Positions 1 to 47,458 of a stretch of DNA of 47,458 nt are shown here, one piece after another. The position numbers were made by a program, and so were the translations under genes. Origin of the DNA: an uncultured bacterium. GTDB taxonomy: Bacteria; Verrucomicrobiota; Lentisphaeria; Victivallales; Victivallaceae. The notes under the pieces are model-generated. The model had not been told where the DNA came from. It searched no databases and saw only the letters and a list, made by a program, of their open reading frames with translations. The stretch spans positions 1-47,458 of the forward strand of contig CACZPY010000336.1 of the NCBI GenBank assembly GCA_902783135.1, given 5' to 3'. Within the stretch, counting starts at the first letter, position 1, and each line of letters opens with the position of its first letter.

Positions 1-498
1 GAGCTGCGGCGCGAAGTTGCGCACGCCCTGCAGCGCGATCGACCCGATGACGGTGAACGCCGCCGCGTCGTCGCTGACGTTGTCCGGGATCTTGGCGCAG
101 AGGTGACGCGGCACGCAGACGAACTCCGCGTGCGGCCCGTTGGAAGCGACCCGATCGCCGACCTTGAATCCGGTCACGCCCGCGCCGACTTCGATCACCG
201 TGCCGACGTTGCAGTACCCGAGCGGCAGCGGCTGGCTAAGTTTGTTGAAGACCGCCTCCAGGGTCGGCCGGATGCCGTCGGTGCGCATCTTGTCGAGCAC
301 CTGCTTCACGCGGTCGGGCTGCTGGCGCGCCTTGTCGAGCAGCCCCGCCTTGCCGAATTCGACCAGCATCCGCTCGGTGCCCAGCGAGACCAAGGTCCGC
401 CGGGTGCTGATCAGCAGCGCCCCGCGCCGGACTTGCGGCACCGGGACCTCCTCCAGAATCGTTCCGCCGTTCTTGAGGTCCTGAATGATCTGTTTCAT
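1..498 (-). CDS. Bi-domain / zinc-ADH-like oxidoreductase, N-terminal part (gene runs off the left window edge)
   Basis: Absent from the ORF track because it is open at the edge. My reverse translation from ATG 498-496 reads MKQIIQDLKNGGTILEEVPVPQVRRGALLISTRRTLVSLGTERMLVEFGKAGLLDKARQQPDRVKQVLDKM...PLPLGYCNVGTVIEVGAGVTGFKVGDRVASNGPHAEF. This is a GroES-like/ADH N-terminus as seen in 'bi-domain' oxidoreductases of polysaccharide loci. Confidence 0.7.
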   Translation of the reverse strand, partial: MKQIIQDLKNGGTILEEVPVPQVRRGALLISTRRTLVSLGTERMLVEFGKAGLLDKARQQPDRVKQVLDKMRTDGIRPTLEAVFNKLSQPLPLGYCNVGTVIEVGAGVTGFKVGDRVASNGPHAEFVCVPRHLCAKIPDNVSDDAAAFTVIGSIALQGVRNFAPQL

Positions 499-547
499 CA
501 GTGCAATCTCTTTCGGAATCACATGGGTTTATATATAATATATCACA

Positions 548-1679
548 CTATTGTCTGTTTTCACAACACCGCACGGACTCTTTTTCCAAGATATGCACAA
601 ATCGCAATGTCCGCGCCTCCGGAGTCAGGAACTCCCGCCGCGGACTTTTCCCGCTTCGACGAGTTCGCTCCGGCGCAACGGATCGTTGGTCAGACGGTAC
701 ACCGCCTCGCCCGCCGACTCGGGCGACAACGGGTCGAAGTACTCCGCCGCGCTGCCGCAGAGGTTCCTCGCGAACGAGAGGTCCGAGGTCAAAATCGGGC
801 ATCCCATCTTCATCGCCTCGGCGTAACTTGCGGAAAAGCATTCCAGAAGAGTCGGCAGAAACATGATATCGCACTGCTCGTAGAGCGACGGGCACTCGCG
901 GATGTCCACCCGACCGACCGGCAGCAGCCACTCGGGAATGGTCGCCGCCGTACAGCCGAAGACCTCCGGAGCCAGCGTCACCACGAAGCGGAACTTGAAA
1001 CCGGGATACTTGCGCCGCAGATACTCCGCGATACGCGGGATGATGCCGAGATTCTTGTGCGGATAGTCCGCCGAGACCGTGAGCAGCGTCACGCCGTCGA
1101 AGGGCGGCAGAGGGTGCGCCACCACTCCTCGCGCCGATCGAAGACCGGGTTGCAGGTGTTGGAAACCGTGTAGACCGGCTTGCCCGGGATGAGTTTCCGC
1201 AACGCGGCGGAGATGGGTTCGCTCTCCGTTATGTATGCGTCGGGGTCGCTCCGGAACGACGCCATGTGCACCATGCGCTTCAGCGCCAGCACCAGCCGTT
1301 CGCGCAGACTCATCAGCAGGAAGAACGGCGAGTCGCCGTAAATGTACTGGGATTTGGCGAATCCGCAGACATGCGGCACCCGGGGACGCCAGTAAGCCGG
1401 TCCGAACACGGTGAACACCATATCGATGCCGCGCGAGGCGACGAGTTCGTCCAGCGCGGGGGCGCGGCGCAGCAGCAGACTGCACTTCGACCGCACGGGA
1501 TAGTCCAGCACTTCGACGTTGGGGGCGGGGACGAACTCCCGCCCCAGCGTCTGCCGCACCTGCGGGGAAACGCACACGACGAAGCGGTGCTGCGGATAAT
1601 CCCCCAGAAGCACGGTCATCGCCGCACACCACGGGATGCTTCCGCCTTTGGTGCAGTTCGCGTTGATCAGAATGTTCAT
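548..1679 (-). pseudogene. GT-B (family 1/4) glycosyltransferase, paralog of 5448..6581, disrupted by two frameshifts
   Basis: Three frames (track ORFs 1089..1847, 625..1632, 548..931) align colinearly with the intact 377-aa paralog. Compare MNILINAN.. with MNILVNAS.., and LLTVSADYPHKNLGIIP with MLTVSAAYPHKNLSIIK. Compare also EFLTPEARTLRFVHILE with FKNSSERAAAYLRILE. Frame switches lie near 1111-1115 and 631-640. The probable start at 1679 is 1 nt after the alr stop. Confidence 0.7.
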
Positions 1680-1680
1680 G

Positions 1681-2775
1681 TCATTCCCGCCATACGTTGA
1701 CACACACCCGCGGGACCCGCGGACTGATGCCGCAGACCACTTCGTAACCGATGGTGCCGATCTGCCGCGCCATGTCGTCGGCATCGTACCCGTCGCCGAG
1801 CAGGATCGCTTCGTCTTCGAACTCCGCCTCGGGGATGCCGGTGACATCCGCCATGATCTGATCCATGCATACCAGCCCCACTATCGGCGCCCGTCTGCCC
1901 CGGATCGACACGCTCCCGCAATTGGAAAGATGCCGGTCGTAACCGTCCGCGTAGCCGGTGGGGATGGTCGCCACCCGCATCTCCTCCGTCGCCCGGAAAG
2001 TGCGTCCGTAGCCGATCGTCTCGCCCGGGCGCACCGTCTTGATCATGGAGACCACGGAGTGCCACTCGAGCACCGGCCTGATCCCCGGGGGCAGAGTGCT
2101 GGCGCGGTCGGGCCTGAGCCCGTACAGGATGATGCCCAGCCGGACCAGGTCGCCGAAGGGCTCATGCCACAATCCGCCGGCGGAGTTCATGCAGTGGATA
2201 TGGGGCAGTTTCAGGTCGCGCACCAACGATGCCACATGTTTGAACTTTTCCATCTGGAGCGCGGTGAACTCGTTTTCCTCCGGGGTGTCGGCGACGCAGA
2301 GGTGCGTGAACAACCCCGTGAGGCGGAACTTCCCGGCGAAACGGCGGATGATCCCGGCACACGCCTCGGGATCGTCGGCGTCCAGACCGATGCGGTTCAT
2401 CCCGGTATCGACCGCGAACTGCGCCTTGACGCCGTCTGCGGCAAAACTTCGCGCGTGCTCCTCGGAGAGCAGCGCCTGCGTGATGTCGCCCGCGATGAGT
2501 TCCCCGGCGGCGGACGCCGGAGTGTACCCGAGGATCAGAATCTGCCCCGCGATCCCGGCGGAGCGCAGTTCCAGCGCTTCGTCGAGGCTCGCCACGGCGA
2601 AATTGCGGCAGCCGGCAGTTTGCAGTTCCTTCGCGACCGGCACGGCGCCGTGACCGTAGCCGTTCGCCTTGACCACCGCCATGATCTCCCGTCGCGGCGA
2701 TATGAGCGAGCGGCAGATCCGGTAGTTTTCGCGCAGTTGCGCCAAGTCGACTGTGACCCACGAACGTTTCAGCAT
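1681..2775 (-). CDS. alr: Alanine racemase
   Basis: 364-aa ORF with the PLP-lysine motif AVVKANGYGHG near the N-terminus. Length and overall pattern (..TGMNRIGL.., ..YGR..) are typical of Alr. Confidence 0.9.
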   Translation of the reverse strand: MLKRSWVTVDLAQLRENYRICRSLISPRREIMAVVKANGYGHGAVPVAKELQTAGCRNFAVASLDEALELRSAGIAGQILILGYTPASAAGELIAGDITQALLSEEHARSFAADGVKAQFAVDTGMNRIGLDADDPEACAGIIRRFAGKFRLTGLFTHLCVADTPEENEFTALQMEKFKHVASLVRDLKLPHIHCMNSAGGLWHEPFGDLVRLGIILYGLRPDRASTLPPGIRPVLEWHSVVSMIKTVRPGETIGYGRTFRATEEMRVATIPTGYADGYDRHLSNCGSVSIRGRRAPIVGLVCMDQIMADVTGIPEAEFEDEAILLGDGYDADDMARQIGTIGYEVVCGISPRVPRVCVNVWRE

Positions 2776-2833
2776 CTTAACGACTCCTGCCCCGAGGGCA
2801 AATTCGAATTCACCATCATGGCCGCCTTCCGCA

Positions 2834-4129
2834 TCAGACCTTGAGCCGCAACTTTCCCGACCGCGTCAGCACCGGTTCCGACCGCTGCTCGACCCGGAAC
2901 GCGATATCCAGGGAACTGAGGTCGAAGAGTTTTTCCGGTTCCGGTATCGGATCGCCGCCCCGCACGAGGTAGATCACCGCCTCGCCGGGACGCTCCTGAT
3001 GGATCTGGATGTGGTCCGCAACGTCGAACGCCCGGTGGTGCCGCCCGAAGATCAGCGACGTCAGCGGGATCTGCTTGCCCGAACGGTCGGCGATGTAGTC
3101 GCCGCTGCGCCCCTCGGCGATGCCGAACGCGGTGCAGACGCCGTTCTTCGTGGATTCGAGCGGCGTCACCAAGTCGCCGGTGTCGTAGCGGATGAGCGGC
3201 ATATCGAAGTTGTGGAACGAGGTGCCGAGCAGCCGCTCCCCGGCGACCTCGGCGTAACCGTAGGTCGCCAGCGGACGGTAGCGGTTGTCGAAGTTTTTGT
3301 CGTAGGCGAGGATGCACATCTCGGAGTGACCGTACCACGAGATGCAGGGAAGTTTCCACTCCGCGAACTTCTCCTTCATGTACGGGAACGGGAACTCCGA
3401 GTGGAGCAGCACCCCGCGGATCGGCGCCAGAAACGCCGCCACTTCTTCGCGCGGACAACAACGCTCCAACTCGGTGACGAAATTGTAGACCGCCGAGGGA
3501 TAGCCGTGGATGTAACGGATCGGCCGCTTGCGGAACAGCACACGCAGTTCCGGCAGATAGTCCGCGACCCGGCGGTAGGTGTTCACCAGAAACTCGTTGT
3601 GCACCGGATTGTAGAGGATGTTGTTGTTTCCGATGTTCTTGCCGCGCAGCGCCATGTTGAGATCGGTGTAGCGGTATTGACGCATCTCCCAGATGAGGTG
3701 CATGTGCGCCCACTCCCGCGCCCACGCCTGTTTGTCCACATAGAAGAAGAACGGTGTGCCGGTGGTGCCGCCGGTGTTGAGCCGGTAGGCGCCGGAAAAT
3801 TCTTCCGCATGCTCGCGGAAGAACGCCTTGTCCGTCACGGGCAGACGCCGGAACGCGTCGAACGAATCGATACGCAAATCGGAGACCCCGTGTCGGCGGT
3901 AAAGTTCGCGGTAACACGGGAATTTTTCCCGGGCGTATTCGACGACTGCCCGCAGTTGCCGCAGCGTGTACGCTTCGCGTTCCGCATCGCTCCATGCGAG
4001 CGACGCCTCCGCGAGTTGGTGAAACTTCCGGTACTGCCCGCCCAGCCGCAGCGAAAACGGGAACAACGCCAACGTCCGACCGATCGGATAAGGCAGTCTT
4101 TCCGCCAATGTCTTGAGTTGTTTTATCAT
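2834..4129 (-). CDS. PaaK/CapK-family adenylate-forming ligase (phenylacetate-CoA-ligase-like)
   Basis: Track ORF 2834..4309 trimmed to ATG 4129 (MIKQLKTLAERL), which overlaps the upstream stop as ATGA. It has the adenylation P-loop-like motif NTGGTTGTPFFF. At 431 aa it resembles the COG1541 'CapK' proteins of capsule loci. Confidence 0.75.
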   Translation of the reverse strand: MIKQLKTLAERLPYPIGRTLALFPFSLRLGGQYRKFHQLAEASLAWSDAEREAYTLRQLRAVVEYAREKFPCYRELYRRHGVSDLRIDSFDAFRRLPVTDKAFFREHAEEFSGAYRLNTGGTTGTPFFFYVDKQAWAREWAHMHLIWEMRQYRYTDLNMALRGKNIGNNNILYNPVHNEFLVNTYRRVADYLPELRVLFRKRPIRYIHGYPSAVYNFVTELERCCPREEVAAFLAPIRGVLLHSEFPFPYMKEKFAEWKLPCISWYGHSEMCILAYDKNFDNRYRPLATYGYAEVAGERLLGTSFHNFDMPLIRYDTGDLVTPLESTKNGVCTAFGIAEGRSGDYIADRSGKQIPLTSLIFGRHHRAFDVADHIQIHQERPGEAVIYLVRGGDPIPEPEKLFDLSSLDIAFRVEQRSEPVLTRSGKLRLKV

Positions 4130-5178
4130 TTTCCCCCTGCTTCGACCTCCGGGAACAACGCACAGATCCGCATCCATATCGTCAGCGGCATGATGTTCCA
4201 GACCAGAAACTTGACGAAATTGACCGGAAATTTCTTCCCGATCCGCAATTTCCATGACGCCATGTTCTTGCCGATATACAGTCCGCCGATCCGCCGTCCC
4301 CACCGCCACATGGACCAGTCCTCAAGCGGGGAACTGATCCGGTCGAGGAGCGCGATCCCCTCCGCCGTATCGGCTCGACGCAGGTTCCCCTCCCCGTCGA
4401 AGCGGTGAAAACCCGGTTCGGCGCCGCCGTCATCATTCAGCCGTACCGTCAGCCCCCAGTCGGTTCCCGGGTACAACGCGCTCTCGGGATGCGGAAAGCA
4501 GAAGTTGCCGAGCGAATAGTACACCGGCTTGCCCCGGTAGAGTTCCCGCCCCTGAAAAACGTGGCTGTGGCTTCCGAACACCCCGTCCGCTCCGGCGTCG
4601 ATCCACCGGTGCGCCAAACGGATCTGCCGCGGCGACGGATAACGGGTGTATTCGCTCTCCTTGCCCCTGTGCGGGCAAACGTACACCCGGTCGAAACGGA
4701 TTTTGAGACGCGCCAAGAGCGGCAGAACATCCTCCTCCCGGAAGATCCTGCTCCCGCGGCTGCGGCAGCGTTCGAGACAACCGATGACGGCGACCCGTTT
4801 GCCGTCGGCGTCCAACTCCGCGTAGGGGTGTTCCACGGTCCCGAAGAAGCGCACGTTCGGAAACTTGGCTTCCAGACGCCGCAGCTGCGCGGTGAAATCC
4901 CCGGCATCGCAGACGTGGTTGTTGGCGACGGAGAGCGCGGCGAAGCGCCCGACGTTTTCCTCCGTCGCCCGGTCGGGCGGCAGTACGCTGGTGTAGGCCT
5001 TGCCCGAAGCGACACCGGCATCGGCGAAGGCGCACTCCAGATTGGCCACCCGCAGTCCCGGAGCCATTTCCGTATCCAGCGCCCGGACCGGAACGTAATC
5101 TCCGCAAAAGCAAAGCGGCTGCCCGTTTCGCCCGGCAAAACCCGTATCACCGTTCGTGGTCTTTTGCGACATCTTCAA
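4126..5178 (-). CDS. CapA/PGA_cap-family metallophosphatase-like protein with hydrophobic C-terminal tail
   Basis: Motifs RVANLECAF, ANNHVCDAG, CPHRGKESEY and GSHSHVFQG match the CapA/PgsA-family signature order. The start is TTG 5178 or ATG 5172. Confidence 0.75.
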   Translation of the reverse strand: MKMSQKTTNGDTGFAGRNGQPLCFCGDYVPVRALDTEMAPGLRVANLECAFADAGVASGKAYTSVLPPDRATEENVGRFAALSVANNHVCDAGDFTAQLRRLEAKFPNVRFFGTVEHPYAELDADGKRVAVIGCLERCRSRGSRIFREEDVLPLLARLKIRFDRVYVCPHRGKESEYTRYPSPRQIRLAHRWIDAGADGVFGSHSHVFQGRELYRGKPVYYSLGNFCFPHPESALYPGTDWGLTVRLNDDGGAEPGFHRFDGEGNLRRADTAEGIALLDRISSPLEDWSMWRWGRRIGGLYIGKNMASWKLRIGKKFPVNFVKFLVWNIMPLTIWMRICALFPEVEAGGK

Positions 5179-5353
5179 AAACCTCCGCGAACCTCCTGCC
5201 GGAGGTCTCCGGCAGAAAATGCTGAACCCGCTCGAAGCCGCGCCGGAAATCGTCGCCGTAGCGGAGCTTTTTTATATGCCTCCCCTCTATCCGGCATGCC
5301 AGATTCTGCCCCCATACCGGCAGATGATTATAGACATCCATTTTAGTTATCAT
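5147..5353 (-). CDS. Hypothetical small protein (68 aa)
   Basis: ATG-initiated ORF filling the gap between the GT at 5448 and the CapA-like gene. It has no recognisable motif and overlaps the CapA-like start by about 26-32 nt. Confidence 0.25.
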   Translation of the reverse strand: MITKMDVYNHLPVWGQNLACRIEGRHIKKLRYGDDFRRGFERVQHFLPETSGRRFAEVFEDVAKDHER

Positions 5354-5447
5354 GATTCATCCCCTGTGCGAAACAGATGTAATTTGTCGGTTGAATATAC
5401 CATTCCCGGTGCTCCGACCGGGATGTTGCCTCCGCGAACCTGAATCG

Positions 5448-6581
5448 TCATCGCGCACCGCCCTTCTTGGCCGCAATATCTTCGAGTATCCGCAGATAAG
5501 CGGCGGCACGTTCGGAACTGTTCTTGAAAGAGCCCAGTCGCTTTTTACCCGAGGCGACCAGTTCGGCGCGCCGTCCGGGATCGTTCGCCAGGCGGTATAT
5601 GGTTTCGCCGATGCTCTCCGGCGACAGTGGATCGAAATATTCCGCCGCGTCTCCGCACAACCCGCGAGCGAAGCCGAGGGCGGAGGTGGCGACAGGGACC
5701 TTCATCCGCATCGCCTCTGGGTAGTTGGCACTGAAAATATCCATCAATGTCGGTAGGAACATGATGTCGCTCTGTTTGTACAGTGACGGACATTCCCTTA
5801 TATCCACCTTGCCGATGGCGAGCAGCCAGTCCGGACAGTTTCCCGCACCGAAGCCGAAAAAATCCGGCGGCAGGGTCACGACGAAGCGGAACTTGAAATC
5901 CGGATATTTGTGGAGCAAATATTTCGCTGTCGGTTTGATGATCGAAAGGTTCTTGTGCGGATACGCCGCCGAAACGGTGAGCATGGTCGTGCCGGAAAAC
6001 TCCGGCAACTTGAATTCCCGCCACTCCGTCGGCGCGTCAAAGACCGGATTGTAAGTGTTGCTGACGACCTCGATGCGTTTTCCGGGAAAGCTCCGGCGCA
6101 TGCGCTGAGCGGCATCCGCCGATTCGACGCAAAAAACGTCGGAGTCGCGGCGGAACATCGGGAACAGCACCATCCGGCGCACCTTGAACCGCAGAAACGA
6201 CCACCACGGGATCAGCCGGTAAAATGGCGAGTCGTAATAGAGGTGGCAACCATATGCGAAACCGCAGAGGTGCGGTACCGGCGGTCGCCAATACGACGGT
6301 CCGAAGACCGTGAAGACCGCATCTGCGGCAAATTCGCGGGTCAGTCGTTCCAAAAGAGCATTTCTGCGCCGAATCCGCTGCACCATGCCGGGCGCCGGGG
6401 CGACCTCGATGCGGATGAAATCCGGAAAATCCTTTAAGTCGCCGAGCGAATTTGCAACTTCTCGGGAGCACACGACGAGATAGCGGTGCTCCGGGTGGTC
6501 GCGCAGTTCGCGGATGAAGGCGTCGCCTACTTGGATGCCGCCGCCCTTGGTAAGATTGGATGCGTTGACAAGTATATTCAT
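5448..6581 (-). CDS. Glycosyltransferase, GT-B fold (family 1/4)
   Basis: 377 aa with a C-terminal GT1-type region ..IMFLPTLMDIFSANYPEAMRMKVPVATS... It is the intact paralog of the frameshifted copy at 548..1679. Confidence 0.85.
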   Translation of the reverse strand: MNILVNASNLTKGGGIQVGDAFIRELRDHPEHRYLVVCSREVANSLGDLKDFPDFIRIEVAPAPGMVQRIRRRNALLERLTREFAADAVFTVFGPSYWRPPVPHLCGFAYGCHLYYDSPFYRLIPWWSFLRFKVRRMVLFPMFRRDSDVFCVESADAAQRMRRSFPGKRIEVVSNTYNPVFDAPTEWREFKLPEFSGTTMLTVSAAYPHKNLSIIKPTAKYLLHKYPDFKFRFVVTLPPDFFGFGAGNCPDWLLAIGKVDIRECPSLYKQSDIMFLPTLMDIFSANYPEAMRMKVPVATSALGFARGLCGDAAEYFDPLSPESIGETIYRLANDPGRRAELVASGKKRLGSFKNSSERAAAYLRILEDIAAKKGGAR

Positions 6582-7705
6582 TATTTATTCTGCATTGCGT
6601 ATTTCAATGCTTCGACCATATTTTCCGCATTGTTCCGAGGAGAAATCGATTCAAATAATTTTTTGGATATCCTTCCGTGTTCGGCTATCTTTTCGGGATG
6701 ATCAATATAAAATTCCATGGCCCCCCGCAGACGTACATAATTTTTTATCGGTACACGAAACCCGTTCACGCCGGGTTCAATCAGGTGCCACGCCGCACCG
6801 CATTCGGTAGTGGATATTATCGGCATGCCGGCGCTCGCCGCCTCGTTCAGCACCACGCCCCAGCCGTCGTGAAGAGTTGGCAGCACAAAACAGTCGCAAC
6901 TGTTGTATACCCCCGCCATCCGATCCGACGGTCTGCGACCGGCGAACAGCACGCCGGCCGCGATTTTCTCTTTTCGGCAGAAGCGGAGGTATTCGGAATT
7001 GTCGCCGCCGCCAACGAACACGAGACGGCATTTTTCCCGCTTTTCCGGCGGCAATGCTGCATACGCCCGCAGCAGCCAGATGATCCCCTTTCCTGGACAA
7101 AGCGTTGCGGAGCACAAAAAGACGATCCGTCCTCCGGCAAAGGCTTCGATCTCCGACGACCTCGGCTCAGGCGGCAGTGCCGGGATGGCGTACGGCAGAA
7201 TGCGGATTCGGTCTTTCGGGATGCCCCACTCCGAAAGTTCGTCCTGCGCCAGCTTGCCCTGTGCCAATGCCAGTAGCGCATGATCGCGGATGAAACCGAT
7301 ATGACGCCGCATGCGGATCCGGTTGAGCGGACGATAAAACCATTTGAACAAAGAAAGATCGTATCTGACCATTTTGGCGAAGCCGGTCCCGGTGCGCTCC
7401 CCCCAATGACACCATTCGAGCCCATGCCTGACGGCAAGTTCCGCCAACACTCGGCCGCCCCGCGCATCGAATGAGGGAATGATATGAACGTATCCCTCCA
7501 TTTTCGGATCGGCTATGCTCTCCGGATGGGCAAAAACGGCATAACTTTCCGGTTCGGGAGCGACCCAGCCCTGAGCCTGCCGCGACTCCAGCAGTGCCCG
7601 ATCGTAATAGCGTACCGCGAGTTCCACGTCTTCACGCGCATGCAGCGCTTCGAAGAAGAAGTGCTGGTGATGCGACGGGATATTCATCCAGATGCAGATC
7701 TTCAT
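6581..7705 (-). CDS. Glycosyltransferase family 4
   Basis: Carries ..CFVLPTLHDGWGVVLNEAASAGMPIISTTECG.. (EX7E-type motif). The track ORF (GTG 7735) is trimmed to ATG 7705 (MKICIWMN), 5 nt after the upstream stop. Confidence 0.85.
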   Translation of the reverse strand: MKICIWMNIPSHHQHFFFEALHAREDVELAVRYYDRALLESRQAQGWVAPEPESYAVFAHPESIADPKMEGYVHIIPSFDARGGRVLAELAVRHGLEWCHWGERTGTGFAKMVRYDLSLFKWFYRPLNRIRMRRHIGFIRDHALLALAQGKLAQDELSEWGIPKDRIRILPYAIPALPPEPRSSEIEAFAGGRIVFLCSATLCPGKGIIWLLRAYAALPPEKREKCRLVFVGGGDNSEYLRFCRKEKIAAGVLFAGRRPSDRMAGVYNSCDCFVLPTLHDGWGVVLNEAASAGMPIISTTECGAAWHLIEPGVNGFRVPIKNYVRLRGAMEFYIDHPEKIAEHGRISKKLFESISPRNNAENMVEALKYAMQNK

Positions 7706-7710
7706 GCTCT

Positions 7711-8652
7711 TCACAAAAACGGCAATATGCCGCACAAAAAAGCCTTGACGTCACGTTTGAAGGAACCGAACGAATTGGCCGGGTGATAAAACATGCTCTT
7801 CCACAGTTCGCAGAACGCGCCGATGTAGTGGCGTTCCCGCAGCGCCCGGTCCGCGACGTCCTGACACAACTGACTGGCGAAGCGCCGCGCCAATCCGGTC
7901 CCGCGTCGCTCTTTGATCGGCTGATAATATCTATCCATCAAGAACTTCTGCCGCTGACAGGCCTTGTCGTACAACCGGCTCTTGCGGGTCTCGAGATTCA
8001 TCACCGTATAGACATCCTGAATGGTGATCAAGCCGAACCCGTTGAAAAATATCCGCATGAAAAACTCCGCGTCCTGTCCCCGGCGCAGCGCAAGTTCCAT
8101 GCCGCCGACGTTTTCGAAACATTCGCGTTTCAACATCGTCGTCGAGGTGGTGAAGGGCAGATGACCGATTGCGATATACGCCAACGGGTCTTTTTCCCAT
8201 TCCTTTCGGGGAATGTCGAGCGCGAAACGCGGACCGCCGTTCTTGAGGATCTTCGCGCCGGTGAAGCAGATGCCGACCGACTCGTCCGCCGCCTCCATCG
8301 CCGCCACCTGACGCGTGAGCTTGCCGGGGAGCCATTCGTCGTCGCTGTCCAAGAGCGCCAGATATTTCCCTTGCGCCGCCGTCATTGCCCGGTTGCGTGC
8401 CGCCGCCGCTCCCTGATTGCGCTCGGCGCGCGGCAGTACGCGGACCCGCGGCTCGGAGTGTGCGAGTTTTTCCGCAAGTTCGTAAGTCCCGTCGGTGGAT
8501 GCGTCGTCGGCGACGATGAACTCCCAGTTCGCGTAATCCTGCATCTGTACCGACTTCAACGCCCGTTCCAGACAGTGCTCCCGATTGAAGGTCGGCACAA
8601 TCACGCTGACCAGAGGCATCCCCTCCGGAAATACTGTTTTCTCTTCCGCCAT
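7711..8652 (-). CDS. Glycosyltransferase family 2
   Basis: Motifs VSVIVPTFNRE, ADDASTDGT and LDSDDEW (DXD) are classic for the GT-A/GT2 N-terminal domain. Confidence 0.9.
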   Translation of the reverse strand: MAEEKTVFPEGMPLVSVIVPTFNREHCLERALKSVQMQDYANWEFIVADDASTDGTYELAEKLAHSEPRVRVLPRAERNQGAAAARNRAMTAAQGKYLALLDSDDEWLPGKLTRQVAAMEAADESVGICFTGAKILKNGGPRFALDIPRKEWEKDPLAYIAIGHLPFTTSTTMLKRECFENVGGMELALRRGQDAEFFMRIFFNGFGLITIQDVYTVMNLETRKSRLYDKACQRQKFLMDRYYQPIKERRGTGLARRFASQLCQDVADRALRERHYIGAFCELWKSMFYHPANSFGSFKRDVKAFLCGILPFL

Positions 8653-10217
8653 TACTTCTCCGTATCCCTTATCCGGAATATGATCTCTTTCGCGCCTGCC
8701 GGCAATGGCGCCGTGGAATAAACATCCATATCGCCGTACAATCCGGGGATCGCCGCGACAAAATTCAATTCGCAGACCCGGTCGCCGACCGTGACCTCAA
8801 ATTGTCTCTTGACTGCCGATTCGTCCAACCCCAACCGGCGAAACACCGGAACTTGGAAGTAGAAATACTCCCGATACCGCTTGCGGATATCGATACCGTG
8901 CCGAAGCCAGTCAAAAAAACACCCCGGACGCGGGAGCCCCCGAAAGCGCAACACCGTCTCGCCCGAAGATAAGCTTTCCACCGCGATCTGTTGCGGAAAC
9001 ACTGCGCCGCAACGGTAATCGAACCCGCTTCGCCGCCCCGCTTTCACCACGCCGCAATAATTGGCAAGGACCCCCGGAAGTGTCGCGCCCTCCCGCGCGC
9101 CCACCGGATTTTCCGCGACATTGCCGAGCGGACACTTGAAACACACGCCGAGTTTTCGCGTCCAGAATGCGGCGACCAGCGGACCGCGCTCGGGCAACAT
9201 ATCGCGCATCCCGCGAAATACATACGCTCCGCATCGTTCGGAGGGAAGCGTTTGCAATTCGGATTTCGCCGCCGCGTCCATCCGTGACGCCAACGTCAGC
9301 CAGAAGTACAAATGTGCCTGATAGACGCTCGCGTGGTGGTAACTCCGCCAGAAGCGCGTTTCGCCGTCGGTACTGTCCAGCATCAATCCCCTGCGCGCGA
9401 GCACCTCCGGCAGATGCCGCAAAAAGTAATCGCCGGAAACGCCCGGCGCAATGCCGTTGACCGCCAACAGATAGAACCACGGTCCCCATCCGAATACCTG
9501 ATCGGCGCCGCGACCGAAATAATTGAAATCTCCGTCCGGCAGCACGATGCCGATCAACCACCGCATCGCCCGATCCAGCGCTTCCTGCGGGAAATCCCAT
9601 ACCCCGAGGCGGTTGCCCAGTGTCAGCACGGCGGCGGTATAGGCATGATACTGCGGGTTGGCACTGCGGCCGCGTTGCACCCGGTCGCCGAAAAGTCCGT
9701 CGTCCTCCTGGGCATGACGCACCATCGCCAGCAATTTTTCCGCCGTTTTACGGTATCCGCTGCGACCGGTTATTTTCCAACGCTCCAAGTTGTTCCATGC
9801 GCGCATCGGCAGCCAGTTGAGCGTCATGTGCCGCGAATCGCCGCTTTCGAGCAGCAGCTTTTCCAACGTGACGCGCTCGTCGTCGTCCAGTTTCAGCCGC
9901 CCGGAACGGTGCAGAGTCAAAAGCAGACTCCAAATGAGGTTATTGAAATCATAGTGGTAGTCCGGATATTTGAGAAAACGCTCCTGCGTCGCGGCAACGT
10001 ATTGCAGCACCCGTTTCGCCCGCACCCGCTCCTCCGCGCCGCCGGACATCATCAATGCGCCGATATGATGACTGAGCGCGTAATGACTGCCGACGACCAC
10101 GTTGTCGCGCGGATCGACCAACGCCGCTCCGCCTTCCGGTTCGGCGCACTCGTATCCGCGGAGCGCGGCCGCAAGACGGGGAATGCTCTGTTCGATGACT
10201 TCGGTCAGCGTCGCCAT
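8652..10217 (-). CDS. Heparinase II/III-like protein (alpha/alpha toroid plus beta-rich C-terminal domain), function unknown
   Basis: 521 aa from MATLTEVIEQ (ATG 10217). The N-terminal two thirds are helix-repeat, W/Y-rich; the last ~170 aa are beta-rich. The call rests on architecture and polysaccharide-locus context only. Confidence 0.45.
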   Translation of the reverse strand: MATLTEVIEQSIPRLAAALRGYECAEPEGGAALVDPRDNVVVGSHYALSHHIGALMMSGGAEERVRAKRVLQYVAATQERFLKYPDYHYDFNNLIWSLLLTLHRSGRLKLDDDERVTLEKLLLESGDSRHMTLNWLPMRAWNNLERWKITGRSGYRKTAEKLLAMVRHAQEDDGLFGDRVQRGRSANPQYHAYTAAVLTLGNRLGVWDFPQEALDRAMRWLIGIVLPDGDFNYFGRGADQVFGWGPWFYLLAVNGIAPGVSGDYFLRHLPEVLARRGLMLDSTDGETRFWRSYHHASVYQAHLYFWLTLASRMDAAAKSELQTLPSERCGAYVFRGMRDMLPERGPLVAAFWTRKLGVCFKCPLGNVAENPVGAREGATLPGVLANYCGVVKAGRRSGFDYRCGAVFPQQIAVESLSSGETVLRFRGLPRPGCFFDWLRHGIDIRKRYREYFYFQVPVFRRLGLDESAVKRQFEVTVGDRVCELNFVAAIPGLYGDMDVYSTAPLPAGAKEIIFRIRDTEK

Positions 10218-11251
10218 TTCTTCTTCAGTTCCTTGAGTTTCTCCAGCGAAACAAAGCGAAGCAACAGCGGCCGCAACGTCAGATATCCCCACAAGGTGAA
10301 CGAATAGGCGCTGTGCGAACGGTGACCGTACATCAGCAGATCATCCCCGAATTCCTGAAGCCACAGCCCGAACGAGTTGAAAAACGCCAGACGCTTACCG
10401 CGAAAACGCACTTTGTGACGCGGCAACGGCAGCCGGGCTATCCGTTTGCACTCGGAGCGCCCCAGTATCAGATTCAGATGTTTCACTCCGACGGGGGCGA
10501 TGCCGATCATGGTTGACGCTGCCGCATCGCCGGTCGCCGCATCGCGGCTCCACAGCCGGAACCCGAGATCGACCGAACGGCCGATGATGGGTCCGTTGCC
10601 CTCCATCCCCTGAAAAGCATCGATCACCGTCAGATCCGGAGTTTGGGCGAAATACAGATCGTGGATCACTTCGGAAATATGCGTGTGATAATAAAATTTC
10701 TCCGTTCGCGGCAACAGCCCGAAGAGGTTCTTGCATCCCCCCGTGTATTTGGTCACCGCATGGGTCTTGAGATTCGCCGCCGAGATCAGAAAATCGCAAT
10801 CCAGCAGTTGCTTTGAAAGATAGAGATGACCTTTGACACTGCCGAAATAGCGAAAACGCGGATCTTCGACCTTTTCCAGCCGGTCGCGCGACAGATCGAG
10901 CAACTCCAGATACGGCAAATCCCATTCGGTAAGCCCGAGGTTCTCGAACTTCATGTACGCGAAGCCGGGACCGGAACTGTCGGATTCGGCGACCGCGAGC
11001 CGCGCCTCGGGATTCAATTCGTGGATCGCATCGACGAGCTCGCGCAGGAACACCACATCGCTCACCGCGTGCGATTCCCGGGGCACGGCGCTGCCACCCG
11101 CGAAATTGGGTTTCACGATAATATGGCGTGCAGCCAGGAGTTTTTCCGACAACTCCAGACGCTCCAGTATCTCTCGCAACGCCGAGGCGTCGATATGCCG
11201 GCGGTCGTCCGACAATACTCCGCGGTCCAAGACTTTCAGGCGGTCACTCAT
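10205..11251 (-). CDS. DUF362-domain protein
   Basis: Motifs IIVKPNFAGG, ..LKTHAVTKYTGGCKNLFG.. and ..DAFQGMEGNGP.. follow the DUF362 pattern. The start MSDRLKV at 11251 overlaps the upstream stop by 8 nt. Confidence 0.7.
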   Translation of the reverse strand: MSDRLKVLDRGVLSDDRRHIDASALREILERLELSEKLLAARHIIVKPNFAGGSAVPRESHAVSDVVFLRELVDAIHELNPEARLAVAESDSSGPGFAYMKFENLGLTEWDLPYLELLDLSRDRLEKVEDPRFRYFGSVKGHLYLSKQLLDCDFLISAANLKTHAVTKYTGGCKNLFGLLPRTEKFYYHTHISEVIHDLYFAQTPDLTVIDAFQGMEGNGPIIGRSVDLGFRLWSRDAATGDAAASTMIGIAPVGVKHLNLILGRSECKRIARLPLPRHKVRFRGKRLAFFNSFGLWLQEFGDDLLMYGHRSHSAYSFTLWGYLTLRPLLLRFVSLEKLKELKKKWRR

Positions 11252-12650
11252 TTTCGTGTCTTTCCTCCGCGGTAAGTCCGCACAAATAGGCATTGGAATA
11301 GACACAGGCGGCGCAAACGTTGCCGTTGAGCCCGAGCGAACCTTCGGGGTTCCACGAAAAGACGCCGCCCGCTCCCGCTCCGTCCGACGCGGTGTGCCGA
11401 ACGCACCATTCTATCGCCTTGTCCACCGCGCGCTCCAACACCGCGTGCTCGGCTTCGGGCATGAGCCCGCGACTCCGGCGCAGCGCGGCGGCAAGCACAG
11501 GAGTCCCTTTGCTGTCGTCGCCGCTCAAGATCTGCAGTCCGTACGGGCGCCACTGGTGCAGCCAGCTGCCGCCGCGCCGCTGCAGACGCAGGACGTTGCG
11601 CACCGTATCCCGCGTGACCTCCAGAAGTTCCGGATCTCTTTCGATCTCGCAGAAGGGCAGCAGTCCTTCAAGCGCCCACGCCTGACCGCGCATGAAAAGC
11701 CCGGTGCCGCGCTGACGGCCGGATGCGTCCAACGCCGTGGCAAAGCGCCCGCCACCCTGATAAAATGCGCGGACATACGCCTTGAGAAAGCGTGCAGCGA
11801 ACTCCAGATGCTCCTCTTTCTTAAGCAGCCGATACAGGTGACAGAACAATCCGGAGGTGAACCCGATATCGACGATGTTGGCGTGGGTCATCCATTTGCC
11901 GTCGCGCAGATTCCACCCAAAGTACGGCAAGTTTCCGGAACTCGCCCGGTGCATGATCCAGTCGGCGCAGCGCAGCGACGCGGTCAGAAAACGTTCGTCG
12001 CCGCTGTGTTCGTACCATTCGAGCATCCCGTGGTCGCAGAGATACGCCGCGTCGTTGGGACCGACGATCCCGTAGACCCCGCGTGCGTCGCGACCGTCCC
12101 GCACCCGCCAGCCGCCGTCGGGCAGCTGACGCGACAACAGTCCTTCGCTCAATTTCCGTGCATCTTCTATGCGACCGAGACGCAGGAAGTGCGGCACGAG
12201 TGCCGAGTTGGTCCAAATCCAGTCCGGGGCGCTCCAGTGATTGACCGAGAGATCGAAGCAGCAGTGGTAGAACCCGGCGTTGCGCCACCCCTCCGGTATC
12301 TGCGCATGTTCGACAAAGGATATCCATAATTTCCGCGCTTCCGGCTGGGCAAGACGGCGGAAACACGTCCTTTCCAAACGCACGCGGTGAAATTCCGCCG
12401 CCTTATGCAGCGACTCCCATGCCCGTCGGTCGGCGACGTTTTCCCATTGGAAAAGCTCTTCTCTGCGCAATTCCATGCCGGGAGCGATCGCGGTGTCGTT
12501 GATGAGACCGCCCGCGTCGGAGGAGGAAAACTCCACCTTGGGTTCGGCTAACTCGCAGCCGTTGACCCCGAAGAGTTTTTCCCTGCGACCGCCGCGGAGA
12601 CCCTTGACCCCGCGGAACACCCCGGAGGCGACTTTGCGTATCAGAATCAT
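11244..12650 (-). CDS. (alpha/alpha)6-barrel protein, glycoside-hydrolase / uronyl-C5-epimerase-like, function unknown
   Basis: The track ORF is trimmed to ATG 12650 (MILIRKV), which overlaps the wzy stop as ATGA. The W/Y/G-rich helical repeat pattern (..WIWTNSALVPHFL.., ..DGGWRV.., ..GQAWALEGL..) suggests a toroid fold. No catalytic motif was assigned. Confidence 0.4.
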   Translation of the reverse strand: MILIRKVASGVFRGVKGLRGGRREKLFGVNGCELAEPKVEFSSSDAGGLINDTAIAPGMELRREELFQWENVADRRAWESLHKAAEFHRVRLERTCFRRLAQPEARKLWISFVEHAQIPEGWRNAGFYHCCFDLSVNHWSAPDWIWTNSALVPHFLRLGRIEDARKLSEGLLSRQLPDGGWRVRDGRDARGVYGIVGPNDAAYLCDHGMLEWYEHSGDERFLTASLRCADWIMHRASSGNLPYFGWNLRDGKWMTHANIVDIGFTSGLFCHLYRLLKKEEHLEFAARFLKAYVRAFYQGGGRFATALDASGRQRGTGLFMRGQAWALEGLLPFCEIERDPELLEVTRDTVRNVLRLQRRGGSWLHQWRPYGLQILSGDDSKGTPVLAAALRRSRGLMPEAEHAVLERAVDKAIEWCVRHTASDGAGAGGVFSWNPEGSLGLNGNVCAACVYSNAYLCGLTAEERHENE

Positions 12651-14053
12651 TGCCGCAATACCGCTTCCCCGTATGACAGTGAGCCTCTTGACGACTTGGG
12701 AGTCCGGCACAACAGCCGGTAGACCTCGAAGATGATCAGCGTCCGCAGCGGATACGCCTGCGTCAAAAAGTGGTTGCTGAAAAATCCGTAGAGCAGCGCC
12801 AGCCCCCAGAAAAAGTATTCCGCGTAAATGATGATATCCCGGGAACAGCAGGCACGATAGTAGAGCCAGTAAGTCAGAAATCCCAATATGAAGCATCCCA
12901 ATATCACCATCGGCCAGCCGCCTTCATAGTAAAATGCTCCTCCGAGCGAAAACGTGTTGTACGGATCGATCCGGATCGGCATCGCGCTCATCCCGATATC
13001 GAACAGCCGCTTCAGTTGGAACGTGGTTATGATCGGCCACAGAATTATCGTGCCGTCTCCATGATTCAACTGGTTTTCCACCAAAAACAGCACATTGGAG
13101 GTCGGCGTCGTGAAATACATATAAGGATTGTACAGGCTCTGAAGCGACTTCGGCAAATCTGCGATATCGTGATAGCGCCGTGCGTAATCGTAGCCGGTCA
13201 TGTATTCCTCTTCGCCGAATTTGCCGCTGCGCAACACACCGTAAAAACTGAACACCGCCGACACGACGACCAGCAGCCCGATTACACCGAGCAGCGTTTT
13301 GCCGAAATGCGTGTTTTTGAGAATATCGCGGCGGTAAAGTTCCAAGGCAAAAACGAACGCCAACACCGCGTTCAGCAACGCCCCCTTGCTCATCTGCAGC
13401 AGGGAAACACAGAAAATCAGGACGAAAACCGCTATCAACGTGAGCTTCTGGCGTTTGCGGACCGCATTGAGGATCACCGCCACATAGAACATGGATAAAG
13501 ATCCGATAATGGCGATACCGCTCTGAGTGCGAATAGTCTGGATATCCTCCTTTGACGAAAAATCCAAGTTGTCGATATCGACATTTATCAGCACCATGAC
13601 GATGGGGATCAGGAACAACAGGAACATCGGCCAAGTGGAATAATCCGTTTCCGGCATTTCCGGAACCCCATGCAATTCCTGCATCTTCTGCAGTTTCTTG
13701 ATCCTGGACGCTCCGATTTTGGACATCGTCAACATCCCGAAAAACACGCCGTATCCGGCGAGGATCAGCACCAGTGCGCCCTCCCATGACGGCAGCGGCA
13801 GATATTTTTCGGAGATATAGTCCGAGTAGAACAAGATGGCGCACGGATAGGTGCTGAACAGCGTGAACGGGCTGAAAAGCCGCGGTTCCACCTGCAAACC
13901 GAAATATAACGATGTCGATATCAGCACGAACATCATAAACTTCAGGAAAACGAGCGCAAACGTGCAGTGCCCTGCCGCAGAAGTCAAACAGGCAGCAACT
14001 CCGGCGGCAAGACAGAGGAAATAAAATATTTTTTTCATAACATATGACGGCAA
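12647..14053 (-). CDS. wzy: Oligosaccharide repeat-unit (O-antigen/capsule) polymerase, Wzy-like
   Basis: 468 aa with roughly 10-12 hydrophobic helices, an AT-richer sequence, and a position between a GT2 and the flippase. TTG 14053 is preceded by GGAGA at 5-nt spacing. ATG 14038 is an alternative start. Confidence 0.65.
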   Translation of the reverse strand: MPSYVMKKIFYFLCLAAGVAACLTSAAGHCTFALVFLKFMMFVLISTSLYFGLQVEPRLFSPFTLFSTYPCAILFYSDYISEKYLPLPSWEGALVLILAGYGVFFGMLTMSKIGASRIKKLQKMQELHGVPEMPETDYSTWPMFLLFLIPIVMVLINVDIDNLDFSSKEDIQTIRTQSGIAIIGSLSMFYVAVILNAVRKRQKLTLIAVFVLIFCVSLLQMSKGALLNAVLAFVFALELYRRDILKNTHFGKTLLGVIGLLVVVSAVFSFYGVLRSGKFGEEEYMTGYDYARRYHDIADLPKSLQSLYNPYMYFTTPTSNVLFLVENQLNHGDGTIILWPIITTFQLKRLFDIGMSAMPIRIDPYNTFSLGGAFYYEGGWPMVILGCFILGFLTYWLYYRACCSRDIIIYAEYFFWGLALLYGFFSNHFLTQAYPLRTLIIFEVYRLLCRTPKSSRGSLSYGEAVLRQ

Positions 14054-14150
14054 AGTTATCTCCAGTTATTGAAAATTCTATTTTTTAGCCCCTTAATAAT
14101 ATCATTGGATGATTTGCATGCAATACGCCCGTCGTAGAAAACAATGCAAT

Positions 14151-15176
14151 TTATTCTTTTCTGCTCCCCGATAACGACCGTAGCAATCCGACACAAAAAA
14201 AAGCGAACGGGTAAATCCAGTCGGAAAATCTTATCGCCAAGCGTTTCGATAATGAAAATCGGTGGTCTTTCATGATGCCACACTTGGCTTCCGGCCACAA
14301 CTTGCGATATTCGGACGGCGGCAACACAAAATGAAGCAATATCCACAGAAGCTGCCATCTTTTGCGGAAATTCCAATCTTCTGCGAACTCCGTACCGGGT
14401 AGCAACTTCTCCAAGATGTCGAGCTCCGAAATCACCTCGTGCACGATGGAGAGTTTCATCCGGCTTCTGCATATACTGCCCGGTCTAATCCGGTAATGGT
14501 AGCAACTACCGTGACAGAATACGATTTTACCGCATTTATTGACTATTTGAATAACTTTATACAAATCCTCCTGACGAACAAATTTCTCCGTGGCTGAGGC
14601 AAATACTTTCTGCGCGATCTCTCTTCGGAACAATTTGTTCCACAAAACCCCGCGCGCAGAGCCGGAAAGTATGCTGTGCAGCATTTCCTCCGTCGAATCG
14701 ACATCGGTCAGGCGTTTCTTTACGTTGTCGTGCTCTCCGAATTCGCTAAAATAATCGCAACAGACACAATCCGCACCGGTTTCGTCAGCCTTGCCGCAAA
14801 GCTCCTCATACAGGTCGAGATCGACCCAATCGTCAGGATCGCAGCAGATCATATAGCGGCCGCAAGCCGCAGCACTGGCGTCCCGACGGGAGAGGACAAT
14901 CCCCTGATTATGCTTATGGCGAATGATTTTTACCTGCGATTTGCGCATTGGAAACTCTTCCAACACCGCTTCAACGATTTCAATACTGCGGTCAGGCGTG
15001 GCATCATCCACGAAAATGAACTCTACACCATCCCGCAGCGTTTGTCCAAAAAGCGAACGGACGCATTGCTCTATATAGGCCTCGACGCCATATACGGCGA
15101 CACAGACAGAAAGCATCACGTCGATGCCGTCCGATTCATATTTCACGTTTTTTTCCGACTTAACCGATTCGATCAT
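14151..15176 (-). CDS. Glycosyltransferase family 2
   Basis: Motifs LSVCVAVYGVEAYIEQCVRSL, FVDDATPDRS and CDPDDW (DXD). The start overlaps the wzx stop as ATGA. Confidence 0.85.
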   Translation of the reverse strand: MIESVKSEKNVKYESDGIDVMLSVCVAVYGVEAYIEQCVRSLFGQTLRDGVEFIFVDDATPDRSIEIVEAVLEEFPMRKSQVKIIRHKHNQGIVLSRRDASAAACGRYMICCDPDDWVDLDLYEELCGKADETGADCVCCDYFSEFGEHDNVKKRLTDVDSTEEMLHSILSGSARGVLWNKLFRREIAQKVFASATEKFVRQEDLYKVIQIVNKCGKIVFCHGSCYHYRIRPGSICRSRMKLSIVHEVISELDILEKLLPGTEFAEDWNFRKRWQLLWILLHFVLPPSEYRKLWPEAKCGIMKDHRFSLSKRLAIRFSDWIYPFAFFCVGLLRSLSGSRKE

Positions 15177-16633
15177 AATGATCTTCCTCTGCCAATCATA
15201 ATCATGAAATATTCCTTCATGAAAGTTATTTCACGCACGCGAAAAATCAACGCCACACCTATGTAAGTCAAAACTGCCGACACCAACTGCAAGATCAATC
15301 CAAGCGTTCCCCCCGAATACACCAAGGATATCCCGAATGCCACGGCTCCGGCGACCGCCGAAAGCAATACCGGCGTTTGAATATCCCGAACGATATCTAT
15401 GAGACGATAATTTATCAACTTGCGGCAAGACCACACGCTGATGAGACTTGCCAACACGGAATGTACCGCCATTCCCGCCGCCAGAACGATCAAGCTCTGG
15501 CGTATGACCAATATCAATATCGACAGTTCCAAAAATTTCTGTACGATTTCCAGCATCAGGCGTTGTCCGCTGTGTCCGCTCGATGTCACCAAATGGAAGC
15601 ATAACATGTTCAGCGGGATACATGCACAAACCAATGTGAATATCTGCAGAAGCGGCACGCATGCGATCCATTGCCGTCCCATGACGACCGGAACGAACGA
15701 CGGAGCGGTGACCGCCAGCACCATTGACGTCGGAATGATGAAGAACGCTATCAACCGATGAGCCGTTGAAAACATTGCGCGCAACGCAGCGCGGTCATTT
15801 TGCATTTTGGCAAACGCCGGGAACATGACCCGGAGAAAGACATCCGACACGCTGCCGACTATTACCTGGGGATAGTATTTGCCGCGGTCAAAAATACCAA
15901 GTTGGCTTCCATCGAAAAATTTTCCTATCAACAGCGGATAAGCCGACATACAAAGTTTGCCCAATAATGTTGCGAGCATATAATTCAGGCCAAACTTCAA
16001 CATCTTCCAAAGCGACCTGAAATCGCACTTCAGCCCGGGTCTCCATCCAATAAGCAGCCACAGCCCGCAAGTATTCACCGCCGTTTTGGTCAATTGTTGG
16101 ATCGCCAACGCCCAAACGCCAAAACCGTGCCAAGCCATGCCTATGCCGATAACGCCGGAAATCAGAAGCGCGGTAAAGTTGATGCGAAAACGTTCCTTGA
16201 AAGCCATCTTGCGCAATAACTGCGCTTCCTGAACAATGCAAAGCGAAAACAGTATGAGGCAAAGCGAAACCACGCGGACCAACGGCACGAGGCCGTCATT
16301 TTGGTAAAAACGCCCTATAGCCGGAGCACACAAAAACAGTATCGCGTATAAGATAAGCGACAGGATAAGATTTACAAAAAATATCGAATTTTCATCTTCC
16401 CGCGTCAGAGAATATTTCTGCACGAGCGCGATGCCGAGACCGGAATTGACCAAAACCTCGGCAATAAGAACAAACGAGGTGACAATCGCCAACATCCCGA
16501 ACTCTTCCGGGCGCAACATCCGGATCAGCAAAAACGACAAAATCAACGCGAGCGACTTTGTCGCCAACTGTTCAATACCGGTCCATATAAAACCGGAGGC
16601 GACTTTTTGTCTCACCGAACTTTCATTCACCAT
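15173..16633 (-). CDS. wzx: Polysaccharide flippase, MOP/Wzx family
   Basis: About 486 aa and multi-pass. The N-terminus (..KVASGFIWTGIEQLATKSLALILSFLLIRMLRPEEFG..) is typical of Wzx/RfbX flippases. ATG 16633 follows the GTG 16636 of the track ORF. Confidence 0.85.
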   Translation of the reverse strand: MVNESSVRQKVASGFIWTGIEQLATKSLALILSFLLIRMLRPEEFGMLAIVTSFVLIAEVLVNSGLGIALVQKYSLTREDENSIFFVNLILSLILYAILFLCAPAIGRFYQNDGLVPLVRVVSLCLILFSLCIVQEAQLLRKMAFKERFRINFTALLISGVIGIGMAWHGFGVWALAIQQLTKTAVNTCGLWLLIGWRPGLKCDFRSLWKMLKFGLNYMLATLLGKLCMSAYPLLIGKFFDGSQLGIFDRGKYYPQVIVGSVSDVFLRVMFPAFAKMQNDRAALRAMFSTAHRLIAFFIIPTSMVLAVTAPSFVPVVMGRQWIACVPLLQIFTLVCACIPLNMLCFHLVTSSGHSGQRLMLEIVQKFLELSILILVIRQSLIVLAAGMAVHSVLASLISVWSCRKLINYRLIDIVRDIQTPVLLSAVAGAVAFGISLVYSGGTLGLILQLVSAVLTYIGVALIFRVREITFMKEYFMIMIGRGRSL

Positions 16634-16681
16634 CACAAAACATTCCGCTTCACATGGAGAGATAATGCATCAGGATGTTTT

Positions 16682-17623
16682 TCACACTCCCCTGCCGTCG
16701 CCTGCAAGATATTCAGTGACAGTACGCCGAATCCCTTCGTCAAGGGTGATCTCGGGCTTCCAACCGAGGGCGCGGGCGCGGGAACTGTCCATTAGTTTGC
16801 GGTACATGCCGTCCGGTTTGGAGACGTCCCACTTGATCTCGCCCTTGAAGCCCGCCGCCGCCGCGATCTTTTCCGCCAGCGTCTTGATCGTGATGTCCGT
16901 GCCGTAGCCGATGTTGATCACCTCCGGATCGTCGTGGTTCTGCATGAAGTAATAGACCGCGTTCGCCACATCGTCGACGTGCAGAAACTCCCGCAGCGGC
17001 GCGCCCGTGCCCCACAGCACTTCCTCTTTCCGGTTCTCGCGCGCAGCCGTCACGAAGCGCCGGATGAACGCCGGGAACACATGACTGTTTTCGGGATGAT
17101 AGTTGTCGTTGGTGCCGTACAGATTGCAGGGCATCAGGCTGACCGTCTTCCAACCGTACTGCCGCGACAGATACAAACAGAGTTTATACCCCGCGATCTT
17201 GGCGAGCGCGTAGCCCTCGTTGGTGGGTTCCAGCGGGCCGGTCAGGAGGTACTCTTCCCTGATCGGCTGCGGTGCCTGACACGGATAGATGCAGGAACTC
17301 CCCAGAAAGCAGAATTTCTTGACTCCATGCAGATAACTCTGCATGATGACGTTGTTCTGGATCTCGAGATTTTCGAGCAGGAACTCCGCGCAGTGGGTCT
17401 TGTTCGCCATGATCCCGCCGACCTTCGCTCCGGCGAGGATGACGTATTCCGGATCCTCCGCGTCGAAGAACGCCTTCACCGCCGCCTGATTTCGCAGGTC
17501 CAGTTCCGCGTGGGTGCGCTTCAGGATGTTCGCGTATCCCTCGCGCTCGAACTTGCGGACGCAGGCGCTCCCGACCATCCCGCGATGGCCGCAGATGAAG
17601 ATCCTGGCGTTTTTGTCGATCAT
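16682..17623 (-). CDS. fcl: GDP-L-fucose synthase (GDP-4-keto-6-deoxymannose 3,5-epimerase/4-reductase)
   Basis: Motifs IFICGHRGMVGSA, ..GSSCIYP.. and ..YALAKIAG.. (YxxxK), at 313 aa. It lies directly downstream of gmd. Confidence 0.93.
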   Translation of the reverse strand: MIDKNARIFICGHRGMVGSACVRKFEREGYANILKRTHAELDLRNQAAVKAFFDAEDPEYVILAGAKVGGIMANKTHCAEFLLENLEIQNNVIMQSYLHGVKKFCFLGSSCIYPCQAPQPIREEYLLTGPLEPTNEGYALAKIAGYKLCLYLSRQYGWKTVSLMPCNLYGTNDNYHPENSHVFPAFIRRFVTAARENRKEEVLWGTGAPLREFLHVDDVANAVYYFMQNHDDPEVINIGYGTDITIKTLAEKIAAAAGFKGEIKWDVSKPDGMYRKLMDSSRARALGWKPEITLDEGIRRTVTEYLAGDGRGV

Positions 17624-17624
17624 T

Positions 17625-18677
17625 TCAAAAACCCTTCTCGTAACGGGGGTCGTCGAGCAGCCTGAGATCGCCGTCCACCATGATCCGGACCAGTTCCGCG
17701 AACTTCACCTCCGGGACCCAGCCGAGCTTCTCCTTCGCCTTGGAGGGATCGCCCAACAGCTGCTCGACCTCGGCGGGGCGGAAATAGCGGGGATCAATCC
17801 GCACCGCCGTTTTCCCGGTCGTCGTGTCGATGCCGACTTCATCGACGCCTTTGCCGCGCCACTCGATCGTGCGCCCGACGTGCGCGAATGCCTTTTCGAT
17901 GAACTCCCTCACCGTATGCATCTCGCCCGTGGCGACCACATAATCGTCCGGTTCCGGCTGCTGGAGCATCATCCACATCATCCGGACGTAGTCCTTCGCA
18001 TACCCCCAGTCGCGCCGCGCGTCGAGGTTGCCCATGTAGAGGCAATCCTGCATCCCGCGGTGGATGCGCGCCACCGCCATCGTGATCTTGCGCGTCACGA
18101 AAGTTTCGCCCCGGCGCGGCGACTCGTGGTTGAACAATATCCCGTTGGAGGCGTGCATGCCGTAGGCTTCGCGGTAGTTTTTGGTGATCCAGAAACCGTA
18201 GAGTTTCGCCACCCCGTAGGGACTGCGCGGATAGAACGGAGTCGTCTCGCGCTGCGGGATCTCCTGCACCTTGCCGTAAAGTTCCGACGTGGACGCCTGA
18301 TAGAAGCGCGCCGGGACCCCCGTTTCCTTGAGCGCATCCAACAGCCGCAGCGTGCCGATGGCGTCGGTCTCGGCGGTGTACTCCGGCATCTCGAAGCTGA
18401 CCTGAACGTGGCTCTGGGCGCCGAGGTTGTAGATCTCCTCGGGGCGGATCTTCTCGATCATTCGGCTCAAATTCGACGAATCGGTGAGGTCGCCGTAATG
18501 CAGAAACAGCCGCACCCCGTCGAGATGCGGATCCTTGTACAGATGGTCGATGCGGTCGGTGTTGAAGGTGCTCGCCCGGCGGATGATGCCGTGGACCTCA
18601 TACCCCTTGTCGAGCAGCAATTCCGTCAGGTAGGAACCGTCCTGTCCGGTGATCCCGGTGATAAGTGCCTTTTTCAT
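17625..18677 (-). CDS. gmd: GDP-mannose 4,6-dehydratase
   Basis: [40 protein letters not shown].. is a near-canonical Gmd N-terminus. The ORF is 350 aa. Confidence 0.95.
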
Positions 18678-18706
18678 CGTTCAGTGTTTCCGTCGGCTGT
18701 CGACGC

Positions 18707-19696
18707 TCAATTTTTCAGGTTTTCCCAATACCACAAAACCGCCCGGTGCAACCCGTCGGCGGCATCGAACTCCGGTGCATATCCCAGCAACTTCCGCGCC
18801 CGGTCGATGCTCGCCAGACTGTGCGGGATATCCCCCGCTCGGGGGGAACCGTATCGCGGCGCCACCGCCGCTATTTCCGGATCGAACTTGGCGAGTTCCT
18901 CCCGGAGCGCCGCGTACAATTCGCCGATGGTCGTCCGTTCGCCATACGCGATGTTGTACACCGTGTCGACCGCCTCCTTCTGCTCCGTCAGGATCGCAAG
19001 TTCATTGGCGCGCACCACGTTGTCGACATAGGTGAAGTCGCGGCTGAAACTCCCGTCGCCGTTGATCACGGGCGATTCGTGGTGGATCAGCATCGACGCG
19101 AATTTCGGGATCACCGCCGCGTACGGGCCGTTCGGCGTCTGGCGCGGACCGAAGACGTTGAAGTAACGCAGCCCCACCGTTTCGAAGCCGTAGACGCGGC
19201 TCACGTTCAGCGCGAACAGCTCCTGCGCCCGCTTGCTCGCGGCGTAGGGGGAAAGCGGCTCGCCGATACGATCCTCGCACTTGACGGGCGACGCGTCGTC
19301 ACCGTACACCGAGGAACTCGAAGCGTAGACGAAACGTTTGACCCCCGCTTTTTTCGCCGCGACGACCATGTTGGCGAAACCGCCGACGTTGACGCCCCAC
19401 GAAGTCAGCGGATCGTCGATCGATCGCGGCACCGAACCCAGCGCCGCCTGATGCAGCACGTAATCGACGCCGGAGACCGCTTCGCGACATTTCCGCTCGT
19501 CGCGGATGTCGCCGACGATCAGCTTGAAGTGCGGATCGGCGACCGCCGACCGCAGGTTTTCCATGCGCCCGGTGGAAAAATTGTCCAGCACGACCACTTC
19601 GTTGCCCTGCCGGAGCAGCGCGTCGACCAGATTGGAGCCGATGAACCCGGCTCCGCCGGTCACCAGCACGCGCAAATTTTCAACGTGGGTTTTCAA
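18707..19696 (-). CDS. NAD-dependent nucleotide-sugar 4-epimerase (TviC/WbpP-like, UDP-HexNAc(A) epimerase)
   Basis: Motifs VLVTGGAGFIGSN, ..SPYAASK.. (YxxxK) and ..RYFNVFGPRQ... The TTG start directly abuts the stop of the upstream dehydrogenase, the usual pairing for TviB/TviC-type genes. Confidence 0.85.
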   Translation of the reverse strand: MKTHVENLRVLVTGGAGFIGSNLVDALLRQGNEVVVLDNFSTGRMENLRSAVADPHFKLIVGDIRDERKCREAVSGVDYVLHQAALGSVPRSIDDPLTSWGVNVGGFANMVVAAKKAGVKRFVYASSSSVYGDDASPVKCEDRIGEPLSPYAASKRAQELFALNVSRVYGFETVGLRYFNVFGPRQTPNGPYAAVIPKFASMLIHHESPVINGDGSFSRDFTYVDNVVRANELAILTEQKEAVDTVYNIAYGERTTIGELYAALREELAKFDPEIAAVAPRYGSPRAGDIPHSLASIDRARKLLGYAPEFDAADGLHRAVLWYWENLKN

Positions 19697-20992
19697 TCAC
19701 AGTCTTTCATCGACCGCTTCGCGGGGAAGAATGCCCTTGATGTCGTAAACTGCGACATCTTCACCGCCGAACTTTCCGGCATCGAAGCCGGCGAATTCGC
19801 GGTGCGCGACCGCAAGCACGACCGCGTCGTACTGATCGGCGCCCAGCGAACCGAGGTCGGATACGGTTTTCACGCCGTATTCCTTCTCCACCTCCGCCGG
19901 ATCCGCCCACGGATCCCACACATCCACCCGGCAGCCGAATTCCTCCAGCCCGCGTACCACATCGACCGCGTGGCTGTTGCGGATGTCCGGACAGTTTTCC
20001 TTGAAGGTGATGCCCAGCTGAAGCACTTTGGCGCCCAAGATCCGGTGCCCCTTGCGGATCATCAGTTTGACGATTTCGCTGGCGATGTATTTGCCCATGC
20101 CGTCATTGATGCGCCGTCCGGCGAGGATCACCTCCGGCAGATATCCGAGTTCCTGCGCCTTGTGGGTCAGATAATACGGATCGACGCCGATGCAGTGCCC
20201 GCCGACCAGTCCGGGCTTGAATTTGAGAAAGTTCCACTTGGTCCCGGCGGCCTCCAGCACGTCGTTGGTGTCGATGCCGATCAGGTGGAATATCTTGGCG
20301 AGTTCGTTCACGAACGCGATGTTCAGATCGCGCTGGCTGTTTTCGATGACCTTCGCCGCCTCGGCGACCTTCATCGAACTCGCCTTGTGCGTGCCGTTTT
20401 TGAGGATGCTGTTGTACAGCGCGTCCACCACCTCCGCGACCTCGGGAGTCGAACCGGAGGTGATCTTCTTGATCTTGGTGAGGGTGTGCTCCTTGTCGCC
20501 GGGATTGATGCGCTCGGGACTGTATCCGCAGAAGAAGTCGGCATTGAACTTCATGCCGCTTTCACGCTCCAGCACCGGCACGCACTCCTCCTCGGTGCAC
20601 CCCGGATACACGGTCGATTCGTAGATGACGACCGCGCCTTTTTTCATCGCCTTGCCGACCGTGTCGCTGGCTCCGTAGAGCGGGGAAAGATCGGGGCGGT
20701 TGTATTTGTCCACCGGGGTCGGGACGGCGACGATGAAGATGTCGCGGTCGCGCAGATCGTCCAGCGAATCGGAATAACGCAGCCGCACTGCCGCACGCAA
20801 CTCCTCCGGCGCCGTTTCCAGCGTCGTATCTTCGCCGTTTCTCAACATCTCCAACCGGGAGGTTTTCTTGTCGAACCCCACCGTGTCGAACTTTTTGCCG
20901 AATTCCACCGCCAACGGGAGACCGACATACCCCAACCCGATGACCGCGATCTTTATCTCGCCACTGTTGATTTTCCGCAAGCTGTTCGTCAT
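19697..20992 (-). CDS. UDP-N-acetyl-hexosamine 6-dehydrogenase (TviB/WbpO/CapL-like nucleotide-sugar dehydrogenase)
   Basis: Motifs IAVIGLGYVGLPLA, ..AVPTPV.. and ..GLVGGHCIGVDP.. (catalytic Cys). The ORF is trimmed to ATG 20992, which is preceded by GGAGG. Confidence 0.85.
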   Translation of the reverse strand: MTNSLRKINSGEIKIAVIGLGYVGLPLAVEFGKKFDTVGFDKKTSRLEMLRNGEDTTLETAPEELRAAVRLRYSDSLDDLRDRDIFIVAVPTPVDKYNRPDLSPLYGASDTVGKAMKKGAVVIYESTVYPGCTEEECVPVLERESGMKFNADFFCGYSPERINPGDKEHTLTKIKKITSGSTPEVAEVVDALYNSILKNGTHKASSMKVAEAAKVIENSQRDLNIAFVNELAKIFHLIGIDTNDVLEAAGTKWNFLKFKPGLVGGHCIGVDPYYLTHKAQELGYLPEVILAGRRINDGMGKYIASEIVKLMIRKGHRILGAKVLQLGITFKENCPDIRNSHAVDVVRGLEEFGCRVDVWDPWADPAEVEKEYGVKTVSDLGSLGADQYDAVVLAVAHREFAGFDAGKFGGEDVAVYDIKGILPREAVDERL

Positions 20993-21031
20993 CAATATCC
21001 TCCTTGATTTATTTTGATCCAAAAACGGCGA

Positions 21032-21577
21032 TCAAATCTCCAAATCCCCCGCTTCCCAGCGCATATTGATATTCCGCCCCAGAAACTCGAGGTTGATGAT
21101 CACGTTCAACGCGTCCACCCGCCGGACCACGATCGCATCGTAACCGCGAAACGCGCCGGACTTGATGCGCACCATATCCCCCGCCTGAAGCCCCGGATTC
21201 ACCGTGAGTTCGTGATCCGCCGACTGCAGTTCGCACATCCTGACCGCCCGGAGATCGCGGATCAGCGAATCCTCCTCCGCGGCGGAAAGGGTCTGGATCC
21301 GCCACACGCACTTGTTCGCGCGGATCGCCGGTTCCTCTTCGCGTTCGGCACAGGCGAAGAGATATCCGGAAAACATCGGCAGCCGGGTCTCGCGCCGGCT
21401 CCGGTTGTGCATCTCCACCTTGGTCATGAGCGGCAGATACACCCGTATCCCCGCCGCCGCCAATGTCTTTTCCGCCCATTTTTCGTTGCGCGGGCGGCTC
21501 AGCACCAGGCACCAGCGCTTACCGGGAAACTTTCGGAACGATTCCAGTATTTCATCGCTGACGCTGATGTCGGTCAT
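21032..21577 (-). CDS. NusG/RfaH-family operon-specific transcription antiterminator paralog
   Basis: NGN-like region: RWCLVLSRPRNEKWAEKTLAAAGIRVYLPL...RLPMFSGYLFA. KOW-like region: GDMVRIKSGAFRGYDAIVV. It is the first gene of the long polysaccharide operon. The start is taken at MTDISV (ATG 21577). Confidence 0.8.
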   Translation of the reverse strand: MTDISVSDEILESFRKFPGKRWCLVLSRPRNEKWAEKTLAAAGIRVYLPLMTKVEMHNRSRRETRLPMFSGYLFACAEREEEPAIRANKCVWRIQTLSAAEEDSLIRDLRAVRMCELQSADHELTVNPGLQAGDMVRIKSGAFRGYDAIVVRRVDALNVIINLEFLGRNINMRWEAGDLEI

Positions 21578-21722
21578 CTTTCTCTTCCGGGATCCGGGCA
21601 CGCTTCGCCGACATACGGGGCAACCCCCGTACGCCGTTCCCGCCGATGTGACGGGTATTCCGTCACGGAACGCCGCGCTCAGATCCGCCCGGCGAGCCGT
21701 GTGAACACACTTTAGAAAGCCG

Positions 21723-21750
21723 ATTATACAAATAAATTAATATAATTTAA
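21723..21750 (-). promoter_or_regulatory. Candidate promoter of the polysaccharide operon (perfect TATAAT -10, weak TTAAAT -35, 16-nt spacer), followed by a ~145-nt leader
   Basis: The minus strand reads ..ggtgTTAAATtatattaatttatttgTATAATcg.. inside the only strongly AT-rich patch between terminator 21836-21870 and the NusG-like start. Sigma-factor specificity in this taxon is unknown. Confidence 0.35.
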
Positions 21751-21835
21751 CACCTGTTTCCGAAAATACAATGCCGCGGGCGCGTATTTCTCCCACATCC
21801 CGCCTCGCAATGATGTGTCAAAGTTCTTCAGACAC

Positions 21836-21870
21836 AAAAAAACGGGAGCCGCGACCATCGCACGGCTCCC
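21836..21870 (-). terminator. Rho-independent terminator after the TIM-barrel/amidohydrolase gene set
   Basis: On the minus strand, 23 nt after the stop at 21894: an 8-bp GC stem GGGAGCCG / CGGCTCCC (21863-21870 pairs with 21844-21851). The loop is 11 nt. The stem is followed by G and a run of seven T (plus-strand A run 21836-21842). Confidence 0.75.
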
Positions 21871-21893
21871 GTAACTTCGCGACCGGAAAAGGC

Positions 21894-22706
21894 TCAGCAG
21901 ACGCGGACCACTTCGTCGAAGCGCTTGCAGAGTTCCTCGATCGACAAGTTGTTGGAGTGACTTTCGTTCTGCAGACTCTGCAGACGCGGCGCTTTCGCGA
22001 GTTTCGGCATGCAGCGCTTCCAGTCGACGATGCCGTCGCCGGGGACCCAGTGGCGATCCGCCTCGCCGTCGTTGTCGTGCAGATGGCAGACGATGATATA
22101 GGGCAGCAGCTCGTCGATGTAGGTGTCGATGTTCGCCTTGCGCCGATGCGCGATCACATTGGCGTGGGCAAGATCGAGGCAGCAGCCCAGATTGTCGGAG
22201 GCGTAGCGACGCATGTAGCGGGGCATCGTCTCGGGGATGTCGATCTCCTGAAAGCCGTTTTCGAGCGCGATCACGACGTTGTTTCTGGACGCGACTTCGA
22301 GCAGCGGTTCCAAAACCTTTCCCATGTGTTTTTCGGCGTCGTCGGGGGTACCGGGGTAGAGGTCGTTCAACAGGTGCATCGTGTACGAATGGACACCGAA
22401 CTCATTCGGCAGCAATTCGATGAGTTTGCGGTGCACGTAGAGACTGACCGGACGGAACTCGGGATCCGCCGCGAGCAGATCCCATTGACCGCCGAAGGGG
22501 GCGTGAACGCCGGTGAAAGTGACGCCGGCCTCGGCGATCATTTTTTTGACGCTGTTGACGAAACCGGGCGAAAACGCCATCCGCAGCGCGATCCAGTCGT
22601 TGATCGCGAATTTGGTGTGTCCGCACGCCGCAAAGCGGCGCATCGCCCCGGTCCATTCGTGTACCGCCACCCGGTTCCAGTCCCAGAAATGAGCAATTTC
22701 GATCAT
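21894..22706 (-). CDS. Xylose-isomerase-like TIM-barrel protein (sugar phosphate isomerase/epimerase superfamily)
   Basis: 270 aa. ..VVIALENG.., ..LGCCLDLAHAN.. and ..VCHLHDNDGEADRHWVPGDG.. form the metal-ligand pattern typical of AP_endonuc_2 / xylose-isomerase-like barrels. It is a paralog of 24405..25217. Confidence 0.8.
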   Translation of the reverse strand: MIEIAHFWDWNRVAVHEWTGAMRRFAACGHTKFAINDWIALRMAFSPGFVNSVKKMIAEAGVTFTGVHAPFGGQWDLLAADPEFRPVSLYVHRKLIELLPNEFGVHSYTMHLLNDLYPGTPDDAEKHMGKVLEPLLEVASRNNVVIALENGFQEIDIPETMPRYMRRYASDNLGCCLDLAHANVIAHRRKANIDTYIDELLPYIIVCHLHDNDGEADRHWVPGDGIVDWKRCMPKLAKAPRLQSLQNESHSNNLSIEELCKRFDEVVRVC

Positions 22707-22783
22707 TTGACATACCCTCGAATATTTTTCGTTTTGTCCGATGGTTTAATATAGCCGCACATAAAAAACTTGGCAAACATCTT

Positions 22784-22797
22784 CCGCTTCGAAGCGG
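22784..22797. repeat. Perfect 14-bp palindrome CCGCTTCGAAGCGG immediately after the amidohydrolase stop
   Basis: Read directly from the sequence. It lies 1 nt downstream of the stop at 22799-22801 on the minus strand. A T6 run follows only after ~15 nt, so it is not a canonical terminator. Confidence 0.3.
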
Positions 22798-22798
22798 T

Positions 22799-23617
22799 TC
22801 ACCACTCCGTGCCGAAGATCCGCTCCGCGTTGCGGTACAGGATATTGCGCATGTCATCCTCCGAGATCTCCGCCGAGAGCACGCCGCCGATCGCCTGATA
22901 TTCGTCGAACCACGGCAGATCGGTGCCGTAGAGCAGCCGGTCGCTGCCGACCGCGGAGACCAGTTTTTCGATGCGCTGGTATTCGCCGGGGATCGCGGTA
23001 AGTTCGAGCCAGACGTTGCCGTTGCCCTCCTTCACGATCCGTTCCGCCGTCGCCCACTCGTCGTAAAGCGAGTGCCCGATGAAGAACTTGAGGCGCGGAT
23101 ACGTTTGCACCAATTTCAACATTATCTCGCCGCCGTTGTATTTGGAGTGACCCCAAGTGTGGAACAGTACCGGCAGCGCCCGCTCGTCGGCGAACTTGAG
23201 CGCGTACTCCCACGACGGGTCGGTCAGCGGGACCTTGTAGTAGTCGGCGAGACACTTCAAGCCCACGGCGTATGGCGCCCACTTGTCGAACATCGCCAGA
23301 TCTTCGCGGATGTTCTCCGGATAGCGCGGCACGATGCCGACGTACATCCGGTACAGATCGGGATAGCGGCGGCAGATCTCGGCGACCTCGGCGTTGCGCA
23401 TGGCGCCGAAGAGCACATGGTGGTGCGAAAAGACGAGATGTTTCACGCCCGCGCGCCGCAGATGCGCCGCCATGCTTTCGGGATCGCTGCGCTTCATATA
23501 GATGCCGTTGTGCGTCCCCATGTGCCCGTGCATGTCGTAGACCGGAAAATCCGCACGGCCCTCATTCCAGAACTTCGCGGCGACGGAACCGGACTTTTCC
23601 CATATCGACGCACTCAT
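22799..23617 (-). CDS. Amidohydrolase-2 family metal-dependent hydrolase/decarboxylase-like protein
   Basis: 272 aa. Motifs ..VYDMHGHMG.., ..VLFHTWGH.., ..FIGHS.. and ..LLYGTDLPW.. give the His/Asp pattern of TIM-barrel amidohydrolases. The ATG overlaps the upstream stop as ATGA. Confidence 0.8.
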   Translation of the reverse strand: MSASIWEKSGSVAAKFWNEGRADFPVYDMHGHMGTHNGIYMKRSDPESMAAHLRRAGVKHLVFSHHHVLFGAMRNAEVAEICRRYPDLYRMYVGIVPRYPENIREDLAMFDKWAPYAVGLKCLADYYKVPLTDPSWEYALKFADERALPVLFHTWGHSKYNGGEIMLKLVQTYPRLKFFIGHSLYDEWATAERIVKEGNGNVWLELTAIPGEYQRIEKLVSAVGSDRLLYGTDLPWFDEYQAIGGVLSAEISEDDMRNILYRNAERIFGTEW

Positions 23618-24372
23618 AATTGCACCTCGTCAAGCAGTTTTTCCAAGTTCTTTCCGGCGATGAGCGCCACTTCGTCCGCGGCGAGTCCGCTCTGCTTGAG
23701 CTGGAGCATGCCCGATCCCTGATTGTAGAGCGGGTAGCCGCTGCCGTAGAGCAGCCGTTCCGCGCCGTAAAGTTCCGCAAGGTCGCGCAGCCCCTCCGGG
23801 ACCATATAACCGCCGATGGAAAAGAAGAGGTTTTCGAAGTTTTCGAGCAAGGGACGCAACTGCCGGTCGCGCCCCCATTTTCCCCAGCGCTCGTAGAGCA
23901 CGATCCGGTTGCGCGGAAACTCGCGCACGAAGTTGTAGGCATTGCTCCAGTCGTTTCCCCGCGCCCGGAACAGCACCGGGATATTCCGCTCGCGGGCGGC
24001 ATCCATGATCCGCCCGATGGAGAGGCGGCAGGGCACGAACAGATGGTCGTCGGGCATCAGCGTCAGCGCGCGGATGTTGCCGCGCTTCATCGCCGCGAAA
24101 AACTCGTCGCCCTGCGGCAGCTCCGGACACTGATCGGGCAGGATGCACCAGACGCCGCAGAGCCGGTCGGTCGCGGCTTCGCCGAGCATAGTTGAGAGCT
24201 CACGATTCGCCGCCTCCGCGCCGAGAAGTCCGCAGTTCCCGTGACGCACCAGCGCCCGGTCGACACCGAAGCGGTCCATGTCCGCGAGCAGTTCCGGCGC
24301 CCCCGGAAGGATGCCGATCGCCGGACCGCTGCCGATCTGACAATCCGCATCGAAGAAAAACAGTTCTTTCAT
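23614..24372 (-). CDS. Amidohydrolase-family protein (divergent)
   Basis: The track ORF 23614..25008 is trimmed to ATG 24372 (MKELFFFDADCQIG), giving 252 aa. ..LLYGSGYPL.. parallels LLYGTDLPW of the neighbour. The upstream 212 codons overlap the next gene in another frame. Confidence 0.7.
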   Translation of the reverse strand: MKELFFFDADCQIGSGPAIGILPGAPELLADMDRFGVDRALVRHGNCGLLGAEAANRELSTMLGEAATDRLCGVWCILPDQCPELPQGDEFFAAMKRGNIRALTLMPDDHLFVPCRLSIGRIMDAARERNIPVLFRARGNDWSNAYNFVREFPRNRIVLYERWGKWGRDRQLRPLLENFENLFFSIGGYMVPEGLRDLAELYGAERLLYGSGYPLYNQGSGMLQLKQSGLAADEVALIAGKNLEKLLDEVQL

Positions 24373-24404
24373 GAAAATATCTTCCCCCGAAATTTGGTTT
24401 TGGT

Positions 24405-25217
24405 TCAAATATCGCGGACGGCGTCGATCCGGCGACACCGTTCGGAGATGGTCATGTCCCCGGTGCCCGACTCGTCCTGCAAACTCTGCAGCCGCGGCGC
24501 GGTGCGGAGGAGCGGCAGCAGTTTTTTCCAGTCGATATTGCCGTCGCCGGGGAGCCGATGCGCATCTTCGCTTCCGTCGTTGTCGTGCAGATGGCAGACG
24601 ACGATGTACGGCAGCAGCGCCTCCAGATAGCGGTAAAAACTGAACCGGTTGCGCTTGGCGACGATATTCAGATGCCCCACATCCAGACAGAACCCCACGT
24701 TCTCTCCGGCATAGCGGCGCATGTACCGCAGCATCGCCTCGGGGTTGTCGACGACGCTGAAACCGTTTTCGAGCGCGATCACCATGCCGGTCGGCGCAGC
24801 GGCGGCGAGCAGCACTTCCAACTCCCTGCCCGTCCGTTCCAGCGCCTCGTCGAAGAGACCTTCGTAGCAACCTATCCACGTCATCATGTGCATGACGTAG
24901 TGGCGGATGCCGAAGATTTCCGGCAGAAGCCGGATGAGTCTGGTGTGAACATAACGCTTCACCTCCGCCGTTCCCGGCTCGTCGGCGAGCAGATCCCACA
25001 TCCCCCACGGAGCGTGGACCCCGGTGAAGACGACTCCGGATCTGTCGGCGATTTTTCTGATCCCGGCGGCGAATCCGGGTTCCAGCGCCATGCGGAGGGC
25101 CATGTTCTCGCCGATCACAAGCTCACGGTGACCGCATTCGGCAAAGGCGCGCATGTCATCCCCCCACGAATACTGCGCGGTGCGGTCCCAATTCCAAAAA
25201 TGGGCTATTTCAAGCAT
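24405..25217 (-). CDS. Xylose-isomerase-like TIM-barrel protein, paralog of 21894..22706
   Basis: MLEIAHFWNWDR.. parallels MIEIAHFWDWNR... ..VIALENG.., ..GFCLDVGHLN.. and ..VCHLHDNDGSEDAHRLPGDG.. are present. ATG 25217 was chosen by paralog alignment; ATG 25229 is also possible. Confidence 0.8.
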   Translation of the reverse strand: MLEIAHFWNWDRTAQYSWGDDMRAFAECGHRELVIGENMALRMALEPGFAAGIRKIADRSGVVFTGVHAPWGMWDLLADEPGTAEVKRYVHTRLIRLLPEIFGIRHYVMHMMTWIGCYEGLFDEALERTGRELEVLLAAAAPTGMVIALENGFSVVDNPEAMLRYMRRYAGENVGFCLDVGHLNIVAKRNRFSFYRYLEALLPYIVVCHLHDNDGSEDAHRLPGDGNIDWKKLLPLLRTAPRLQSLQDESGTGDMTISERCRRIDAVRDI

Positions 25218-25253
25218 TTTCGACTCCATCGGACCCGATATTGTTCTGCATAT

Positions 25254-25282
25254 AATATGCCCGCGGTCGTCCGGAATATCAA
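25254..25282 (-). promoter_or_regulatory. Candidate sigma70-like promoter for the TIM-barrel/amidohydrolase genes (TTGATA-17 nt-CATATT)
   Basis: Read on the minus strand about 25-35 nt upstream of the ATG candidates. It lies in the 268-nt divergent intergenic region. Confidence 0.3.
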
Positions 25283-25401
25283 GACCGGGGCCGGGCGGAA
25301 CAAAAAATATCTCCGCCCCCCGCCGTCCCGCCTCCGAAAAGATTTTCCGCGTCCGGAGAATCTTCTTTGAGGGAAAAAACGTCTGCCGGTACGCGGCGCG
25401 C

Positions 25402-25430
25402 TTGATTTAAGTGCTTTTCAATAGTATATT
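25402..25430 (+). promoter_or_regulatory. Candidate sigma70-like promoter for the lipid cluster (TTGATT-17 nt-TATATT)
   Basis: The -35 box is at 25402-25407 and the -10 box at 25425-25430, ~55 nt upstream of the KS start at 25486. This is the most AT-rich part of the divergent intergenic region. Confidence 0.4.
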
Positions 25431-25485
25431 TCCATGATTCAAAATAAAACTGCCGTGTATAGACAACACGGACCGGGCAAATATT

Positions 25486-26712
25486 ATGAAAAAACGCAGA
25501 GCAGCCGTCACCGGGATCGGTGTCGTTTCGCCGCTGGGGAACTCCGCGGAGGAGTTGTACCGGGGGCTGATGGAGAACCGCTCCGGCATCCGCGCCATGA
25601 CCGAATGGCGCGACGAATTCGGCCGCAACATCGCCGGAGCGCCGGTGGTGCTGGATCCGGTGGAGGTCAAAAAGATCAGCCGCAAGGTCCGCCGCACGAT
25701 GGGCAACGCCGCGTTGTTTGCCGGACTTGCCGCTCAGGAGGCGGTGGCGCAGAGCGGGCTCGACCCGGCGCTTTTCACGTCGGGCCGGGTGGGATGCGTG
25801 ATCGGTTCCACGGTCGGCAGCGCCTCCAGCATGACCGAAGCCTGCGTCGCCGACTACGAGGGTCGCCGCAACGACCTGTCGGCATGTCATTTCTTCCGGC
25901 TGATGTCGCACTCGTCGAGTTTCAACGTCGCCGACATGTTCGGGATCAACGGCCCGCAGCTTTCGACCAACTCGGCGTGCGCCTCGGGGCTGCAGGCGCT
26001 GGGCACGGCGTTGGAGCTGATCCAGCTCGGCAAGGTCGACGCGGTGCTGGCGGGCGGTTCGGACGAATCCACTCCGCTCGTGGCGGCGTCGTTCCAACTG
26101 CTGTACGCTCTGGCGGAGGAGGAATCTCCGGAGCCGGACAAACTGTCGCGCCCCTTCGACGCGGGACGCACCGGGCTGGTGTGCGGCGAAGGCGCGGGCA
26201 TCCTCGTCGTCGAGGAACTGGAACACGCGAAGCGGCGCGGGGCGCCGGTCCTCTTCGAGATCGCCGGATACGCGACCAACTGTTCGGGTTGGCACGTCAG
26301 CCACTCGGACGAACTGCAGATCGCCAACTGCATGAAGACCGCGCTCGCCGACGCCGGGATCGCTCCCGGCGAGGTGGATTACGTCAGTGCCCACGCCACC
26401 GGCACCAAGGTCGGTGACGCCGCGGAGGCGGCGGCGATCCGCGCGGTGCTCGGCGGCGACACGCCGGTATCGAGCCTCAAGGGGCACATCGGGCATACGC
26501 TCGGCGCCTCGGGAGCACTGGAACTGGCGGCGGTGGCGGGGATGATGCGCGACGGCGTAGTGCTGCCGACGCGCAACTTGGAAAATGTGGAAGACTGCGC
26601 GGGCATTCTGCTGCCGCGCGAGGTGCAGGAGCGCAAGCTCCGCGTCTGCATAAAAAACAGCATCGCTTTCGGCGGGGTCAACACCTCGCTGGTGTGCCGC
26701 AGTCTCGACTGA
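25486..26712 (+). CDS. Beta-ketoacyl-ACP synthase (KAS I/II-type, active-site complete)
   Basis: 408 aa with Cys in ..TNSACASG.. and His in ..SAHATGT.. and ..GHIGHTLGASG... Confidence 0.9.
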   Translation: MKKRRAAVTGIGVVSPLGNSAEELYRGLMENRSGIRAMTEWRDEFGRNIAGAPVVLDPVEVKKISRKVRRTMGNAALFAGLAAQEAVAQSGLDPALFTSGRVGCVIGSTVGSASSMTEACVADYEGRRNDLSACHFFRLMSHSSSFNVADMFGINGPQLSTNSACASGLQALGTALELIQLGKVDAVLAGGSDESTPLVAASFQLLYALAEEESPEPDKLSRPFDAGRTGLVCGEGAGILVVEELEHAKRRGAPVLFEIAGYATNCSGWHVSHSDELQIANCMKTALADAGIAPGEVDYVSAHATGTKVGDAAEAAAIRAVLGGDTPVSSLKGHIGHTLGASGALELAAVAGMMRDGVVLPTRNLENVEDCAGILLPREVQERKLRVCIKNSIAFGGVNTSLVCRSLD

Positions 26713-26773
26713 CGGCAAAGGGCAGTTGCGGCATGGCAAGGAAAACTTCGAAAAAAAAGGAGCTTTTTCAATT

Positions 26774-27049
26774 ATGGATCGCGAAGAGATAATCAAGGCG
26801 GTGAACTCGATCTTCATCGAGCGCTTCGAACTGGAGGAATCGGCACTCTCTCCCGAAAAGAACATCATCGAAGATCTGCAGCTGGACAGCCTCGATCTGG
26901 TCGACATGATCGTCGGGCTGCAGCAGAAATTCGGGATCCAGCTCCGCGACAATCCGGAGATCCGCAACGTCCGCACTCTCGGCGACGTCTACGACCTCTT
27001 CGAGAAGCTGGCGAAGGAGCACCCGGAGATCGCGGAAAAACTCAAGTAG
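26774..27049 (+). CDS. Acyl carrier protein
   Basis: 91 aa from ATG 26774, preceded by AAAAGGAG. It has the phosphopantetheine-site motif DLQLDSLDLVDM. Confidence 0.85.
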   Translation: MDREEIIKAVNSIFIERFELEESALSPEKNIIEDLQLDSLDLVDMIVGLQQKFGIQLRDNPEIRNVRTLGDVYDLFEKLAKEHPEIAEKLK

Positions 27050-27069
27050 TCACCCGGACGCCCCCCGCC

Positions 27070-27825
27070 ATGATCCTGCTGCGGAGCACAGCCGTATATT
27101 TGGCGACCCTTCTATGGGCGCTGATATTCTGGGTGGCGGTGCTGCTGCCGGTGTTGGCGGTATCGGTTCTGCCCGCCGGGAAGCGGCGGCACTGCATGCG
27201 GGTGATGTTGCTGTGGTTCGGTCTGTCGACCGTGCGCTTCGCCTGGCGGCCGTTCTTCCGGATCCGCTTCGAGGATCGCGCCGGACGCGTCCGCAAACCG
27301 GGGATCGTGATCGCGAATCACCGTTCGGCGATCGACGGTTTTCTGGTGTCGCTGCCCAAACTAAGCATGGCGCAGACGGTCAACGACTGGCCGCTGCGGC
27401 TGCCGATCATCGGGCACGTCGCCCGGGCGGCGGGATATCTGAACATCACCAACTGGGATTACGATACGCTGCGTTTGCGGGCGGCGGAGGTCCTGGCGTC
27501 CGGGGACCCGATCGTATCGTACCCGGAGGGGACCCGCTCAGAGAGCCGCACGATGGGACCTTTCCGCAGCGGGATATTCCATGTGGCGTTGGAGTTGAAA
27601 GTGCCGATTTATATGTTGTGCATCGCAGGCAACGAATACATGCCGGACCGGAAGTTCCGCTTCCGGGAATTCCGCGATCTGGCGGTACGTTTTCTGGGAC
27701 CGCTGCCGGAGGAGGAGATACGGGAGTGCACCACGGCATATGCGTTAAAGATGAAGGTCTTCCGCCGGATGACCGAAGAACTGGCGTCGCTGGACGCGGA
27801 GCTGGATCATGAAAAAGCACTTTGA
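27070..27825 (+). CDS. PlsC-family (lysophospholipid / 1-acylglycerol-3-phosphate) acyltransferase, membrane-anchored
   Basis: N-terminal hydrophobic helix, HX4D box NHRSAIDG and the PEGTRS motif. Confidence 0.85.
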   Translation: MILLRSTAVYLATLLWALIFWVAVLLPVLAVSVLPAGKRRHCMRVMLLWFGLSTVRFAWRPFFRIRFEDRAGRVRKPGIVIANHRSAIDGFLVSLPKLSMAQTVNDWPLRLPIIGHVARAAGYLNITNWDYDTLRLRAAEVLASGDPIVSYPEGTRSESRTMGPFRSGIFHVALELKVPIYMLCIAGNEYMPDRKFRFREFRDLAVRFLGPLPEEEIRECTTAYALKMKVFRRMTEELASLDAELDHEKAL

Positions 27826-29098
27826 GTTGTCGGAGGATCGTTCTTTCGCCTCGCGCGAAGAAGTGAGAAGCCTGCAGGATCGTCTGCTCGCCGAACAGAT
27901 ACGCTATTGCCGGACCGAGTCGCCGTTCTACCGCGGCAGACTTGCCGGCTTCCCGGACCGGGAGTACGACTTCGATTCCCTCCGGGAACTGCCGACGACC
28001 TCGAAACAGGATCTGGCTGAACATAACGAAGAGTTTTTCGCCGTCCCCGTGACCGGGATCGCCGACATCTGCTTCACGAGCGGCACCACCGGTACGCCCT
28101 GCCGGATCGTCTACACGGCGGCCGACCTCGACCGCCTCGCCTACAACGATGCCTGCGGCTACCGCGCGGCGGGGATGCTCCCCGGCGAAAAGGTGCTTTT
28201 GACCTGTACCATCGACCGCTGCTTCATCGCGGGGCTGGCGTACTATCAGGGCGTGGTCAAACTCGGCGCGGCGGCGATCCGGAACGGGCTGAACACGCTC
28301 GACAGCCACGCCGAAGTGATCCGAACGCTCCGCCCGGAAAACATCGTCGGCGTCCCGAGTTTTCTCGCCAAACTGGGGCAGTATCTCGCCGATAACGGGA
28401 TCGACGGCAGCTGCGTCAGGCGCCTCGTCTGCATCGGGGAGCCCGCCCGCAACCGCAATATGGAGCCGACGCCGCTCGGAGCGAAGCTCGACGGATTTTG
28501 GCCGGGCGCGGTGCATTCGACTTACGCCTCCAGCGAGATCGTCACGAGTTTCACCGAATGTTCCGCCCGGTGCGGCGGTCATCCGCCCGCCGATCTGGCG
28601 GTGGTCGAGATCCTCGACGACGCGGGCAACCGCGTACCCGACGGCGAAGTCGGGGAAGTCACCGTGACGCCGCTGCAGGTGACGGGGATGCCGCTCGTGC
28701 GCTTCCGCACCGGCGACGTGAGTTTCATCATTCCGGAGCCGTGTCCCTGCGGCCGCGGCACGCTGCGGCTGGGACCGATCCTCGGGCGCAAGGCGCAGAT
28801 GCTCAAGGTGCGCGGCACGACGTTGTTCCCGAATGCATTTTTCAACGTTCTCGACGGCATCCCCGGCGTGGTCGAATATTACATGGAGGTCCGCGGCACC
28901 GCGCTCTCGGACGAGATCACGATCTGCGTCGCCTGCCGCGACGGCGCGTCTCCGGAAGATCTGGGCGTTCAAGAAAAATTGTACGGCCGCACCCGGATCC
29001 ACGTGCCGGTGGTCGCCGTCGACCCGGCGGCGGCGCGGCAAAAAGTTTTCGGCGTTTCGCGCAAACCGGTGCGCTTCTTTGATTTGAGGAAGTATTGA
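27809..29098 (+). CDS. PaaK-family adenylate-forming enzyme (coenzyme F390 synthetase-like; ApeH-position starter-activating ligase)
   Basis: 429 aa with the motif FTSGTTGTPCRIV. It overlaps the acyltransferase by 17 nt. Confidence 0.8.
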   Translation: MKKHFELSEDRSFASREEVRSLQDRLLAEQIRYCRTESPFYRGRLAGFPDREYDFDSLRELPTTSKQDLAEHNEEFFAVPVTGIADICFTSGTTGTPCRIVYTAADLDRLAYNDACGYRAAGMLPGEKVLLTCTIDRCFIAGLAYYQGVVKLGAAAIRNGLNTLDSHAEVIRTLRPENIVGVPSFLAKLGQYLADNGIDGSCVRRLVCIGEPARNRNMEPTPLGAKLDGFWPGAVHSTYASSEIVTSFTECSARCGGHPPADLAVVEILDDAGNRVPDGEVGEVTVTPLQVTGMPLVRFRTGDVSFIIPEPCPCGRGTLRLGPILGRKAQMLKVRGTTLFPNAFFNVLDGIPGVVEYYMEVRGTALSDEITICVACRDGASPEDLGVQEKLYGRTRIHVPVVAVDPAAARQKVFGVSRKPVRFFDLRKY

Positions 29099-29100
29099 CC

Positions 29101-30546
29101 ATGACCGTCTTCGATGTTCATAAGTTCGACTACACCCCGGAGGAGGCGCTCGACACGGCGAAGCAGGGGAAACTGCTCTCCGCCGAGATCGAGTTCAACC
29201 GCAGCTGCAACTACCGCTGTCCGTACTGCTACGCGGTGAACGACCCCGCCGCCGTGCTGCCGCACGAAACGGCGCTGCAGGTGATCCGCGACGTGGCGAA
29301 ACTCGGAGCGCGCAAGATCGTGGTGCTCGGCGGCGAACCATTGCTCTGCCGGAATCTTCGGGAATACATACTGCTCGCGGAATCGCTCGGCATGGGGACG
29401 GAGATATTCACCAACGCCGCGCTGATCGACGAATCTTGGGCGCGTTTCTTCTGCGAACACGAGTGCCGGGTGGCGGTCAAACTCAATTCGCTGGATCCGG
29501 AAATACAGGAGAAACTGACCGGGGTGCCGGGCGCGTTGGACAGCGCCCTGCGGGCGATCCGGCTGCTTCAGGACGCCGGCATGGACGAACGGCGCCTCGC
29601 GGCGAGTTCGGTGATCTGCTCGGCAAACGAACACGAGGCGGTCGCGCTGTGGAAGTATCTGCGGGACCACCGCATAAAACCCTATCTCGAGATCATGACC
29701 CCGCAGGGGCGGCTGCTGGAAAACCGCGATCTGGAGGTGCATCCGCACCGCCTGAAGGAGATCTTCGACGAGATCGCCGCCTTCGACCGTTCGCGGGGCT
29801 TCGAATGGGAGCCGCAGCCGCCGCTGGTGGGGGCGAAGTGCCTGCGTCACCAGTTCTCGTGCGTGGTCAGCGCCAACGGCGACGTGATCCCGTGCGTGGG
29901 GCTGACGGTGAAACTCGGCAACGTGTTGGAACAGCCGCTGCCGGACATTCTTTTCAACAGCAACATCATGCGGCGGCTCAAGGATTTCCGCAACACGATC
30001 AAGGGGCCGTGCCGCAGTTGCGACATGGCGGAAAACTGCTACGGCTGCCGGGGGGCGGCATACCAGCTTACGGGGGACTATCTGGCGAGCGATCCGCTCT
30101 GCTGGCGGAACTGCGACGAACTGTTGTTCAAGCCGCCGCTCATCCCCTGCGACGCGCCGCAATTCCTGCCCCACCGGCCGCCGATGACTATGGTCACCCG
30201 GCTGCTGGAGCTCGGCGAATGGTCCACCATCGAGGCGGTGATAACCCCGGACAACCGTTTTCTGCGCGACGGCGTGTTCGATCCCGAAGCGCTGCCCGAG
30301 ATCGTCGCGCAGTCCTGCGCCGCGGTCACCGGCTTCGAGCAGGCGGACCGGAACATCAAAGGGATGCTGACCGGATTGCGGAACTTCGAAGCGCTTTCTC
30401 CGGTGTACGGCGGCGACATTCTGCACGTGGTGGTGCGCGAGACCGCGGAACTGGACGATTATCACATCGCCGAGTTCCAGATCCGCCGCGCCGGAAACGG
30501 CGAACTGTGCGCGCGGGGAGAAATGTCGATATGCCGCATCCCCTGA
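29101..30546 (+). CDS. Radical SAM / SPASM-domain enzyme fused to a C-terminal COG4706-type hotdog (3-hydroxyacyl-ACP dehydratase-like) domain
   Basis: CX3CX2C at CNYRCPYC (29206-29229). A Cys-rich auxiliary-cluster region follows: C..C..GDVIPC then CRSCDMAENCYGC (30010-30048). The tail from about 30157 (LPHRPPMTMVTRLLE ... GMLTGLRNFEALSPVYGGDILH ...) resembles ApeI-type hotdog dehydratases. The start is ATG 29101; TTG 29095 would overlap the upstream stop. Confidence 0.85.
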   Translation: MTVFDVHKFDYTPEEALDTAKQGKLLSAEIEFNRSCNYRCPYCYAVNDPAAVLPHETALQVIRDVAKLGARKIVVLGGEPLLCRNLREYILLAESLGMGTEIFTNAALIDESWARFFCEHECRVAVKLNSLDPEIQEKLTGVPGALDSALRAIRLLQDAGMDERRLAASSVICSANEHEAVALWKYLRDHRIKPYLEIMTPQGRLLENRDLEVHPHRLKEIFDEIAAFDRSRGFEWEPQPPLVGAKCLRHQFSCVVSANGDVIPCVGLTVKLGNVLEQPLPDILFNSNIMRRLKDFRNTIKGPCRSCDMAENCYGCRGAAYQLTGDYLASDPLCWRNCDELLFKPPLIPCDAPQFLPHRPPMTMVTRLLELGEWSTIEAVITPDNRFLRDGVFDPEALPEIVAQSCAAVTGFEQADRNIKGMLTGLRNFEALSPVYGGDILHVVVRETAELDDYHIAEFQIRRAGNGELCARGEMSICRIP

Positions 30547-31139
30547 CACTGATATTGTGCCTGTCGGCGCTGACCGTTGCCGCGGCGGGACCGGATACCG
30601 CCGCCGGAATGCTGAAAATCGCGAAGCCCCGGGTGGTCGCCGCCGATTTCGTGCAGACACGCCGCCTCGCCGATCTCGACATGGAGGTGCGGATCACCGG
30701 CAGCATGGTCAGCGAACTGGACGGCAGACTGCGCTGGCAGGTCGATTCTCCCGTGCGGAGCGTGACCGTGATCGACCGGGAAAAACTCACCCATTACGAC
30801 GGCGAAACGAAACAATTGGCGGTGATCCGTCAGGATGGATTCCCGTGGCTAAAGGTCCTGCGCGATTCGCTGGACGACTGGCTCTCGGGCGACCGGGAGC
30901 GTCTCGCCGCGCGCTTCGATCTGACCGTGCCGAAACCGCGGGTCCTCCATTTGGAACCGCGCGACGCGACACAGCGAAAACTCTACAGAAGCGTCGAGAT
31001 CGAGCTTGCCGAAGATTCCCGTTCCATCGCCGCCATCCGGATCGAAGAGGGCGCCGGCGACCGCCTGGAGATCCGTTTCGCGCATATCCGCCACGATCCA
31101 CAGCTGCCGCCGGATATCTGGCGGATGCCGCCGCGATGA
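30531..31139 (+). CDS. LolA-like periplasmic lipid/lipoprotein carrier (ApeL position), signal peptide
   Basis: 202 aa read from the tail of track ORF 29436..31139. It starts at ATG 30531 with the signal peptide MPHPLTLILCLSALTVAAAG. The call rests on size, secretion signal and position in front of the MMPL exporter. Direct motif evidence is weak. Confidence 0.55.
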   Translation: MPHPLTLILCLSALTVAAAGPDTAAGMLKIAKPRVVAADFVQTRRLADLDMEVRITGSMVSELDGRLRWQVDSPVRSVTVIDREKLTHYDGETKQLAVIRQDGFPWLKVLRDSLDDWLSGDRERLAARFDLTVPKPRVLHLEPRDATQRKLYRSVEIELAEDSRSIAAIRIEEGAGDRLEIRFAHIRHDPQLPPDIWRMPPR

Positions 31140-34099
31140 AGTCGCGTACCGAACAGCTGATCCGCGCCTGCGGACGACACCGCGCGGCGATACTTGCGGC
31201 GTTGGCGGCGCTGGGAGCGCTGGCGATACTCGCCACGGTGTTTTTCGGACACTTCACCAACGATATGAGCCGCCTCTTCCCCAACACGCGGGAGACGCGG
31301 GCGCTCTTCCGGATACTGCATGACGCGCACCTGGCCGACACGGTGCAGCTGGAGTTCGTCGGCACCGGCGACATCACGCTCCACCGCGCCTATCTCGAGA
31401 GCACGGCGGAAAAACTCGCCCGATCGCCGCTGCTCCGGCAGGTCACCTTCCGTTACCGCTCCGACGATCCCGCCGCCGAACTCGCGTCGTTCGCCGCGCT
31501 CGCGCCGCGTTTTCTCCCCCCGGAGGTGCTGAACGGCAGTTACCCGGAGAACGCCGCCGTGAACGCCCTCCGGCAGCTCGCCTTTCCGGTACCGGGACAA
31601 GCCCGCCGACTGCGGATGCAGCCCTTCGGCTGGGAAAAGACGCTGCTGAGCAAACTTCAAAAATTGGACGCGGCGACCGGAATGGACCTCGCGCCGGAGT
31701 TGCCGTTCTTCGTGAGCGCCGACCGCCGCCGCGCGATGATCGCAGCCGAAACGGAGGTCCGCATCGGCGACGCCGACGCGGTGCGTGAACTCTTCGCGGA
31801 ACTGAGGCGCTGCGCCGCTCCCCTGCCCTCCGGCGTCGAGCTGCGGATCATCTCGGGATGCTCCCACACCCTCGGCAACGAGGAGGTGCTCAAACGCGAC
31901 GCCGCCATCGCGGGCGCGGTGTCGCTGGCGCTGTTTCTCGGGCTGTTCCTGTGGGCGTACCGCGGCGACAGGCGGGCGCTGTGGATACCGTTGCTGCCGC
32001 TCTACTCCTCGCTGCTGGCGCTCGGGATCATGGTGCTGTGCTTCCGCGAGATCTGTCTCTACGTGATCGGGCTCGGCGGATGCATCACCGGGCTGGCGGT
32101 GGATCAGGGGATACACGTCTACGCCGCCTTCCGGGGCGAAAACGCCGAACGCCGGACCGCCGCGCTCACGCTGCCGATGCTGCTGTCGGCGGCGACGAGC
32201 ATCGCGGTCTTCGCCTTCCTCGGGCTGACGGGGATAAGCGCCTATCTGCAACTGGCGGTTTTCGCGGGGCTGTCGCTCGCCTTCAGCGCGCTGCTGGCGC
32301 TGTTGGTGCTGCCGATGCTGCTGGATCGCGGCCGCGAACTCCGCCGGATCTTCCCCGAACTGCCGCCGCGTCCGGGCAGCCGTTGGGCGGCGGCGGCAGT
32401 CGTCATCGGCGCGGCGCTGCTGATCGCCGCGCTGCCCGGAGTATTCGGTAACGCCGACTTCGCGCTGGATTCGCTGGATGGTACGCCGGAAAGGATCCGC
32501 GCCGAAGAAGCGGATTTCCGCCGCGCGTGGCACCGCAAAGGGACCGCTCGGGAGACGGCGGTCCTCGCCGCCGCCGGGAGCGACCGCGAGGCGGCGCTCG
32601 AACACCTTTCCGCCATCTGCGCCGAACTCGAACGAACCGGGATCGATGCGGCGGTCCCGCCGCGTCCCCCGCTTTGCGTTCAGGCGGAAAACCGCCGCGC
32701 GTGGCGCACGCCGGAGGTCGCCGCCAAGATCGCCCGCCTCGCGGAGGAGTGCCGCGCCGCCTGCGCCAAACACCGCCTGCCGCAGGAGTTCTTCCAACCG
32801 TTCTTTTCCGCGCTGACGCGGGCGATCGCCGCGGACGACTTCCGACTGCCGCCGATTCTCGAACACATCGACCGCAAGATGATAAAATCCCACGGGAAAA
32901 GCGCCGCCGCCGTCGCGCTGCTGCGCGATACGCCGGAAAACGTGCGCGCGGTGCGCCAAGTGCTGAAGGCGCGGAACGACGAACACGCGGCGCTGCTTTC
33001 CAAAGGCGGATTCCGGGCGCTGCTCCGCGAAGAATCGGGCGGGCGCTTTCTGTGGCTGCTCGCGTTGAGCGTCGCCGCCGCGCTGCTGCTCGTCTACATG
33101 GTGTTCCGCAACTTTGCCGACATGCTCTTGGCGATGGTGCCGGTGCTGCTCGCGTGGTCGGCGGTGGCGCTGCTCGTGCGGCTGACGGGCTTCCGGGCGA
33201 CTCCGGCGGCAGCGTTCGCGGCGGTGCTGCTGACCGGACTGGCGGTGGACTACGGGATCTACGCGGTCTGCCAGCTGCGCCGTCCGGACGAACTCGACAC
33301 GCACGATCCGATCCTGCTGTCGGCGGCGACGACGATCGCAGGTGCGGCGGCGCTGCTGGCGTCGCGCCATCCGGCGCTCTTCGGCACGGGAGCGGTACTG
33401 GCGCCGGGGATCTTCGTCGCCTGCCTGAGCGGAGTGTACATCGTGCCGCGCCTCGGCAAAGTCTCCTTGGGCAAAGTGCCGACCGCACTGTGGGCGATAA
33501 TGCTGCTGTTCCTCGCCGGATGCGCACACACCGTGCCGTGGCAGGAGTTCCCCGAACGCGAAGCGCAGGAGCGGCGGATGCAACTCTATCCCGGATCCGC
33601 TTTCCGGCTTCAGGCGACGACGACGGCGGAGTTCCGCGGACGGCAGTTCCGCTTCGTGCTGGCGGCGGAGATCGATCCGGAAACGGACAAGGTCAAACTG
33701 GCGGGGGTCGATCCCGGCTCCGGCGCGCTGTTGTTCCGCAGCGACGAAGCTGCCGGCGGAGCGCCCCGCCCCGGTCCCGCGCTCGCGGCGGACCCGCCGG
33801 AAGCGCTGCTGAAGTTCATTTCGGGTCTTCCCGACGATCTGCGGAGGATTTTTACCGCTAAAAACGCTCCGCCGCTTGCCGCGGAGGAGAAAACGGAGTA
33901 TATTGCCGTATATTCAAACGCGCCGGTGGAGTGGCGCCTCCGCCGCGACGGCTCGGCGGAAAAACGCGGCGGCGGGATATTCGCCGGAACGTGGCGGGCG
34001 GAATACCGCGACACGGGGCGACATGTGGTTTACCGCCGGAACGCGGTGGGATACGATTACACATTGGTTTTGACAATAAACAATTTGCGGCGTAAGTGA
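31136..34099 (+). CDS. MMPL/RND-superfamily exporter (ApeM-like) reading in frame into a C-terminal lipobox-containing ~190-aa domain
   Basis: ATG 31136 (MKSRTEQLIR) overlaps the upstream stop as ATGA. There are two bundles of ~6 TM helices (..AIAGAVSLALFLGLFLWAY.. and ..FLWLLALSVAAALLLVYMVF..), each preceded by a soluble loop. No stop codon occurs before 34099. Confidence 0.75.
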   Translation: MKSRTEQLIRACGRHRAAILAALAALGALAILATVFFGHFTNDMSRLFPNTRETRALFRILHDAHLADTVQLEFVGTGDITLHRAYLESTAEKLARSPLLRQVTFRYRSDDPAAELASFAALAPRFLPPEVLNGSYPENAAVNALRQLAFPVPGQARRLRMQPFGWEKTLLSKLQKLDAATGMDLAPELPFFVSADRRRAMIAAETEVRIGDADAVRELFAELRRCAAPLPSGVELRIISGCSHTLGNEEVLKRDAAIAGAVSLALFLGLFLWAYRGDRRALWIPLLPLYSSLLALGIMVLCFREICLYVIGLGGCITGLAVDQGIHVYAAFRGENAERRTAALTLPMLLSAATSIAVFAFLGLTGISAYLQLAVFAGLSLAFSALLALLVLPMLLDRGRELRRIFPELPPRPGSRWAAAAVVIGAALLIAALPGVFGNADFALDSLDGTPERIRAEEADFRRAWHRKGTARETAVLAAAGSDREAALEHLSAICAELERTGIDAAVPPRPPLCVQAENRRAWRTPEVAAKIARLAEECRAACAKHRLPQEFFQPFFSALTRAIAADDFRLPPILEHIDRKMIKSHGKSAAAVALLRDTPENVRAVRQVLKARNDEHAALLSKGGFRALLREESGGRFLWLLALSVAAALLLVYMVFRNFADMLLAMVPVLLAWSAVALLVRLTGFRATPAAAFAAVLLTGLAVDYGIYAVCQLRRPDELDTHDPILLSAATTIAGAAALLASRHPALFGTGAVLAPGIFVACLSGVYIVPRLGKVSLGKVPTALWAIMLLFLAGCAHTVPWQEFPEREAQERRMQLYPGSAFRLQATTTAEFRGRQFRFVLAAEIDPETDKVKLAGVDPGSGALLFRSDEAAGGAPRPGPALAADPPEALLKFISGLPDDLRRIFTAKNAPPLAAEEKTEYIAVYSNAPVEWRLRRDGSAEKRGGGIFAGTWRAEYRDTGRHVVYRRNAVGYDYTLVLTINNLRRK
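33443..34099 (+). other. Possible nested in-frame lipoprotein gene (ApeN/DUF3261 position) within the exporter ORF
   Basis: An in-frame GTG at 33443 would give M-PRLGKVSLGKVPTALWAIMLLFLAG-C: a positively charged n-region, an h-region and the lipobox LAGC. The Cys codon is at 33521-33523. The mature domain would be 192 aa. Confidence 0.4.
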
Positions 34100-34101
34100 T
34101 C

Positions 34102-34488
34102 ATGAGCGGCAATGATTCGGTGATCGGCGCGGAACTGCGTTCGCGCGTGAAGGATCTGCGGCAGACGGCGGAAAAGGAATACAGTTGCTCCATGGGTTTC
34201 GATCCGGGATTTCGGGGCTTCGAAGGGCATTTCGAGGGCAATCCGATCGTCCCCGGAGTCTGTCTGATCGAGACGGCGCGCGTCGTCGCCGAAACGGTAT
34301 TGGGCAGAAGTCTCGCCACGCGCCGCGTGCCGCAATGCCGTTTCCGCCGTCCGATCTTTGCGGAAGATCGCGCCGAGGTCAAACTGAAACTCGAAGCGGT
34401 GGAACCGGGTACGTGGAAACTCAATGCCGACATCCGTGTCGGCGGCGTCATCTGCGCACAGCTGCGCTCGAACGCGGAGGAGTTATGA
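34102..34488 (+). CDS. FabZ/FabA-like hotdog 3-hydroxyacyl-ACP dehydratase (ApeP position)
   Basis: Carries the motif FEGHFEGNPIVPGVCLIE. ATG 34102 was chosen; the in-frame GTG 34096 overlaps the upstream stop. Confidence 0.8.
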   Translation: MSGNDSVIGAELRSRVKDLRQTAEKEYSCSMGFDPGFRGFEGHFEGNPIVPGVCLIETARVVAETVLGRSLATRRVPQCRFRRPIFAEDRAEVKLKLEAVEPGTWKLNADIRVGGVICAQLRSNAEEL

Positions 34489-34958
34489 GAAGGCGTAAAA
34501 GTTACTTCGCCACGGAGCCGGAAGCCCCCGCGCCGCTGAAAATCACCATCCGCCGCCGCACCGCCTTCAGCGAAGTCGACGCGATGGCGGTCGCCTGGCA
34601 CGGCAACTATCTGCGCTTCTTCGAGGCGGCGCACTCCGAACTGATGCAGAAGATCGGTCTCGGCTTCGCCGAATACGCGAAGTACGATCTCGCCGCGCCG
34701 GTCGTCCAGAGCCATGTGGACTACTATTCGCCGCTGTTCTTGGACGAGGAGTTCACCGTGTGTGCCGAACTTTACTGGAACGACGGCGCCCGGCTCGACA
34801 CCGCGTACACCGTCCGGGGCAACGACGGCAGGCTCTGCGCCACCGGCTACACCGTCCAGATGTTCTGCGGTCTCCGCACCCGGGAGGCGTACATCTTCCC
34901 GCCGGAGCCGGTCGCCGCGATGCGCGAAAAGTGGCGCAACGGAGAACTGCATGGCTGA
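34485..34958 (+). CDS. 4HBT/YbgC-type acyl-(ACP/CoA) thioesterase (ApeK position)
   Basis: 157 aa from the tail of track ORF 34185..34958. ..FSEVDAMAVAWHGNYLRFFEAA.. is a typical 4HBT N-terminal motif. ATGA overlap with the dehydratase. Confidence 0.8.
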   Translation: MRRRKSYFATEPEAPAPLKITIRRRTAFSEVDAMAVAWHGNYLRFFEAAHSELMQKIGLGFAEYAKYDLAAPVVQSHVDYYSPLFLDEEFTVCAELYWNDGARLDTAYTVRGNDGRLCATGYTVQMFCGLRTREAYIFPPEPVAAMREKWRNGELHG

Positions 34959-36006
34959 AGCACCGGTATTCATCCTCGGAACGGCGGCGGCAACGCCCTT
35001 CGGCGGCACGGTGCGCGAAAACTGCGACGCGCTCTTCGCCGGACGCACCGCCTTTGCCCCGCCGCGCCACTTCGACGGCAGGGGACGGCGGCTCGGGATC
35101 GATCCGGAGTTGGACGGCGGCGACGGTTCCCGCGCCGAAAGGCTGCTGTGCAAACTCCGCGACTCCATCGACTTCGCGATCCCGCCGGGGACGAGGCTCT
35201 TCGTCGCGACGACCGTCGGAGCCATCGACCTTCTGGAGCGCGGCGCGGAGATCGACACCGCACGGGAGTTCCTGCTCATGGCGGAGCGGATATTCGGGAT
35301 ATCCGGCGGCACCTTGGTATCCGCCGCCTGCGCTTCGGGTCAGACGGCGGCGGCGCTGGCGATGCGCGAACTGCGATGCGGAACTTGCCGCCATGCGCTG
35401 GTCGTCGGCGGCGATATCGCGAGCGAATTCGTGACGACCGGATTCGCCGCGCTCGGCGCATTGTCGCGCACGGTCTGCCGCCCCTATGACGCGGAGCGCG
35501 ACGGGCTGACCCTCGGCGAGAGCGTCGCCGCGCTGCTGTTGGGCGGCGACGATCCGGGGATGGGAAAAATCACCGGCGCGGCGGAAAATTGCGATGCCGC
35601 GCACATCACTTCGCCCGACCTTTCCGGCAGAATGCTCGCCGCCGCCTGCCGCGCGGCGATGGGAGAAAACCCGCCCGACGCGGTGATCGGTCACGGCACC
35701 GGCACCGTCTACAACGATCAGGCGGAGATCGCCGCCCTCGGAGCGCTCTTTGACGGACACACTCCGCCCCTGTTCTCGCTCAAGGGGAACTGCGGCCACA
35801 CCCTCGGAGCGACCGGGGTACTGCAGATCGCCCTCGGTCTGGAATTCGCGCGGCGGCGGATGCTGCCGCCGCAGGCGGGACTGCGCACTCCGATGCCGGG
35901 AGCGAACGTCGCAACGACGGCGCGCCGGACCGGCGGCGCGCGGATATTGTCGCTCAACGTCGGTTTCGGCGGCATCAACAGCGCCGTGGCACTGGAGGCG
36001 CTATGA
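34951..36006 (+). CDS. Short beta-ketoacyl synthase (ApeO-like), active-site complete
   Basis: 351 aa from ATG 34951, with motifs ..VSAACASG.., ..IGHGTGT.. and ..GNCGHTLGATG... Confidence 0.85.
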   Translation: MAEAPVFILGTAAATPFGGTVRENCDALFAGRTAFAPPRHFDGRGRRLGIDPELDGGDGSRAERLLCKLRDSIDFAIPPGTRLFVATTVGAIDLLERGAEIDTAREFLLMAERIFGISGGTLVSAACASGQTAAALAMRELRCGTCRHALVVGGDIASEFVTTGFAALGALSRTVCRPYDAERDGLTLGESVAALLLGGDDPGMGKITGAAENCDAAHITSPDLSGRMLAAACRAAMGENPPDAVIGHGTGTVYNDQAEIAALGALFDGHTPPLFSLKGNCGHTLGATGVLQIALGLEFARRRMLPPQAGLRTPMPGANVATTARRTGGARILSLNVGFGGINSAVALEAL

Positions 36007-36605
36007 AGATCGCGGGCGCGGCACTTATGACCGGAACTTCGGAGTTCCGCACGTTGCACCGGCGCGGGCGCTTCGGCGCCTTCGCCGACCTCAACGCGGC
36101 GCGGCTGGCGCTGACGCGCCGCCCCGACATGCCCCATTGCGACCTCAACGACTTCGGGCGCGGCGGAGCGACCGTGCGCCGGGTGACGCTCACGGCGCTG
36201 CTGACCGCGTGGGACGCGGGCGGCGGACAACTCGCCGACGCCGGAGTCGTCGGCTGGAACGGAGACGGATGCACGGCGGAAAATCTGAACTACTGGAACG
36301 ACTACCTCGAATGCGGGCGCGAAGCGGGACGGGGCGGATTGTTCGTGGCGACCTTGCCGACGATCCCCTACTGCGAAGCCGCGATCGCCCTCGGCTGCCG
36401 GGGCGGCGTCGCCTATTTCCGCACCGCGCCCTCGACGGGGCGGTTGTGGGAGCTCCTCGCGGCGGCTCCGGCGGGGCGTTATCTCTGCGGCGAAGTCACC
36501 GGGGACAGCGTCTGCATGATGCTGACGGACACCCGGCTGCCCGGTGCCCCCCTGCACGATCGACCCCGCTTGAACGCGGTCTTTGCCGCGCTGGAGGAAC
36601 GATGA
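36003..36605 (+). CDS. KS-related protein lacking the catalytic Cys (chain-length-factor-like, ApeC position)
   Basis: 200 aa, coupled by ATGA to the preceding KS. It has a thiolase-like N-terminal pattern (MKIAGAALMTG.., ..LFVATLPTIPYCEAAIALGCRGGVAYF..) but no C-H-H triad. Confidence 0.55.
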   Translation: MKIAGAALMTGTSEFRTLHRRGRFGAFADLNAARLALTRRPDMPHCDLNDFGRGGATVRRVTLTALLTAWDAGGGQLADAGVVGWNGDGCTAENLNYWNDYLECGREAGRGGLFVATLPTIPYCEAAIALGCRGGVAYFRTAPSTGRLWELLAAAPAGRYLCGEVTGDSVCMMLTDTRLPGAPLHDRPRLNAVFAALEER

Positions 36606-37768
36606 AGATCGCCTGCGTCATACCGCACTACAACCACTTCGGCACCGTGCTGACGGTCGCCGCCGGGGCGCGCCGCCACTTGGAGGACGTCCGGGTGATC
36701 GACGACGGCAGCGGCGCCGTACCGGAGGGTTTCGCGGAAAATCTCGCCGCGCTGGGCGTCCGGCTGCTCCGCCACGACCGCAACCGCGGCAAGGGAGCGG
36801 CGCTGCTCACGGCGGCGCGGGAACTCGCCGCCGACGGCGTGACCCACATGATCGTGATCGACGCGGACGGTCAGCACGACCCGGAAGTGTTGCCGCGCTT
36901 CGTCGCCGCGATCAAAGAACATCCCGACGCCGTCGTCGTCGGCTGCCGCGACTTCGCGCACGCGGCGGAGGTGCCGCGCGCGAGCCGCTTCGGACGGGGC
37001 TTTTCCAACTTCTGGTGCCGCCTCGAGACCGGGGTCAAATGTTCCGACACCCAGAGCGGGTTCCGGGCATATCCCGTTTCCGGACTGACCGCGTTGCGCT
37101 TCCGCTGCCGCCGCTACAACTTCGAGATCGAGGCGCTGGTGAAACTGTTGTGGAGCGGATATTCGCTCGTCGAGCTGGACATCCCCGTAAGTTACACCCC
37201 GCCCGGAGGCCGGATCAGCCACTTCGACCCGTGGCGGGACAATCTGCGGTTGACCTTGCTCCACACTTGCCTCGTGACCCGGCAGCTGCTCCCCGTGCCG
37301 CACCGCAAGTTGGTCAGATCGTCCGCCCCGGCATGCGGCTGGGGGGAACTGCTGCACCCCGTCGCATTTCTGCGTCGTCTGCTCCGGGAAAACGCCGATC
37401 CGGCGGGGCTCGCCGCCAGCGCCGCGGTCGGCACGTTCCTCGCGGTGCTGCCGCTGGTGGGCATCCACATGGCGGTGATACTGTACGTCTGCATCCGGCT
37501 GAAGCTCAACAAGGTGATGGCGCTGACGATCCAGAATCTCTTCATGCCGCCATTGTCGCCGTTCCTGTGCATCGAGACCGGATACTTCATGCGTCACGGC
37601 AGGTTCTGGACCACGTTCACGCTGCGCGACTGCCTCGGCGAACTCCATCTGCGGCTGTACGAATGGCTGCTGGGCAGTCTGCTGCTCGCGCCGTTGTTCG
37701 CGGTCGCAGCGTGGATCGCAGTCTACGCGGCGGCATCCGCCGTCCGCGCGCGGAGGGAACGCGCATGA
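36602..37768 (+). CDS. Family 2 glycosyltransferase fused to a DUF2062-like membrane domain (ApeJ position)
   Basis: 388 aa. Motifs ACVIPHYNH, ..IDDGSG.., ..NRGKGAAL.. and ..IDADGQHDP.. are present. The C-terminal ~130 aa are hydrophobic (..AAVGTFLAVLPLVGIHMAVILYVCIRL..). Confidence 0.8.
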   Translation: MKIACVIPHYNHFGTVLTVAAGARRHLEDVRVIDDGSGAVPEGFAENLAALGVRLLRHDRNRGKGAALLTAARELAADGVTHMIVIDADGQHDPEVLPRFVAAIKEHPDAVVVGCRDFAHAAEVPRASRFGRGFSNFWCRLETGVKCSDTQSGFRAYPVSGLTALRFRCRRYNFEIEALVKLLWSGYSLVELDIPVSYTPPGGRISHFDPWRDNLRLTLLHTCLVTRQLLPVPHRKLVRSSAPACGWGELLHPVAFLRRLLRENADPAGLAASAAVGTFLAVLPLVGIHMAVILYVCIRLKLNKVMALTIQNLFMPPLSPFLCIETGYFMRHGRFWTTFTLRDCLGELHLRLYEWLLGSLLLAPLFAVAAWIAVYAAASAVRARRERA

Positions 37769-38694
37769 GCACACCGCAACCCCTCAACGCCAGCCGCGGC
37801 AACCGCTTCGGCATCGGATTCTTCCGGGTGCTTCTGCACTGCGGGACCTTCGGTTTCGCGCTGTGGTCCAGCCGGATCGTGACGTGGTTCTACGCCCGCT
37901 TCGACCGCCGCGCCTTCGCGGCTACGGCGGATTATCTGAAACTGCGTTTTCCGGAGGACGCGGATTCGGAGCGGCGGCTCCGGCGGCACTTCCACAAACT
38001 CCTGAACGAACTCGCCAAAATGCTGATCGTCTCGTACCGCATGGGCATCGGCAAAGCGCTGCCGATCGAGGAGGAGGACCGCCGCTTCCTCCCCGAAAAC
38101 GGCGGGGCGGTGATCGTCCTCGCCCACTACGACTGCTGGCAGGCGGCGATGGAACTCATGAACCACTGTTCCGGGAGGCGCATCAACATCATGGCGCACT
38201 CCGACCGCGCGATCGGAGCGGACAAATATCTGGCGCTGAAAGACAAAACCGGCTTCAACGTGATCTCGACCGAAGGTTTTTCCGGCGGTCTCGTCGAAGC
38301 GAGCGCCGCGCTGGAACGCGGCGAAGCGGTGATCCTCATGGGCGACCGGCCGGTCCCCGGCACGGCGGCGGTCGAAGCGGAATATCTGGGCGGCAGGATC
38401 GCCGTTCCGCTGTCGCCTTGGATGCTCGCGGCGCGCAACAACGTGCCGGCGATCCCGGTTTTGACCGAGCTCCGGGAAGATCCGCAGCGGATCGTGATCC
38501 GCTACTATCCGCCCGTGCCGCTCCCGGATTCTCCGGGGCACCGGCTCCGCGCGGCGGATCTCGCTCCGGCGGCGGCGCAGTACGTCAAACTGCTGGAGGA
38601 CGCCGCCCGGCGCAACCCCTACCGGGTGTTCCGCTTCGGCGGCACCGGAGAAGACAGATCGAATGTTCTCGAAACACCAAATAAAAGGGAATGA
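37765..38694 (+). CDS. LpxL/HtrB-family (lipid A-type late) acyltransferase-like protein
   Basis: 309 aa with an N-terminal hydrophobic segment. The region ..VIVLAHYDCWQAAME.. sits where this family has H-x-G-N-W-E. The call is from general pattern and context. Confidence 0.6.
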   Translation: MSTPQPLNASRGNRFGIGFFRVLLHCGTFGFALWSSRIVTWFYARFDRRAFAATADYLKLRFPEDADSERRLRRHFHKLLNELAKMLIVSYRMGIGKALPIEEEDRRFLPENGGAVIVLAHYDCWQAAMELMNHCSGRRINIMAHSDRAIGADKYLALKDKTGFNVISTEGFSGGLVEASAALERGEAVILMGDRPVPGTAAVEAEYLGGRIAVPLSPWMLAARNNVPAIPVLTELREDPQRIVIRYYPPVPLPDSPGHRLRAADLAPAAAQYVKLLEDAARRNPYRVFRFGGTGEDRSNVLETPNKRE

Positions 38695-38697
38695 CCA

Positions 38698-38967
38698 ATG
38701 AACGAAGATGTGAGCGCTTTCCGCAGGGAACTCAAGGAAAACCTCGTCGACTGGCTGCAGCTGATGGACAAGACCGCCGACGACGTCAAGGACGAAGAAC
38801 CGCTCTTCAAGGAGGGGTTGGGGCTGGACTCGTTGGACGCGGTCGAGATCGTGATCATGATGCAGCGCAAGTACGGTATCCCGCAGTCCGCGGTGGAGAA
38901 CCGGCGCGAGATCTTCGCGACCTTCGCCACGCTCGCGGACTTCATCATGGCCAACCGCACCAAATGA
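38698..38967 (+). CDS. Acyl carrier protein (second ACP)
   Basis: 89 aa with the motif GLGLDSLDAVEIV. AAAAGGGA lies upstream of the ATG. Confidence 0.85.
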   Translation: MNEDVSAFRRELKENLVDWLQLMDKTADDVKDEEPLFKEGLGLDSLDAVEIVIMMQRKYGIPQSAVENRREIFATFATLADFIMANRTK

Positions 38968-38977
38968 GGTCTTGACC

Positions 38978-40879
38978 ATGTCACGCGCCGGAATCAGCGG
39001 AATGGGCGTCGTCTCGGCGCTCGGCGACGGGACGACAGTCACCCGGAGCGCCCTGTACGCCCCGGCGACGCCGACGCCCCGGGTGCCGGGCCGCTTCGAA
39101 ACGAAACTGGATCTGCCGGTCTTCGAGATCCCGGAACCCGACGTCGCGGCGGAAGCGGGCACCGGTCTGCCGGTGCGGTTCCTGCTGCACGCCCTCGACG
39201 AGGCGCTGACGAATGCGAAGATCTCACGCGATGAACTGCGCGCGCGGCGCGTCGGAATCGCCGTCGGCACCACCGTGGCGTGCCAGTTGGACAACATCCC
39301 CTGCTACGACCGCATCCGCAAGGGCGATCTGAGCGACCTTTCCCCCTCGCTGCCCTATGTGACGCGGATGCCCGCCGAGTATCTGCGGCGGCTTCTCGGC
39401 ACGACCGGACCGGCGGTCACGGTCTCCAACGCCTGCGCCTCCGGTGCGGACGCGCTGATGATCGCGCTGGAGTGGCTGCGCACCGGACGCTGCGACCTCG
39501 TGATCGCGGGCGGCTGCGACTCGGTGAGCAAAGTCGCCTTCAACGGCTTCAACGCGCTGCGCGTCTGCTCCGGCGCGCCCTGCCGCCCCTTCGACGCGGA
39601 GCGTTCGGGGCTGAACCTCGGCGACGCCGCCGGAGTACTGATCCTCGAAGCGCCGGAGCACGCCGCCGCGCGCGGCGTCAAAGCGGAATACGAACTCGGC
39701 GGCGCGGGCAAGACCGCCGACGGTTTCCACATCACCCAGCCGGAAAGTTCCGGAAAGGAACTGGAGCGGGCGATACGCCTCGCCCTCGAACAGGCGGAAC
39801 TGACGCCAAACGATATCGAATTCGTGAACGCCCACGGCACGGGAACACCGGTCAACGACCGCGTCGAAGGCGCGGTGCTGGCACGGGTATTCGGCGGCAA
39901 GGTGCGCTACCAGTCGACCAAGGCGCTCACCGGGCACACCCTCGGTGCGGCGGGGGCGATCGAAGCGATATTCTCGTGCCTCATGCTCGCAGAGCGCCGC
40001 GCCGCCGCCGGACGCCGCTGCGAACACCCCGATCCGGAAGTGCCGGTGCCGCCGCTTCCGGAAAGCGTGTCCGTAACCGGGAATGCCGCCGTTTCGACCT
40101 CGCTCGCCTTCGGCGGCTCGAACACCGCGCTCGCGCTCCGCAAATGCCGACCTGAGGTTCCGGATATCGGGATCGGAAAATCGTATATCGCCGGATTCGC
40201 ATTCCTCACGCCCCATGTCCCGGATAAGGAGGAACTCGTCGCGCTCTGCCGCAAGTACGCGCTGCGCCGTCCCGACCGGCTGACCCAACTGGCGCTGGCG
40301 GCGGCGGAACGGCTCGCCCCCCTCCCCGGCGGAGCCGATACCGCACTCATCACGGTCACCGGTTACGGTCCCGCCTCGACCACCTGCCGGGTGATCGACG
40401 ACATATTGGACTATCCCGAGGAGGAGATACTGCCGACGGGTTTTTCGCACTCGGTGATCAACGCGGCGGCATCCTATATCAGCGCGGCGCACCACATCCA
40501 CGGACCGACCTTCGCGCTGGTCGGGTTCGACGACCCCTTCCGCGAAGCGGCGGATCTGGCGCAGGTGCTGCTCTCGGAAGAAGTCTGCCGACGGGTGCTG
40601 ATCGTCGCCGCCGACGAGGGAAGTCCGATCTCGCGCGCGGTGGAAACGCTGCGCCGCGACGGGATCCCCGCCGCCGCCGAAGGGGCTTGCGCGCTGCTGC
40701 TCGCCGCCGATCCGGCGGAAAACCGCCTGGGCACGCTGGAGATCGCGGCGGAAACAGGAAACGACGACCGGTGTCTGCCCTGCGGCATCCCGAAGTCGCT
40801 GATCGCGCAACTCGGTTCCGCCGACTCCGGCTCCCGCACGATACTCGCAGGAGTGAAGCCGCCGTCGTGGAGGTCGTAA
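38978..40879 (+). CDS. Beta-ketoacyl synthase fused to a C-terminal KS-like, Cys-less (CLF-like) domain
   Basis: The KS part has ..VSNACASG.., ..NAHGTGT.. and ..TGHTLGAAG.. and ends near ..AFGGSNTALALRK (about 40150). A ~230-aa second domain follows (..ILPTGFSHSVINAAASYISAAHHIHGPTFAL..VLIVAADEG..) without a catalytic triad. ATG 38978 was chosen; TTG 38972 heads the track ORF. Confidence 0.8.
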   Translation: MSRAGISGMGVVSALGDGTTVTRSALYAPATPTPRVPGRFETKLDLPVFEIPEPDVAAEAGTGLPVRFLLHALDEALTNAKISRDELRARRVGIAVGTTVACQLDNIPCYDRIRKGDLSDLSPSLPYVTRMPAEYLRRLLGTTGPAVTVSNACASGADALMIALEWLRTGRCDLVIAGGCDSVSKVAFNGFNALRVCSGAPCRPFDAERSGLNLGDAAGVLILEAPEHAAARGVKAEYELGGAGKTADGFHITQPESSGKELERAIRLALEQAELTPNDIEFVNAHGTGTPVNDRVEGAVLARVFGGKVRYQSTKALTGHTLGAAGAIEAIFSCLMLAERRAAAGRRCEHPDPEVPVPPLPESVSVTGNAAVSTSLAFGGSNTALALRKCRPEVPDIGIGKSYIAGFAFLTPHVPDKEELVALCRKYALRRPDRLTQLALAAAERLAPLPGGADTALITVTGYGPASTTCRVIDDILDYPEEEILPTGFSHSVINAAASYISAAHHIHGPTFALVGFDDPFREAADLAQVLLSEEVCRRVLIVAADEGSPISRAVETLRRDGIPAAAEGACALLLAADPAENRLGTLEIAAETGNDDRCLPCGIPKSLIAQLGSADSGSRTILAGVKPPSWRS

Positions 40880-40915
40880 CATCCCCCCCGAAAACCCATT
40901 TTTGACGGTGAAGAT

Positions 40916-40944
40916 TTGCAATCCGCGCCGAAGTATTGTACATT
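40916..40944 (+). promoter_or_regulatory. Candidate internal promoter (TTGCAA-17 nt-TACATT) in the only sizeable gap of the cluster
   Basis: Read in the 162-nt AT-richer intergenic region between 40879 and 41042. Confidence 0.3.
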
Positions 40945-41041
40945 ATTATCATATCGTGTTAAAGTCCATGCCGCCCGCGATGCGGAGCATCTGTCGTGAC
41001 GGCGTAAAACAATCGGTCACAGGCCGGGGAAAGGTGAAATC

Positions 41042-41215
41042 ATGAAGAAAAAGACCCTTGTCAGCATCATCATCGTCGTCGTCATCGCCGCCGCCGGAGC
41101 CGTCGCGTGGTACTGCTACAACGAATCGCAGAAGAGCGGCTTCGTCAAGGGCGCCGAGAAGACCGAAAAGTGGAGCAAGGACGTCGCGCGCGACACCAAG
41201 AACCTCTTCAAGTAA
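41042..41215 (+). CDS. Small single-pass membrane protein (57 aa), below the ORF-track length cut-off
   Basis: My translation: MKKKTLVSIIIVVVIAAAGAVAWYCYNESQKSGFVKGAEKTEKWSKDVARDTKNLFK, stop TAA 41213-41215. AAAGGTGA lies 5 nt upstream of the ATG. It has a KKK n-region, an 18-20-aa hydrophobic helix and an amphipathic, Lys-rich tail. Confidence 0.5.
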   Translation: MKKKTLVSIIIVVVIAAAGAVAWYCYNESQKSGFVKGAEKTEKWSKDVARDTKNLFK

Positions 41216-41287
41216 TTCGGCATCCGAATCTTGATCAACGCCTTAAAGCGCGTAATCATTCGAGCCGCACCCCGCCGGTTGCCGCGC

Positions 41288-42217
41288 ATGATCGCCGGCG
41301 GCGGGGTGATGTTTTTGCTGTCCGGGTGTTTCCTCATGGTCTCGCCGGAGCATCCGTGCGGAGAGATCCCCCAAGTCCGTCCCGGCGACGCCGGTTACTA
41401 CCAGTTGAGCGACGGCGACGATTTCAGTTGTATGCGCATCCATCTGCCGCCCGACTCCGTGCCGCGTCCGGTGCCGGCGGCGGTGATCTTCCCCGGCGGC
41501 GCCTACGGGGTGCTCGCCATCGACAAGGAGGGCAACGACTACGCCCGTTTTCTGAACCGCTACGGCATCGCCGGGATCGTCGTCAAGTATCCGCTCGGAT
41601 CGCTCTTCGGGCACTTCCGCCGTCACCCGGATATGCTCAACGCCGCACAGCGAGCGATCCGCCTGACGCGCTGTTACGCCCCGCAGTTGGGGATCGACCC
41701 GCATAAGATCGGCGTGATGGGTTCCTCGGCGGGAGGTCATCTGGCGGGGCTCGCCATCGTATGCGACAACCGCCCCGATCCCCGCGCCGCGGATCCCGTG
41801 GAGCGGCTGTCCGCCCGCCCGGACTTCGCGATCTTATGTTACCCCGTGGTCACCATGGAGGGCGAACGCGCCCACAAACTCAGCCGCAGCAATCTGATCG
41901 GCGACACGCCGTCTTCGGAGCTCCAAAGGGAACTGTCGCTGGAACAGCAGATACCGGACGACTGTCCGCCGGTTTTTCTGTGGACGACCCGGGAGGACCG
42001 CACCGTCGATCCGGAAAACTCGAGGATGCTCGAGATCGCGTTGCTTCGCAAAAATATACCGCACCGCTTCATCCTGTACGAACGCGGACCGCACGGCATG
42101 GGGCTCTTGTCGCCCTCCGAAGCCGAAAAGTACCCCGAGACCGCCAAGTGGTCGCTGGAGATGATAAAATTCCTGCGCGAACAGGGGATCCTCGCCCCGC
42201 AGCCGGAGGCGAAATGA
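41288..42217 (+). CDS. Alpha/beta-hydrolase (esterase/lipase-type) lipoprotein
   Basis: The start was taken at MIAGGGVMFLLSGC (lipobox LSGC). It has the nucleophile elbow GVMGSSAGGH and a C-terminal ..GPHGMG.. His region. Confidence 0.75.
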   Translation: MIAGGGVMFLLSGCFLMVSPEHPCGEIPQVRPGDAGYYQLSDGDDFSCMRIHLPPDSVPRPVPAAVIFPGGAYGVLAIDKEGNDYARFLNRYGIAGIVVKYPLGSLFGHFRRHPDMLNAAQRAIRLTRCYAPQLGIDPHKIGVMGSSAGGHLAGLAIVCDNRPDPRAADPVERLSARPDFAILCYPVVTMEGERAHKLSRSNLIGDTPSSELQRELSLEQQIPDDCPPVFLWTTREDRTVDPENSRMLEIALLRKNIPHRFILYERGPHGMGLLSPSEAEKYPETAKWSLEMIKFLREQGILAPQPEAK

Positions 42218-43464
42218 TGGAACGCCGCGTGGTCGTGACCGGGCTCGGCGCCGTGTCCTGCGCCGGGAACAGCGTGCCGGAATTGTGGGAAAGCCTCGTT
42301 TCGGGGCGCAGCGGCATCGGCAAAATCACCCTCTTCGACCCGGCTGGACTCTCCTGTCCGGTCGGCGAGGTGCGCGACTTCGTCCTCACGGACGTGACCG
42401 GCAAGGAGGCGCGGCGGATGTCGCGCAACACCAAATTCGCGATCGGCGCCGCCAGCGAAGCAATGGCGATGGCGCGCCTCGAACGCGACCCCGAAAAACG
42501 CGGCGGCGACCCGTTCCGCTTCGGCGTGCTCTTTGCCAACGCCGCGGGCGGCGTCGAAGAGTACGATCAAAACGCCGAAACGCTCGCCCGGCGCGGTCCC
42601 GACGGGATATCCCCATTCTTCGTGCCCAAGTACATCTCCAACGCCGCGGGCGGCATGCTGGCGATCCGCTGGGGACTGCGCGGACCCAATTTCAACCCGG
42701 TGTCGGCGTGCGCCTCCGGCGCCCACGCGATCGGCGAAAGCTGGTGGATGATCCGGCGCGGCGACGCCGAGTTGATGCTCGCAGGCGGCACCGAAGCCTG
42801 TCTGACGCGGCTGCTGACGAGCGGCTTCAATTCTCTCACGGCGCTGAGCCGTTCCACCGCCCCCGAGCGCGCCTGCCGCCCCTTCGATCTGAACCGCGAC
42901 GGCTTCGTGCTGGCGGAGGGGGCGGGCGCATTGGTGCTGGAGGAACTGGAACACGCCCGGAAACGCGGCGCGGAGATCCTCGCCGAAGTCGCCGGCTACG
43001 GCGCCAGCTGCGACGCCACCCACATCACCGCCCCCGATCCCTCGGGTGCGGGGTTGGCGTATGCGATACGCCGCGCGTTGGAAACGGCGGGCGCCCTTCC
43101 CTCCGAGGTGGGCGCGGTCTACGCCCACGGCACCGGCACGGTCGCCAACGACCGGGTCGAAGCGAAGACGCTCGCCGCGGTCTTCGGCGACGCACTGCCG
43201 GGGATCCGGGTCAGCGCCATAAAGAGCATGATCGGCCACGCGCTTTCGGCGTCGGGAGCGCTCGCCGCGATCGCGGCGGTGCGGACCTTGGAGACCGGGA
43301 TACTGCCGCCGACGATCAATTACACGACGCCCGATCCGGAGTGCGCACTCGACGTGAACCCCGGAAAAGCGGCGAAGATCGATCCTGCGATGGTGCTGAT
43401 CGACGCCCTGGGGTTCGGCGGCCACAACGCCGCGTTGATATTCAAAAGATGGGAAGGACGATGA
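42214..43464 (+). CDS. fabF: Beta-ketoacyl-ACP synthase II
   Basis: 416 aa with ..PVSACASGAH.., ..YAHGTGT.. and ..MIGHALSASG... ATGA overlap with the hydrolase. Confidence 0.9.
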   Translation: MMERRVVVTGLGAVSCAGNSVPELWESLVSGRSGIGKITLFDPAGLSCPVGEVRDFVLTDVTGKEARRMSRNTKFAIGAASEAMAMARLERDPEKRGGDPFRFGVLFANAAGGVEEYDQNAETLARRGPDGISPFFVPKYISNAAGGMLAIRWGLRGPNFNPVSACASGAHAIGESWWMIRRGDAELMLAGGTEACLTRLLTSGFNSLTALSRSTAPERACRPFDLNRDGFVLAEGAGALVLEELEHARKRGAEILAEVAGYGASCDATHITAPDPSGAGLAYAIRRALETAGALPSEVGAVYAHGTGTVANDRVEAKTLAAVFGDALPGIRVSAIKSMIGHALSASGALAAIAAVRTLETGILPPTINYTTPDPECALDVNPGKAAKIDPAMVLIDALGFGGHNAALIFKRWEGR

Positions 43465-44195
43465 TGAACGAAAAAAATCGCACCGCATTGATAATCGGCG
43501 GCTGCCGGGGCATCGGACGGGAGATCACGCTCCGGTTGGCGCGGGACGGCTTCGACGTGGTGCCGAGTTGCCGGAAGCGCGGCGCGGAGGCGGAAGCCTT
43601 GCTCGACGAAGTGCGGCGCGCCGGGGGGAATTGCCGGATACTGGAACTCGACGTCCGCGACCGCGACGGCGCCCGCCGCATCCTTGACGCCGAATTCGCC
43701 GACCGCGCCCCCGACGCGGTCGTCTACAACTCCGGCATCGCCAAGGACAACCTCTTCGTCTTCATGGACGGCGAGCAGTGGGACGACGTGCTGGACACCA
43801 ATCTCAAAGGCTTCTACAACACCGTGCAGCCGCTCGTCTTCGGCATGCTCGCCAAACGCGGCGGGCGGATCGTGGCGATCAGTTCCGCCTCGGGGCAGAC
43901 CGGTCAGGCGGGACAGGTGAATTACTCCGCCTCCAAGGCGGGACTGATCGGCGCGGTCAAGGCGCTCGCCCGCGAAGTCGGCCGCAAGGGGGTGCTGGTC
44001 AACGCCGTCGCCCCGGGAGTCATCGATACCGAAATGACGAAGGACCTCCCCAAAGACATGATGCTGCCGCTGATCCCGCTGCGGCGCTTCGGCAGCGCGG
44101 CGGAGGTGGCGGGGGTCGTGAGTTTCCTCTGCGGCCCCGACAGCACCTACATCCACGGGCAGGTGATCGCGGTCAACGGCGGATTGGTCATATGA
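43461..44195 (+). CDS. fabG: 3-oxoacyl-ACP reductase (SDR; ApeQ/FabG-type)
   Basis: 244 aa with ..IIGGCRGIGR.., ..NSGI.. and ..YSASKAG.. (YxxxK). The ..IHGQVIAVNGG.. C-terminus is typical of FabG. Confidence 0.9.
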   Translation: MMNEKNRTALIIGGCRGIGREITLRLARDGFDVVPSCRKRGAEAEALLDEVRRAGGNCRILELDVRDRDGARRILDAEFADRAPDAVVYNSGIAKDNLFVFMDGEQWDDVLDTNLKGFYNTVQPLVFGMLAKRGGRIVAISSASGQTGQAGQVNYSASKAGLIGAVKALAREVGRKGVLVNAVAPGVIDTEMTKDLPKDMMLPLIPLRRFGSAAEVAGVVSFLCGPDSTYIHGQVIAVNGGLVI

Positions 44196-45676
44196 CGGAC
44201 AAAAAGCAAACCGCGGTCGTCGGCTCCGGCGCCGGCGGTCTGACCCTTGCGCTGCTGCTCGCCCGCGCGGGCCGCAGGGTCACGCTGATCGAAAGCCAAC
44301 CGGAGATCGGCGGCTATCTGCGGCGGTTCACGAGAAACGGCGTTCGCTTCGATACCGGCTACCACTTTTCCGGCGGCTACACCAACATCATGCCGCAGAT
44401 GATGCGGGTGCTGGGCATGGACGATGCCGCGCGCGCCGACGCCATAGCCAACCGTATCGTACTGCGGCAGAGCGGCGACGATCTGACCGTCCCCGCCCGC
44501 TGCGGATACCGCGGCGCCGAAGAAGCGTTCTGCAGGCACTTCCCCGGCGACGCCGCGGCGCTGCACCGGCTGTTCGAAGCGCTCCGGGAGATATGGCGGG
44601 ATACGCCGATGCGCGATTTGAGCGATATCACGCCGCCGAAATTGGAGATCTCACGTTACGACATGATCACGGTCCGGGATTTCTGCGACTCCATCGCTCT
44701 CAGGTCGACGGCGTCCGCTGCTGCGGGCAGCGTTGCGATGTGCCACGGATCGCTGCCCTGCGAAGCGACGATGACCTTCCACGCCCGCGTGGCTTTTGCG
44801 CTCTACGACGATCTCGCGCGTCCCTTCGGCGGCGGCGATCCGATTATCGCCGCCTTCAAGCGCGAAGCGGCGAAACTCGGCATCACGATCCGCACCGGGA
44901 CGTCGCTGCGGCGTTTCGACGATATGGACGGCAACGGCGAGTGCCATTTGGCGCACTTGAGCGACGGGACCGATCTCGAAGTGGATCAGGTGTTTTTCGC
45001 CGTTCACCCGCTCGCGGTGCAGGACGTTCTGCCGGAACGGGCGTTCACTCCGTCGCTGTGCCGCCGTCTCCGGCGGCAGCAGGATTCGACGAGTTTCTTC
45101 TGCTCGTACTACACGGTGGACGACGAAGCGGAACTGACTCCGGGACTGGTCTCGCTGCTTTCGCACAACGATATAGACGCCATATTGCGGGGAGAAAACG
45201 CCTACAGCACCGGCTATCTGCTCGGGCGCGAAGCCGATGCGCAGGGGCGGATGCGCTCCACGGTGGCGGCGTTCCGCACCATGCCGCCGGGCGTTCCGGA
45301 GGCTCCGGCGACCCGCGCCGGACGGCGGGACGACCGGCGCTATCAGGAGTTCAAGGCGCGCATCACGGAGGAGATCGCCGACGATCTCACGCAGATCTGC
45401 CCCGAACTCAGGGGGCGTCTGCACCCAGCGGCGGCGGGGACCCCGCTCACCTGCCGCGACTACGATCCGCCGACGGGCAGCGCCTACGGGGTGCGCAACA
45501 TCTGCGGGCAGTCGCGGCTCTGCGGGCGGCTGCCGGTGCGCAACTTCTTCATAGCGGGGCACAGTGCGCTCGTGCCCGGAGTGATGGGCACGATGCTGGC
45601 CTCGTTCACCGTATTCCGCTTCGCCCTCGGCGAGGAGGTCTACCGCCGGCTGATCCGGGAGGCGGGATTGGTCTGA
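44192..45676 (+). CDS. FAD/NAD(P)-dependent oxidoreductase, phytoene-desaturase (CrtI)-like family
   Basis: 494 aa. It has the N-terminal dinucleotide fold VVGSGAGGLTLALLLARAGRRVTLIES..IGG and a C-terminal ..FFIAGHSALVPGVMGTM.. FAD-binding-like motif. ATGA overlap with fabG. Confidence 0.7.
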   Translation: MTDKKQTAVVGSGAGGLTLALLLARAGRRVTLIESQPEIGGYLRRFTRNGVRFDTGYHFSGGYTNIMPQMMRVLGMDDAARADAIANRIVLRQSGDDLTVPARCGYRGAEEAFCRHFPGDAAALHRLFEALREIWRDTPMRDLSDITPPKLEISRYDMITVRDFCDSIALRSTASAAAGSVAMCHGSLPCEATMTFHARVAFALYDDLARPFGGGDPIIAAFKREAAKLGITIRTGTSLRRFDDMDGNGECHLAHLSDGTDLEVDQVFFAVHPLAVQDVLPERAFTPSLCRRLRRQQDSTSFFCSYYTVDDEAELTPGLVSLLSHNDIDAILRGENAYSTGYLLGREADAQGRMRSTVAAFRTMPPGVPEAPATRAGRRDDRRYQEFKARITEEIADDLTQICPELRGRLHPAAAGTPLTCRDYDPPTGSAYGVRNICGQSRLCGRLPVRNFFIAGHSALVPGVMGTMLASFTVFRFALGEEVYRRLIREAGLV

Positions 45677-45689
45677 GCCCGTGCGGGGA

Positions 45690-45986
45690 TCACTCCTCGA
45701 AATCCAGGCACAGCCGCGTTTTGGTGAAGGGGCGGACCTTCGTGTCGGCGACCCTGACGTGTTCGGGGTGGACGGCGTAGCCCTTGAGCGACGCCGCGTC
45801 GGCGAAGGAGGAATCCAGCATCACGTCGGCGTTGGAACTCGTCAGACCTTCCGTGCGGACACGGATGTCGAGCAAACCGGGGATGCGCCCCTTCAGACCT
45901 TCCAATCCCGCCTTGATCCCCGCCTTGACCGCCGCTTTGTCCGCGACGTCTTCCTTGAGCTGCCACAATATTATGTGCTTTACCAT
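45690..45986 (-). CDS. Dabb-family (stress-responsive A/B barrel) protein
   Basis: 98 aa from MVKHIILWQLKED.. and ..GYAVHPEHVRV.. are typical Dabb motifs. It is convergent with the lipid cluster. Confidence 0.8.
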   Translation of the reverse strand: MVKHIILWQLKEDVADKAAVKAGIKAGLEGLKGRIPGLLDIRVRTEGLTSSNADVMLDSSFADAASLKGYAVHPEHVRVADTKVRPFTKTRLCLDFEE

Positions 45987-46185
45987 TTTTCCCGTACCGT
46001 TTATGATTCGTTTCAGATCCGCCGCCGTCCGCGACGCCGGAGGCACGACGAAAAATACCACCGGAGCGCCGCAAAGTCAAGCCGCGGACGACGGATTTGC
46101 CGCTCCCCCGAATTGCATTTGCGCGCCGTCAATGATATTTTAATTAATAAGGAACATCATCGGCAGATCGAATATCCGGAGCACT

Positions 46186-47458
46186 ATGAAGAAGGAACGT
46201 TTTACCGGGAAAGTGGGTTATGTCCTCGCGGCGGCGGGCTCCGCCGTGGGACTCGGCAACATCTGGCGTTTTCCGTACCTCACGGCGAAGTACGGCGGCG
46301 GGATCTTTCTGCTGACCTATCTGATGTTGGCGCTGACCTTCGGCTACGCGCTGCTGATCGCCGAGAACACCATCGGTCGCATGACCGGCAAGGGTCCGAT
46401 CGGAGCCTTCCGCGACCTCTGCGAAGGCAAAAAATCATTCTTGGGATCGCTGCGGATCGGCGGCTACATCAACTCGCTCGTCCCGTTGATCATCGTCCCC
46501 TATTACTGCGTGATCGGCGGCTGGATCACCAAGTACGTCGTGATGATGCTGACCACCGACGTTTCCGCTTTCCGCAAGGAACTGCCCGCGGCGTCGCAGC
46601 AGTATTTCACGGAGTTCATCTCGTCGACGTGGTCGCCGCTCGGGTATTTCGCGATCTTCGTCGCGCTGATGGTGGCGGTGATCGCCTTCGGCGTGCGCCG
46701 GGGGGTGGAGCGCTTCAACAAGATACTGATGCCCGTGCTGCTGGTGCTGATCCTCGCCCTGAGCGTCTACTGCGCCTTCCTGCCCGATGCCGGCGACGGC
46801 TTCCGCTACTATCTGACGCCGGACTGGTCCAAGTTCGGCTACATGACGGTCGTCGCGGCGATGGGGCAATTGTTCTTCTCGCTGTCGATCGCGATGGGGA
46901 TCATGATCACCTACGGCTCCTACATGCGCCGCCGCGACGACCTCGTATCCAACGTGAATCAGGTCGAGCTGTTCGATACCGCCGTGGCGTTCATTTCCGG
47001 ACTCATGATCATCCCGGCGGTCGTCGCCTTCGGAGGACGCCAGGCCGCCGAAAACGCCGGGGTCGGATTGGTGTTCATCACGATGCCGCAGGTCTTTGCG
47101 AACTTCCCCGGCGGGCAGTTGATCGGCGCGGCGTTCTTCTTCTTCGTGCTCTTCGCGGCGGCGACCTCGGCGCTGTCGCTGCTGGAGACCAATGTGCAGA
47201 CCATCAGTCAGGAACTCCATATCAGCCGCACCAGATCGATCGTGATCGGCGTGGTCGAGATCCTCGCCGTGGGCAGCATCACCATCCTCGGGTACAGCGT
47301 CTTCAAGAAGGTCCGCCCGCTCGGATTCATCGCCGCCTGCCGCGACATGGACATCCTCGACTCGCTGGACTTCATCAGCAACAGCGTGATGATGCCGATC
47401 GGAGCGATCTTCACCACGATGCTGGTCGTCGCCGTCATCGGTCTGGAACGCTTTTCCA
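46186..47458 (+). CDS. Sodium-dependent transporter, SNF/NSS family (runs off the right window edge)
   Basis: Absent from the ORF track (no stop in the window). My translation from ATG 46186: MKKERFTGKVGYVLAAAGSAVGLGNIWRFPYLTAKYGGGIFLLTYL... GLGNIWRFPY is the NSS signature. An in-frame TAA lies at 46141. Confidence 0.85.
   Translation, partial: MKKERFTGKVGYVLAAAGSAVGLGNIWRFPYLTAKYGGGIFLLTYLMLALTFGYALLIAENTIGRMTGKGPIGAFRDLCEGKKSFLGSLRIGGYINSLVPLIIVPYYCVIGGWITKYVVMMLTTDVSAFRKELPAASQQYFTEFISSTWSPLGYFAIFVALMVAVIAFGVRRGVERFNKILMPVLLVLILALSVYCAFLPDAGDGFRYYLTPDWSKFGYMTVVAAMGQLFFSLSIAMGIMITYGSYMRRRDDLVSNVNQVELFDTAVAFISGLMIIPAVVAFGGRQAAENAGVGLVFITMPQVFANFPGGQLIGAAFFFFVLFAAATSALSLLETNVQTISQELHISRTRSIVIGVVEILAVGSITILGYSVFKKVRPLGFIAACRDMDILDSLDFISNSVMMPIGAIFTTMLVVAVIGLERFS

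Follow-up and report, generated by a model that had tools for sequence, protein, structure and literature searches.

A recurring CapA-like/ligase gene pair, putatively decorating a surface polysaccharide with an amino acid, and an adjoining horizontally acquired alanine racemase gene

Introduction

What brings an alanine racemase, an adenylate-forming ligase and a CapA-family protein together in a bacterial polysaccharide operon, and do the three genes work as one unit? Amino-acid amides of uronic acids are found in many O-antigens, capsules and biofilm matrices. To our knowledge, the enzymes that form these amides are barely known. The first genetic assignment for such amide formation, that of VpsH, dates from 2026 (PMC13463779). 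The locus discussed here lies in the window, by which we mean the whole stretch of 47,458 nucleotides from an uncultured bacterium that was analysed (GCA_902783135.1, CACZPY010000336.1:1-47458). A first-pass annotation had read the racemase gene (alr) as a dedicated source of D-alanine (D-Ala) for the ligase, which would add this or another amino acid to the polymer or its precursor.

Organization of the operon

All genes given with coordinates in this section are encoded on the minus strand. The first gene of the operon (21032..21601) is NusG/UpxY/RfaH-like, with NusG and KOW domains, and scores 65 and 56 bits against the UpxY and RfaH models, each under its cut-off. It is followed by the expected TviB/TviC-type pair, both members of which were found with scores under the cut-offs of their models: a TviB-like UDP-HexNAc 6-dehydrogenase with three UDPG_MGDP_dh domains (19697..21022; NF011729, 578 bits against a cut-off of 592) and a TviC-like SDR epimerase (18707..19696; NF011728, 318 bits against 760). 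The TviB-like dehydrogenase is the likely source of the operon's uronic acid. A Wzy-type polymerase, a GT2 glycosyltransferase and a Wzx flippase (12647..16636; TIGR04370, 58.5 bits; Polysacc_synt_3, E 9.7e-85) indicate a Wzx/Wzy-dependent pathway with lipid-linked repeat units. Neither a carrier protein nor an aminotransferase was found by domain searches among the operon genes scanned.

The three genes in question come later in the operon. The CapA-like gene (4126..5178), coding for a short metalloenzyme of the CapA/PGA_cap family, specifies 350 aa from a TTG at 5178 or 348 aa from an ATG at 5172; the gene of the VpsH/CapK-like adenylate-forming ligase (2834..4129) specifies 431 aa and alr (1681..2775) specifies 364 aa. 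The ligase start was set at ATG 4129 because this gives full-length colinearity with homologues; the open reading frame as listed (2834-4309) begins too early. With this start, the stop codon TGA of the CapA-like gene (4128-4126) and the ligase ATG (4129-4127) share the sequence ATGA at 4126-4129. Between the ligase and alr lie 58 nt, the longest spacer among the three genes. The placement of the three genes and the ATGA overlap described in the first-pass annotation were both confirmed. A scan of positions 1-6000, which was crude and may not suit the promoters of this phylum, detected neither a terminator nor any promoter-like site ahead of alr; its sole promoter-like site (566-535) lies ahead of the oxidoreductase gene at the contig end.

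One nucleotide past the alr stop begins a frameshifted GT4 glycosyltransferase gene (548..1679), recovered by tblastn in two frames (1679-1122 and 1122-631), whose intact counterpart is the GT4 gene of a related metagenomic contig, L129. The last gene (1..498) codes for the N-terminal 165 codons of a bi-domain ADH_zinc_N and GFO_IDH_MocA oxidoreductase truncated by the contig end. This fragment is 94% identical to residues 1-165 of the protein of a relative, L014, and residues 183-707 are encoded on contig C267 of the same assembly (G000), where genes for a Hepar_II_III protein, a GT4, two further proteins and WecB follow. Two unannotated window proteins of 546 and 550 aa and a DUF362 protein had no significant blastp match to the protein at the VpsJ position of the Vibrio vps-I-type cluster described below, the Hepar_II_III protein or the bi-domain oxidoreductase.

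The ligase and its neighbourhoods

Residues 118-129 of the ligase read NTGGTTGTPFFF, and the ANL core motifs TGGTTGTP, WYGHSE, RYDTGD, GRSGD and SGK426 are invariant in its family (32 homologues). Pfam searches returned no match to the protein and NCBIfam only weak N-terminal matches to PaaK/F390 models. The predicted structure (pLDDT 91) nevertheless has a PaaK-family fold, with BT_0428, PaaK1, ClxA and NatL2 as best matches (E 1e-15). As a stand-in for VpsH we took a protein from a Vibrio genome whose vps-I-type cluster was recognized by gene order; its gene occupies the VpsH position there, and it is distinct from N16961 VpsH itself. This protein and the ligase are 24% identical over 356 aa (E 6e-19) and colinear, with their P-loop, YG.xE, RY.TGD and GR.GD motifs aligned. 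A quick IQ-TREE phylogeny places them in separate subfamilies, the VpsH-position protein lying on a long branch whose exact placement is unreliable. Invariant motifs, fold and homologue thus bear out the earlier view of the ligase as an adenylating enzyme of a polysaccharide locus.

A true PaaK phenylacetate-CoA ligase was considered and rejected, since TIGR02155 gives 26 bits against a cut-off of 646, over residues 48-107 only, and the neighbours are glycan genes, with no paa genes nearby. The window's ligase resembles PaaK in its overall two-domain architecture and in its adenylation motifs, but carries a further conserved stretch of about 45 residues at the N-terminus and has no catabolic paa context. 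The ligase accordingly stands outside the catabolic PaaK enzymes, as homology to the vps-I gene also indicates.

Members of the ligase family were found in more than 10 phyla, and every surveyed context was a glycan locus. The commonest neighbours are glycosyltransferases, the bi-domain oxidoreductase (41 of 72), the GFO half of which resembles UDP-GlcNAc 3-dehydrogenase (61 bits), and NDP-sugar dehydrogenases. An NDP-sugar 6-dehydrogenase lies within 8 kb in only 19 of 51 loci with a full-length ligase, and a uronic-acid acceptor is therefore not established across the family.

A CapA-like gene is found just upstream of the ligase in 18 of 80 loci, each from a different species, and is the immediate same-strand neighbour in 19 of the 77 cases where an upstream gene was called. 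Conversely, a CapK-like ligase comes next for 25 of 32 members of the short CapA-like subfamily, as against none of 27 generic PGA_cap proteins. On the ligase tree, presence of the CapA-like gene requires 17 changes for 18 rows and is no more clustered than with shuffled labels; this scatter is consistent with an optional add-on step. In L014 the slot held here by the CapA-like gene is occupied by an ATPgrasp_ST gene. The CapA-like protein is an optional partner of the ligase, and the two form a recurring putative cassette that probably attaches an amino acid to an acidic sugar of a surface polysaccharide.

The CapA-like protein

The CapA-family assignment made in the first-pass annotation held when PF09587 was searched (105 bits, cut-off 27), the match spanning profile positions 41-253 only, with the GD motif present upstream. 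A sequence match to the epimerase MslH (8gq9; E 2.7e-9) was also obtained, and the predicted structure (pLDDT 87.5) has MslH as its best PDB match (8itg; E 2.4e-15, TMq 0.62). The MslH equivalog model NF038314 gives 47 bits against a cut-off of 700. Residues D27, E48, N87, H88, D91, H170 and H206 are invariant in the CapA-like family, which keeps equivalents of seven of eight MslH epimerase residues (D11, E44, N87, H88, D91, H259 and H295). Both MslH dyads, His88/Asp91 and His295/Asp11, are retained: H88, D91 and H206 by direct alignment, and D27 as the counterpart of Asp11 by position of the GD motif, not by structural superposition. The Ca ligands Glu44, Asn87 and His259 correspond to E48, N87 and H170, while the fourth, His261, is replaced by an invariant Gly (PHWGKE). 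The window's copy itself has Arg in place of the family's near-invariant Trp171.

An N-terminal membrane anchor is absent, and the C-terminal helices contain a hydrophobic segment by hydropathy (324-342). Six other PGA_cap paralogues in the same genome have open frames of 408-491 codons and are all longer. Searches for CapB and CapC (TIGR04012, PF14102) found no match, either in the window or in the assembly, which is 79% complete, in line with the earlier remark that a poly-gamma-glutamate capsule is unlikely.

Origin and role of the alanine racemase

The racemase has Ala_racemase_N (PF01168, E 1.9e-61) and Ala_racemase_C (PF00842, E 1.7e-46) domains and 327 bits against TIGR00492 (cut-off 168). 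The VanT-G serine racemase model gives about the same score, 334 bits, which is under its cut-off of 460. The motifs VVKANGYGHG (Lys36) and IGYGRT contain what we take to be the PLP-binding Lys and the catalytic Tyr.

Its history is not that of its genus. In at least nine same-genus genomes checked, alr sits between the genes for RNase Y and an aldehyde dehydrogenase, usually with the 5-FTHF cyclo-ligase gene ahead. In G000, G011 and G006 the RNase Y gene adjoins the aldehyde dehydrogenase gene with alr missing between them, the gap in G000 being 26 nt. The window's alr shares 29-34% identity with the syntenic copies in same-genus genomes, compared with 63% with that of G011, 86% with that of a close relative, L128, and 59-67% with proteins from MAGs labelled Lachnospiraceae. 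It is a xenolog, horizontally acquired, that replaced the ancestral alr of the genus. Such xenologous displacement, in which the ancestral gene was lost and replaced by a copy inside a variable glycan operon, also places a presumed-essential gene in an operon headed by a NusG/UpxY-like gene.

The search for a second housekeeping alr proposed in the first-pass annotation found none in the assembly, a MAG that is 79% complete with 5.65% contamination, so that a further copy may have been missed. As the sole alr homologue detected in G000 and G011, and with Ddl present, the gene must at least supply D-Ala. Being the lineage's only detected alanine racemase, it is poor evidence for D-alanine as the added group. 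Moreover, L128, whose WecB shares 98.7% identity with the G000 protein, has the order GT4-alr-bidomain and neither ligase nor CapA-like gene, and L012, L014, L009 and contig C218 of G000 carry the ligase without alr, the GT4 start of C218 following directly on the ligase. Among the 83 other ligase loci of the first survey, no alr was seen within 8 kb; L129, on the other hand, repeats the order CapA-like gene, ligase, alr, GT4 and bi-domain oxidoreductase at 82-88% identity. The proposed triad thus recurs in one relative and was absent from the other loci of that first survey, and the notion of a dedicated D-Ala source is weakened. A sole racemase gene retained irrespective of its neighbours, the pattern that the first-pass annotation had itself named as speaking against its proposal, is essentially what we see.

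D-Ala is already present in every bacterium with peptidoglycan, and for this reason the absence of an adjacent alr elsewhere does not exclude it as a substrate. Within the alr clade, 9 of 10 contexts examined are polysaccharide loci, five of them with a carboxylate-activating enzyme beside or near the gene: alr of L211 overlaps a TupA-type ATP-grasp gene, on contig P0351 AMP-binding, PP-binding and Metallophos genes precede it, and on contig P0258 an AMP-binding gene and a gene for 84 aa lie close to it, the partners on these two contigs being Dlt-like. Since the clade is usually in glycan loci and sometimes beside other ligases, a link between alr and glycan synthesis is conceivable. Our searches of the open literature for alr in polysaccharide gene clusters, or for PgsA as an epimerase, found nothing.

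Proposed pathway and alternative explanations

On balance, we favour by a modest degree the view that the CapA-like gene and the ligase constitute a mobile two-gene tailoring cassette in a Wzx/Wzy polysaccharide operon, with alr outside the cassette. By analogy with VpsH, the ligase would adenylate, at its C-6 carboxylate, the HexNAc-uronic acid that the TviB/TviC-like enzymes produce, probably after this sugar has been built into the repeat unit carried by undecaprenyl diphosphate on the cytoplasmic side of the membrane. A free amino acid or small amine would then accept the acyl group at its amino group, yielding an amide. Judging from active-site conservation, the CapA-like enzyme may then act on this N-acylated residue with its free alpha-carboxylate, most plausibly converting it from L to D at the alpha-carbon, the reaction that MslH carries out on the C-terminal residue of a peptide. 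Comparative genomics shows that alr does not belong to the cassette and is kept in the glycan locus with or without it, its necessary job being D-Ala for peptidoglycan.

The three genes could instead be a functional unit, with alr as the source of D-Ala, the ligase coupling it to the HexNAc-uronic acid, and the CapA-like protein in a supporting role. Their common direction, short spacers and uninterrupted arrangement, the conserved order in L129 and the activating enzymes near alr in L211, P0351 and P0258 speak for such a unit; yet a sole racemase whose ancestral site is empty must serve peptidoglycan, alr and the cassette occur apart from each other in L128 and in the four loci named above as well as throughout the first survey, and an epimerase activity of the CapA-like protein would make a D-Ala source of its own superfluous for the unit. 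We regard this explanation as unlikely. A slightly less probable one is a DltA-like route, in which the ligase would turn a free small acid or amino acid into its adenylate and load it onto a sugar at an amino or hydroxyl group (N- or O-acylation in place of uronic-acid amidation), the CapA-like protein preparing or editing the acceptor. In its favour, the structural matches include NatL2, ClxA and AjiA1, members of the PaaK family whose substrates are small aromatic acids and which make esters or amides independently of CoA; the frequent partnership with a 3-dehydrogenase-like oxidoreductase points to amino-sugar chemistry, and most ligase loci have no 6-dehydrogenase within 8 kb. Against it, the one relative studied by experiment, VpsH, is linked to an amide at a uronic-acid carboxylate (PMC13463779), the window's operon encodes its own TviB-like dehydrogenase, and the scanned genes include neither carrier protein nor aminotransferase.

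The names PGA_cap and PaaK/F390, taken at face value, would suggest a poly-gamma-glutamate-like system, with CapA as an export or polymerization component, or a phenylacetate-CoA ligase placed here by chance. Given the missing CapB, CapC and N-terminal anchor, the very low PaaK score and surroundings made up of glycan genes in every locus surveyed, this explanation is largely refuted and its chance of being right is slight.

Returning to the cassette, a bolder extension, which we put forward tentatively and consider rather improbable as it stands, is that short CapA-like proteins ahead of CapK/VpsH-like ligases are a new class of glycan-level amino-acid epimerases, acting after amide linkage to the uronic acid on the lipid-linked repeat unit. 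If so, D-amino-acid amides could arise in surface polysaccharides without a free D-amino-acid pool and, as a corollary for this lineage, a laterally acquired glycan-operon alr would run the cell's whole D-Ala supply. The window adds a Pfam-less ligase subfamily to the enzymes that may form uronic-acid amides, together with an optional MslH-like partner whose function could account for D-configured substituents. It also calls for caution in annotation, as a racemase next door may be the cell's sole housekeeping copy and not a pathway-specific enzyme.

Comparison with known systems

Amide formation on a capsule uronic acid is also carried out, with ATP, by the Cj1438-type (TupA-like ATP-grasp) glucuronate amidoligase of Campylobacter jejuni capsules. 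The decoration is of the kind proposed for the ligase, but the folds are unrelated (ATP-grasp and ANL, respectively). In the vps-I system of Vibrio cholerae, the glycine amide on the GulNAcA of the lipid-linked disaccharide depends genetically on VpsH (PMC13463779). Like the window's ligase, VpsH is a CapK/PaaK-like adenylate-forming enzyme, and both are encoded in Wzx/Wzy exopolysaccharide operons with genes for a HexNAc-uronic acid. The distant relationship noted above nevertheless sets the ligase apart in its own subfamily; the vps-I-type cluster that we examined is without a CapA-like gene, and the partners of the ligase family are the bi-domain oxidoreductase and a Hepar_II_III-like protein instead of VpsJ.

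CapA/PgsA of the PgsBCA system belongs to the same Pfam family as the CapA-like protein, which, unlike it, pairs with an ANL ligase in place of a Mur-type ligase, CapB/CapC partners and N-terminal anchor being those missed above. That CapA itself is an epimerase was proposed by the authors of the MslH work and never demonstrated (PMC8179263). MslH, the C-terminal Trp epimerase of a lasso peptide (PDB 8gq9/8itg; PMC10406935), differs from the CapA-like protein in length (440 against 350 aa), in having His261 where the latter has Gly, in its C-terminal helical region and in its RiPP cluster context as opposed to a glycan locus; when the two structures are aligned, they share about 16% of residues overall. 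The substrate proposed for the CapA-like protein would nonetheless be, as for MslH, an N-acylated residue with a free alpha-carboxylate.

Organization of the operon around the three genes

The three consecutive genes described in the first-pass annotation are confirmed, and they belong to a minus-strand operon of contig C336, which the window covers entirely and which comes from a Victivallis/Lentisphaeria-related MAG (G000; 79% complete, 5.65% contaminated). A NusG/UpxY-like gene starting at 21601 is the first of this operon and is followed by TviB-like, TviC-like, Gmd and Fcl genes, then by Wzx, GT2 and Wzy, by a DUF362 gene set between two unannotated proteins of 546 and 550 aa, and by three glycosyltransferase genes. 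The CapA-like gene (4126-5178), the ligase (2834-4129) and the alanine racemase gene, alr (1681-2775), come next on the same strand. The ATGA overlap reported for the CapA-like and ligase genes is present in the sequence, and 58 nt separate the ligase from alr. A non-coding gap of 270 nt lies between the CapA-like gene and the upstream GT4 (stop at 5448).

A broken GT4 gene (548-1679, minus strand) begins 1 nt past the alr stop and is frameshifted, occupying two frames in tblastn. Its counterpart in L129, a locus from a related organism, aligns over its full length in a single frame, and the broken copy seems to be a remnant left when cassettes were shuffled around alr. The contig end then cuts a bidomain oxidoreductase gene (ADH_zinc_N + GFO_IDH_MocA), leaving its N-terminus at 1-498 on the minus strand. 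Another contig of the assembly, C267, carries the remainder of this gene and, after it, Hepar_II_III and GT4, then two other genes and WecB; the operon therefore reaches past the window.

Origin of the alanine racemase

A single alr was found in the 79%-complete assembly, where Ddl is also present. Most of the genomes checked from the same genus have alr directly behind RNase Y; the order RNase Y, alr, aldehyde dehydrogenase recurs in at least nine of them, and a 5-FTHF cyclo-ligase gene usually stands before RNase Y. This ancestral site is precisely empty in G000 (contig C127, locus L041, 2498-2525), with a gap of 26 nt between the RNase Y and aldehyde dehydrogenase genes. Two other genomes, G011 (97% complete) and G006, likewise have these genes adjacent without alr, and no alr was found anywhere in G006 (94% complete). 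The window alr is 29-34% identical to the alr of the genus, 63% to the only alr of G011 and 59-67% to proteins of Lachnospiraceae-labelled MAGs. Between the window lineage and one such MAG, G215, alr is 59% identical and RNase Y only 46%, whereas comparisons inside the genus give the opposite picture (RNase Y approximately 80%, alr approximately 30%). The ancestral alr has evidently given way to a xenolog. The GC3 of the window alr (0.84) is the same as that of its neighbours, which indicates that the replacement event is not recent.

Independent assortment of alr and the ligase cassette

It had been proposed that this alr is a dedicated source of D-Ala, supplied to the ligase for addition to the polymer or its precursor. 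The distribution of the genes argues against such dedication: essentially in line with both outcomes that the first-pass annotation named as refuting, alr is the sole racemase gene found in the assembly and is retained at a locus devoid of the cassette, and the ligase is no dedicated partner of alr elsewhere. In this locus, L128, whose WecB is 98.7% identical to that of G000, alr is flanked by GT4 and the bidomain gene, with Hepar, a second GT4 and, further on, WecB, and both the ligase and the CapA-like gene are absent. Conversely, a 2264-nt contig of G000 (C218), which may belong either to a second locus or to a strain binned together with G000, carries a second ligase copy (82% identity) with a GT4 starting 15 nt downstream, and neither alr nor a CapA-like gene; the ORF before this ligase matches neither CapA-like nor ATP-grasp proteins. 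Three comparison loci (L012, L014 and L009) have the ligase followed by the bidomain gene, without alr, and a check of 52 genomes from the genus found the ligase in G000 alone, with a 33% identical relative in G018. Given these loci and this distribution, alr and the CapA-like/ligase cassette assort independently.

The idea that alr also feeds glycan decoration with D-Ala is nevertheless kept alive by the contexts of its clade. L129, at 82-88% identity, repeats the order CapA-like gene, ligase, alr, intact GT4 and bidomain gene, and polysaccharide loci make up nine of the ten alr-clade contexts examined, with very different gene content. In the window, alr stands between the CapA-like gene and ligase on one side and the broken GT4 on the other; in G011 it is found between ugd with a cytidylyltransferase gene and WecG, in L210 between GT4 and rml genes, and in L209 between rml genes and Ddl, whereas the surroundings in L212 are generic and non-glycan. 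Relatives with 59-66% identity lie beside other carboxylate-activating enzymes in glycan loci: in L211 (4102-6080) the end of a TupA-type ATP-grasp gene overlaps the alr start, the P0351 contig has PP-binding, AMP-binding, Metallophos, alr and Wzz, and the P0258 contig has AMP-binding, an 84-aa gene, PMT_2, a 456-aa gene, alr and WecB. L209 belongs to the genome G215, in which this is again the only alr. It is plausible that alr moved with glycan-locus DNA and so made the ancestral copy dispensable. No alr was found within 8 kb of the ligase in any of the 83 other loci surveyed first. D-Ala is present in every cell with peptidoglycan, and the lack of alr beside other ligases thus tells nothing of their substrate.

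Neighbourhoods of the ligase family

The ligase survey used two conserved peptides of the family, which were present in 84 species genomes spanning more than ten phyla; 80 loci were retained, and three metagenomic loci were added for the neighbour tallies. The gene upstream of the ligase (77 called) was GT4 in 26 loci, PGA_cap in 19, GT2 in 11 and ATPgrasp_ST in four. Downstream (72 called), the bidomain oxidoreductase was the commonest neighbour (41), and in 14 loci the neighbour was an NDP-sugar dehydrogenase. CapA-positive loci are scattered on the ligase tree (17 changes for 18 rows, against a shuffle mean of 16.5), and the near-identical ligases of L045 and L046 differ in that only one has a CapA-like partner. 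Among named strains, a CapA-like gene stands upstream of the ligase in Pedobacter cryoconitis Xaverov 94 (L052) and Sphingobacterium kyonggiense JCM 16704 (L100), and the ligase occurs alone in Chitinophaga polysaccharea 1209, Marinobacterium jannaschii DSM 6295 and Pontibacter populi HYL7-15. Within the short CapA-like subfamily, a CapK-like ligase follows in 25 of the 32 members with enough downstream DNA, versus 0 of 27 generic PGA_cap proteins. The scattered distribution and these downstream counts make the CapA-like/ligase pair a specific yet optional association. In L014, whose ligase is the closest relative (83% identity), an ATPgrasp_ST gene (5814-6959) occupies the exact slot of the window's CapA-like gene.

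Comparison with VpsH and MslH

A Pfam search of the ligase gave no match, and NCBIfam gave weak N-terminal PaaK/F390 matches; assignment to PaaK itself was rejected (equivalog score 26 bits, cut-off 646). The full set of ANL motifs is present and invariant across 32 homologues. The ligase model (pLDDT 91) matches PaaK-family AMP ligases, including CoA-independent amide or ester formers such as NatL2 and ClxA. In V. cholerae, glycine amidation of GulNAcA in the lipid-linked VPS disaccharide depends on VpsH, a CapK/PaaK-like protein, as a 2026 paper showed (PMC13463779). For comparison, we used the gene at the VpsH position in a vps-I-type cluster of a Vibrio-genus genome, ordered WecB, ManNAc dehydrogenase, an unannotated 184-aa gene (VpsC by position), GT4, Wzx, an unannotated 406-aa gene, hexapeptide transferase, the CapK-like gene, GT4, an unannotated 390-aa gene and WecG. 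The colinear alignment of the two proteins (24% identity over 356 aa, E 6e-19) places the window ligase among distant relatives of VpsH rather than with PaaK. The original interpretation is partly supported: the polysaccharide-locus ligase stands, as a putative VpsH-like enzyme, and the dedicated racemase is not supported.

Neither CapB nor CapC was found in the window or in the 79%-complete assembly. This 2.6-Mb assembly encodes six more, longer PGA_cap paralogues (contigs C31, C316, C298, C23, C342 and C314; open frames of 408-491 codons, 160-192 bits), and one of them, on C23, is followed approximately 1.7 kb downstream by a Ddl-like ATP-grasp gene.

The top PDB match of the CapA-like model (pLDDT 87.5) is MslH, the epimerase of the C-terminal Trp of a lasso peptide (E 2.4e-15), followed by YmdB-type phosphoesterases. 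MslH relies on two dyads, His88/Asp91 and His295/Asp11, and binds Ca through Glu44, Asn87, His259 and His261 (PMC10406935). D27, E48, N87, H88, D91, H170 and H206, equivalents of MslH residues, are invariant in the CapA-like family, as is a Gly at the position of MslH His261. Residue 171 of the window protein (motif PHWGKE) is Arg; Trp occupies this position in more than 90% of the family. CapA has an N-terminal anchor, whereas the window protein lacks one; its C-terminus, with four helices and a hydrophobic stretch (324-342), would fit a role at the membrane.

On the best reading, the window encodes a putative carboxylate-amine ligase resembling VpsH and, as an optional partner, an MslH-like protein; the alr next to them is a resident housekeeping gene that has been displaced. 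CapA itself was proposed as an epimerase by the MslH authors (PMC8179263). Both an N-uronoyl amino acid and a peptide C-terminus are N-acylated residues whose alpha-carboxylate is free, and owing to this resemblance epimerisation would be the most economical guess for the function of the CapA-like protein.

Follow-up and report, generated by a model that had tools for sequence, protein, structure and literature searches.

Described systems closest to the locus

The structure of the aryl-polyene lipids (APELs) and the roles of ApeD, ApeJ, ApeL, ApeM and ApeN have been described (10.1101/2020.12.19.423268), and FlxY, a 4-coumarate-CoA ligase, also takes cinnamate, phenylpropionate and indole-propionate as substrates (PMC3992019). 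Besides, clusters bringing together radical-SAM, phytoene-desaturase-like and PaaK-type-ligase genes were described in Kuenenia, Desulfotalea and Geobacter (Rattray et al., 2009); Kuenenia genes expressed heterologously yielded no new lipid (PMC4790861). Likened by component list alone, the cluster presented here looks like one of the kind described by Rattray et al. (2009).

A conserved operon in a gut or rumen bacterium

The window, i.e. the whole stretch of 47,458 nucleotides that was analysed, belongs to a gut or rumen Lentisphaeria bacterium. ORF analysis of the window revealed 20 tightly packed ORFs, all on the plus strand and spanning 25486 to 45676 (Table 1); the first-pass annotation counted 19 genes. 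Thirteen of the 19 gene junctions overlap, 10 of these by 4 nt, and the single sizeable intergenic gap (162 nt, AT-rich) lies 5' of the 57-aa gene g16. Coding-frame GC3 ranges from 0.73 to 0.88 across the operon genes. Both flanks are occupied by unrelated genes on the opposite strand; the upstream one encodes a xylose-isomerase-like TIM-barrel protein, the downstream one a protein with a Dabb domain. In one relative (L087), whose FabF-like KS shares 74% amino-acid identity with the g18 product used as look-up query, gene order and flanking genes are identical to those of the window and a 76-aa ORF occupies the g16 position; because this relative repeats both order and flanks, the arrangement is a conserved operon rather than a chance run of ORFs.

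Table 1. Genes of the operon, with positions in the window and the basis of each assignment
Gene	Assignment	Coordinates	Strand	Basis
g01	KS, ApeR-like, 408 aa, Cys-His-His intact	25486..26712	+	Pfam ketoacyl-synt N and C domains; active-site motifs
g02	ACP, 91 aa, DSL motif	26774..27049	+	PP-binding domain; Ralstonia ACP2 homologue
g03	PlsC-type acyltransferase, ApeD-like, HRSAID motif (HX4D)	27070..27825	+	Pfam Acyltransferase
g04	PaaK/FlxY-type adenylating ligase, likely starter activation	27809..29098	+	NCBIfam, BLASTP, PDB matches
g05	Radical SAM and SPASM fused to C-terminal ApeP-like hotdog dehydratase domain, 483 aa	29095..30546	+	Pfam, motifs, AlphaFold
g06	LolA-like periplasmic carrier, ApeL-like, signal peptide	30531..31139	+	Pfam LolA, LolA_3
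g07	RND/MMPL-type exporter, ApeM/FlxU-like, 987 aa	31136..34099	+	NCBIfam HpnN (E 6e-15), HAE3 (E 9e-14)
g08	ApeI-like hotdog dehydratase, HFEGNPIVPG motif	34096..34488	+	Pfam ApeI-like 29.2 bits (cutoff 28.5), FabA
g09	4HBT thioesterase, ApeK-like	34485..34958	+	Pfam 4HBT_2, 4HBT
g10	KS, N-terminally short, 351 aa, catalytic triad intact	34951..36006	+	Pfam; motifs
g11	ApeC-like CLF-type half-KS, 200 aa, without catalytic triad	36003..36605	+	AlphaFold and Foldseek
g12	GT2 glycosyltransferase with DUF2062 membrane domain, like ApeJ N-terminal part or FlxT	36602..37768	+	Pfam
g13	LpxL-type acyltransferase, like ApeJ C-terminal part	37765..38694	+	Pfam Lip_A_acyltrans
g14	ACP, 89 aa, DSL motif	38698..38967	+	PP-binding domain
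g15	KS fused to ApeC-like CLF domain, 635 aa, ApeO-ApeC-type fusion	38972..40879	+	Pfam ketoacyl-synt N and C
g16	Single-pass membrane protein, 57 aa	41042..41215	+	ORF; hydrophobic N-terminus
g17	Lipoprotein esterase, BD-FAE/Abhydrolase_3, lipobox LSGC, GSSAG motif	41231..42217	+	Pfam; motifs
g18	FabF-like KS, 416 aa, triad intact	42214..43464	+	NCBIfam fabF 474 bits, cutoff 493.75 (just below)
g19	FabG-type ketoreductase, ApeQ/FlxB-like	43461..44195	+	Pfam adh_short, KR
g20	FAD flavoprotein, amine-oxidase/CrtI superfamily, FlxV-like (RetSat-like)	44192..45676	+	Pfam Amino_oxidase, residues 15-465

Gene content shared with Ape and flexirubin clusters

Pfam and NCBIfam bore out the domain inventory first given for this region, and a gene-by-gene comparison supports reading the locus as a type II PKS/FAS of the APE type, equipped for anchoring a lipid and exporting it to the envelope. 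By BLASTP, a flexirubin-type cluster of Persicobacter holds homologues of 17 of the 20 genes, among them the FlxY-type ligase, the flavoenzyme in the FlxV position, the short KS and the ACP+KS(+CLF) set, and an Ape cluster of Ralstonia holds homologues of 13 of the 20. Assignment to the aryl-polyene/flexirubin family, whose characterised products are pigments of the outer membrane, is thus made with high confidence.

Regarding chain extension, the Cys/His/His triad is kept in each of the four KS proteins and the DSL motif in both ACPs (Pfam/NCBIfam and motif check). The g01 protein has PRK09116 as top NCBIfam model (342 bits, under its cutoff) and is 37.6% identical to the KS in the ApeR position of the Ralstonia cluster. 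Both ACPs pass their NCBIfam cutoffs (g02, PRK05350, 67.5 vs. 65; g14, PRK09184, 72.1 vs. 70), and g14 is 43% identical to the Persicobacter ACP encoded directly 5' of the KS/CLF pair there. The short KS g10 is 35% identical to a 370-aa "KS N-terminal-like" protein in the same position in Persicobacter. For its neighbour g11, Pfam, NCBIfam and PDB sequence searches returned no match; its AlphaFold model (pLDDT 89.4) has ApeC as top Foldseek match (6qsp_B, E 6e-4, prob 1.0), the remaining matches all being thiolase-fold KS proteins. Because the g11 model matches the CLF ApeC best, the KS/CLF-like pair that had been proposed at 34951/36003 is supported. A word-indexed search gave 120 homologues of g11, the named ones all from Lentisphaeria, and by tblastn loci from Nitrospirota, Geobacter and Brocadiaceae have g11 relatives (29-43% identity) at the equivalent place. 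In g15, Pfam Ketoacyl-synt_2 covers residues 431-579, the C-terminal part matches PDB 7f28_A, a 204-aa "Ketoacyl_synth_N" chain (E 1.3e-4), and the KS part is 32% identical to a Persicobacter KS whose gene directly precedes a separate CLF gene.

As for processing, the ApeI-like g08 matches PDB entries 3esi and 6qsr_A as well as the C-terminal dehydratase domain of the Ralstonia ligase gene, and g09 matches the thioesterases of both reference clusters. The ketoreductase g19 passes the NCBIfam FabG cutoff (PRK05653.1-5), scores 264 bits with FlxB_rubin_SDR, and is 47 and 44% identical to its Ralstonia and Persicobacter counterparts, respectively. The anchoring genes follow the same pattern: g03 matches the Ralstonia PlsC acyltransferase and a Persicobacter FlxU-like protein, g12 the N-terminal part of the Ralstonia ApeJ-like protein (38% identity) and, over its full length, the Persicobacter GT2-DUF2062 protein (30%), and g13 the C-terminal part of that ApeJ-like protein together with the Persicobacter lipid A acyltransferase. 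For export, g06 gives a weak match to NCBIfam LolA2_flexi and matches the LolA genes of both clusters, while g07 matches the Persicobacter FlxU-like protein (E 4e-26) and the Ralstonia ApeM-like protein (E 5e-5). The exporter carries a C-terminal extension of about 195 aa, preceded by a lipobox-like LAGC motif inside the protein (residue 793); the putative lipoprotein domain formerly read into this part is backed by an internal hydrophobic stretch and this motif, but family searches of the C-terminal part gave no match.

That these genes are simply the general fatty acid synthase of the organism is very improbable. Such a housekeeping FAS II would account for KS, ACP, KR and DH genes, g18 comes near the FabF equivalog cutoff and g19 passes the FabG model; yet FabD, FabH, FabI/K/V and Acc genes are absent from the cluster, the hotdog proteins it encodes belong with ApeI and ApeP, and the KS, ACP, KR and DH genes are embedded among export and anchoring genes. 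In addition, of the two g18 homologue contexts examined, the one at 74% identity (L087) is in the same specialised cluster position, and the one at 51% (L088) in a fabF-rnc context with fabZ-lpxA nearby; Kuenenia has a separate canonical FabF (Rattray et al., 2009).

The radical SAM-hotdog fusion and its spread

Pfam recognises Radical_SAM and SPASM domains in g05, together with a weak ApeP-like match. The protein displays a CNYRCPYC motif (CX3CX2C), seven invariant SPASM cysteines and, in the hotdog part, invariant P359, H360, D386, E402 and Q406. Its AlphaFold model (pLDDT 87) is similar to PqqE, anSME, SkfB and SuiB in the N-terminal part and to FabZ in the C-terminal part; the latter part also matches a 143-aa hotdog protein of Persicobacter (BLASTP, E 1e-8). 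The NCBIfam models closest to the radical SAM domain are oxidative decarboxylases of the AhbD/NirJ type, all under cutoff.

A search of the genomes of 185,579 species returned 577 relatives of the fusion, and the order of the genes around it is conserved in Lentisphaerota, Nitrospirota, Geobacterales, Omnitrophota and one Brocadiaceae MAG (L063). The order kept across several phyla is KR, flavoenzyme, KS, ACP, PlsC, ligase, radical SAM-hotdog, LolA, MMPL, DH, TE, KS, CLF, (two B12 radical SAM) and GT2. The radical SAM-fusion version of the APE/flexirubin cluster is common in anaerobic bacteria; its carriers in culture include Victivallis vadensis DSM 14823 and Oligosphaera ethanolica DSM 24202. 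The syntenic cluster of the Brocadiaceae MAG could suggest a pathway to ladderane-type cyclobutane lipids, and related Kuenenia genes were once listed as ladderane candidates (Rattray et al., 2009; PMC4790861). This reading is scarcely credible, as the cluster family is present in many non-anammox phyla, ladderanes were not found in D. psychrophila (Rattray et al., 2009) and the window is without any B12 radical SAM gene.

The proposal made for Kuenenia and Desulfotalea by Rattray et al. (2009), that is an anaerobic polyunsaturated fatty acid or hydrocarbon route in which acyl-ACPs are desaturated by the flavoenzyme and then undergo further processing by radical SAM enzymes, deserves more weight, though it is still rather improbable for the present locus. 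The window has the components published for it, namely SAM radical enzymes along with a PaaK-type ligase, a protein like phytoene desaturase, a membrane protein and a glycosyltransferase; polyunsaturated hydrocarbons are present in D. psychrophila (Rattray et al., 2009), and chemistry of the AhbD/NirJ type could in principle give a terminal alkene. Against it, the operon has every part of a module for APEL-style anchoring and export to the outer membrane (PlsC, GT2-DUF2062, LpxL-type acyltransferase, LolA-like, RND), a module for which a bulk fatty acid or hydrocarbon pathway would have no use, and the flavoenzyme is the counterpart of FlxV from aerobic flexirubin clusters. Moreover, neither Kuste3336 nor Kuste3607 complemented CrtI and heterologous expression gave no PUFA (PMC4790861), whilst the link between hydrocarbons and cluster in D. 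psychrophila was never demonstrated.

Proposed pathway and product

Taken as a whole, the locus is probably a specialised operon, type II PKS/FAS-like and of the APE/flexirubin family, that encodes the pathway to an exported lipid. Its subtype, found in anaerobes, is marked by a radical SAM/SPASM domain joined to the ApeP-like dehydratase subunit. All steps of this pathway are assigned by homology. A carboxylic acid starter would be activated by the PaaK/FlxY-type ligase g04, most likely an aryl-propenoic or aryl-propionic acid, which would come from primary metabolism or the gut since the cluster has no TAL gene. Extension would proceed on the two dedicated ACPs (g02 and g14) by g10:g11 and the fused g15, each a KS/CLF unit, together with two further KS proteins, g01 and g18, each round being presumably completed by reduction by g19 and dehydration by a pair formed by g08 and the g05 hotdog domain. 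The dehydratase-tethered radical SAM/SPASM domain may perform an oxygen-independent radical modification of an ACP-bound intermediate, the FlxV-like g20 may saturate, isomerise or desaturate a C=C/C-C bond, and g09 could serve in chain editing or release. Conjugated polyene acyl chains are expected because neither the cluster nor the scanned window ORFs include a canonical enoyl reductase, and two different chains are possible, as in the Xenorhabdus APELs; g20 could itself act as an enoyl reductase, and the chain might then fall short of a full polyene. The products of g03, g12 and g13 would make an anchor, a glycosylated acyl-glycerolipid, and join the polyene to it, as ApeD and ApeJ do, the exporter g07 and the carrier g06 would transfer the lipid to the outer membrane, and the lipoprotein esterase g17 may remodel it there.

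An exported polyene lipid is the predicted product, at a confidence slightly better than even. ROS protection, the role proposed for characterised APEs, speaks against this reading, the need for it in strict anaerobes being not obvious. The aryl nature of the starter is proposed more tentatively. As first noted, neither TAL/HAL, methyltransferase, halogenase, DarA/DarB, FabD nor PPTase genes occur in the cluster or the scanned window ORFs, and, since TAL/HAL, UbiC/XanB2 and methyltransferase genes are lacking, the ligase family is the one pointer to an aryl acid. The g04 protein matches FlxY_rubin at 391.8 bits, below the equivalog cutoff of 520, is 38% identical to the Persicobacter cluster ligase and has PaaK structures (phenylacetate-CoA ligases) as top PDB matches. 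The ligase might instead load a non-aromatic acid, giving a glycolipid with a conjugated fatty-acyl chain, similar to the conjugated C26:5 part of APEL without the aryl chromophore. We consider this unlikely: it would fit the absence of TAL/HAL, chorismate-lyase-type and ring-methyltransferase genes from the cluster and the scanned window ORFs, and the PaaK family does include non-aryl enzymes, a 2-hydroxyisobutyryl-CoA synthetase being among the g04 PDB matches, but the best family match remains the biochemically characterised aryl-acid ligase FlxY, followed by phenylacetate-CoA ligases, and aryl acids are easily obtained in gut and rumen habitats. Characterised Ape clusters already produce the non-aryl conjugated C26:5 chain (10.1101/2020.12.19.423268), which favours the non-aromatic starter. 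The most likely product is predicted to be a polyene lipid, modified by radical chemistry and probably primed with an aryl acid, that is exported to the outer membrane.

Position among known clusters

Several genes had been singled out as departures from characterised Ape and flexirubin clusters. For the CrtI-like flavoenzyme this did not hold: g20 aligns over its full length with the 499-aa FAD oxidoreductase in the FlxV position of Persicobacter (BLASTP, E 1e-34), its crtI_fam and PDB PDS/CrtI matches are restricted to the N-terminal FAD-binding fold, and it corresponds to FlxV, a standard flexirubin gene. The radical SAM gene is indeed unusual compared with characterised clusters, but not new, versions having been described in 2009 and the fusion occurring in hundreds of species. 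The lipoprotein esterase g17, whose NCBIfam matches are PaeX/AxeA1-like and under cutoffs, and the 57-aa g16, without match in family searches, are confirmed as unusual in this respect. Among the 39 relatives' loci that could be judged, 27 carry two B12 radical SAM genes, three carry one and nine none; a B12-binding radical SAM gene was looked for in the window and none was found. The window cluster is therefore a minority subtype without the two B12-binding radical SAM genes usual in relatives, and probably represents a reduced lineage that lost them. Conversely, it differs from most relatives in having in addition the FabF-like KS g18 and the esterase g17, the latter found, among the loci compared by synteny, in the Lentisphaeria clade of the window only.

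Organization of the cluster and of its surroundings

In this high-GC DNA of 47.5 kb, 20 co-directional ORFs (g01 to g20, numbered 5' to 3') form a cluster in which neighbouring genes overlap at 13 of the 19 junctions, by 4 nt in ten of these. The first-pass annotation had counted 19 genes, a figure that has to be raised to 20, but the cluster itself is real and essentially every domain named in it was recovered by Pfam and NCBIfam scans. Both flanks carry unrelated genes on the opposite strand, namely xylose-isomerase-like TIM-barrel and amidohydrolase genes upstream, and a Dabb-domain gene and an SNF-family transporter downstream. Within the operon, a single gap of 162 nt, AT-rich, precedes the ORF of a 57-aa protein (g16) and may hold an internal promoter, although a consensus scan for promoters and terminators from 40.7 to 46.2 kb returned no plus-strand promoter-like site and no convincing terminator in it. 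Of note, the block lying 3' of this gap, i.e. the 57-aa protein, an esterase (g17), a FabF-like ketosynthase or KS (g18), a ketoreductase or KR (g19) and a flavoenzyme (g20), is found at the opposite cluster end in some relatives.

Positions of the features discussed, in the window and in comparison loci
Sequence	Positions	Strand	Feature
Window	25486-45676	plus	Cluster of 20 genes, g01 to g20
Window	33500-34099	plus	Extra C-terminal region of the exporter g07
Window	40880-41041		Gap before the 57-aa ORF g16
Window	1-21600	minus	Exopolysaccharide or capsule locus
Window	12900-16650	minus	Low-GC island inside the polysaccharide locus
Window	21032-21601		NusG-like gene
Locus L001	17722-20319		B12-binding radical SAM genes
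Locus L003	18951-20354		B12-binding radical SAM genes
Locus L088	6001-7242 and 10517-11724		FabF homologue in its housekeeping context

Elsewhere in the window, the minus strand bears a large exopolysaccharide or capsule locus encoding a GDP-mannose 4,6-dehydratase, two epimerase/dehydratases, a UDP-glucose/GDP-mannose dehydrogenase, GT1, GT2 and GT4 glycosyltransferases, a PGA_cap protein, an alanine racemase and a DUF362 protein, as well as several ORFs of 490-550 aa without Pfam match. A NusG-like gene, perhaps of the RfaH type, lies at its upstream (5') end. Part of this locus has a GC content of 0.48-0.50, compared with about 0.60 in the DNA on either side; this island, which encodes a 306-aa protein without Pfam match besides a Wzx-like flippase (Polysacc_synt_3) and a GT2 glycosyltransferase, looks like a horizontally exchanged variable cassette of the serotype type.

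Membership of the aryl polyene family

The earlier reading of the cluster as one of aryl polyene (APE) type proved right. The Ape cluster of E. coli CFT073 and Xenorhabdus doucetiae was compared via the megaplasmid Ape cluster of Ralstonia solanacearum, and the flexirubin cluster (flxA-flxY of Chitinophaga pinensis; Flavobacterium johnsoniae) via the flexirubin-type cluster of Persicobacter psychrovividus pPP6, annotated Ape-type clusters on plasmids having been located by tblastn with the GT2-DUF2062 protein. Gene by gene, BLASTP retrieved homologues for 13 of the 20 proteins in Ralstonia and for 17 of the 20 in Persicobacter.

Several hallmarks of the APE family are present. Two dedicated ACPs of the ApeE/ApeF kind are encoded, g02 passing the model PRK05350 and g14 passing PRK09184, and each has a specific counterpart in both the Ralstonia and the Persicobacter clusters. 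The ApeI/ApeP pair of hotdog proteins and the ApeQ ketoreductase are found as g08, which passes the Pfam cutoff for ApeI-like dehydratases, the hotdog domain of the radical SAM protein g05, and g19, 47% identical to the Ralstonia KR. Regarding anchoring and export, the set of ApeD, ApeJ, ApeK, ApeL and ApeM is represented by a PlsC-type acyltransferase (g03), a GT2-DUF2062 protein together with an LpxL-type acyltransferase (g12 and g13), a thioesterase (g09), a LolA-like carrier (g06) and an exporter (g07), each with a BLASTP homologue in Ralstonia. The Pfam scan recognised neither ApeN (DUF3261) nor ApeG (COG4648) in the cluster. The exporter g07 has an extra C-terminal region of about 195 aa, following an internal hydrophobic segment and an LAGC lipobox-like motif, for which there was no Pfam match even at E 10; this region is a candidate for, and could be, a fused ApeN/LolB-like (DUF3261) domain.

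Motifs are conserved throughout, with the Cys-His-His triad kept in the four full KS proteins (g01, g10, the N-terminal part of g15, and g18), the DSL motif in both ACPs, HX4D in the PlsC-type enzyme, and a lipobox together with GSSAG in the esterase. In agreement with what had first been reported, methyltransferase, halogenase, ammonia-lyase (TAL/HAL), DarA/DarB, FabD and PPTase domains, and likewise FabH and enoyl reductase, were detected by Pfam and NCBIfam neither in the cluster nor in the scanned ORFs of the window.

Ketosynthases and chain length factors

Searches with g11 returned no Pfam or NCBIfam family, no phmmer match in the PDB and no BLASTP match to the C-terminal part of g15, so that its identity was resolved only by its predicted fold. 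The best structural match of its AlphaFold model (pLDDT 89.4) is ApeC (6qsp_B; E 6e-4, prob 1.0), the chain length factor (CLF) of the Xenorhabdus APE KS, and all remaining matches are thiolase-fold KS proteins. A word-indexed search returned 120 homologues of g11, every named one being from Lentisphaeria; in Nitrospirota, Geobacter and Brocadiaceae loci, tblastn located relatives of 29-43% identity at the corresponding place in the cluster. Since the C-terminal 235 residues of g15 match Pfam Ketoacyl-synt_2 and the ApeC-like chain 7f28_A, a KS/CLF unit occurs twice in the cluster, as separate proteins in g10:g11 and as a fusion in g15; in other words, the association of a KS with a truncated CLF partner of the ApeO:ApeC type, proper to the APE family, is present. 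The first KS of the cluster, g01, is best matched by the NCBIfam model PRK09116 (342 bits for a cutoff of 470) and shares 37.6% identity with the Ralstonia KS that occupies the ApeR position. Besides, the second-best PDB sequence match of the g15 KS is a recently deposited '3-oxoacyl-ACP synthase', 9s5h_B (entries 9s5h/9s5i), and the ligase g04 is matched by 9s3l_A, a 401-aa 'phenylacetate-CoA ligase' (entries 9s3l/9s45) with a close code; these might be proteins of an anammox cluster.

The alternative that these genes make up the housekeeping type II FAS of the organism can be rejected on the content of the cluster and on the context of two g18 homologues. Malonyl transferase (FabD), KAS III (FabH), enoyl reductase (FabI/K/V) and carboxylase (Acc) domains are all missing from the cluster. 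The FabF-like KS g18 scores below the NCBIfam fabF cutoff, and the two homologues examined in context differ: one of 74% identity occupies the same cluster position (locus L087), whereas one of 51% identity lies in a fabF-rnc context with fabZ-lpxA nearby. The latter, on a metagenomic contig (L088), is followed immediately by the RNase III gene and, about 3 kb further on, by fabZ-lpxA; this is a housekeeping context, unlike that of g18.

The radical SAM-hotdog fusion, the ligase and the flavoenzyme

The g05 protein is composed of two domains (AlphaFold model, pLDDT 87). The N-terminal SPASM radical SAM domain, with the motif CNYRCPYC and seven conserved SPASM cysteines, is structurally closest to PqqE, anSME, SkfB, CteB and SuiB. 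The C-terminal hotdog domain superposes on FabZ (TM 0.8) with an invariant Pro-His and acidic/Gln motif; this part scores 17.7 bits as ApeP-like, which is below cutoff, and matches a Persicobacter hotdog protein (E 1e-8). PF22817 is carried by members of the g05 family.

For the ligase g04, the best NCBIfam model is FlxY_rubin, at 391.8 bits for an equivalog cutoff of 520, and identity to the ligase of the Persicobacter cluster is 38%. FlxY accepts 4-coumarate, cinnamate, phenylpropionate and indole-propionate (PMC3992019), and the ligase family suggests an aryl acid as the substrate of g04. A non-aryl conjugated-acyl lipid must nonetheless be taken seriously as an alternative, since genes for the supply or tailoring of an aryl ring, TAL/HAL and chorismate-utilising genes among them, were found neither in the cluster nor in the scanned ORFs of the window.

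The flavoenzyme g20 had been described as CrtI-like and counted among the departures from flexirubin gene sets, which does not hold. From residue 3 to 491, it matches a 499-aa Persicobacter oxidoreductase (E 1e-34), which, from a position matching that in the published C. pinensis cluster, we infer to be the counterpart of FlxV (Cpin_1874, annotated as a RetSat-like reductase); this full-length match removes the supposed departure. The resemblance of g20 to solved CrtI/PDS structures is limited to the FAD-binding N-terminus. The cluster includes the FlxV-type FAD oxidoreductase of the flexirubin subfamily. Yet it is not a flexirubin cluster in the strict sense, since neither an ammonia-lyase domain nor a DarA/DarB-type gene occurs in the cluster or in the scanned ORFs of the window.

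Distribution and subtypes

Taking one genome per species, a scan of 185,579 species returned 577 relatives of g05, homologues with the same three-domain architecture being abundant. Among the best 80 of these 577, the closest are goat-rumen Lentisphaeria MAGs (77-79% identity), so that the window comes from an organism of this sort; the Lentisphaerota also include the cultured carriers Victivallis vadensis DSM 14823 and Oligosphaera ethanolica DSM 24202, both with two B12 radical SAM genes in their clusters, the other groups being MAGs labelled Verrucomicrobia/Kiritimatiellae, Nitrospirota/Thermodesulfovibrionia, Geobacter/Geobacterales, Omnitrophota and Ratteibacteria, as well as one Brocadiaceae MAG. 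In the window and in these best 80 of 577, the radical SAM/SPASM gene stands beside a PaaK-like ligase, LolA and an exporter, with a phytoene-desaturase-like protein and a glycosyltransferase.

As established by tblastn of all window proteins onto the loci of the best 80 of 577 relatives, the order kept across phyla is KR, flavoenzyme, KS, ACP, PlsC, ligase, radical SAM-hotdog, LolA, exporter, ApeI-type dehydratase (DH), thioesterase (TE), KS, g11-like gene, two B12-binding radical SAM genes and GT2-DUF2062. The fusion protein is 41-44% identical and the whole order is kept in L063 (Brocadiaceae by MAG label), L073, L082 and L084 (Geobacter/Geobacterales) and L049-L086 (Nitrospirota). That this order is kept so far from the Lentisphaerota points either to a great age of the cluster or to its horizontal transfer between anaerobes.

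The B12-binding radical SAM genes sit between the CLF-like gene and GT2-DUF2062. In the 39 loci that could be judged, both are present in 27, one in three and none in nine, which include the window clade. In the window, tblastn with both L001 proteins found no such gene, and g11 and g12 overlap by 4 nt. With at least one of these genes in 30 of the 39 loci, the window is a reduced variant. In the window clade, the KR/flavoenzyme pair has moved to the opposite end of the operon, where it is accompanied by the lipoprotein esterase, the FabF-like KS and the small membrane protein; the arrangement recurs unchanged, flanking genes included, in L087, the relative whose FabF-like KS is 74% identical. 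Like the window clade, two Victivallaceae loci have none of the B12 radical SAM genes, so that a with/without comparison exists in nature.

Proposed pathway and its significance

The scheme is built by homology at every step. The ligase g04 would activate a starter acid which, as the cluster is without TAL gene, would be drawn from metabolism or from the gut. Chains would be carried by the ACPs g02 and g14, extended by g10:g11, g15, g01 and g18, and processed at each round by the KR g19 and the dehydratase pair formed by g08 and the g05 hotdog domain; with no enoyl reduction, polyenes would result. The tethered radical SAM/SPASM domain would modify an ACP-bound intermediate by radical chemistry, while g20 would reduce, isomerise or desaturate one double bond and the thioesterase g09 would release or edit the chain. 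A glycolipid would then be assembled by g03, g12 and g13 and exported by g07 and g06, and the esterase g17 may remodel it in the envelope; speculatively, this carbohydrate-esterase-like protein could be an analogue of the polysaccharide deacetylase of flexirubin and Kuenenia clusters.

Going further, it is conceivable, if on balance rather doubtful, that the g05-type fusion, found in at least six phyla and mostly in anaerobic lineages, catalyses radical chemistry of a new, oxygen-independent kind on a polyketide or fatty-acyl intermediate tethered to an ACP, leading to a structurally new class of outer-membrane polyene lipids in anaerobes. Candidate reactions may include C-C cross-linking or cyclisation, desaturation and oxidative decarboxylation. 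Were this so, the window subtype devoid of B12 radical SAM genes would be a natural minimal system for that chemistry, and the real role of the non-specific anammox 'ladderane candidate' cluster would be shown. If the pathway as a whole is correct, Lentisphaeria of gut and rumen, like hundreds of anaerobic species besides, produce an envelope lipid resembling aryl polyenes, of a class linked in aerobes to oxidative-stress protection and biofilm formation, and the anaerobe version is built by radical SAM chemistry without characterised precedent on fatty-acyl substrates. One of the four anammox 'ladderane candidate' clusters is in this way recast as a widespread APE-type lipid cluster, and V. 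vadensis and O. ethanolica are cultured non-anammox carriers in which to seek the product. The value lies at the level of the family, in which a pathway for envelope lipids, similar to those of APE and flexirubin, includes a radical SAM enzyme fused to a dehydratase and occurs in cultured anaerobes other than anammox bacteria; the window locus itself is an ordinary representative.

Comparison with known systems

In Xenorhabdus, the APE lipid (APEL) consists of an aryl-hexaene esterified to GalNAc-phosphate-glycerol, also bearing conjugated C26:5 and saturated acyl chains; ApeE and ApeF are the carriers on which both polyenes are made, the lysolipid is acylated by ApeD, ApeJ first glycosylates the lipid and then adds the aryl polyene, and ApeM, ApeL and ApeN export the product to the outer membrane (10.1101/2020.12.19.423268). 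In the Ralstonia Ape cluster, the homologues of window proteins are the KS in the ApeR position, both ACPs, ApeD, ApeI, ApeK, ApeL, ApeM, ApeQ and ApeJ, the latter split into g12 and g13 in the window. The KS:CLF and ApeI:ApeP logic is that of Ape, with PDB matches 6qsp, 6qsr and 7f28, and enoyl reductase is absent. The ligase is of the PaaK type in the window, whereas ApeH is of the FadD type, and the window is without the ApeB methyltransferase, COG4648 ApeG and a recognisable DUF3261 ApeN. Found in the window beyond the Ape set are the esterase, a second KS/CLF pair, the FlxV-like flavoenzyme and the radical SAM/SPASM domain.

With the Persicobacter flexirubin-type cluster, the window shares a PaaK-like ligase resembling FlxY, the flavoenzyme in the FlxV position, an FlxB-like ketoreductase, both types of hotdog dehydratase, the thioesterase, LolA, GT2-DUF2062, a PlsC/exporter protein, a lipid A-type acyltransferase and ACP plus KS (and CLF). 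Local order is common as well, namely DH, TE, short KS, a protein of about 200 aa, ACP, KS and CLF; the short KS g10 is 35% identical to its Persicobacter counterpart, next to which a hypothetical protein of about 194 aa is also found. As compared with flexirubin clusters, the window is without TAL (FlxA), methyltransferase, halogenase, the C45 peptidase-like FlxW, polysaccharide deacetylase and DarA/DarB; its ApeP-like hotdog is fused to radical SAM/SPASM, a KS and a CLF are fused in g15, and the esterase, the FabF-like KS and the 57-aa protein are additional. The host is an anaerobic Lentisphaeria bacterium rather than one of the aerobic Bacteroidota.

The novelty first ascribed to the gene content is thereby narrowed: the radical SAM domain, the esterase and the 57-aa protein are indeed extra to the Ape and flexirubin clusters compared, but the flavoenzyme is not, and the radical-SAM family had been noticed bioinformatically in 2009. 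The clusters reported by Rattray et al. (2009) from Kuenenia stuttgartiensis (kuste3335-3352), Desulfotalea psychrophila and the genera Geobacter and Pelobacter are FASII-like; along with non-canonical FabF paralogues and SAM radical enzymes, they encode phytoene-desaturase-like proteins, a glycosyltransferase, a phenylacetyl-CoA-ligase-like protein and a novel membrane protein, and the authors proposed for them an anaerobic PUFA pathway feeding ladderane synthesis. No product was obtained from these genes in E. coli, and Kuste3336 and Kuste3607 did not replace CrtI (Javidpour et al., 2016; PMC4790861). For the window, a PUFA or hydrocarbon pathway is a less likely alternative, which fits poorly with the complete APEL-type anchoring/export module and the FlxV identity of the flavoenzyme. 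A full-text literature search returned nothing relevant linking aryl polyene or flexirubin clusters to radical SAM enzymes or anaerobes, and in the recent anammox literature examined aryl polyenes go unmentioned and no discussion of an APE/flexirubin-type anchoring/export nature of the Kuenenia-type clusters was found.

Current anammox work deals with a different cluster, 'Cluster I' (Kuste3603-3608), called unique to ladderane-producing bacteria by its authors. Its six genes comprise amxACP, amxFabZ, amxFabF2/amxFabFmut, a phytoene dehydrogenase homologue and a B12 radical SAM enzyme. It agrees with the window in having a phytoene-desaturase-like flavoenzyme, a radical SAM enzyme and, besides a KS/CLF-like heterodimer, an ACP and a dehydratase of its own, but the listed genes of Cluster I include no ligase, glycosyltransferase, acyltransferase, LolA or exporter, and its radical SAM enzyme is B12-dependent where that of the window is the SPASM-hotdog fusion. 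Presumably, the 'ladderane' rule of antiSMASH flags clusters of the window type; a ladderane product is very unlikely here, given the want of a B12 radical SAM gene in the window, the Lentisphaeria host and an architecture unlike published Cluster I. As for the Kuenenia, Desulfotalea, Geobacter and Pelobacter clusters, compared here through their published descriptions, they show the same unusual component list as the window, which differs from the Kuenenia type in being without B12-type radical SAM genes and SAM methylases and from the published Kuenenia gene order. This component list, together with the syntenic relatives seen in Geobacter/Geobacterales MAGs and in a Brocadiaceae MAG, places the cluster in a widespread family that is not specific to anammox bacteria; within this large family, noticed in 2009, it represents a reduced subtype that has no B12 radical SAM genes.

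Follow-up and report, generated by a model that had tools for sequence, protein, structure and literature searches.

Results

Genes of the Cluster in the Window

The window, i.e., the whole stretch of 47,458 nucleotides analysed here, carries a cluster of genes located on the + strand. Its upstream part encodes a ketosynthase 38% identical to E. coli ApeR (25486–26712), acyl carrier protein 1 (26774–27049), a PlsC-type acyltransferase 29% identical to ApeD (27070–27825) and a PaaK/FlxY-like adenylating ligase (27809–29098), which lies directly upstream of, and is tightly coupled to, a gene encoding a fusion protein (29101–30546). Downstream of the fusion gene, there are genes for a LolA-like periplasmic lipid carrier similar to ApeL and LolA2_flexi (30531–31139), a 987-aa RND/MMPL-like membrane protein with a weak HpnN/HAE3 similarity (31136–34099), a stand-alone hotdog protein described below and an ApeK-like hotdog thioesterase of the 4HBT type (34485–34958). 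The MMPL-like protein has a C-terminal lipoprotein-like part in frame. The region 34951–36605 encodes another ketosynthase (34951–36006) and a chain-length-factor-like protein (36003–36605), and the block 36602–38694 an ApeJ-like GT2-DUF2062 glycosyltransferase (36602–37768) and a lipid-A-type acyltransferase (37765–38694). These are followed by acyl carrier protein 2 (38698–38967), a ketosynthase fused to a Ketoacyl-synt_2 (CLF-like) domain (38972–40879) and the block 42214–45676 with a FabF-type ketosynthase (42214–43464), a FabG/ApeQ-like ketoreductase (43461–44195) and a phytoene-desaturase-like flavoprotein (44192–45676).

The components of an aryl-polyene/flexirubin-type cluster (ligase, ketosynthase with chain-length factor, ketoreductase, split dehydratase, thioesterase, GT2-DUF2062 glycosyltransferase, acyltransferases, LolA and MMPL proteins) were all present, and the Ape-like setting assumed in the original prediction is thereby supported by components related to those of the E. 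coli ape cluster. Identity to E. coli ApeR, Q, J, K, L, D, E, F and I ranged from 27 to 45%; the ligase, the MMPL-like protein and the ApeP part of the fusion were too diverged for tblastn, the last having too low a pairwise similarity to E. coli ApeP. The ligase matched the FlxY model over its full length with 391.8 bits, below the curated cut-off of 520, and the LolA-like protein matched LolA2_flexi below the curated cut-off of 125. Overall, the cluster is distantly related to those of aryl polyenes and flexirubins.

Reading Frame and Architecture of the Fusion Gene

The fusion gene (29101–30546, + strand) encodes 481 amino acids comprising a radical SAM core, a SPASM domain, a short conserved linker and an ApeP-type hotdog domain. 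It forms a single open frame (29095/29101–30546) on the + strand without interruption. The ATG codon at 29101 follows the stop codon of the ligase gene by 2 nt and is preceded by GAGGAAG at a distance of ~10 nt. The three elements that had been read in one ORF, a CX3CX2C motif, a SPASM array (with seven Cys) and a C-terminal hotdog, were all found, and so were the individual motifs (CNYRCPYC at residues 36–43, GDVIPC running to C265 and LPHRPPMTMV at residues 356–365). Both Pfam models exceeded their cut-offs, Radical_SAM with 70.6 bits versus 29.5 and SPASM with 39.9 bits versus 21.5.

The linker between the SPASM and hotdog parts (30103–30153, + strand) contains an invariant P349 and was modelled by AlphaFold2 with a pLDDT of ~91. 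The model of the entire protein had a mean pLDDT of 91.5 and a pTM of 0.90, and over the domain junction (residues 331–360) the pLDDT was ~91; the junction is thus confident and rigid in the AlphaFold2 model. A missed stop codon or frameshift at the junction, of which the original prediction had warned, was ruled out by this model and by the continuous ORF of the same architecture conserved across species.

The Radical SAM and SPASM Part

The CX3CX2C motif (C36, C40 and C43; 29206–29229, + strand), the predicted site of the SAM-cleaving [4Fe-4S] cluster, was identified in the alignment. It was present in 79 of the 81 aligned rows, the remaining two being extraction fragments of 2–3 residues, and no complete family member lacked it. 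GGEP at residues 77–80 was invariant in both alignments. The motif and the score place the protein in the Radical SAM superfamily (PF04055), and SAM cleavage is predicted.

The SPASM domain (29839–30102, + strand) was delineated from Pfam, the alignment and structural matches. Its seven Cys (C247, C265, C304, C307, C313, C316 and C334) were conserved in every complete member, and C254 in 93% of members. The spacing is C247-X12-G260-X4-C265, C304-X2-C307-X5-C313-X2-C316 and C334, the last spacing being CX2C versus CX3C in the reference array CX9-15GX4C...CX2CX5CX3C...C; the local sequence of the Cys cluster reads C304RSC307DMAENC313YGC316. The top Foldseek matches, SuiB, PqqE, CteB and anSME, all had a probability of 1.00, with E values from 1e-14 to 1e-13, query-normalised TM scores of 0.46–0.54 and 16–20% identity to these solved SPASM enzymes. 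Both the array and the fold assign the protein to the SPASM subclass (PF13186/TIGR04085). Judging from sequence, the N-terminal 335 residues represent an intact SPASM-class radical SAM enzyme with one SAM cluster, and two auxiliary [4Fe-4S] clusters are presumably held in the SPASM domain. The best NCBIfam matches were AhbD (122 bits), a GeoRSP radical SAM protein (119 bits) and NirJ2 (106 bits).

The Fused Hotdog Domain Is ApeP-Type and Its Presumed Partner ApeI-Type

The C-terminal hotdog domain (30154–30543, + strand) was characterized using HMMs and an alignment. In the Pfam search, residues 352–475 matched only the ApeP-like model, and the match remained below the cut-off of 27 bits (17.7 bits in the whole protein and 21.0 bits in the isolated domain). 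The gathering threshold of PF22817 was not reached for this sequence, and PF22817 appears in the precomputed Pfam domains of nearly all family members. An HMM built from the fused domains found E. coli CFT073 ApeP (61.9 bits, E 3e-17) and not ApeI, whereas an HMM of the stand-alone partner found E. coli ApeI (55.5 bits) and not ApeP. The fused-family profile matched PDB 6qsr_B (E 3.6e-9) and that of the partner 6qsr_A; we take PDB 6QSR to be the X. doucetiae ApeI:P complex.

The motifs separated the two types in the same way. LPHRPPM occupies residues 356–362, with H358 in 86% of members and Gln in the rest, and E400 and Q404 of the central helix were conserved in 100% of 78 members. In the alignment of these 78 members no conserved His was found in the fused hotdog besides that of LPH, which is not the catalytic histidine. 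The GHF motif was also missing from the fused hotdog, the FabZ alignment setting 'rdgvf' against 'GHFp', and the domain gave no match to the ApeI-type model PF22818. The ApeP-type pattern (LPH..PM, the Glu of E..AQ and no GHF His) was found instead; E. coli ApeP itself has LPHDAPM...ELMAQ, and E. coli ApeI has GHF. ApeI identity of the fused domain was rejected on three counts, i.e., no PF22818 match, no GHF and an HMM that finds ApeP and not ApeI.

The stand-alone hotdog protein (FEGHFEGNPIVPGV; 34096–34488, + strand), a presumed His donor and heterodimer partner, scored 29.2 bits against the PF22818 threshold of 28.5 and contains FEGHF. Across 57 loci, G-H-F of the partner was 100% conserved, and the position of the FabZ Glu was occupied by Gln in 67% and by Glu in 12%. 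A second hotdog had been expected near 34100 as the member of a heterocomplex and is indeed encoded there, but the reciprocal HMMs and motifs showed that the two labels had been swapped: the fused domain, called ApeI-type, is ApeP-type, and the protein at 34102, called FabZ-like, is ApeI-type. The statement that the fusion gene occupies the place of a stand-alone ApeI gene holds as far as it follows the ligase gene, like that of E. coli ApeI, but the domain found there is the other protomer.

The ApeI-type gene co-occurred with the fusion in 57 loci according to tblastn, or in 60 loci and the window according to the family HMM, which covers nearly every locus reaching past the MMPL gene. Family HMMs detected one ApeP-type ORF (hotP) and at most one ApeI-type ORF (hotI) per locus and no other Ape- or FabZ-type hotdog in the locus; the fused ApeP domain and the ApeI-type protein at 34096 are therefore considered the only 3-hydroxyacyl-ACP dehydratase of the cluster. 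The fused hotdog keeps E400 and Q404, the partner keeps the His but mostly has Gln at the Glu site, and so each would need the other. ApeI and ApeP are known to form a heterodimer with a single active site (PMC8041823), and the fused hotdog and the 34096 protein would likewise form one composite dehydratase active site.

Distribution and Conservation of the Fusion

Relatives of the fusion were encoded in at least 492 species genomes; the best 80 of these matches came from about 10 phyla and nearly all covered approximately residues 6–477. A total of 78 of the 81 ORFs extracted from loci were full-length fusions, and more than 100 protein clusters at 44–80% identity showed the same three-domain architecture of ~480 aa. 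The architecture is thus widespread, and its lipid-gene synteny is maintained. The operon order KR-PD-KS-ACP-AT-ligase-fusion-LolA-MMPL-ApeI-TE-KS-CLF-(B12 pair)-GT2 was found over about 10 phyla at 39–80% identity. Carriers include Lentisphaerota, Nitrospirota, Geobacteraceae, Omnitrophota, Verrucomicrobiota and Brocadiia-labelled genomes, and the operon is present in the cultured Victivallis vadensis DSM 14823 as well as in Geobacteraceae relatives. In a neighbour-joining tree of the radical SAM cores, which is rough and gives only a hint as to a single origin, the fused proteins grouped together with a few unfused ones nested among them, suggesting one old fusion that has since been retained.

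In databases, the fusion proteins are named only generically as "radical SAM protein". Literature searches on radical SAM enzymes with aryl polyenes, flexirubins or ACP/hotdog proteins yielded nothing characterising the fusion, and a characterised function already assigned to it, which would have spoken against the original prediction, was not encountered there.

Unfused Homologues

The enzyme family itself had been seen before, contrary to the claim of novelty. Kuste3343, the 'SAM radical enzyme' of the kuste3335–3352 cluster of Kuenenia stuttgartiensis, has been a ladderane candidate since before 2009 (PMC2649909, PMC4790861). Using the protein sequence from S6 Table of Javidpour 2016, Kuste3343 was found to be 37% identical to the fusion over residues 6–335 (E 7e-85); it stops right past the last SPASM Cys-Trp, where the hotdog begins in the fusion. 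In a homology search with a Brocadiia-labelled member (L079), all matches carried the generic name 'radical SAM protein', and Kuenenia was not among them. On expression in E. coli, Kuste3342 and Kuste3343 were undetectable (PMC4790861).

Kuste3343 and two further unfused homologues, P0259 and P0254, sit with genes for a PaaK-like ligase, a carrier protein and B12 radical SAM proteins. The ligase–radical SAM adjacency is kept by the fused members and by the unfused Kuste3343 (kuste3344–3343) and P0254 (L090). No ApeP- or ApeI-type hotdog was found within 10 kb of the unfused homologues (L088–L090). Since these relatives lie by similar ligases and carriers without an Ape hotdog, the radical step probably acts on a carrier-bound substrate. 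Given the same lack of an Ape hotdog within 10 kb of the unfused relatives, the suggestion that the fusion tethers radical chemistry to the dehydration step is plausible but unproven.

Discussion

Proposed Function and Alternative Explanations

The presented data led us to regard the fusion, with about an even chance, as a subunit with two functions in a type II fatty-acid/polyketide pathway that resembles those of aryl polyenes and flexirubins and that builds an acyl lipid and delivers it to the outer membrane. The FlxY-like ligase encoded next door would load a starter acid onto a carrier protein. The ApeP-type hotdog would provide the catalytic glutamate E400 and the ApeI-type protein at 34096 the catalytic histidine of GHF, so that the fused hotdog would complete the dehydratase and may also dock the acyl-ACP beside the radical site. 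The radical SAM domain may take a hydrogen from the same carrier-bound chain begun by the ligase-loaded acid, with an electron leaving through the auxiliary clusters; the outcome would be a net two-electron oxidation, i.e., C–C bond formation (ring closure) or desaturation. Characterised SPASM enzymes are mostly net oxidants using auxiliary clusters. The two-function subunit is favoured by the reciprocal HMMs, the complementary residues, the single hotP and hotI ORFs per locus, the components homologous to those of the E. coli ape and flexirubin clusters, the synteny over about 10 phyla and the confident, rigid junction. It is weakened by the hotdog Pfam score of 17.7–21 bits (cut-off 27) and by the unfused Kuste3343, P0259 and P0254, whose radical chemistry does not depend on an Ape dehydratase. 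A further argument against it comes from A. baumannii, in which ApeI is fused to the ligase ApeH without a known mechanistic meaning (PMC8041823).

The latter fusion, showing that Ape protomers fuse to the next gene, also lends weight to a possible though somewhat doubtful explanation in which half of the dehydratase and an independent radical SAM step are joined in a Rosetta-stone manner without channelling, the fusion fixing only stoichiometry or assembly. Under this explanation, the radical SAM step would most likely be a tailoring of the starter acid after the ligase loads the carrier protein. The ligase–radical SAM adjacency common to fused and unfused proteins (Kuste3343, P0254; PMC4790861) and the lack of any Ape hotdog near the latter fit it well, whereas the conserved rigid linker with the invariant P349, retained in 78 of 81 ORFs and about 10 phyla at ~40% identity, the confident packing of both parts by AlphaFold2 (pTM 0.90) and the single old fusion suggested by the tree do not. 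The hotdog could also be a non-catalytic, RRE-like module recognising acyl-ACP, with dehydration taking place elsewhere. The missing FabZ catalytic His and the Pfam score below the threshold are compatible with such a role, which we nevertheless find quite unlikely given the fully conserved FabZ/ApeP helix motif (E400 and Q404), a partner with the His retained and the Glu site mostly occupied by Gln, and the absence of another dehydratase-type hotdog from the locus. A cofactor or peptide maturase, engaged in AhbD/NirJ-like haem chemistry or RiPP formation and merely adjoining lipid genes, is suggested by the best NCBIfam matches (AhbD, GeoRSP and NirJ2) and by top structural matches that are peptide-modifying SPASM enzymes. 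It is very improbable: the scores are far under the curated cut-offs of 400–500 bits, the operon contains no haem or peptide genes and the lipid-gene synteny is maintained across phyla. An AhbD/NirJ haem enzyme (TIGR04545, TIGR04055) was rejected, as the scores were 122 and 106 bits where 500 are required and the operon consists of lipid genes only, and a RiPP maturase because the ~30 residues before CX3CX2C leave no room for an RRE and the flanking genes encode the ligase and LolA. An assembly or frameshift artefact merging two genes, for which only an architecture rarely seen in the literature and a truncated 346-aa copy outside the operon (L059) could speak, can be practically dismissed in view of the continuous ORF kept in many species and the junction pLDDT of ~91.

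A SPASM radical SAM enzyme physically joined to what appears to be the only dehydratase of a lipid pathway, and kept in at least several hundred species, suggests that radical chemistry on lipids bound to acyl carriers is widespread in anaerobes and still unexplored. With the cultured V. vadensis and the Geobacteraceae relatives, there is also a tractable entry to a cluster type stalled since 2009, as anammox bacteria lack genetics. In annotations, the fused domain should be described as ApeP-type and the 34096 protein as ApeI-type, and for the fusion proteins 'radical SAM protein' should give way to a more specific name.

Comparison with Known Systems

The motif split between the two protomers is the same as in ApeI:ApeP of E. 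coli CFT073 (c1196/c1188), with LPH..PM and E..AQ in ApeP and GHF in ApeI; unlike in E. coli, the ApeP protomer here forms the C-terminal domain of a radical SAM/SPASM protein of 481 aa. A radical SAM gene is missing from the E. coli ape cluster, as are the phytoene-desaturase-like gene and the two B12-domain genes of the canonical operon. As in A. baumannii ApeH–ApeI, an Ape dehydratase protomer is located at the C-terminus of an upstream enzyme, in a gene next to or at the ligase; however, A. baumannii fuses ApeI to the adenylating ligase, whereas ApeP is fused to a radical SAM enzyme in the window. With the flexirubin cluster of Bacteroidetes, in which FlxY is a 4-coumarate-CoA ligase (PMC3992019), the window shares a FlxY-like ligase and a LolA2_flexi-like protein but not the dialkylresorcinol or tyrosine ammonia-lyase genes. 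No paper was found in which a radical SAM enzyme is associated with flexirubin clusters.

The fold and the seven-Cys auxiliary-cluster array are common to the fusion and to SuiB, PqqE, CteB, anSME and AhbD/NirJ. In contrast to the SPASM enzymes of known structure, the fusion has no peptide-recognition domain and widely misses the family-specific cut-offs, and none of the enzymes listed contains a hotdog domain or is encoded within a lipid cluster. Among lipid-modifying enzymes, the substrates of Tes and Gms are completed isoprenoid lipids, and Jaw5 is reportedly a HemN-like, non-SPASM protein not joined to a dehydratase. The family profile showed only a weak similarity to GDGT-MAS (7tol, E 2e-4). 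The jawsamycin cyclopropanase Jaw5 acts on a thioester-bound enoyl intermediate in iterative chain growth, and Tes, Grs and Gms are lipid-modifying radical SAM enzymes (review PMC13459092). The concept of a SPASM enzyme forming C–C bonds in lipid tails may be common to Tes, Gms and the fusion, and the likeness to Jaw5, Tes, Grs and Gms is an analogy, not membership.

The cluster in the window is related to the Kuenenia kuste3335–3352 cluster, long discussed for ladderanes. Kuste3343 adjoins the phenylacetyl-CoA-ligase-like kuste3344 as the fusion adjoins its ligase, and the Kuenenia cluster also encodes FabF paralogues, ACPs, FabG and FabZ, as well as a phytoene-desaturase-like protein, a glycosyltransferase and an uncharacterised membrane protein; the gene order differs and Kuste3343 has no hotdog. 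It is conceivable, although unlikely, that the SPASM enzyme of the fusion forms C–C bonds, closing rings or cross-linking, on the enoyl- or hydroxyacyl-ACP bound in the dehydratase, i.e., that radical cyclisation proceeds iteratively during chain growth. If so, an unrecognised class of cyclised polyene lipids would exist in the outer membranes of many anaerobes, and the anammox homologue Kuste3343 would gain a testable role. A similar iterative radical cyclisation was proposed for ladderanes as the 'type c' scheme (PMC10139942), and the fusion would represent essentially the same idea, hard-wired by the joining of two genes.

The radical SAM–SPASM–hotdog fusion

The fusion ORF was uninterrupted on the + strand, running from an ATG at 29101 (with an alternative TTG at 29095) to 30546 and encoding 481 aa. 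As originally described, it lies directly after the adenylating ligase gene, the ATG being 2 nt past the ligase stop codon with a GAGGAAG motif ahead of the start; the LolA-like gene starts at 30531, within its 3' end. All motifs quoted in the original prediction were found in the ORF, which carries CNYRCPYC (residues 36–43), C247...GDVIPC265, C304RSC307DMAENC313YGC316, C334 and LPHRPPMTMV (residues 356–365). The Radical_SAM and SPASM matches in Pfam scored above threshold (70.6 and 39.9 bits). The sole Pfam match of residues 352–475 was PF22817 'ApeP-like', which scored 17.7 bits when the whole protein was searched and 21 bits when the domain was searched alone, under the cut-off of 27 in each case. 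The best family similarities were AhbD, NirJ2, GeoRSP and PqqE, all far under their cut-offs, and the structural neighbours were generic SPASM enzymes. In the AlphaFold2 model (40-sequence alignment; mean pLDDT 91.5, pTM 0.90), residues 365–479 formed a classic six-strand, central-helix hotdog and the junction (residues 331–360) had a pLDDT of ~91. Motifs and model together show an intact SPASM radical SAM enzyme.

A protein search revealed more than 100 protein clusters with 44–80% identity to the fusion, each ~480 aa long and carrying the same set of three precomputed domains, whose named members carry one name only, 'radical SAM protein'. The fusion is not unique to the window but widespread, without a specific name and uncharacterised. 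At least 492 relatives were found when one genome was scanned for each species. The top 80 of these, nearly all spanning about residues 6–477 with 39–80% identity, came from Lentisphaerota/Victivallales (including the cultured Victivallis vadensis DSM 14823), Nitrospirota/Thermodesulfovibrionia, Geobacteraceae and Pelobacter, Desulfobacteraceae, Omnitrophota, Verrucomicrobiota, Deferribacteres and genomes labelled Brocadiaceae or Brocadiia, the nearest being goat-rumen Lentisphaeria MAGs (about 80% identity), which makes a Lentisphaeria bacterium of the gut or rumen the probable source of the window. Extraction of ORFs from the window and from loci around relatives gave 81, of which 78 were full-length fusions; the three SAM-cluster and seven SPASM cysteines were kept in every complete member and C254 in 93%. 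A frameshift or missed stop between the SPASM and hotdog parts was excluded by the occurrence of the same fusion across species and by the confidently modelled junction. The fusion is real and probably old. In one Victivallales contig (L059, 10001–11023), a 346-aa copy ended right after the SPASM domain and lacked the surrounding operon genes; this copy is a true unfused paralogue or else results from faulty assembly.

Assignment of the two hotdog domains

In E. coli FabZ, catalysis depends on His54 in GHFP and Glu68 in LEAMAQ. Of the references translated from the E. coli CFT073 ape cluster, ApeI has this FabZ-type catalytic His motif ('...FNGHF..PLLPGV...'), and ApeP has 'YLPHDAPM...' and 'ELMAQ' without GHF. 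The fused domain likewise has LPHRPPM and 'PEIVAQ' (E400, Q404) without GHF, 'rdgvf' standing opposite 'GHFp' in the FabZ alignment. The stand-alone hotdog protein (34096–34488) contains 'FEGHFEGNPIVPGV' and passes PF22818 ApeI-like (29.2 vs 28.5 bits). When HMMs built from 80 loci were compared with the E. coli ape proteins, the fused-domain HMM matched ApeP (61.9 bits, E 3e-17) but missed ApeI, and the partner HMM matched ApeI (55.5 bits) but missed ApeP. The fusion family profile also matched chain B, and the partner chain A, of PDB 6qsr, the X. doucetiae ApeI:P complex. The C-terminal domain is a hotdog, and a second hotdog protein does lie at 34102 as proposed, but the labels given to the two (ApeI-type for the fused domain, FabZ-like for its partner) were swapped: the sequences and models indicate that the fused domain is the ApeP-type Glu-donor protomer and the partner the ApeI-type His donor.

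Residues E400, Q404, G421, G473 and P349 were invariant in the 78 fused proteins, in which H358 of the LPH motif was kept in just 86% (otherwise Gln) and no further conserved His was found. In 57 partner proteins F42, G44, H45 and F46 were invariant and the FabZ Glu position was occupied by Gln in 67% and by Glu in 12%, among them the window copy with Glu. Such a complementary His/Glu pattern matches the prediction for a heterodimer with one composite site, as described for ApeI/ApeP (PMC8041823). The fusion was the one ApeP-type ORF in each locus, and no locus had more than one ApeI-type ORF, so the pair appears to be the only dehydratase of the cluster. One Nitrospirota locus (L068), whose operon order is also rearranged, had a second ApeP-type hotdog (residues 21–156) within a 308-aa ORF with an extra C-terminal part (5201–6124).

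The lipid gene cluster

The fusion (29101) is preceded by genes for a KS (25486), ACP (26774), acyltransferase (27070) and ligase (27809), and followed by LolA-like (30531), MMPL-like (31136), the ApeI-type partner (34096), 4HBT thioesterase (34485), KS (34951), CLF-like (36003), GT2-DUF2062 (36602), lipid-A-type acyltransferase (37765), ACP (38698), KS-CLF fusion (38972), esterase (41231), FabF (42214), KR (43461) and phytoene-desaturase-like flavoprotein (44192) genes. Many of the products are 27–45% identical to E. coli ApeR, Q, J, K, L, D, E, F and I; the ligase scored 391.8 bits on the NCBI FlxY (flexirubin ligase) model, under the cut-off of 520, and the LolA-like protein matched LolA2_flexi. 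These similarities and models identify a predicted Ape-like lipid assembly and export operon.

The tblastn gene-order table over the loci gave a constant operon, KR-PD-KS-ACP-AT-ligase-fusion-LolA-MMPL-ApeI-TE-KS-CLF-B12a-B12 radical SAM-GT2-(acyltransferase-ACP-KS fusion). Two B12-binding-domain genes, one for a B12 radical SAM enzyme, lie between the CLF-like and GT2-DUF2062 genes (L002 17556–20158, L003 18951–20354 and most of L012–L086); both are absent from the window (36605–36602 junction) and its nearest relatives (L008–L011, L025). The KR, phytoene-desaturase-like and FabF genes are downstream in the window (42214–45676) and upstream in the canonical operon.

The MMPL/RND-like protein (31136–34099; 987 aa) had no Pfam match and weak HpnN/HAE3 similarity. 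Some 790 residues from its N-terminus is an in-frame stretch that resembles a lipoprotein signal (KVPTALWAIMLLFLAGC; lipobox-like motif at about 33503) and is followed by ~190 soluble-looking residues. This gives the look of an ApeN/DUF3261-like lipoprotein that is fused to the transporter or started internally within it. Its homologues in L002 and L003 are similarly long (995–1150 aa). The 635-aa protein at 38972–40879, a complete ketosynthase with a C-terminal Ketoacyl-synt_2 (chain-length-factor-like) domain, is extra to the separate KS and CLF pair (34951–36605).

Just upstream of the cluster (21894–25229, - strand), an amidohydrolase-like gene is flanked by genes for two paralogous ~270-aa proteins (21894–22706 and 24405–25229) with a near-identical N-terminal motif (IAHFWDW/IAHFWNW) and similar motifs along their length. 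The segment 14001–16636 has a GC content of 0.48 vs ~0.62 in the rest of the window, encodes on the - strand a family-2 glycosyltransferase (14151–15176) and a Polysacc_synt_3 flippase-like protein (15173–16636), and looks like a horizontally acquired surface-polysaccharide segment.

Unfused relatives and the possible role of the fusion

An exhaustive profile search returned 879 representatives at E<=1e-30, a mix of fused (~480–500 aa) and unfused (~340–370 aa) proteins. A rough neighbour-joining tree of complete cores placed the fused proteins in one group, within which the Kuenenia homologue Kuste3343 and a small number of further unfused proteins were nested, and which was surrounded by a large family of unfused proteins. 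The gene for one unfused relative, P0254 (L090, 8692–21059), directly follows an AMP-binding ligase gene, amid KS-III, B12 radical SAM, GT2-DUF2062, deacetylase-methyltransferase, ACP, ABC transporter and KS/CLF genes, a content resembling Kuenenia kuste3347/3351. For another, P0259 (L088 and L089, 10001–21077), the neighbouring genes encode an ATP-grasp enzyme, a PP-binding protein of 314 aa, a PaaK-like ligase and a further three radical SAM proteins; ABC2 permease genes are also present there. No ApeP- or ApeI-type hotdog was found within 10 kb of either, which points to a conserved module of ligase, carrier protein and SPASM radical SAM enzyme, frequently joined by a B12 radical SAM gene. 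By these contexts, the hotdog was added specifically in the Ape/flexirubin-like operon.

It is about an even call that radical SAM chemistry is tied to the dehydratase on a carrier-bound chain. The fusion and the 34096 protein would then form the single-site dehydratase of the pathway, the radical SAM domain may work on a chain starting from the ligase-loaded acid, its step could be a net two-electron oxidation via auxiliary clusters (C–C bond formation or desaturation), and the hotdog might double as an acyl-ACP docking platform. Of the original interpretation, the domains in one polypeptide, the Ape-like operon and the hotdog partner gene stand; the ApeI-type fused domain does not. Somewhat doubtful, though a serious contender, is a Rosetta-stone fusion without coupling, where the radical step would tailor the starter. 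It is favoured by the unfused relatives, which keep ligase and carrier protein without the hotdogs, and by the ApeH-ApeI fusion of A. baumannii (PMC8041823), a precedent for joining an Ape hotdog to another enzyme as in the window gene. Minor alternatives share the small remaining probability. The fusion is direct genomic evidence that radical SAM chemistry is built into a type II fatty-acid/polyketide machine, and its hosts include cultured (Victivallis) and potentially tractable (Geobacter-family) bacteria.

Comparison with the Kuenenia cluster

The literature search found no published mention of the hotdog fusion and no function assigned to it. The kuste3335–3352 cluster of Kuenenia stuttgartiensis has syntenic counterparts in Desulfotalea, Geobacter and Pelobacter (Rattray et al. 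2009; PMC2649909). Besides 'SAM radical' enzymes, the clusters described there include a gene similar to phenylacetyl-CoA ligase, a glycosyltransferase, a phytoene dehydrogenase and a new membrane protein. When these Kuenenia genes were expressed in E. coli (Javidpour et al. 2016; PMC4790861), no new lipids appeared, and neither Kuste3342 nor Kuste3343 was ever detected. The fusion bears on the ladderane-cluster question. Clusters labelled 'ladderane' by antiSMASH are on record from Desulfobacterota, Verrucomicrobiota, Omnitrophota and other groups, with function unknown (PMC9902471). Kuste3343 (sequence from S6 Table of Javidpour et al. 2016) is 37% identical to residues 6–335 of the fusion (E 7e-85) and its gene likewise adjoins a ligase-like gene, kuste3344; however, it ends seven residues past the final SPASM Cys-Trp and is therefore an unfused homologue of the fusion.
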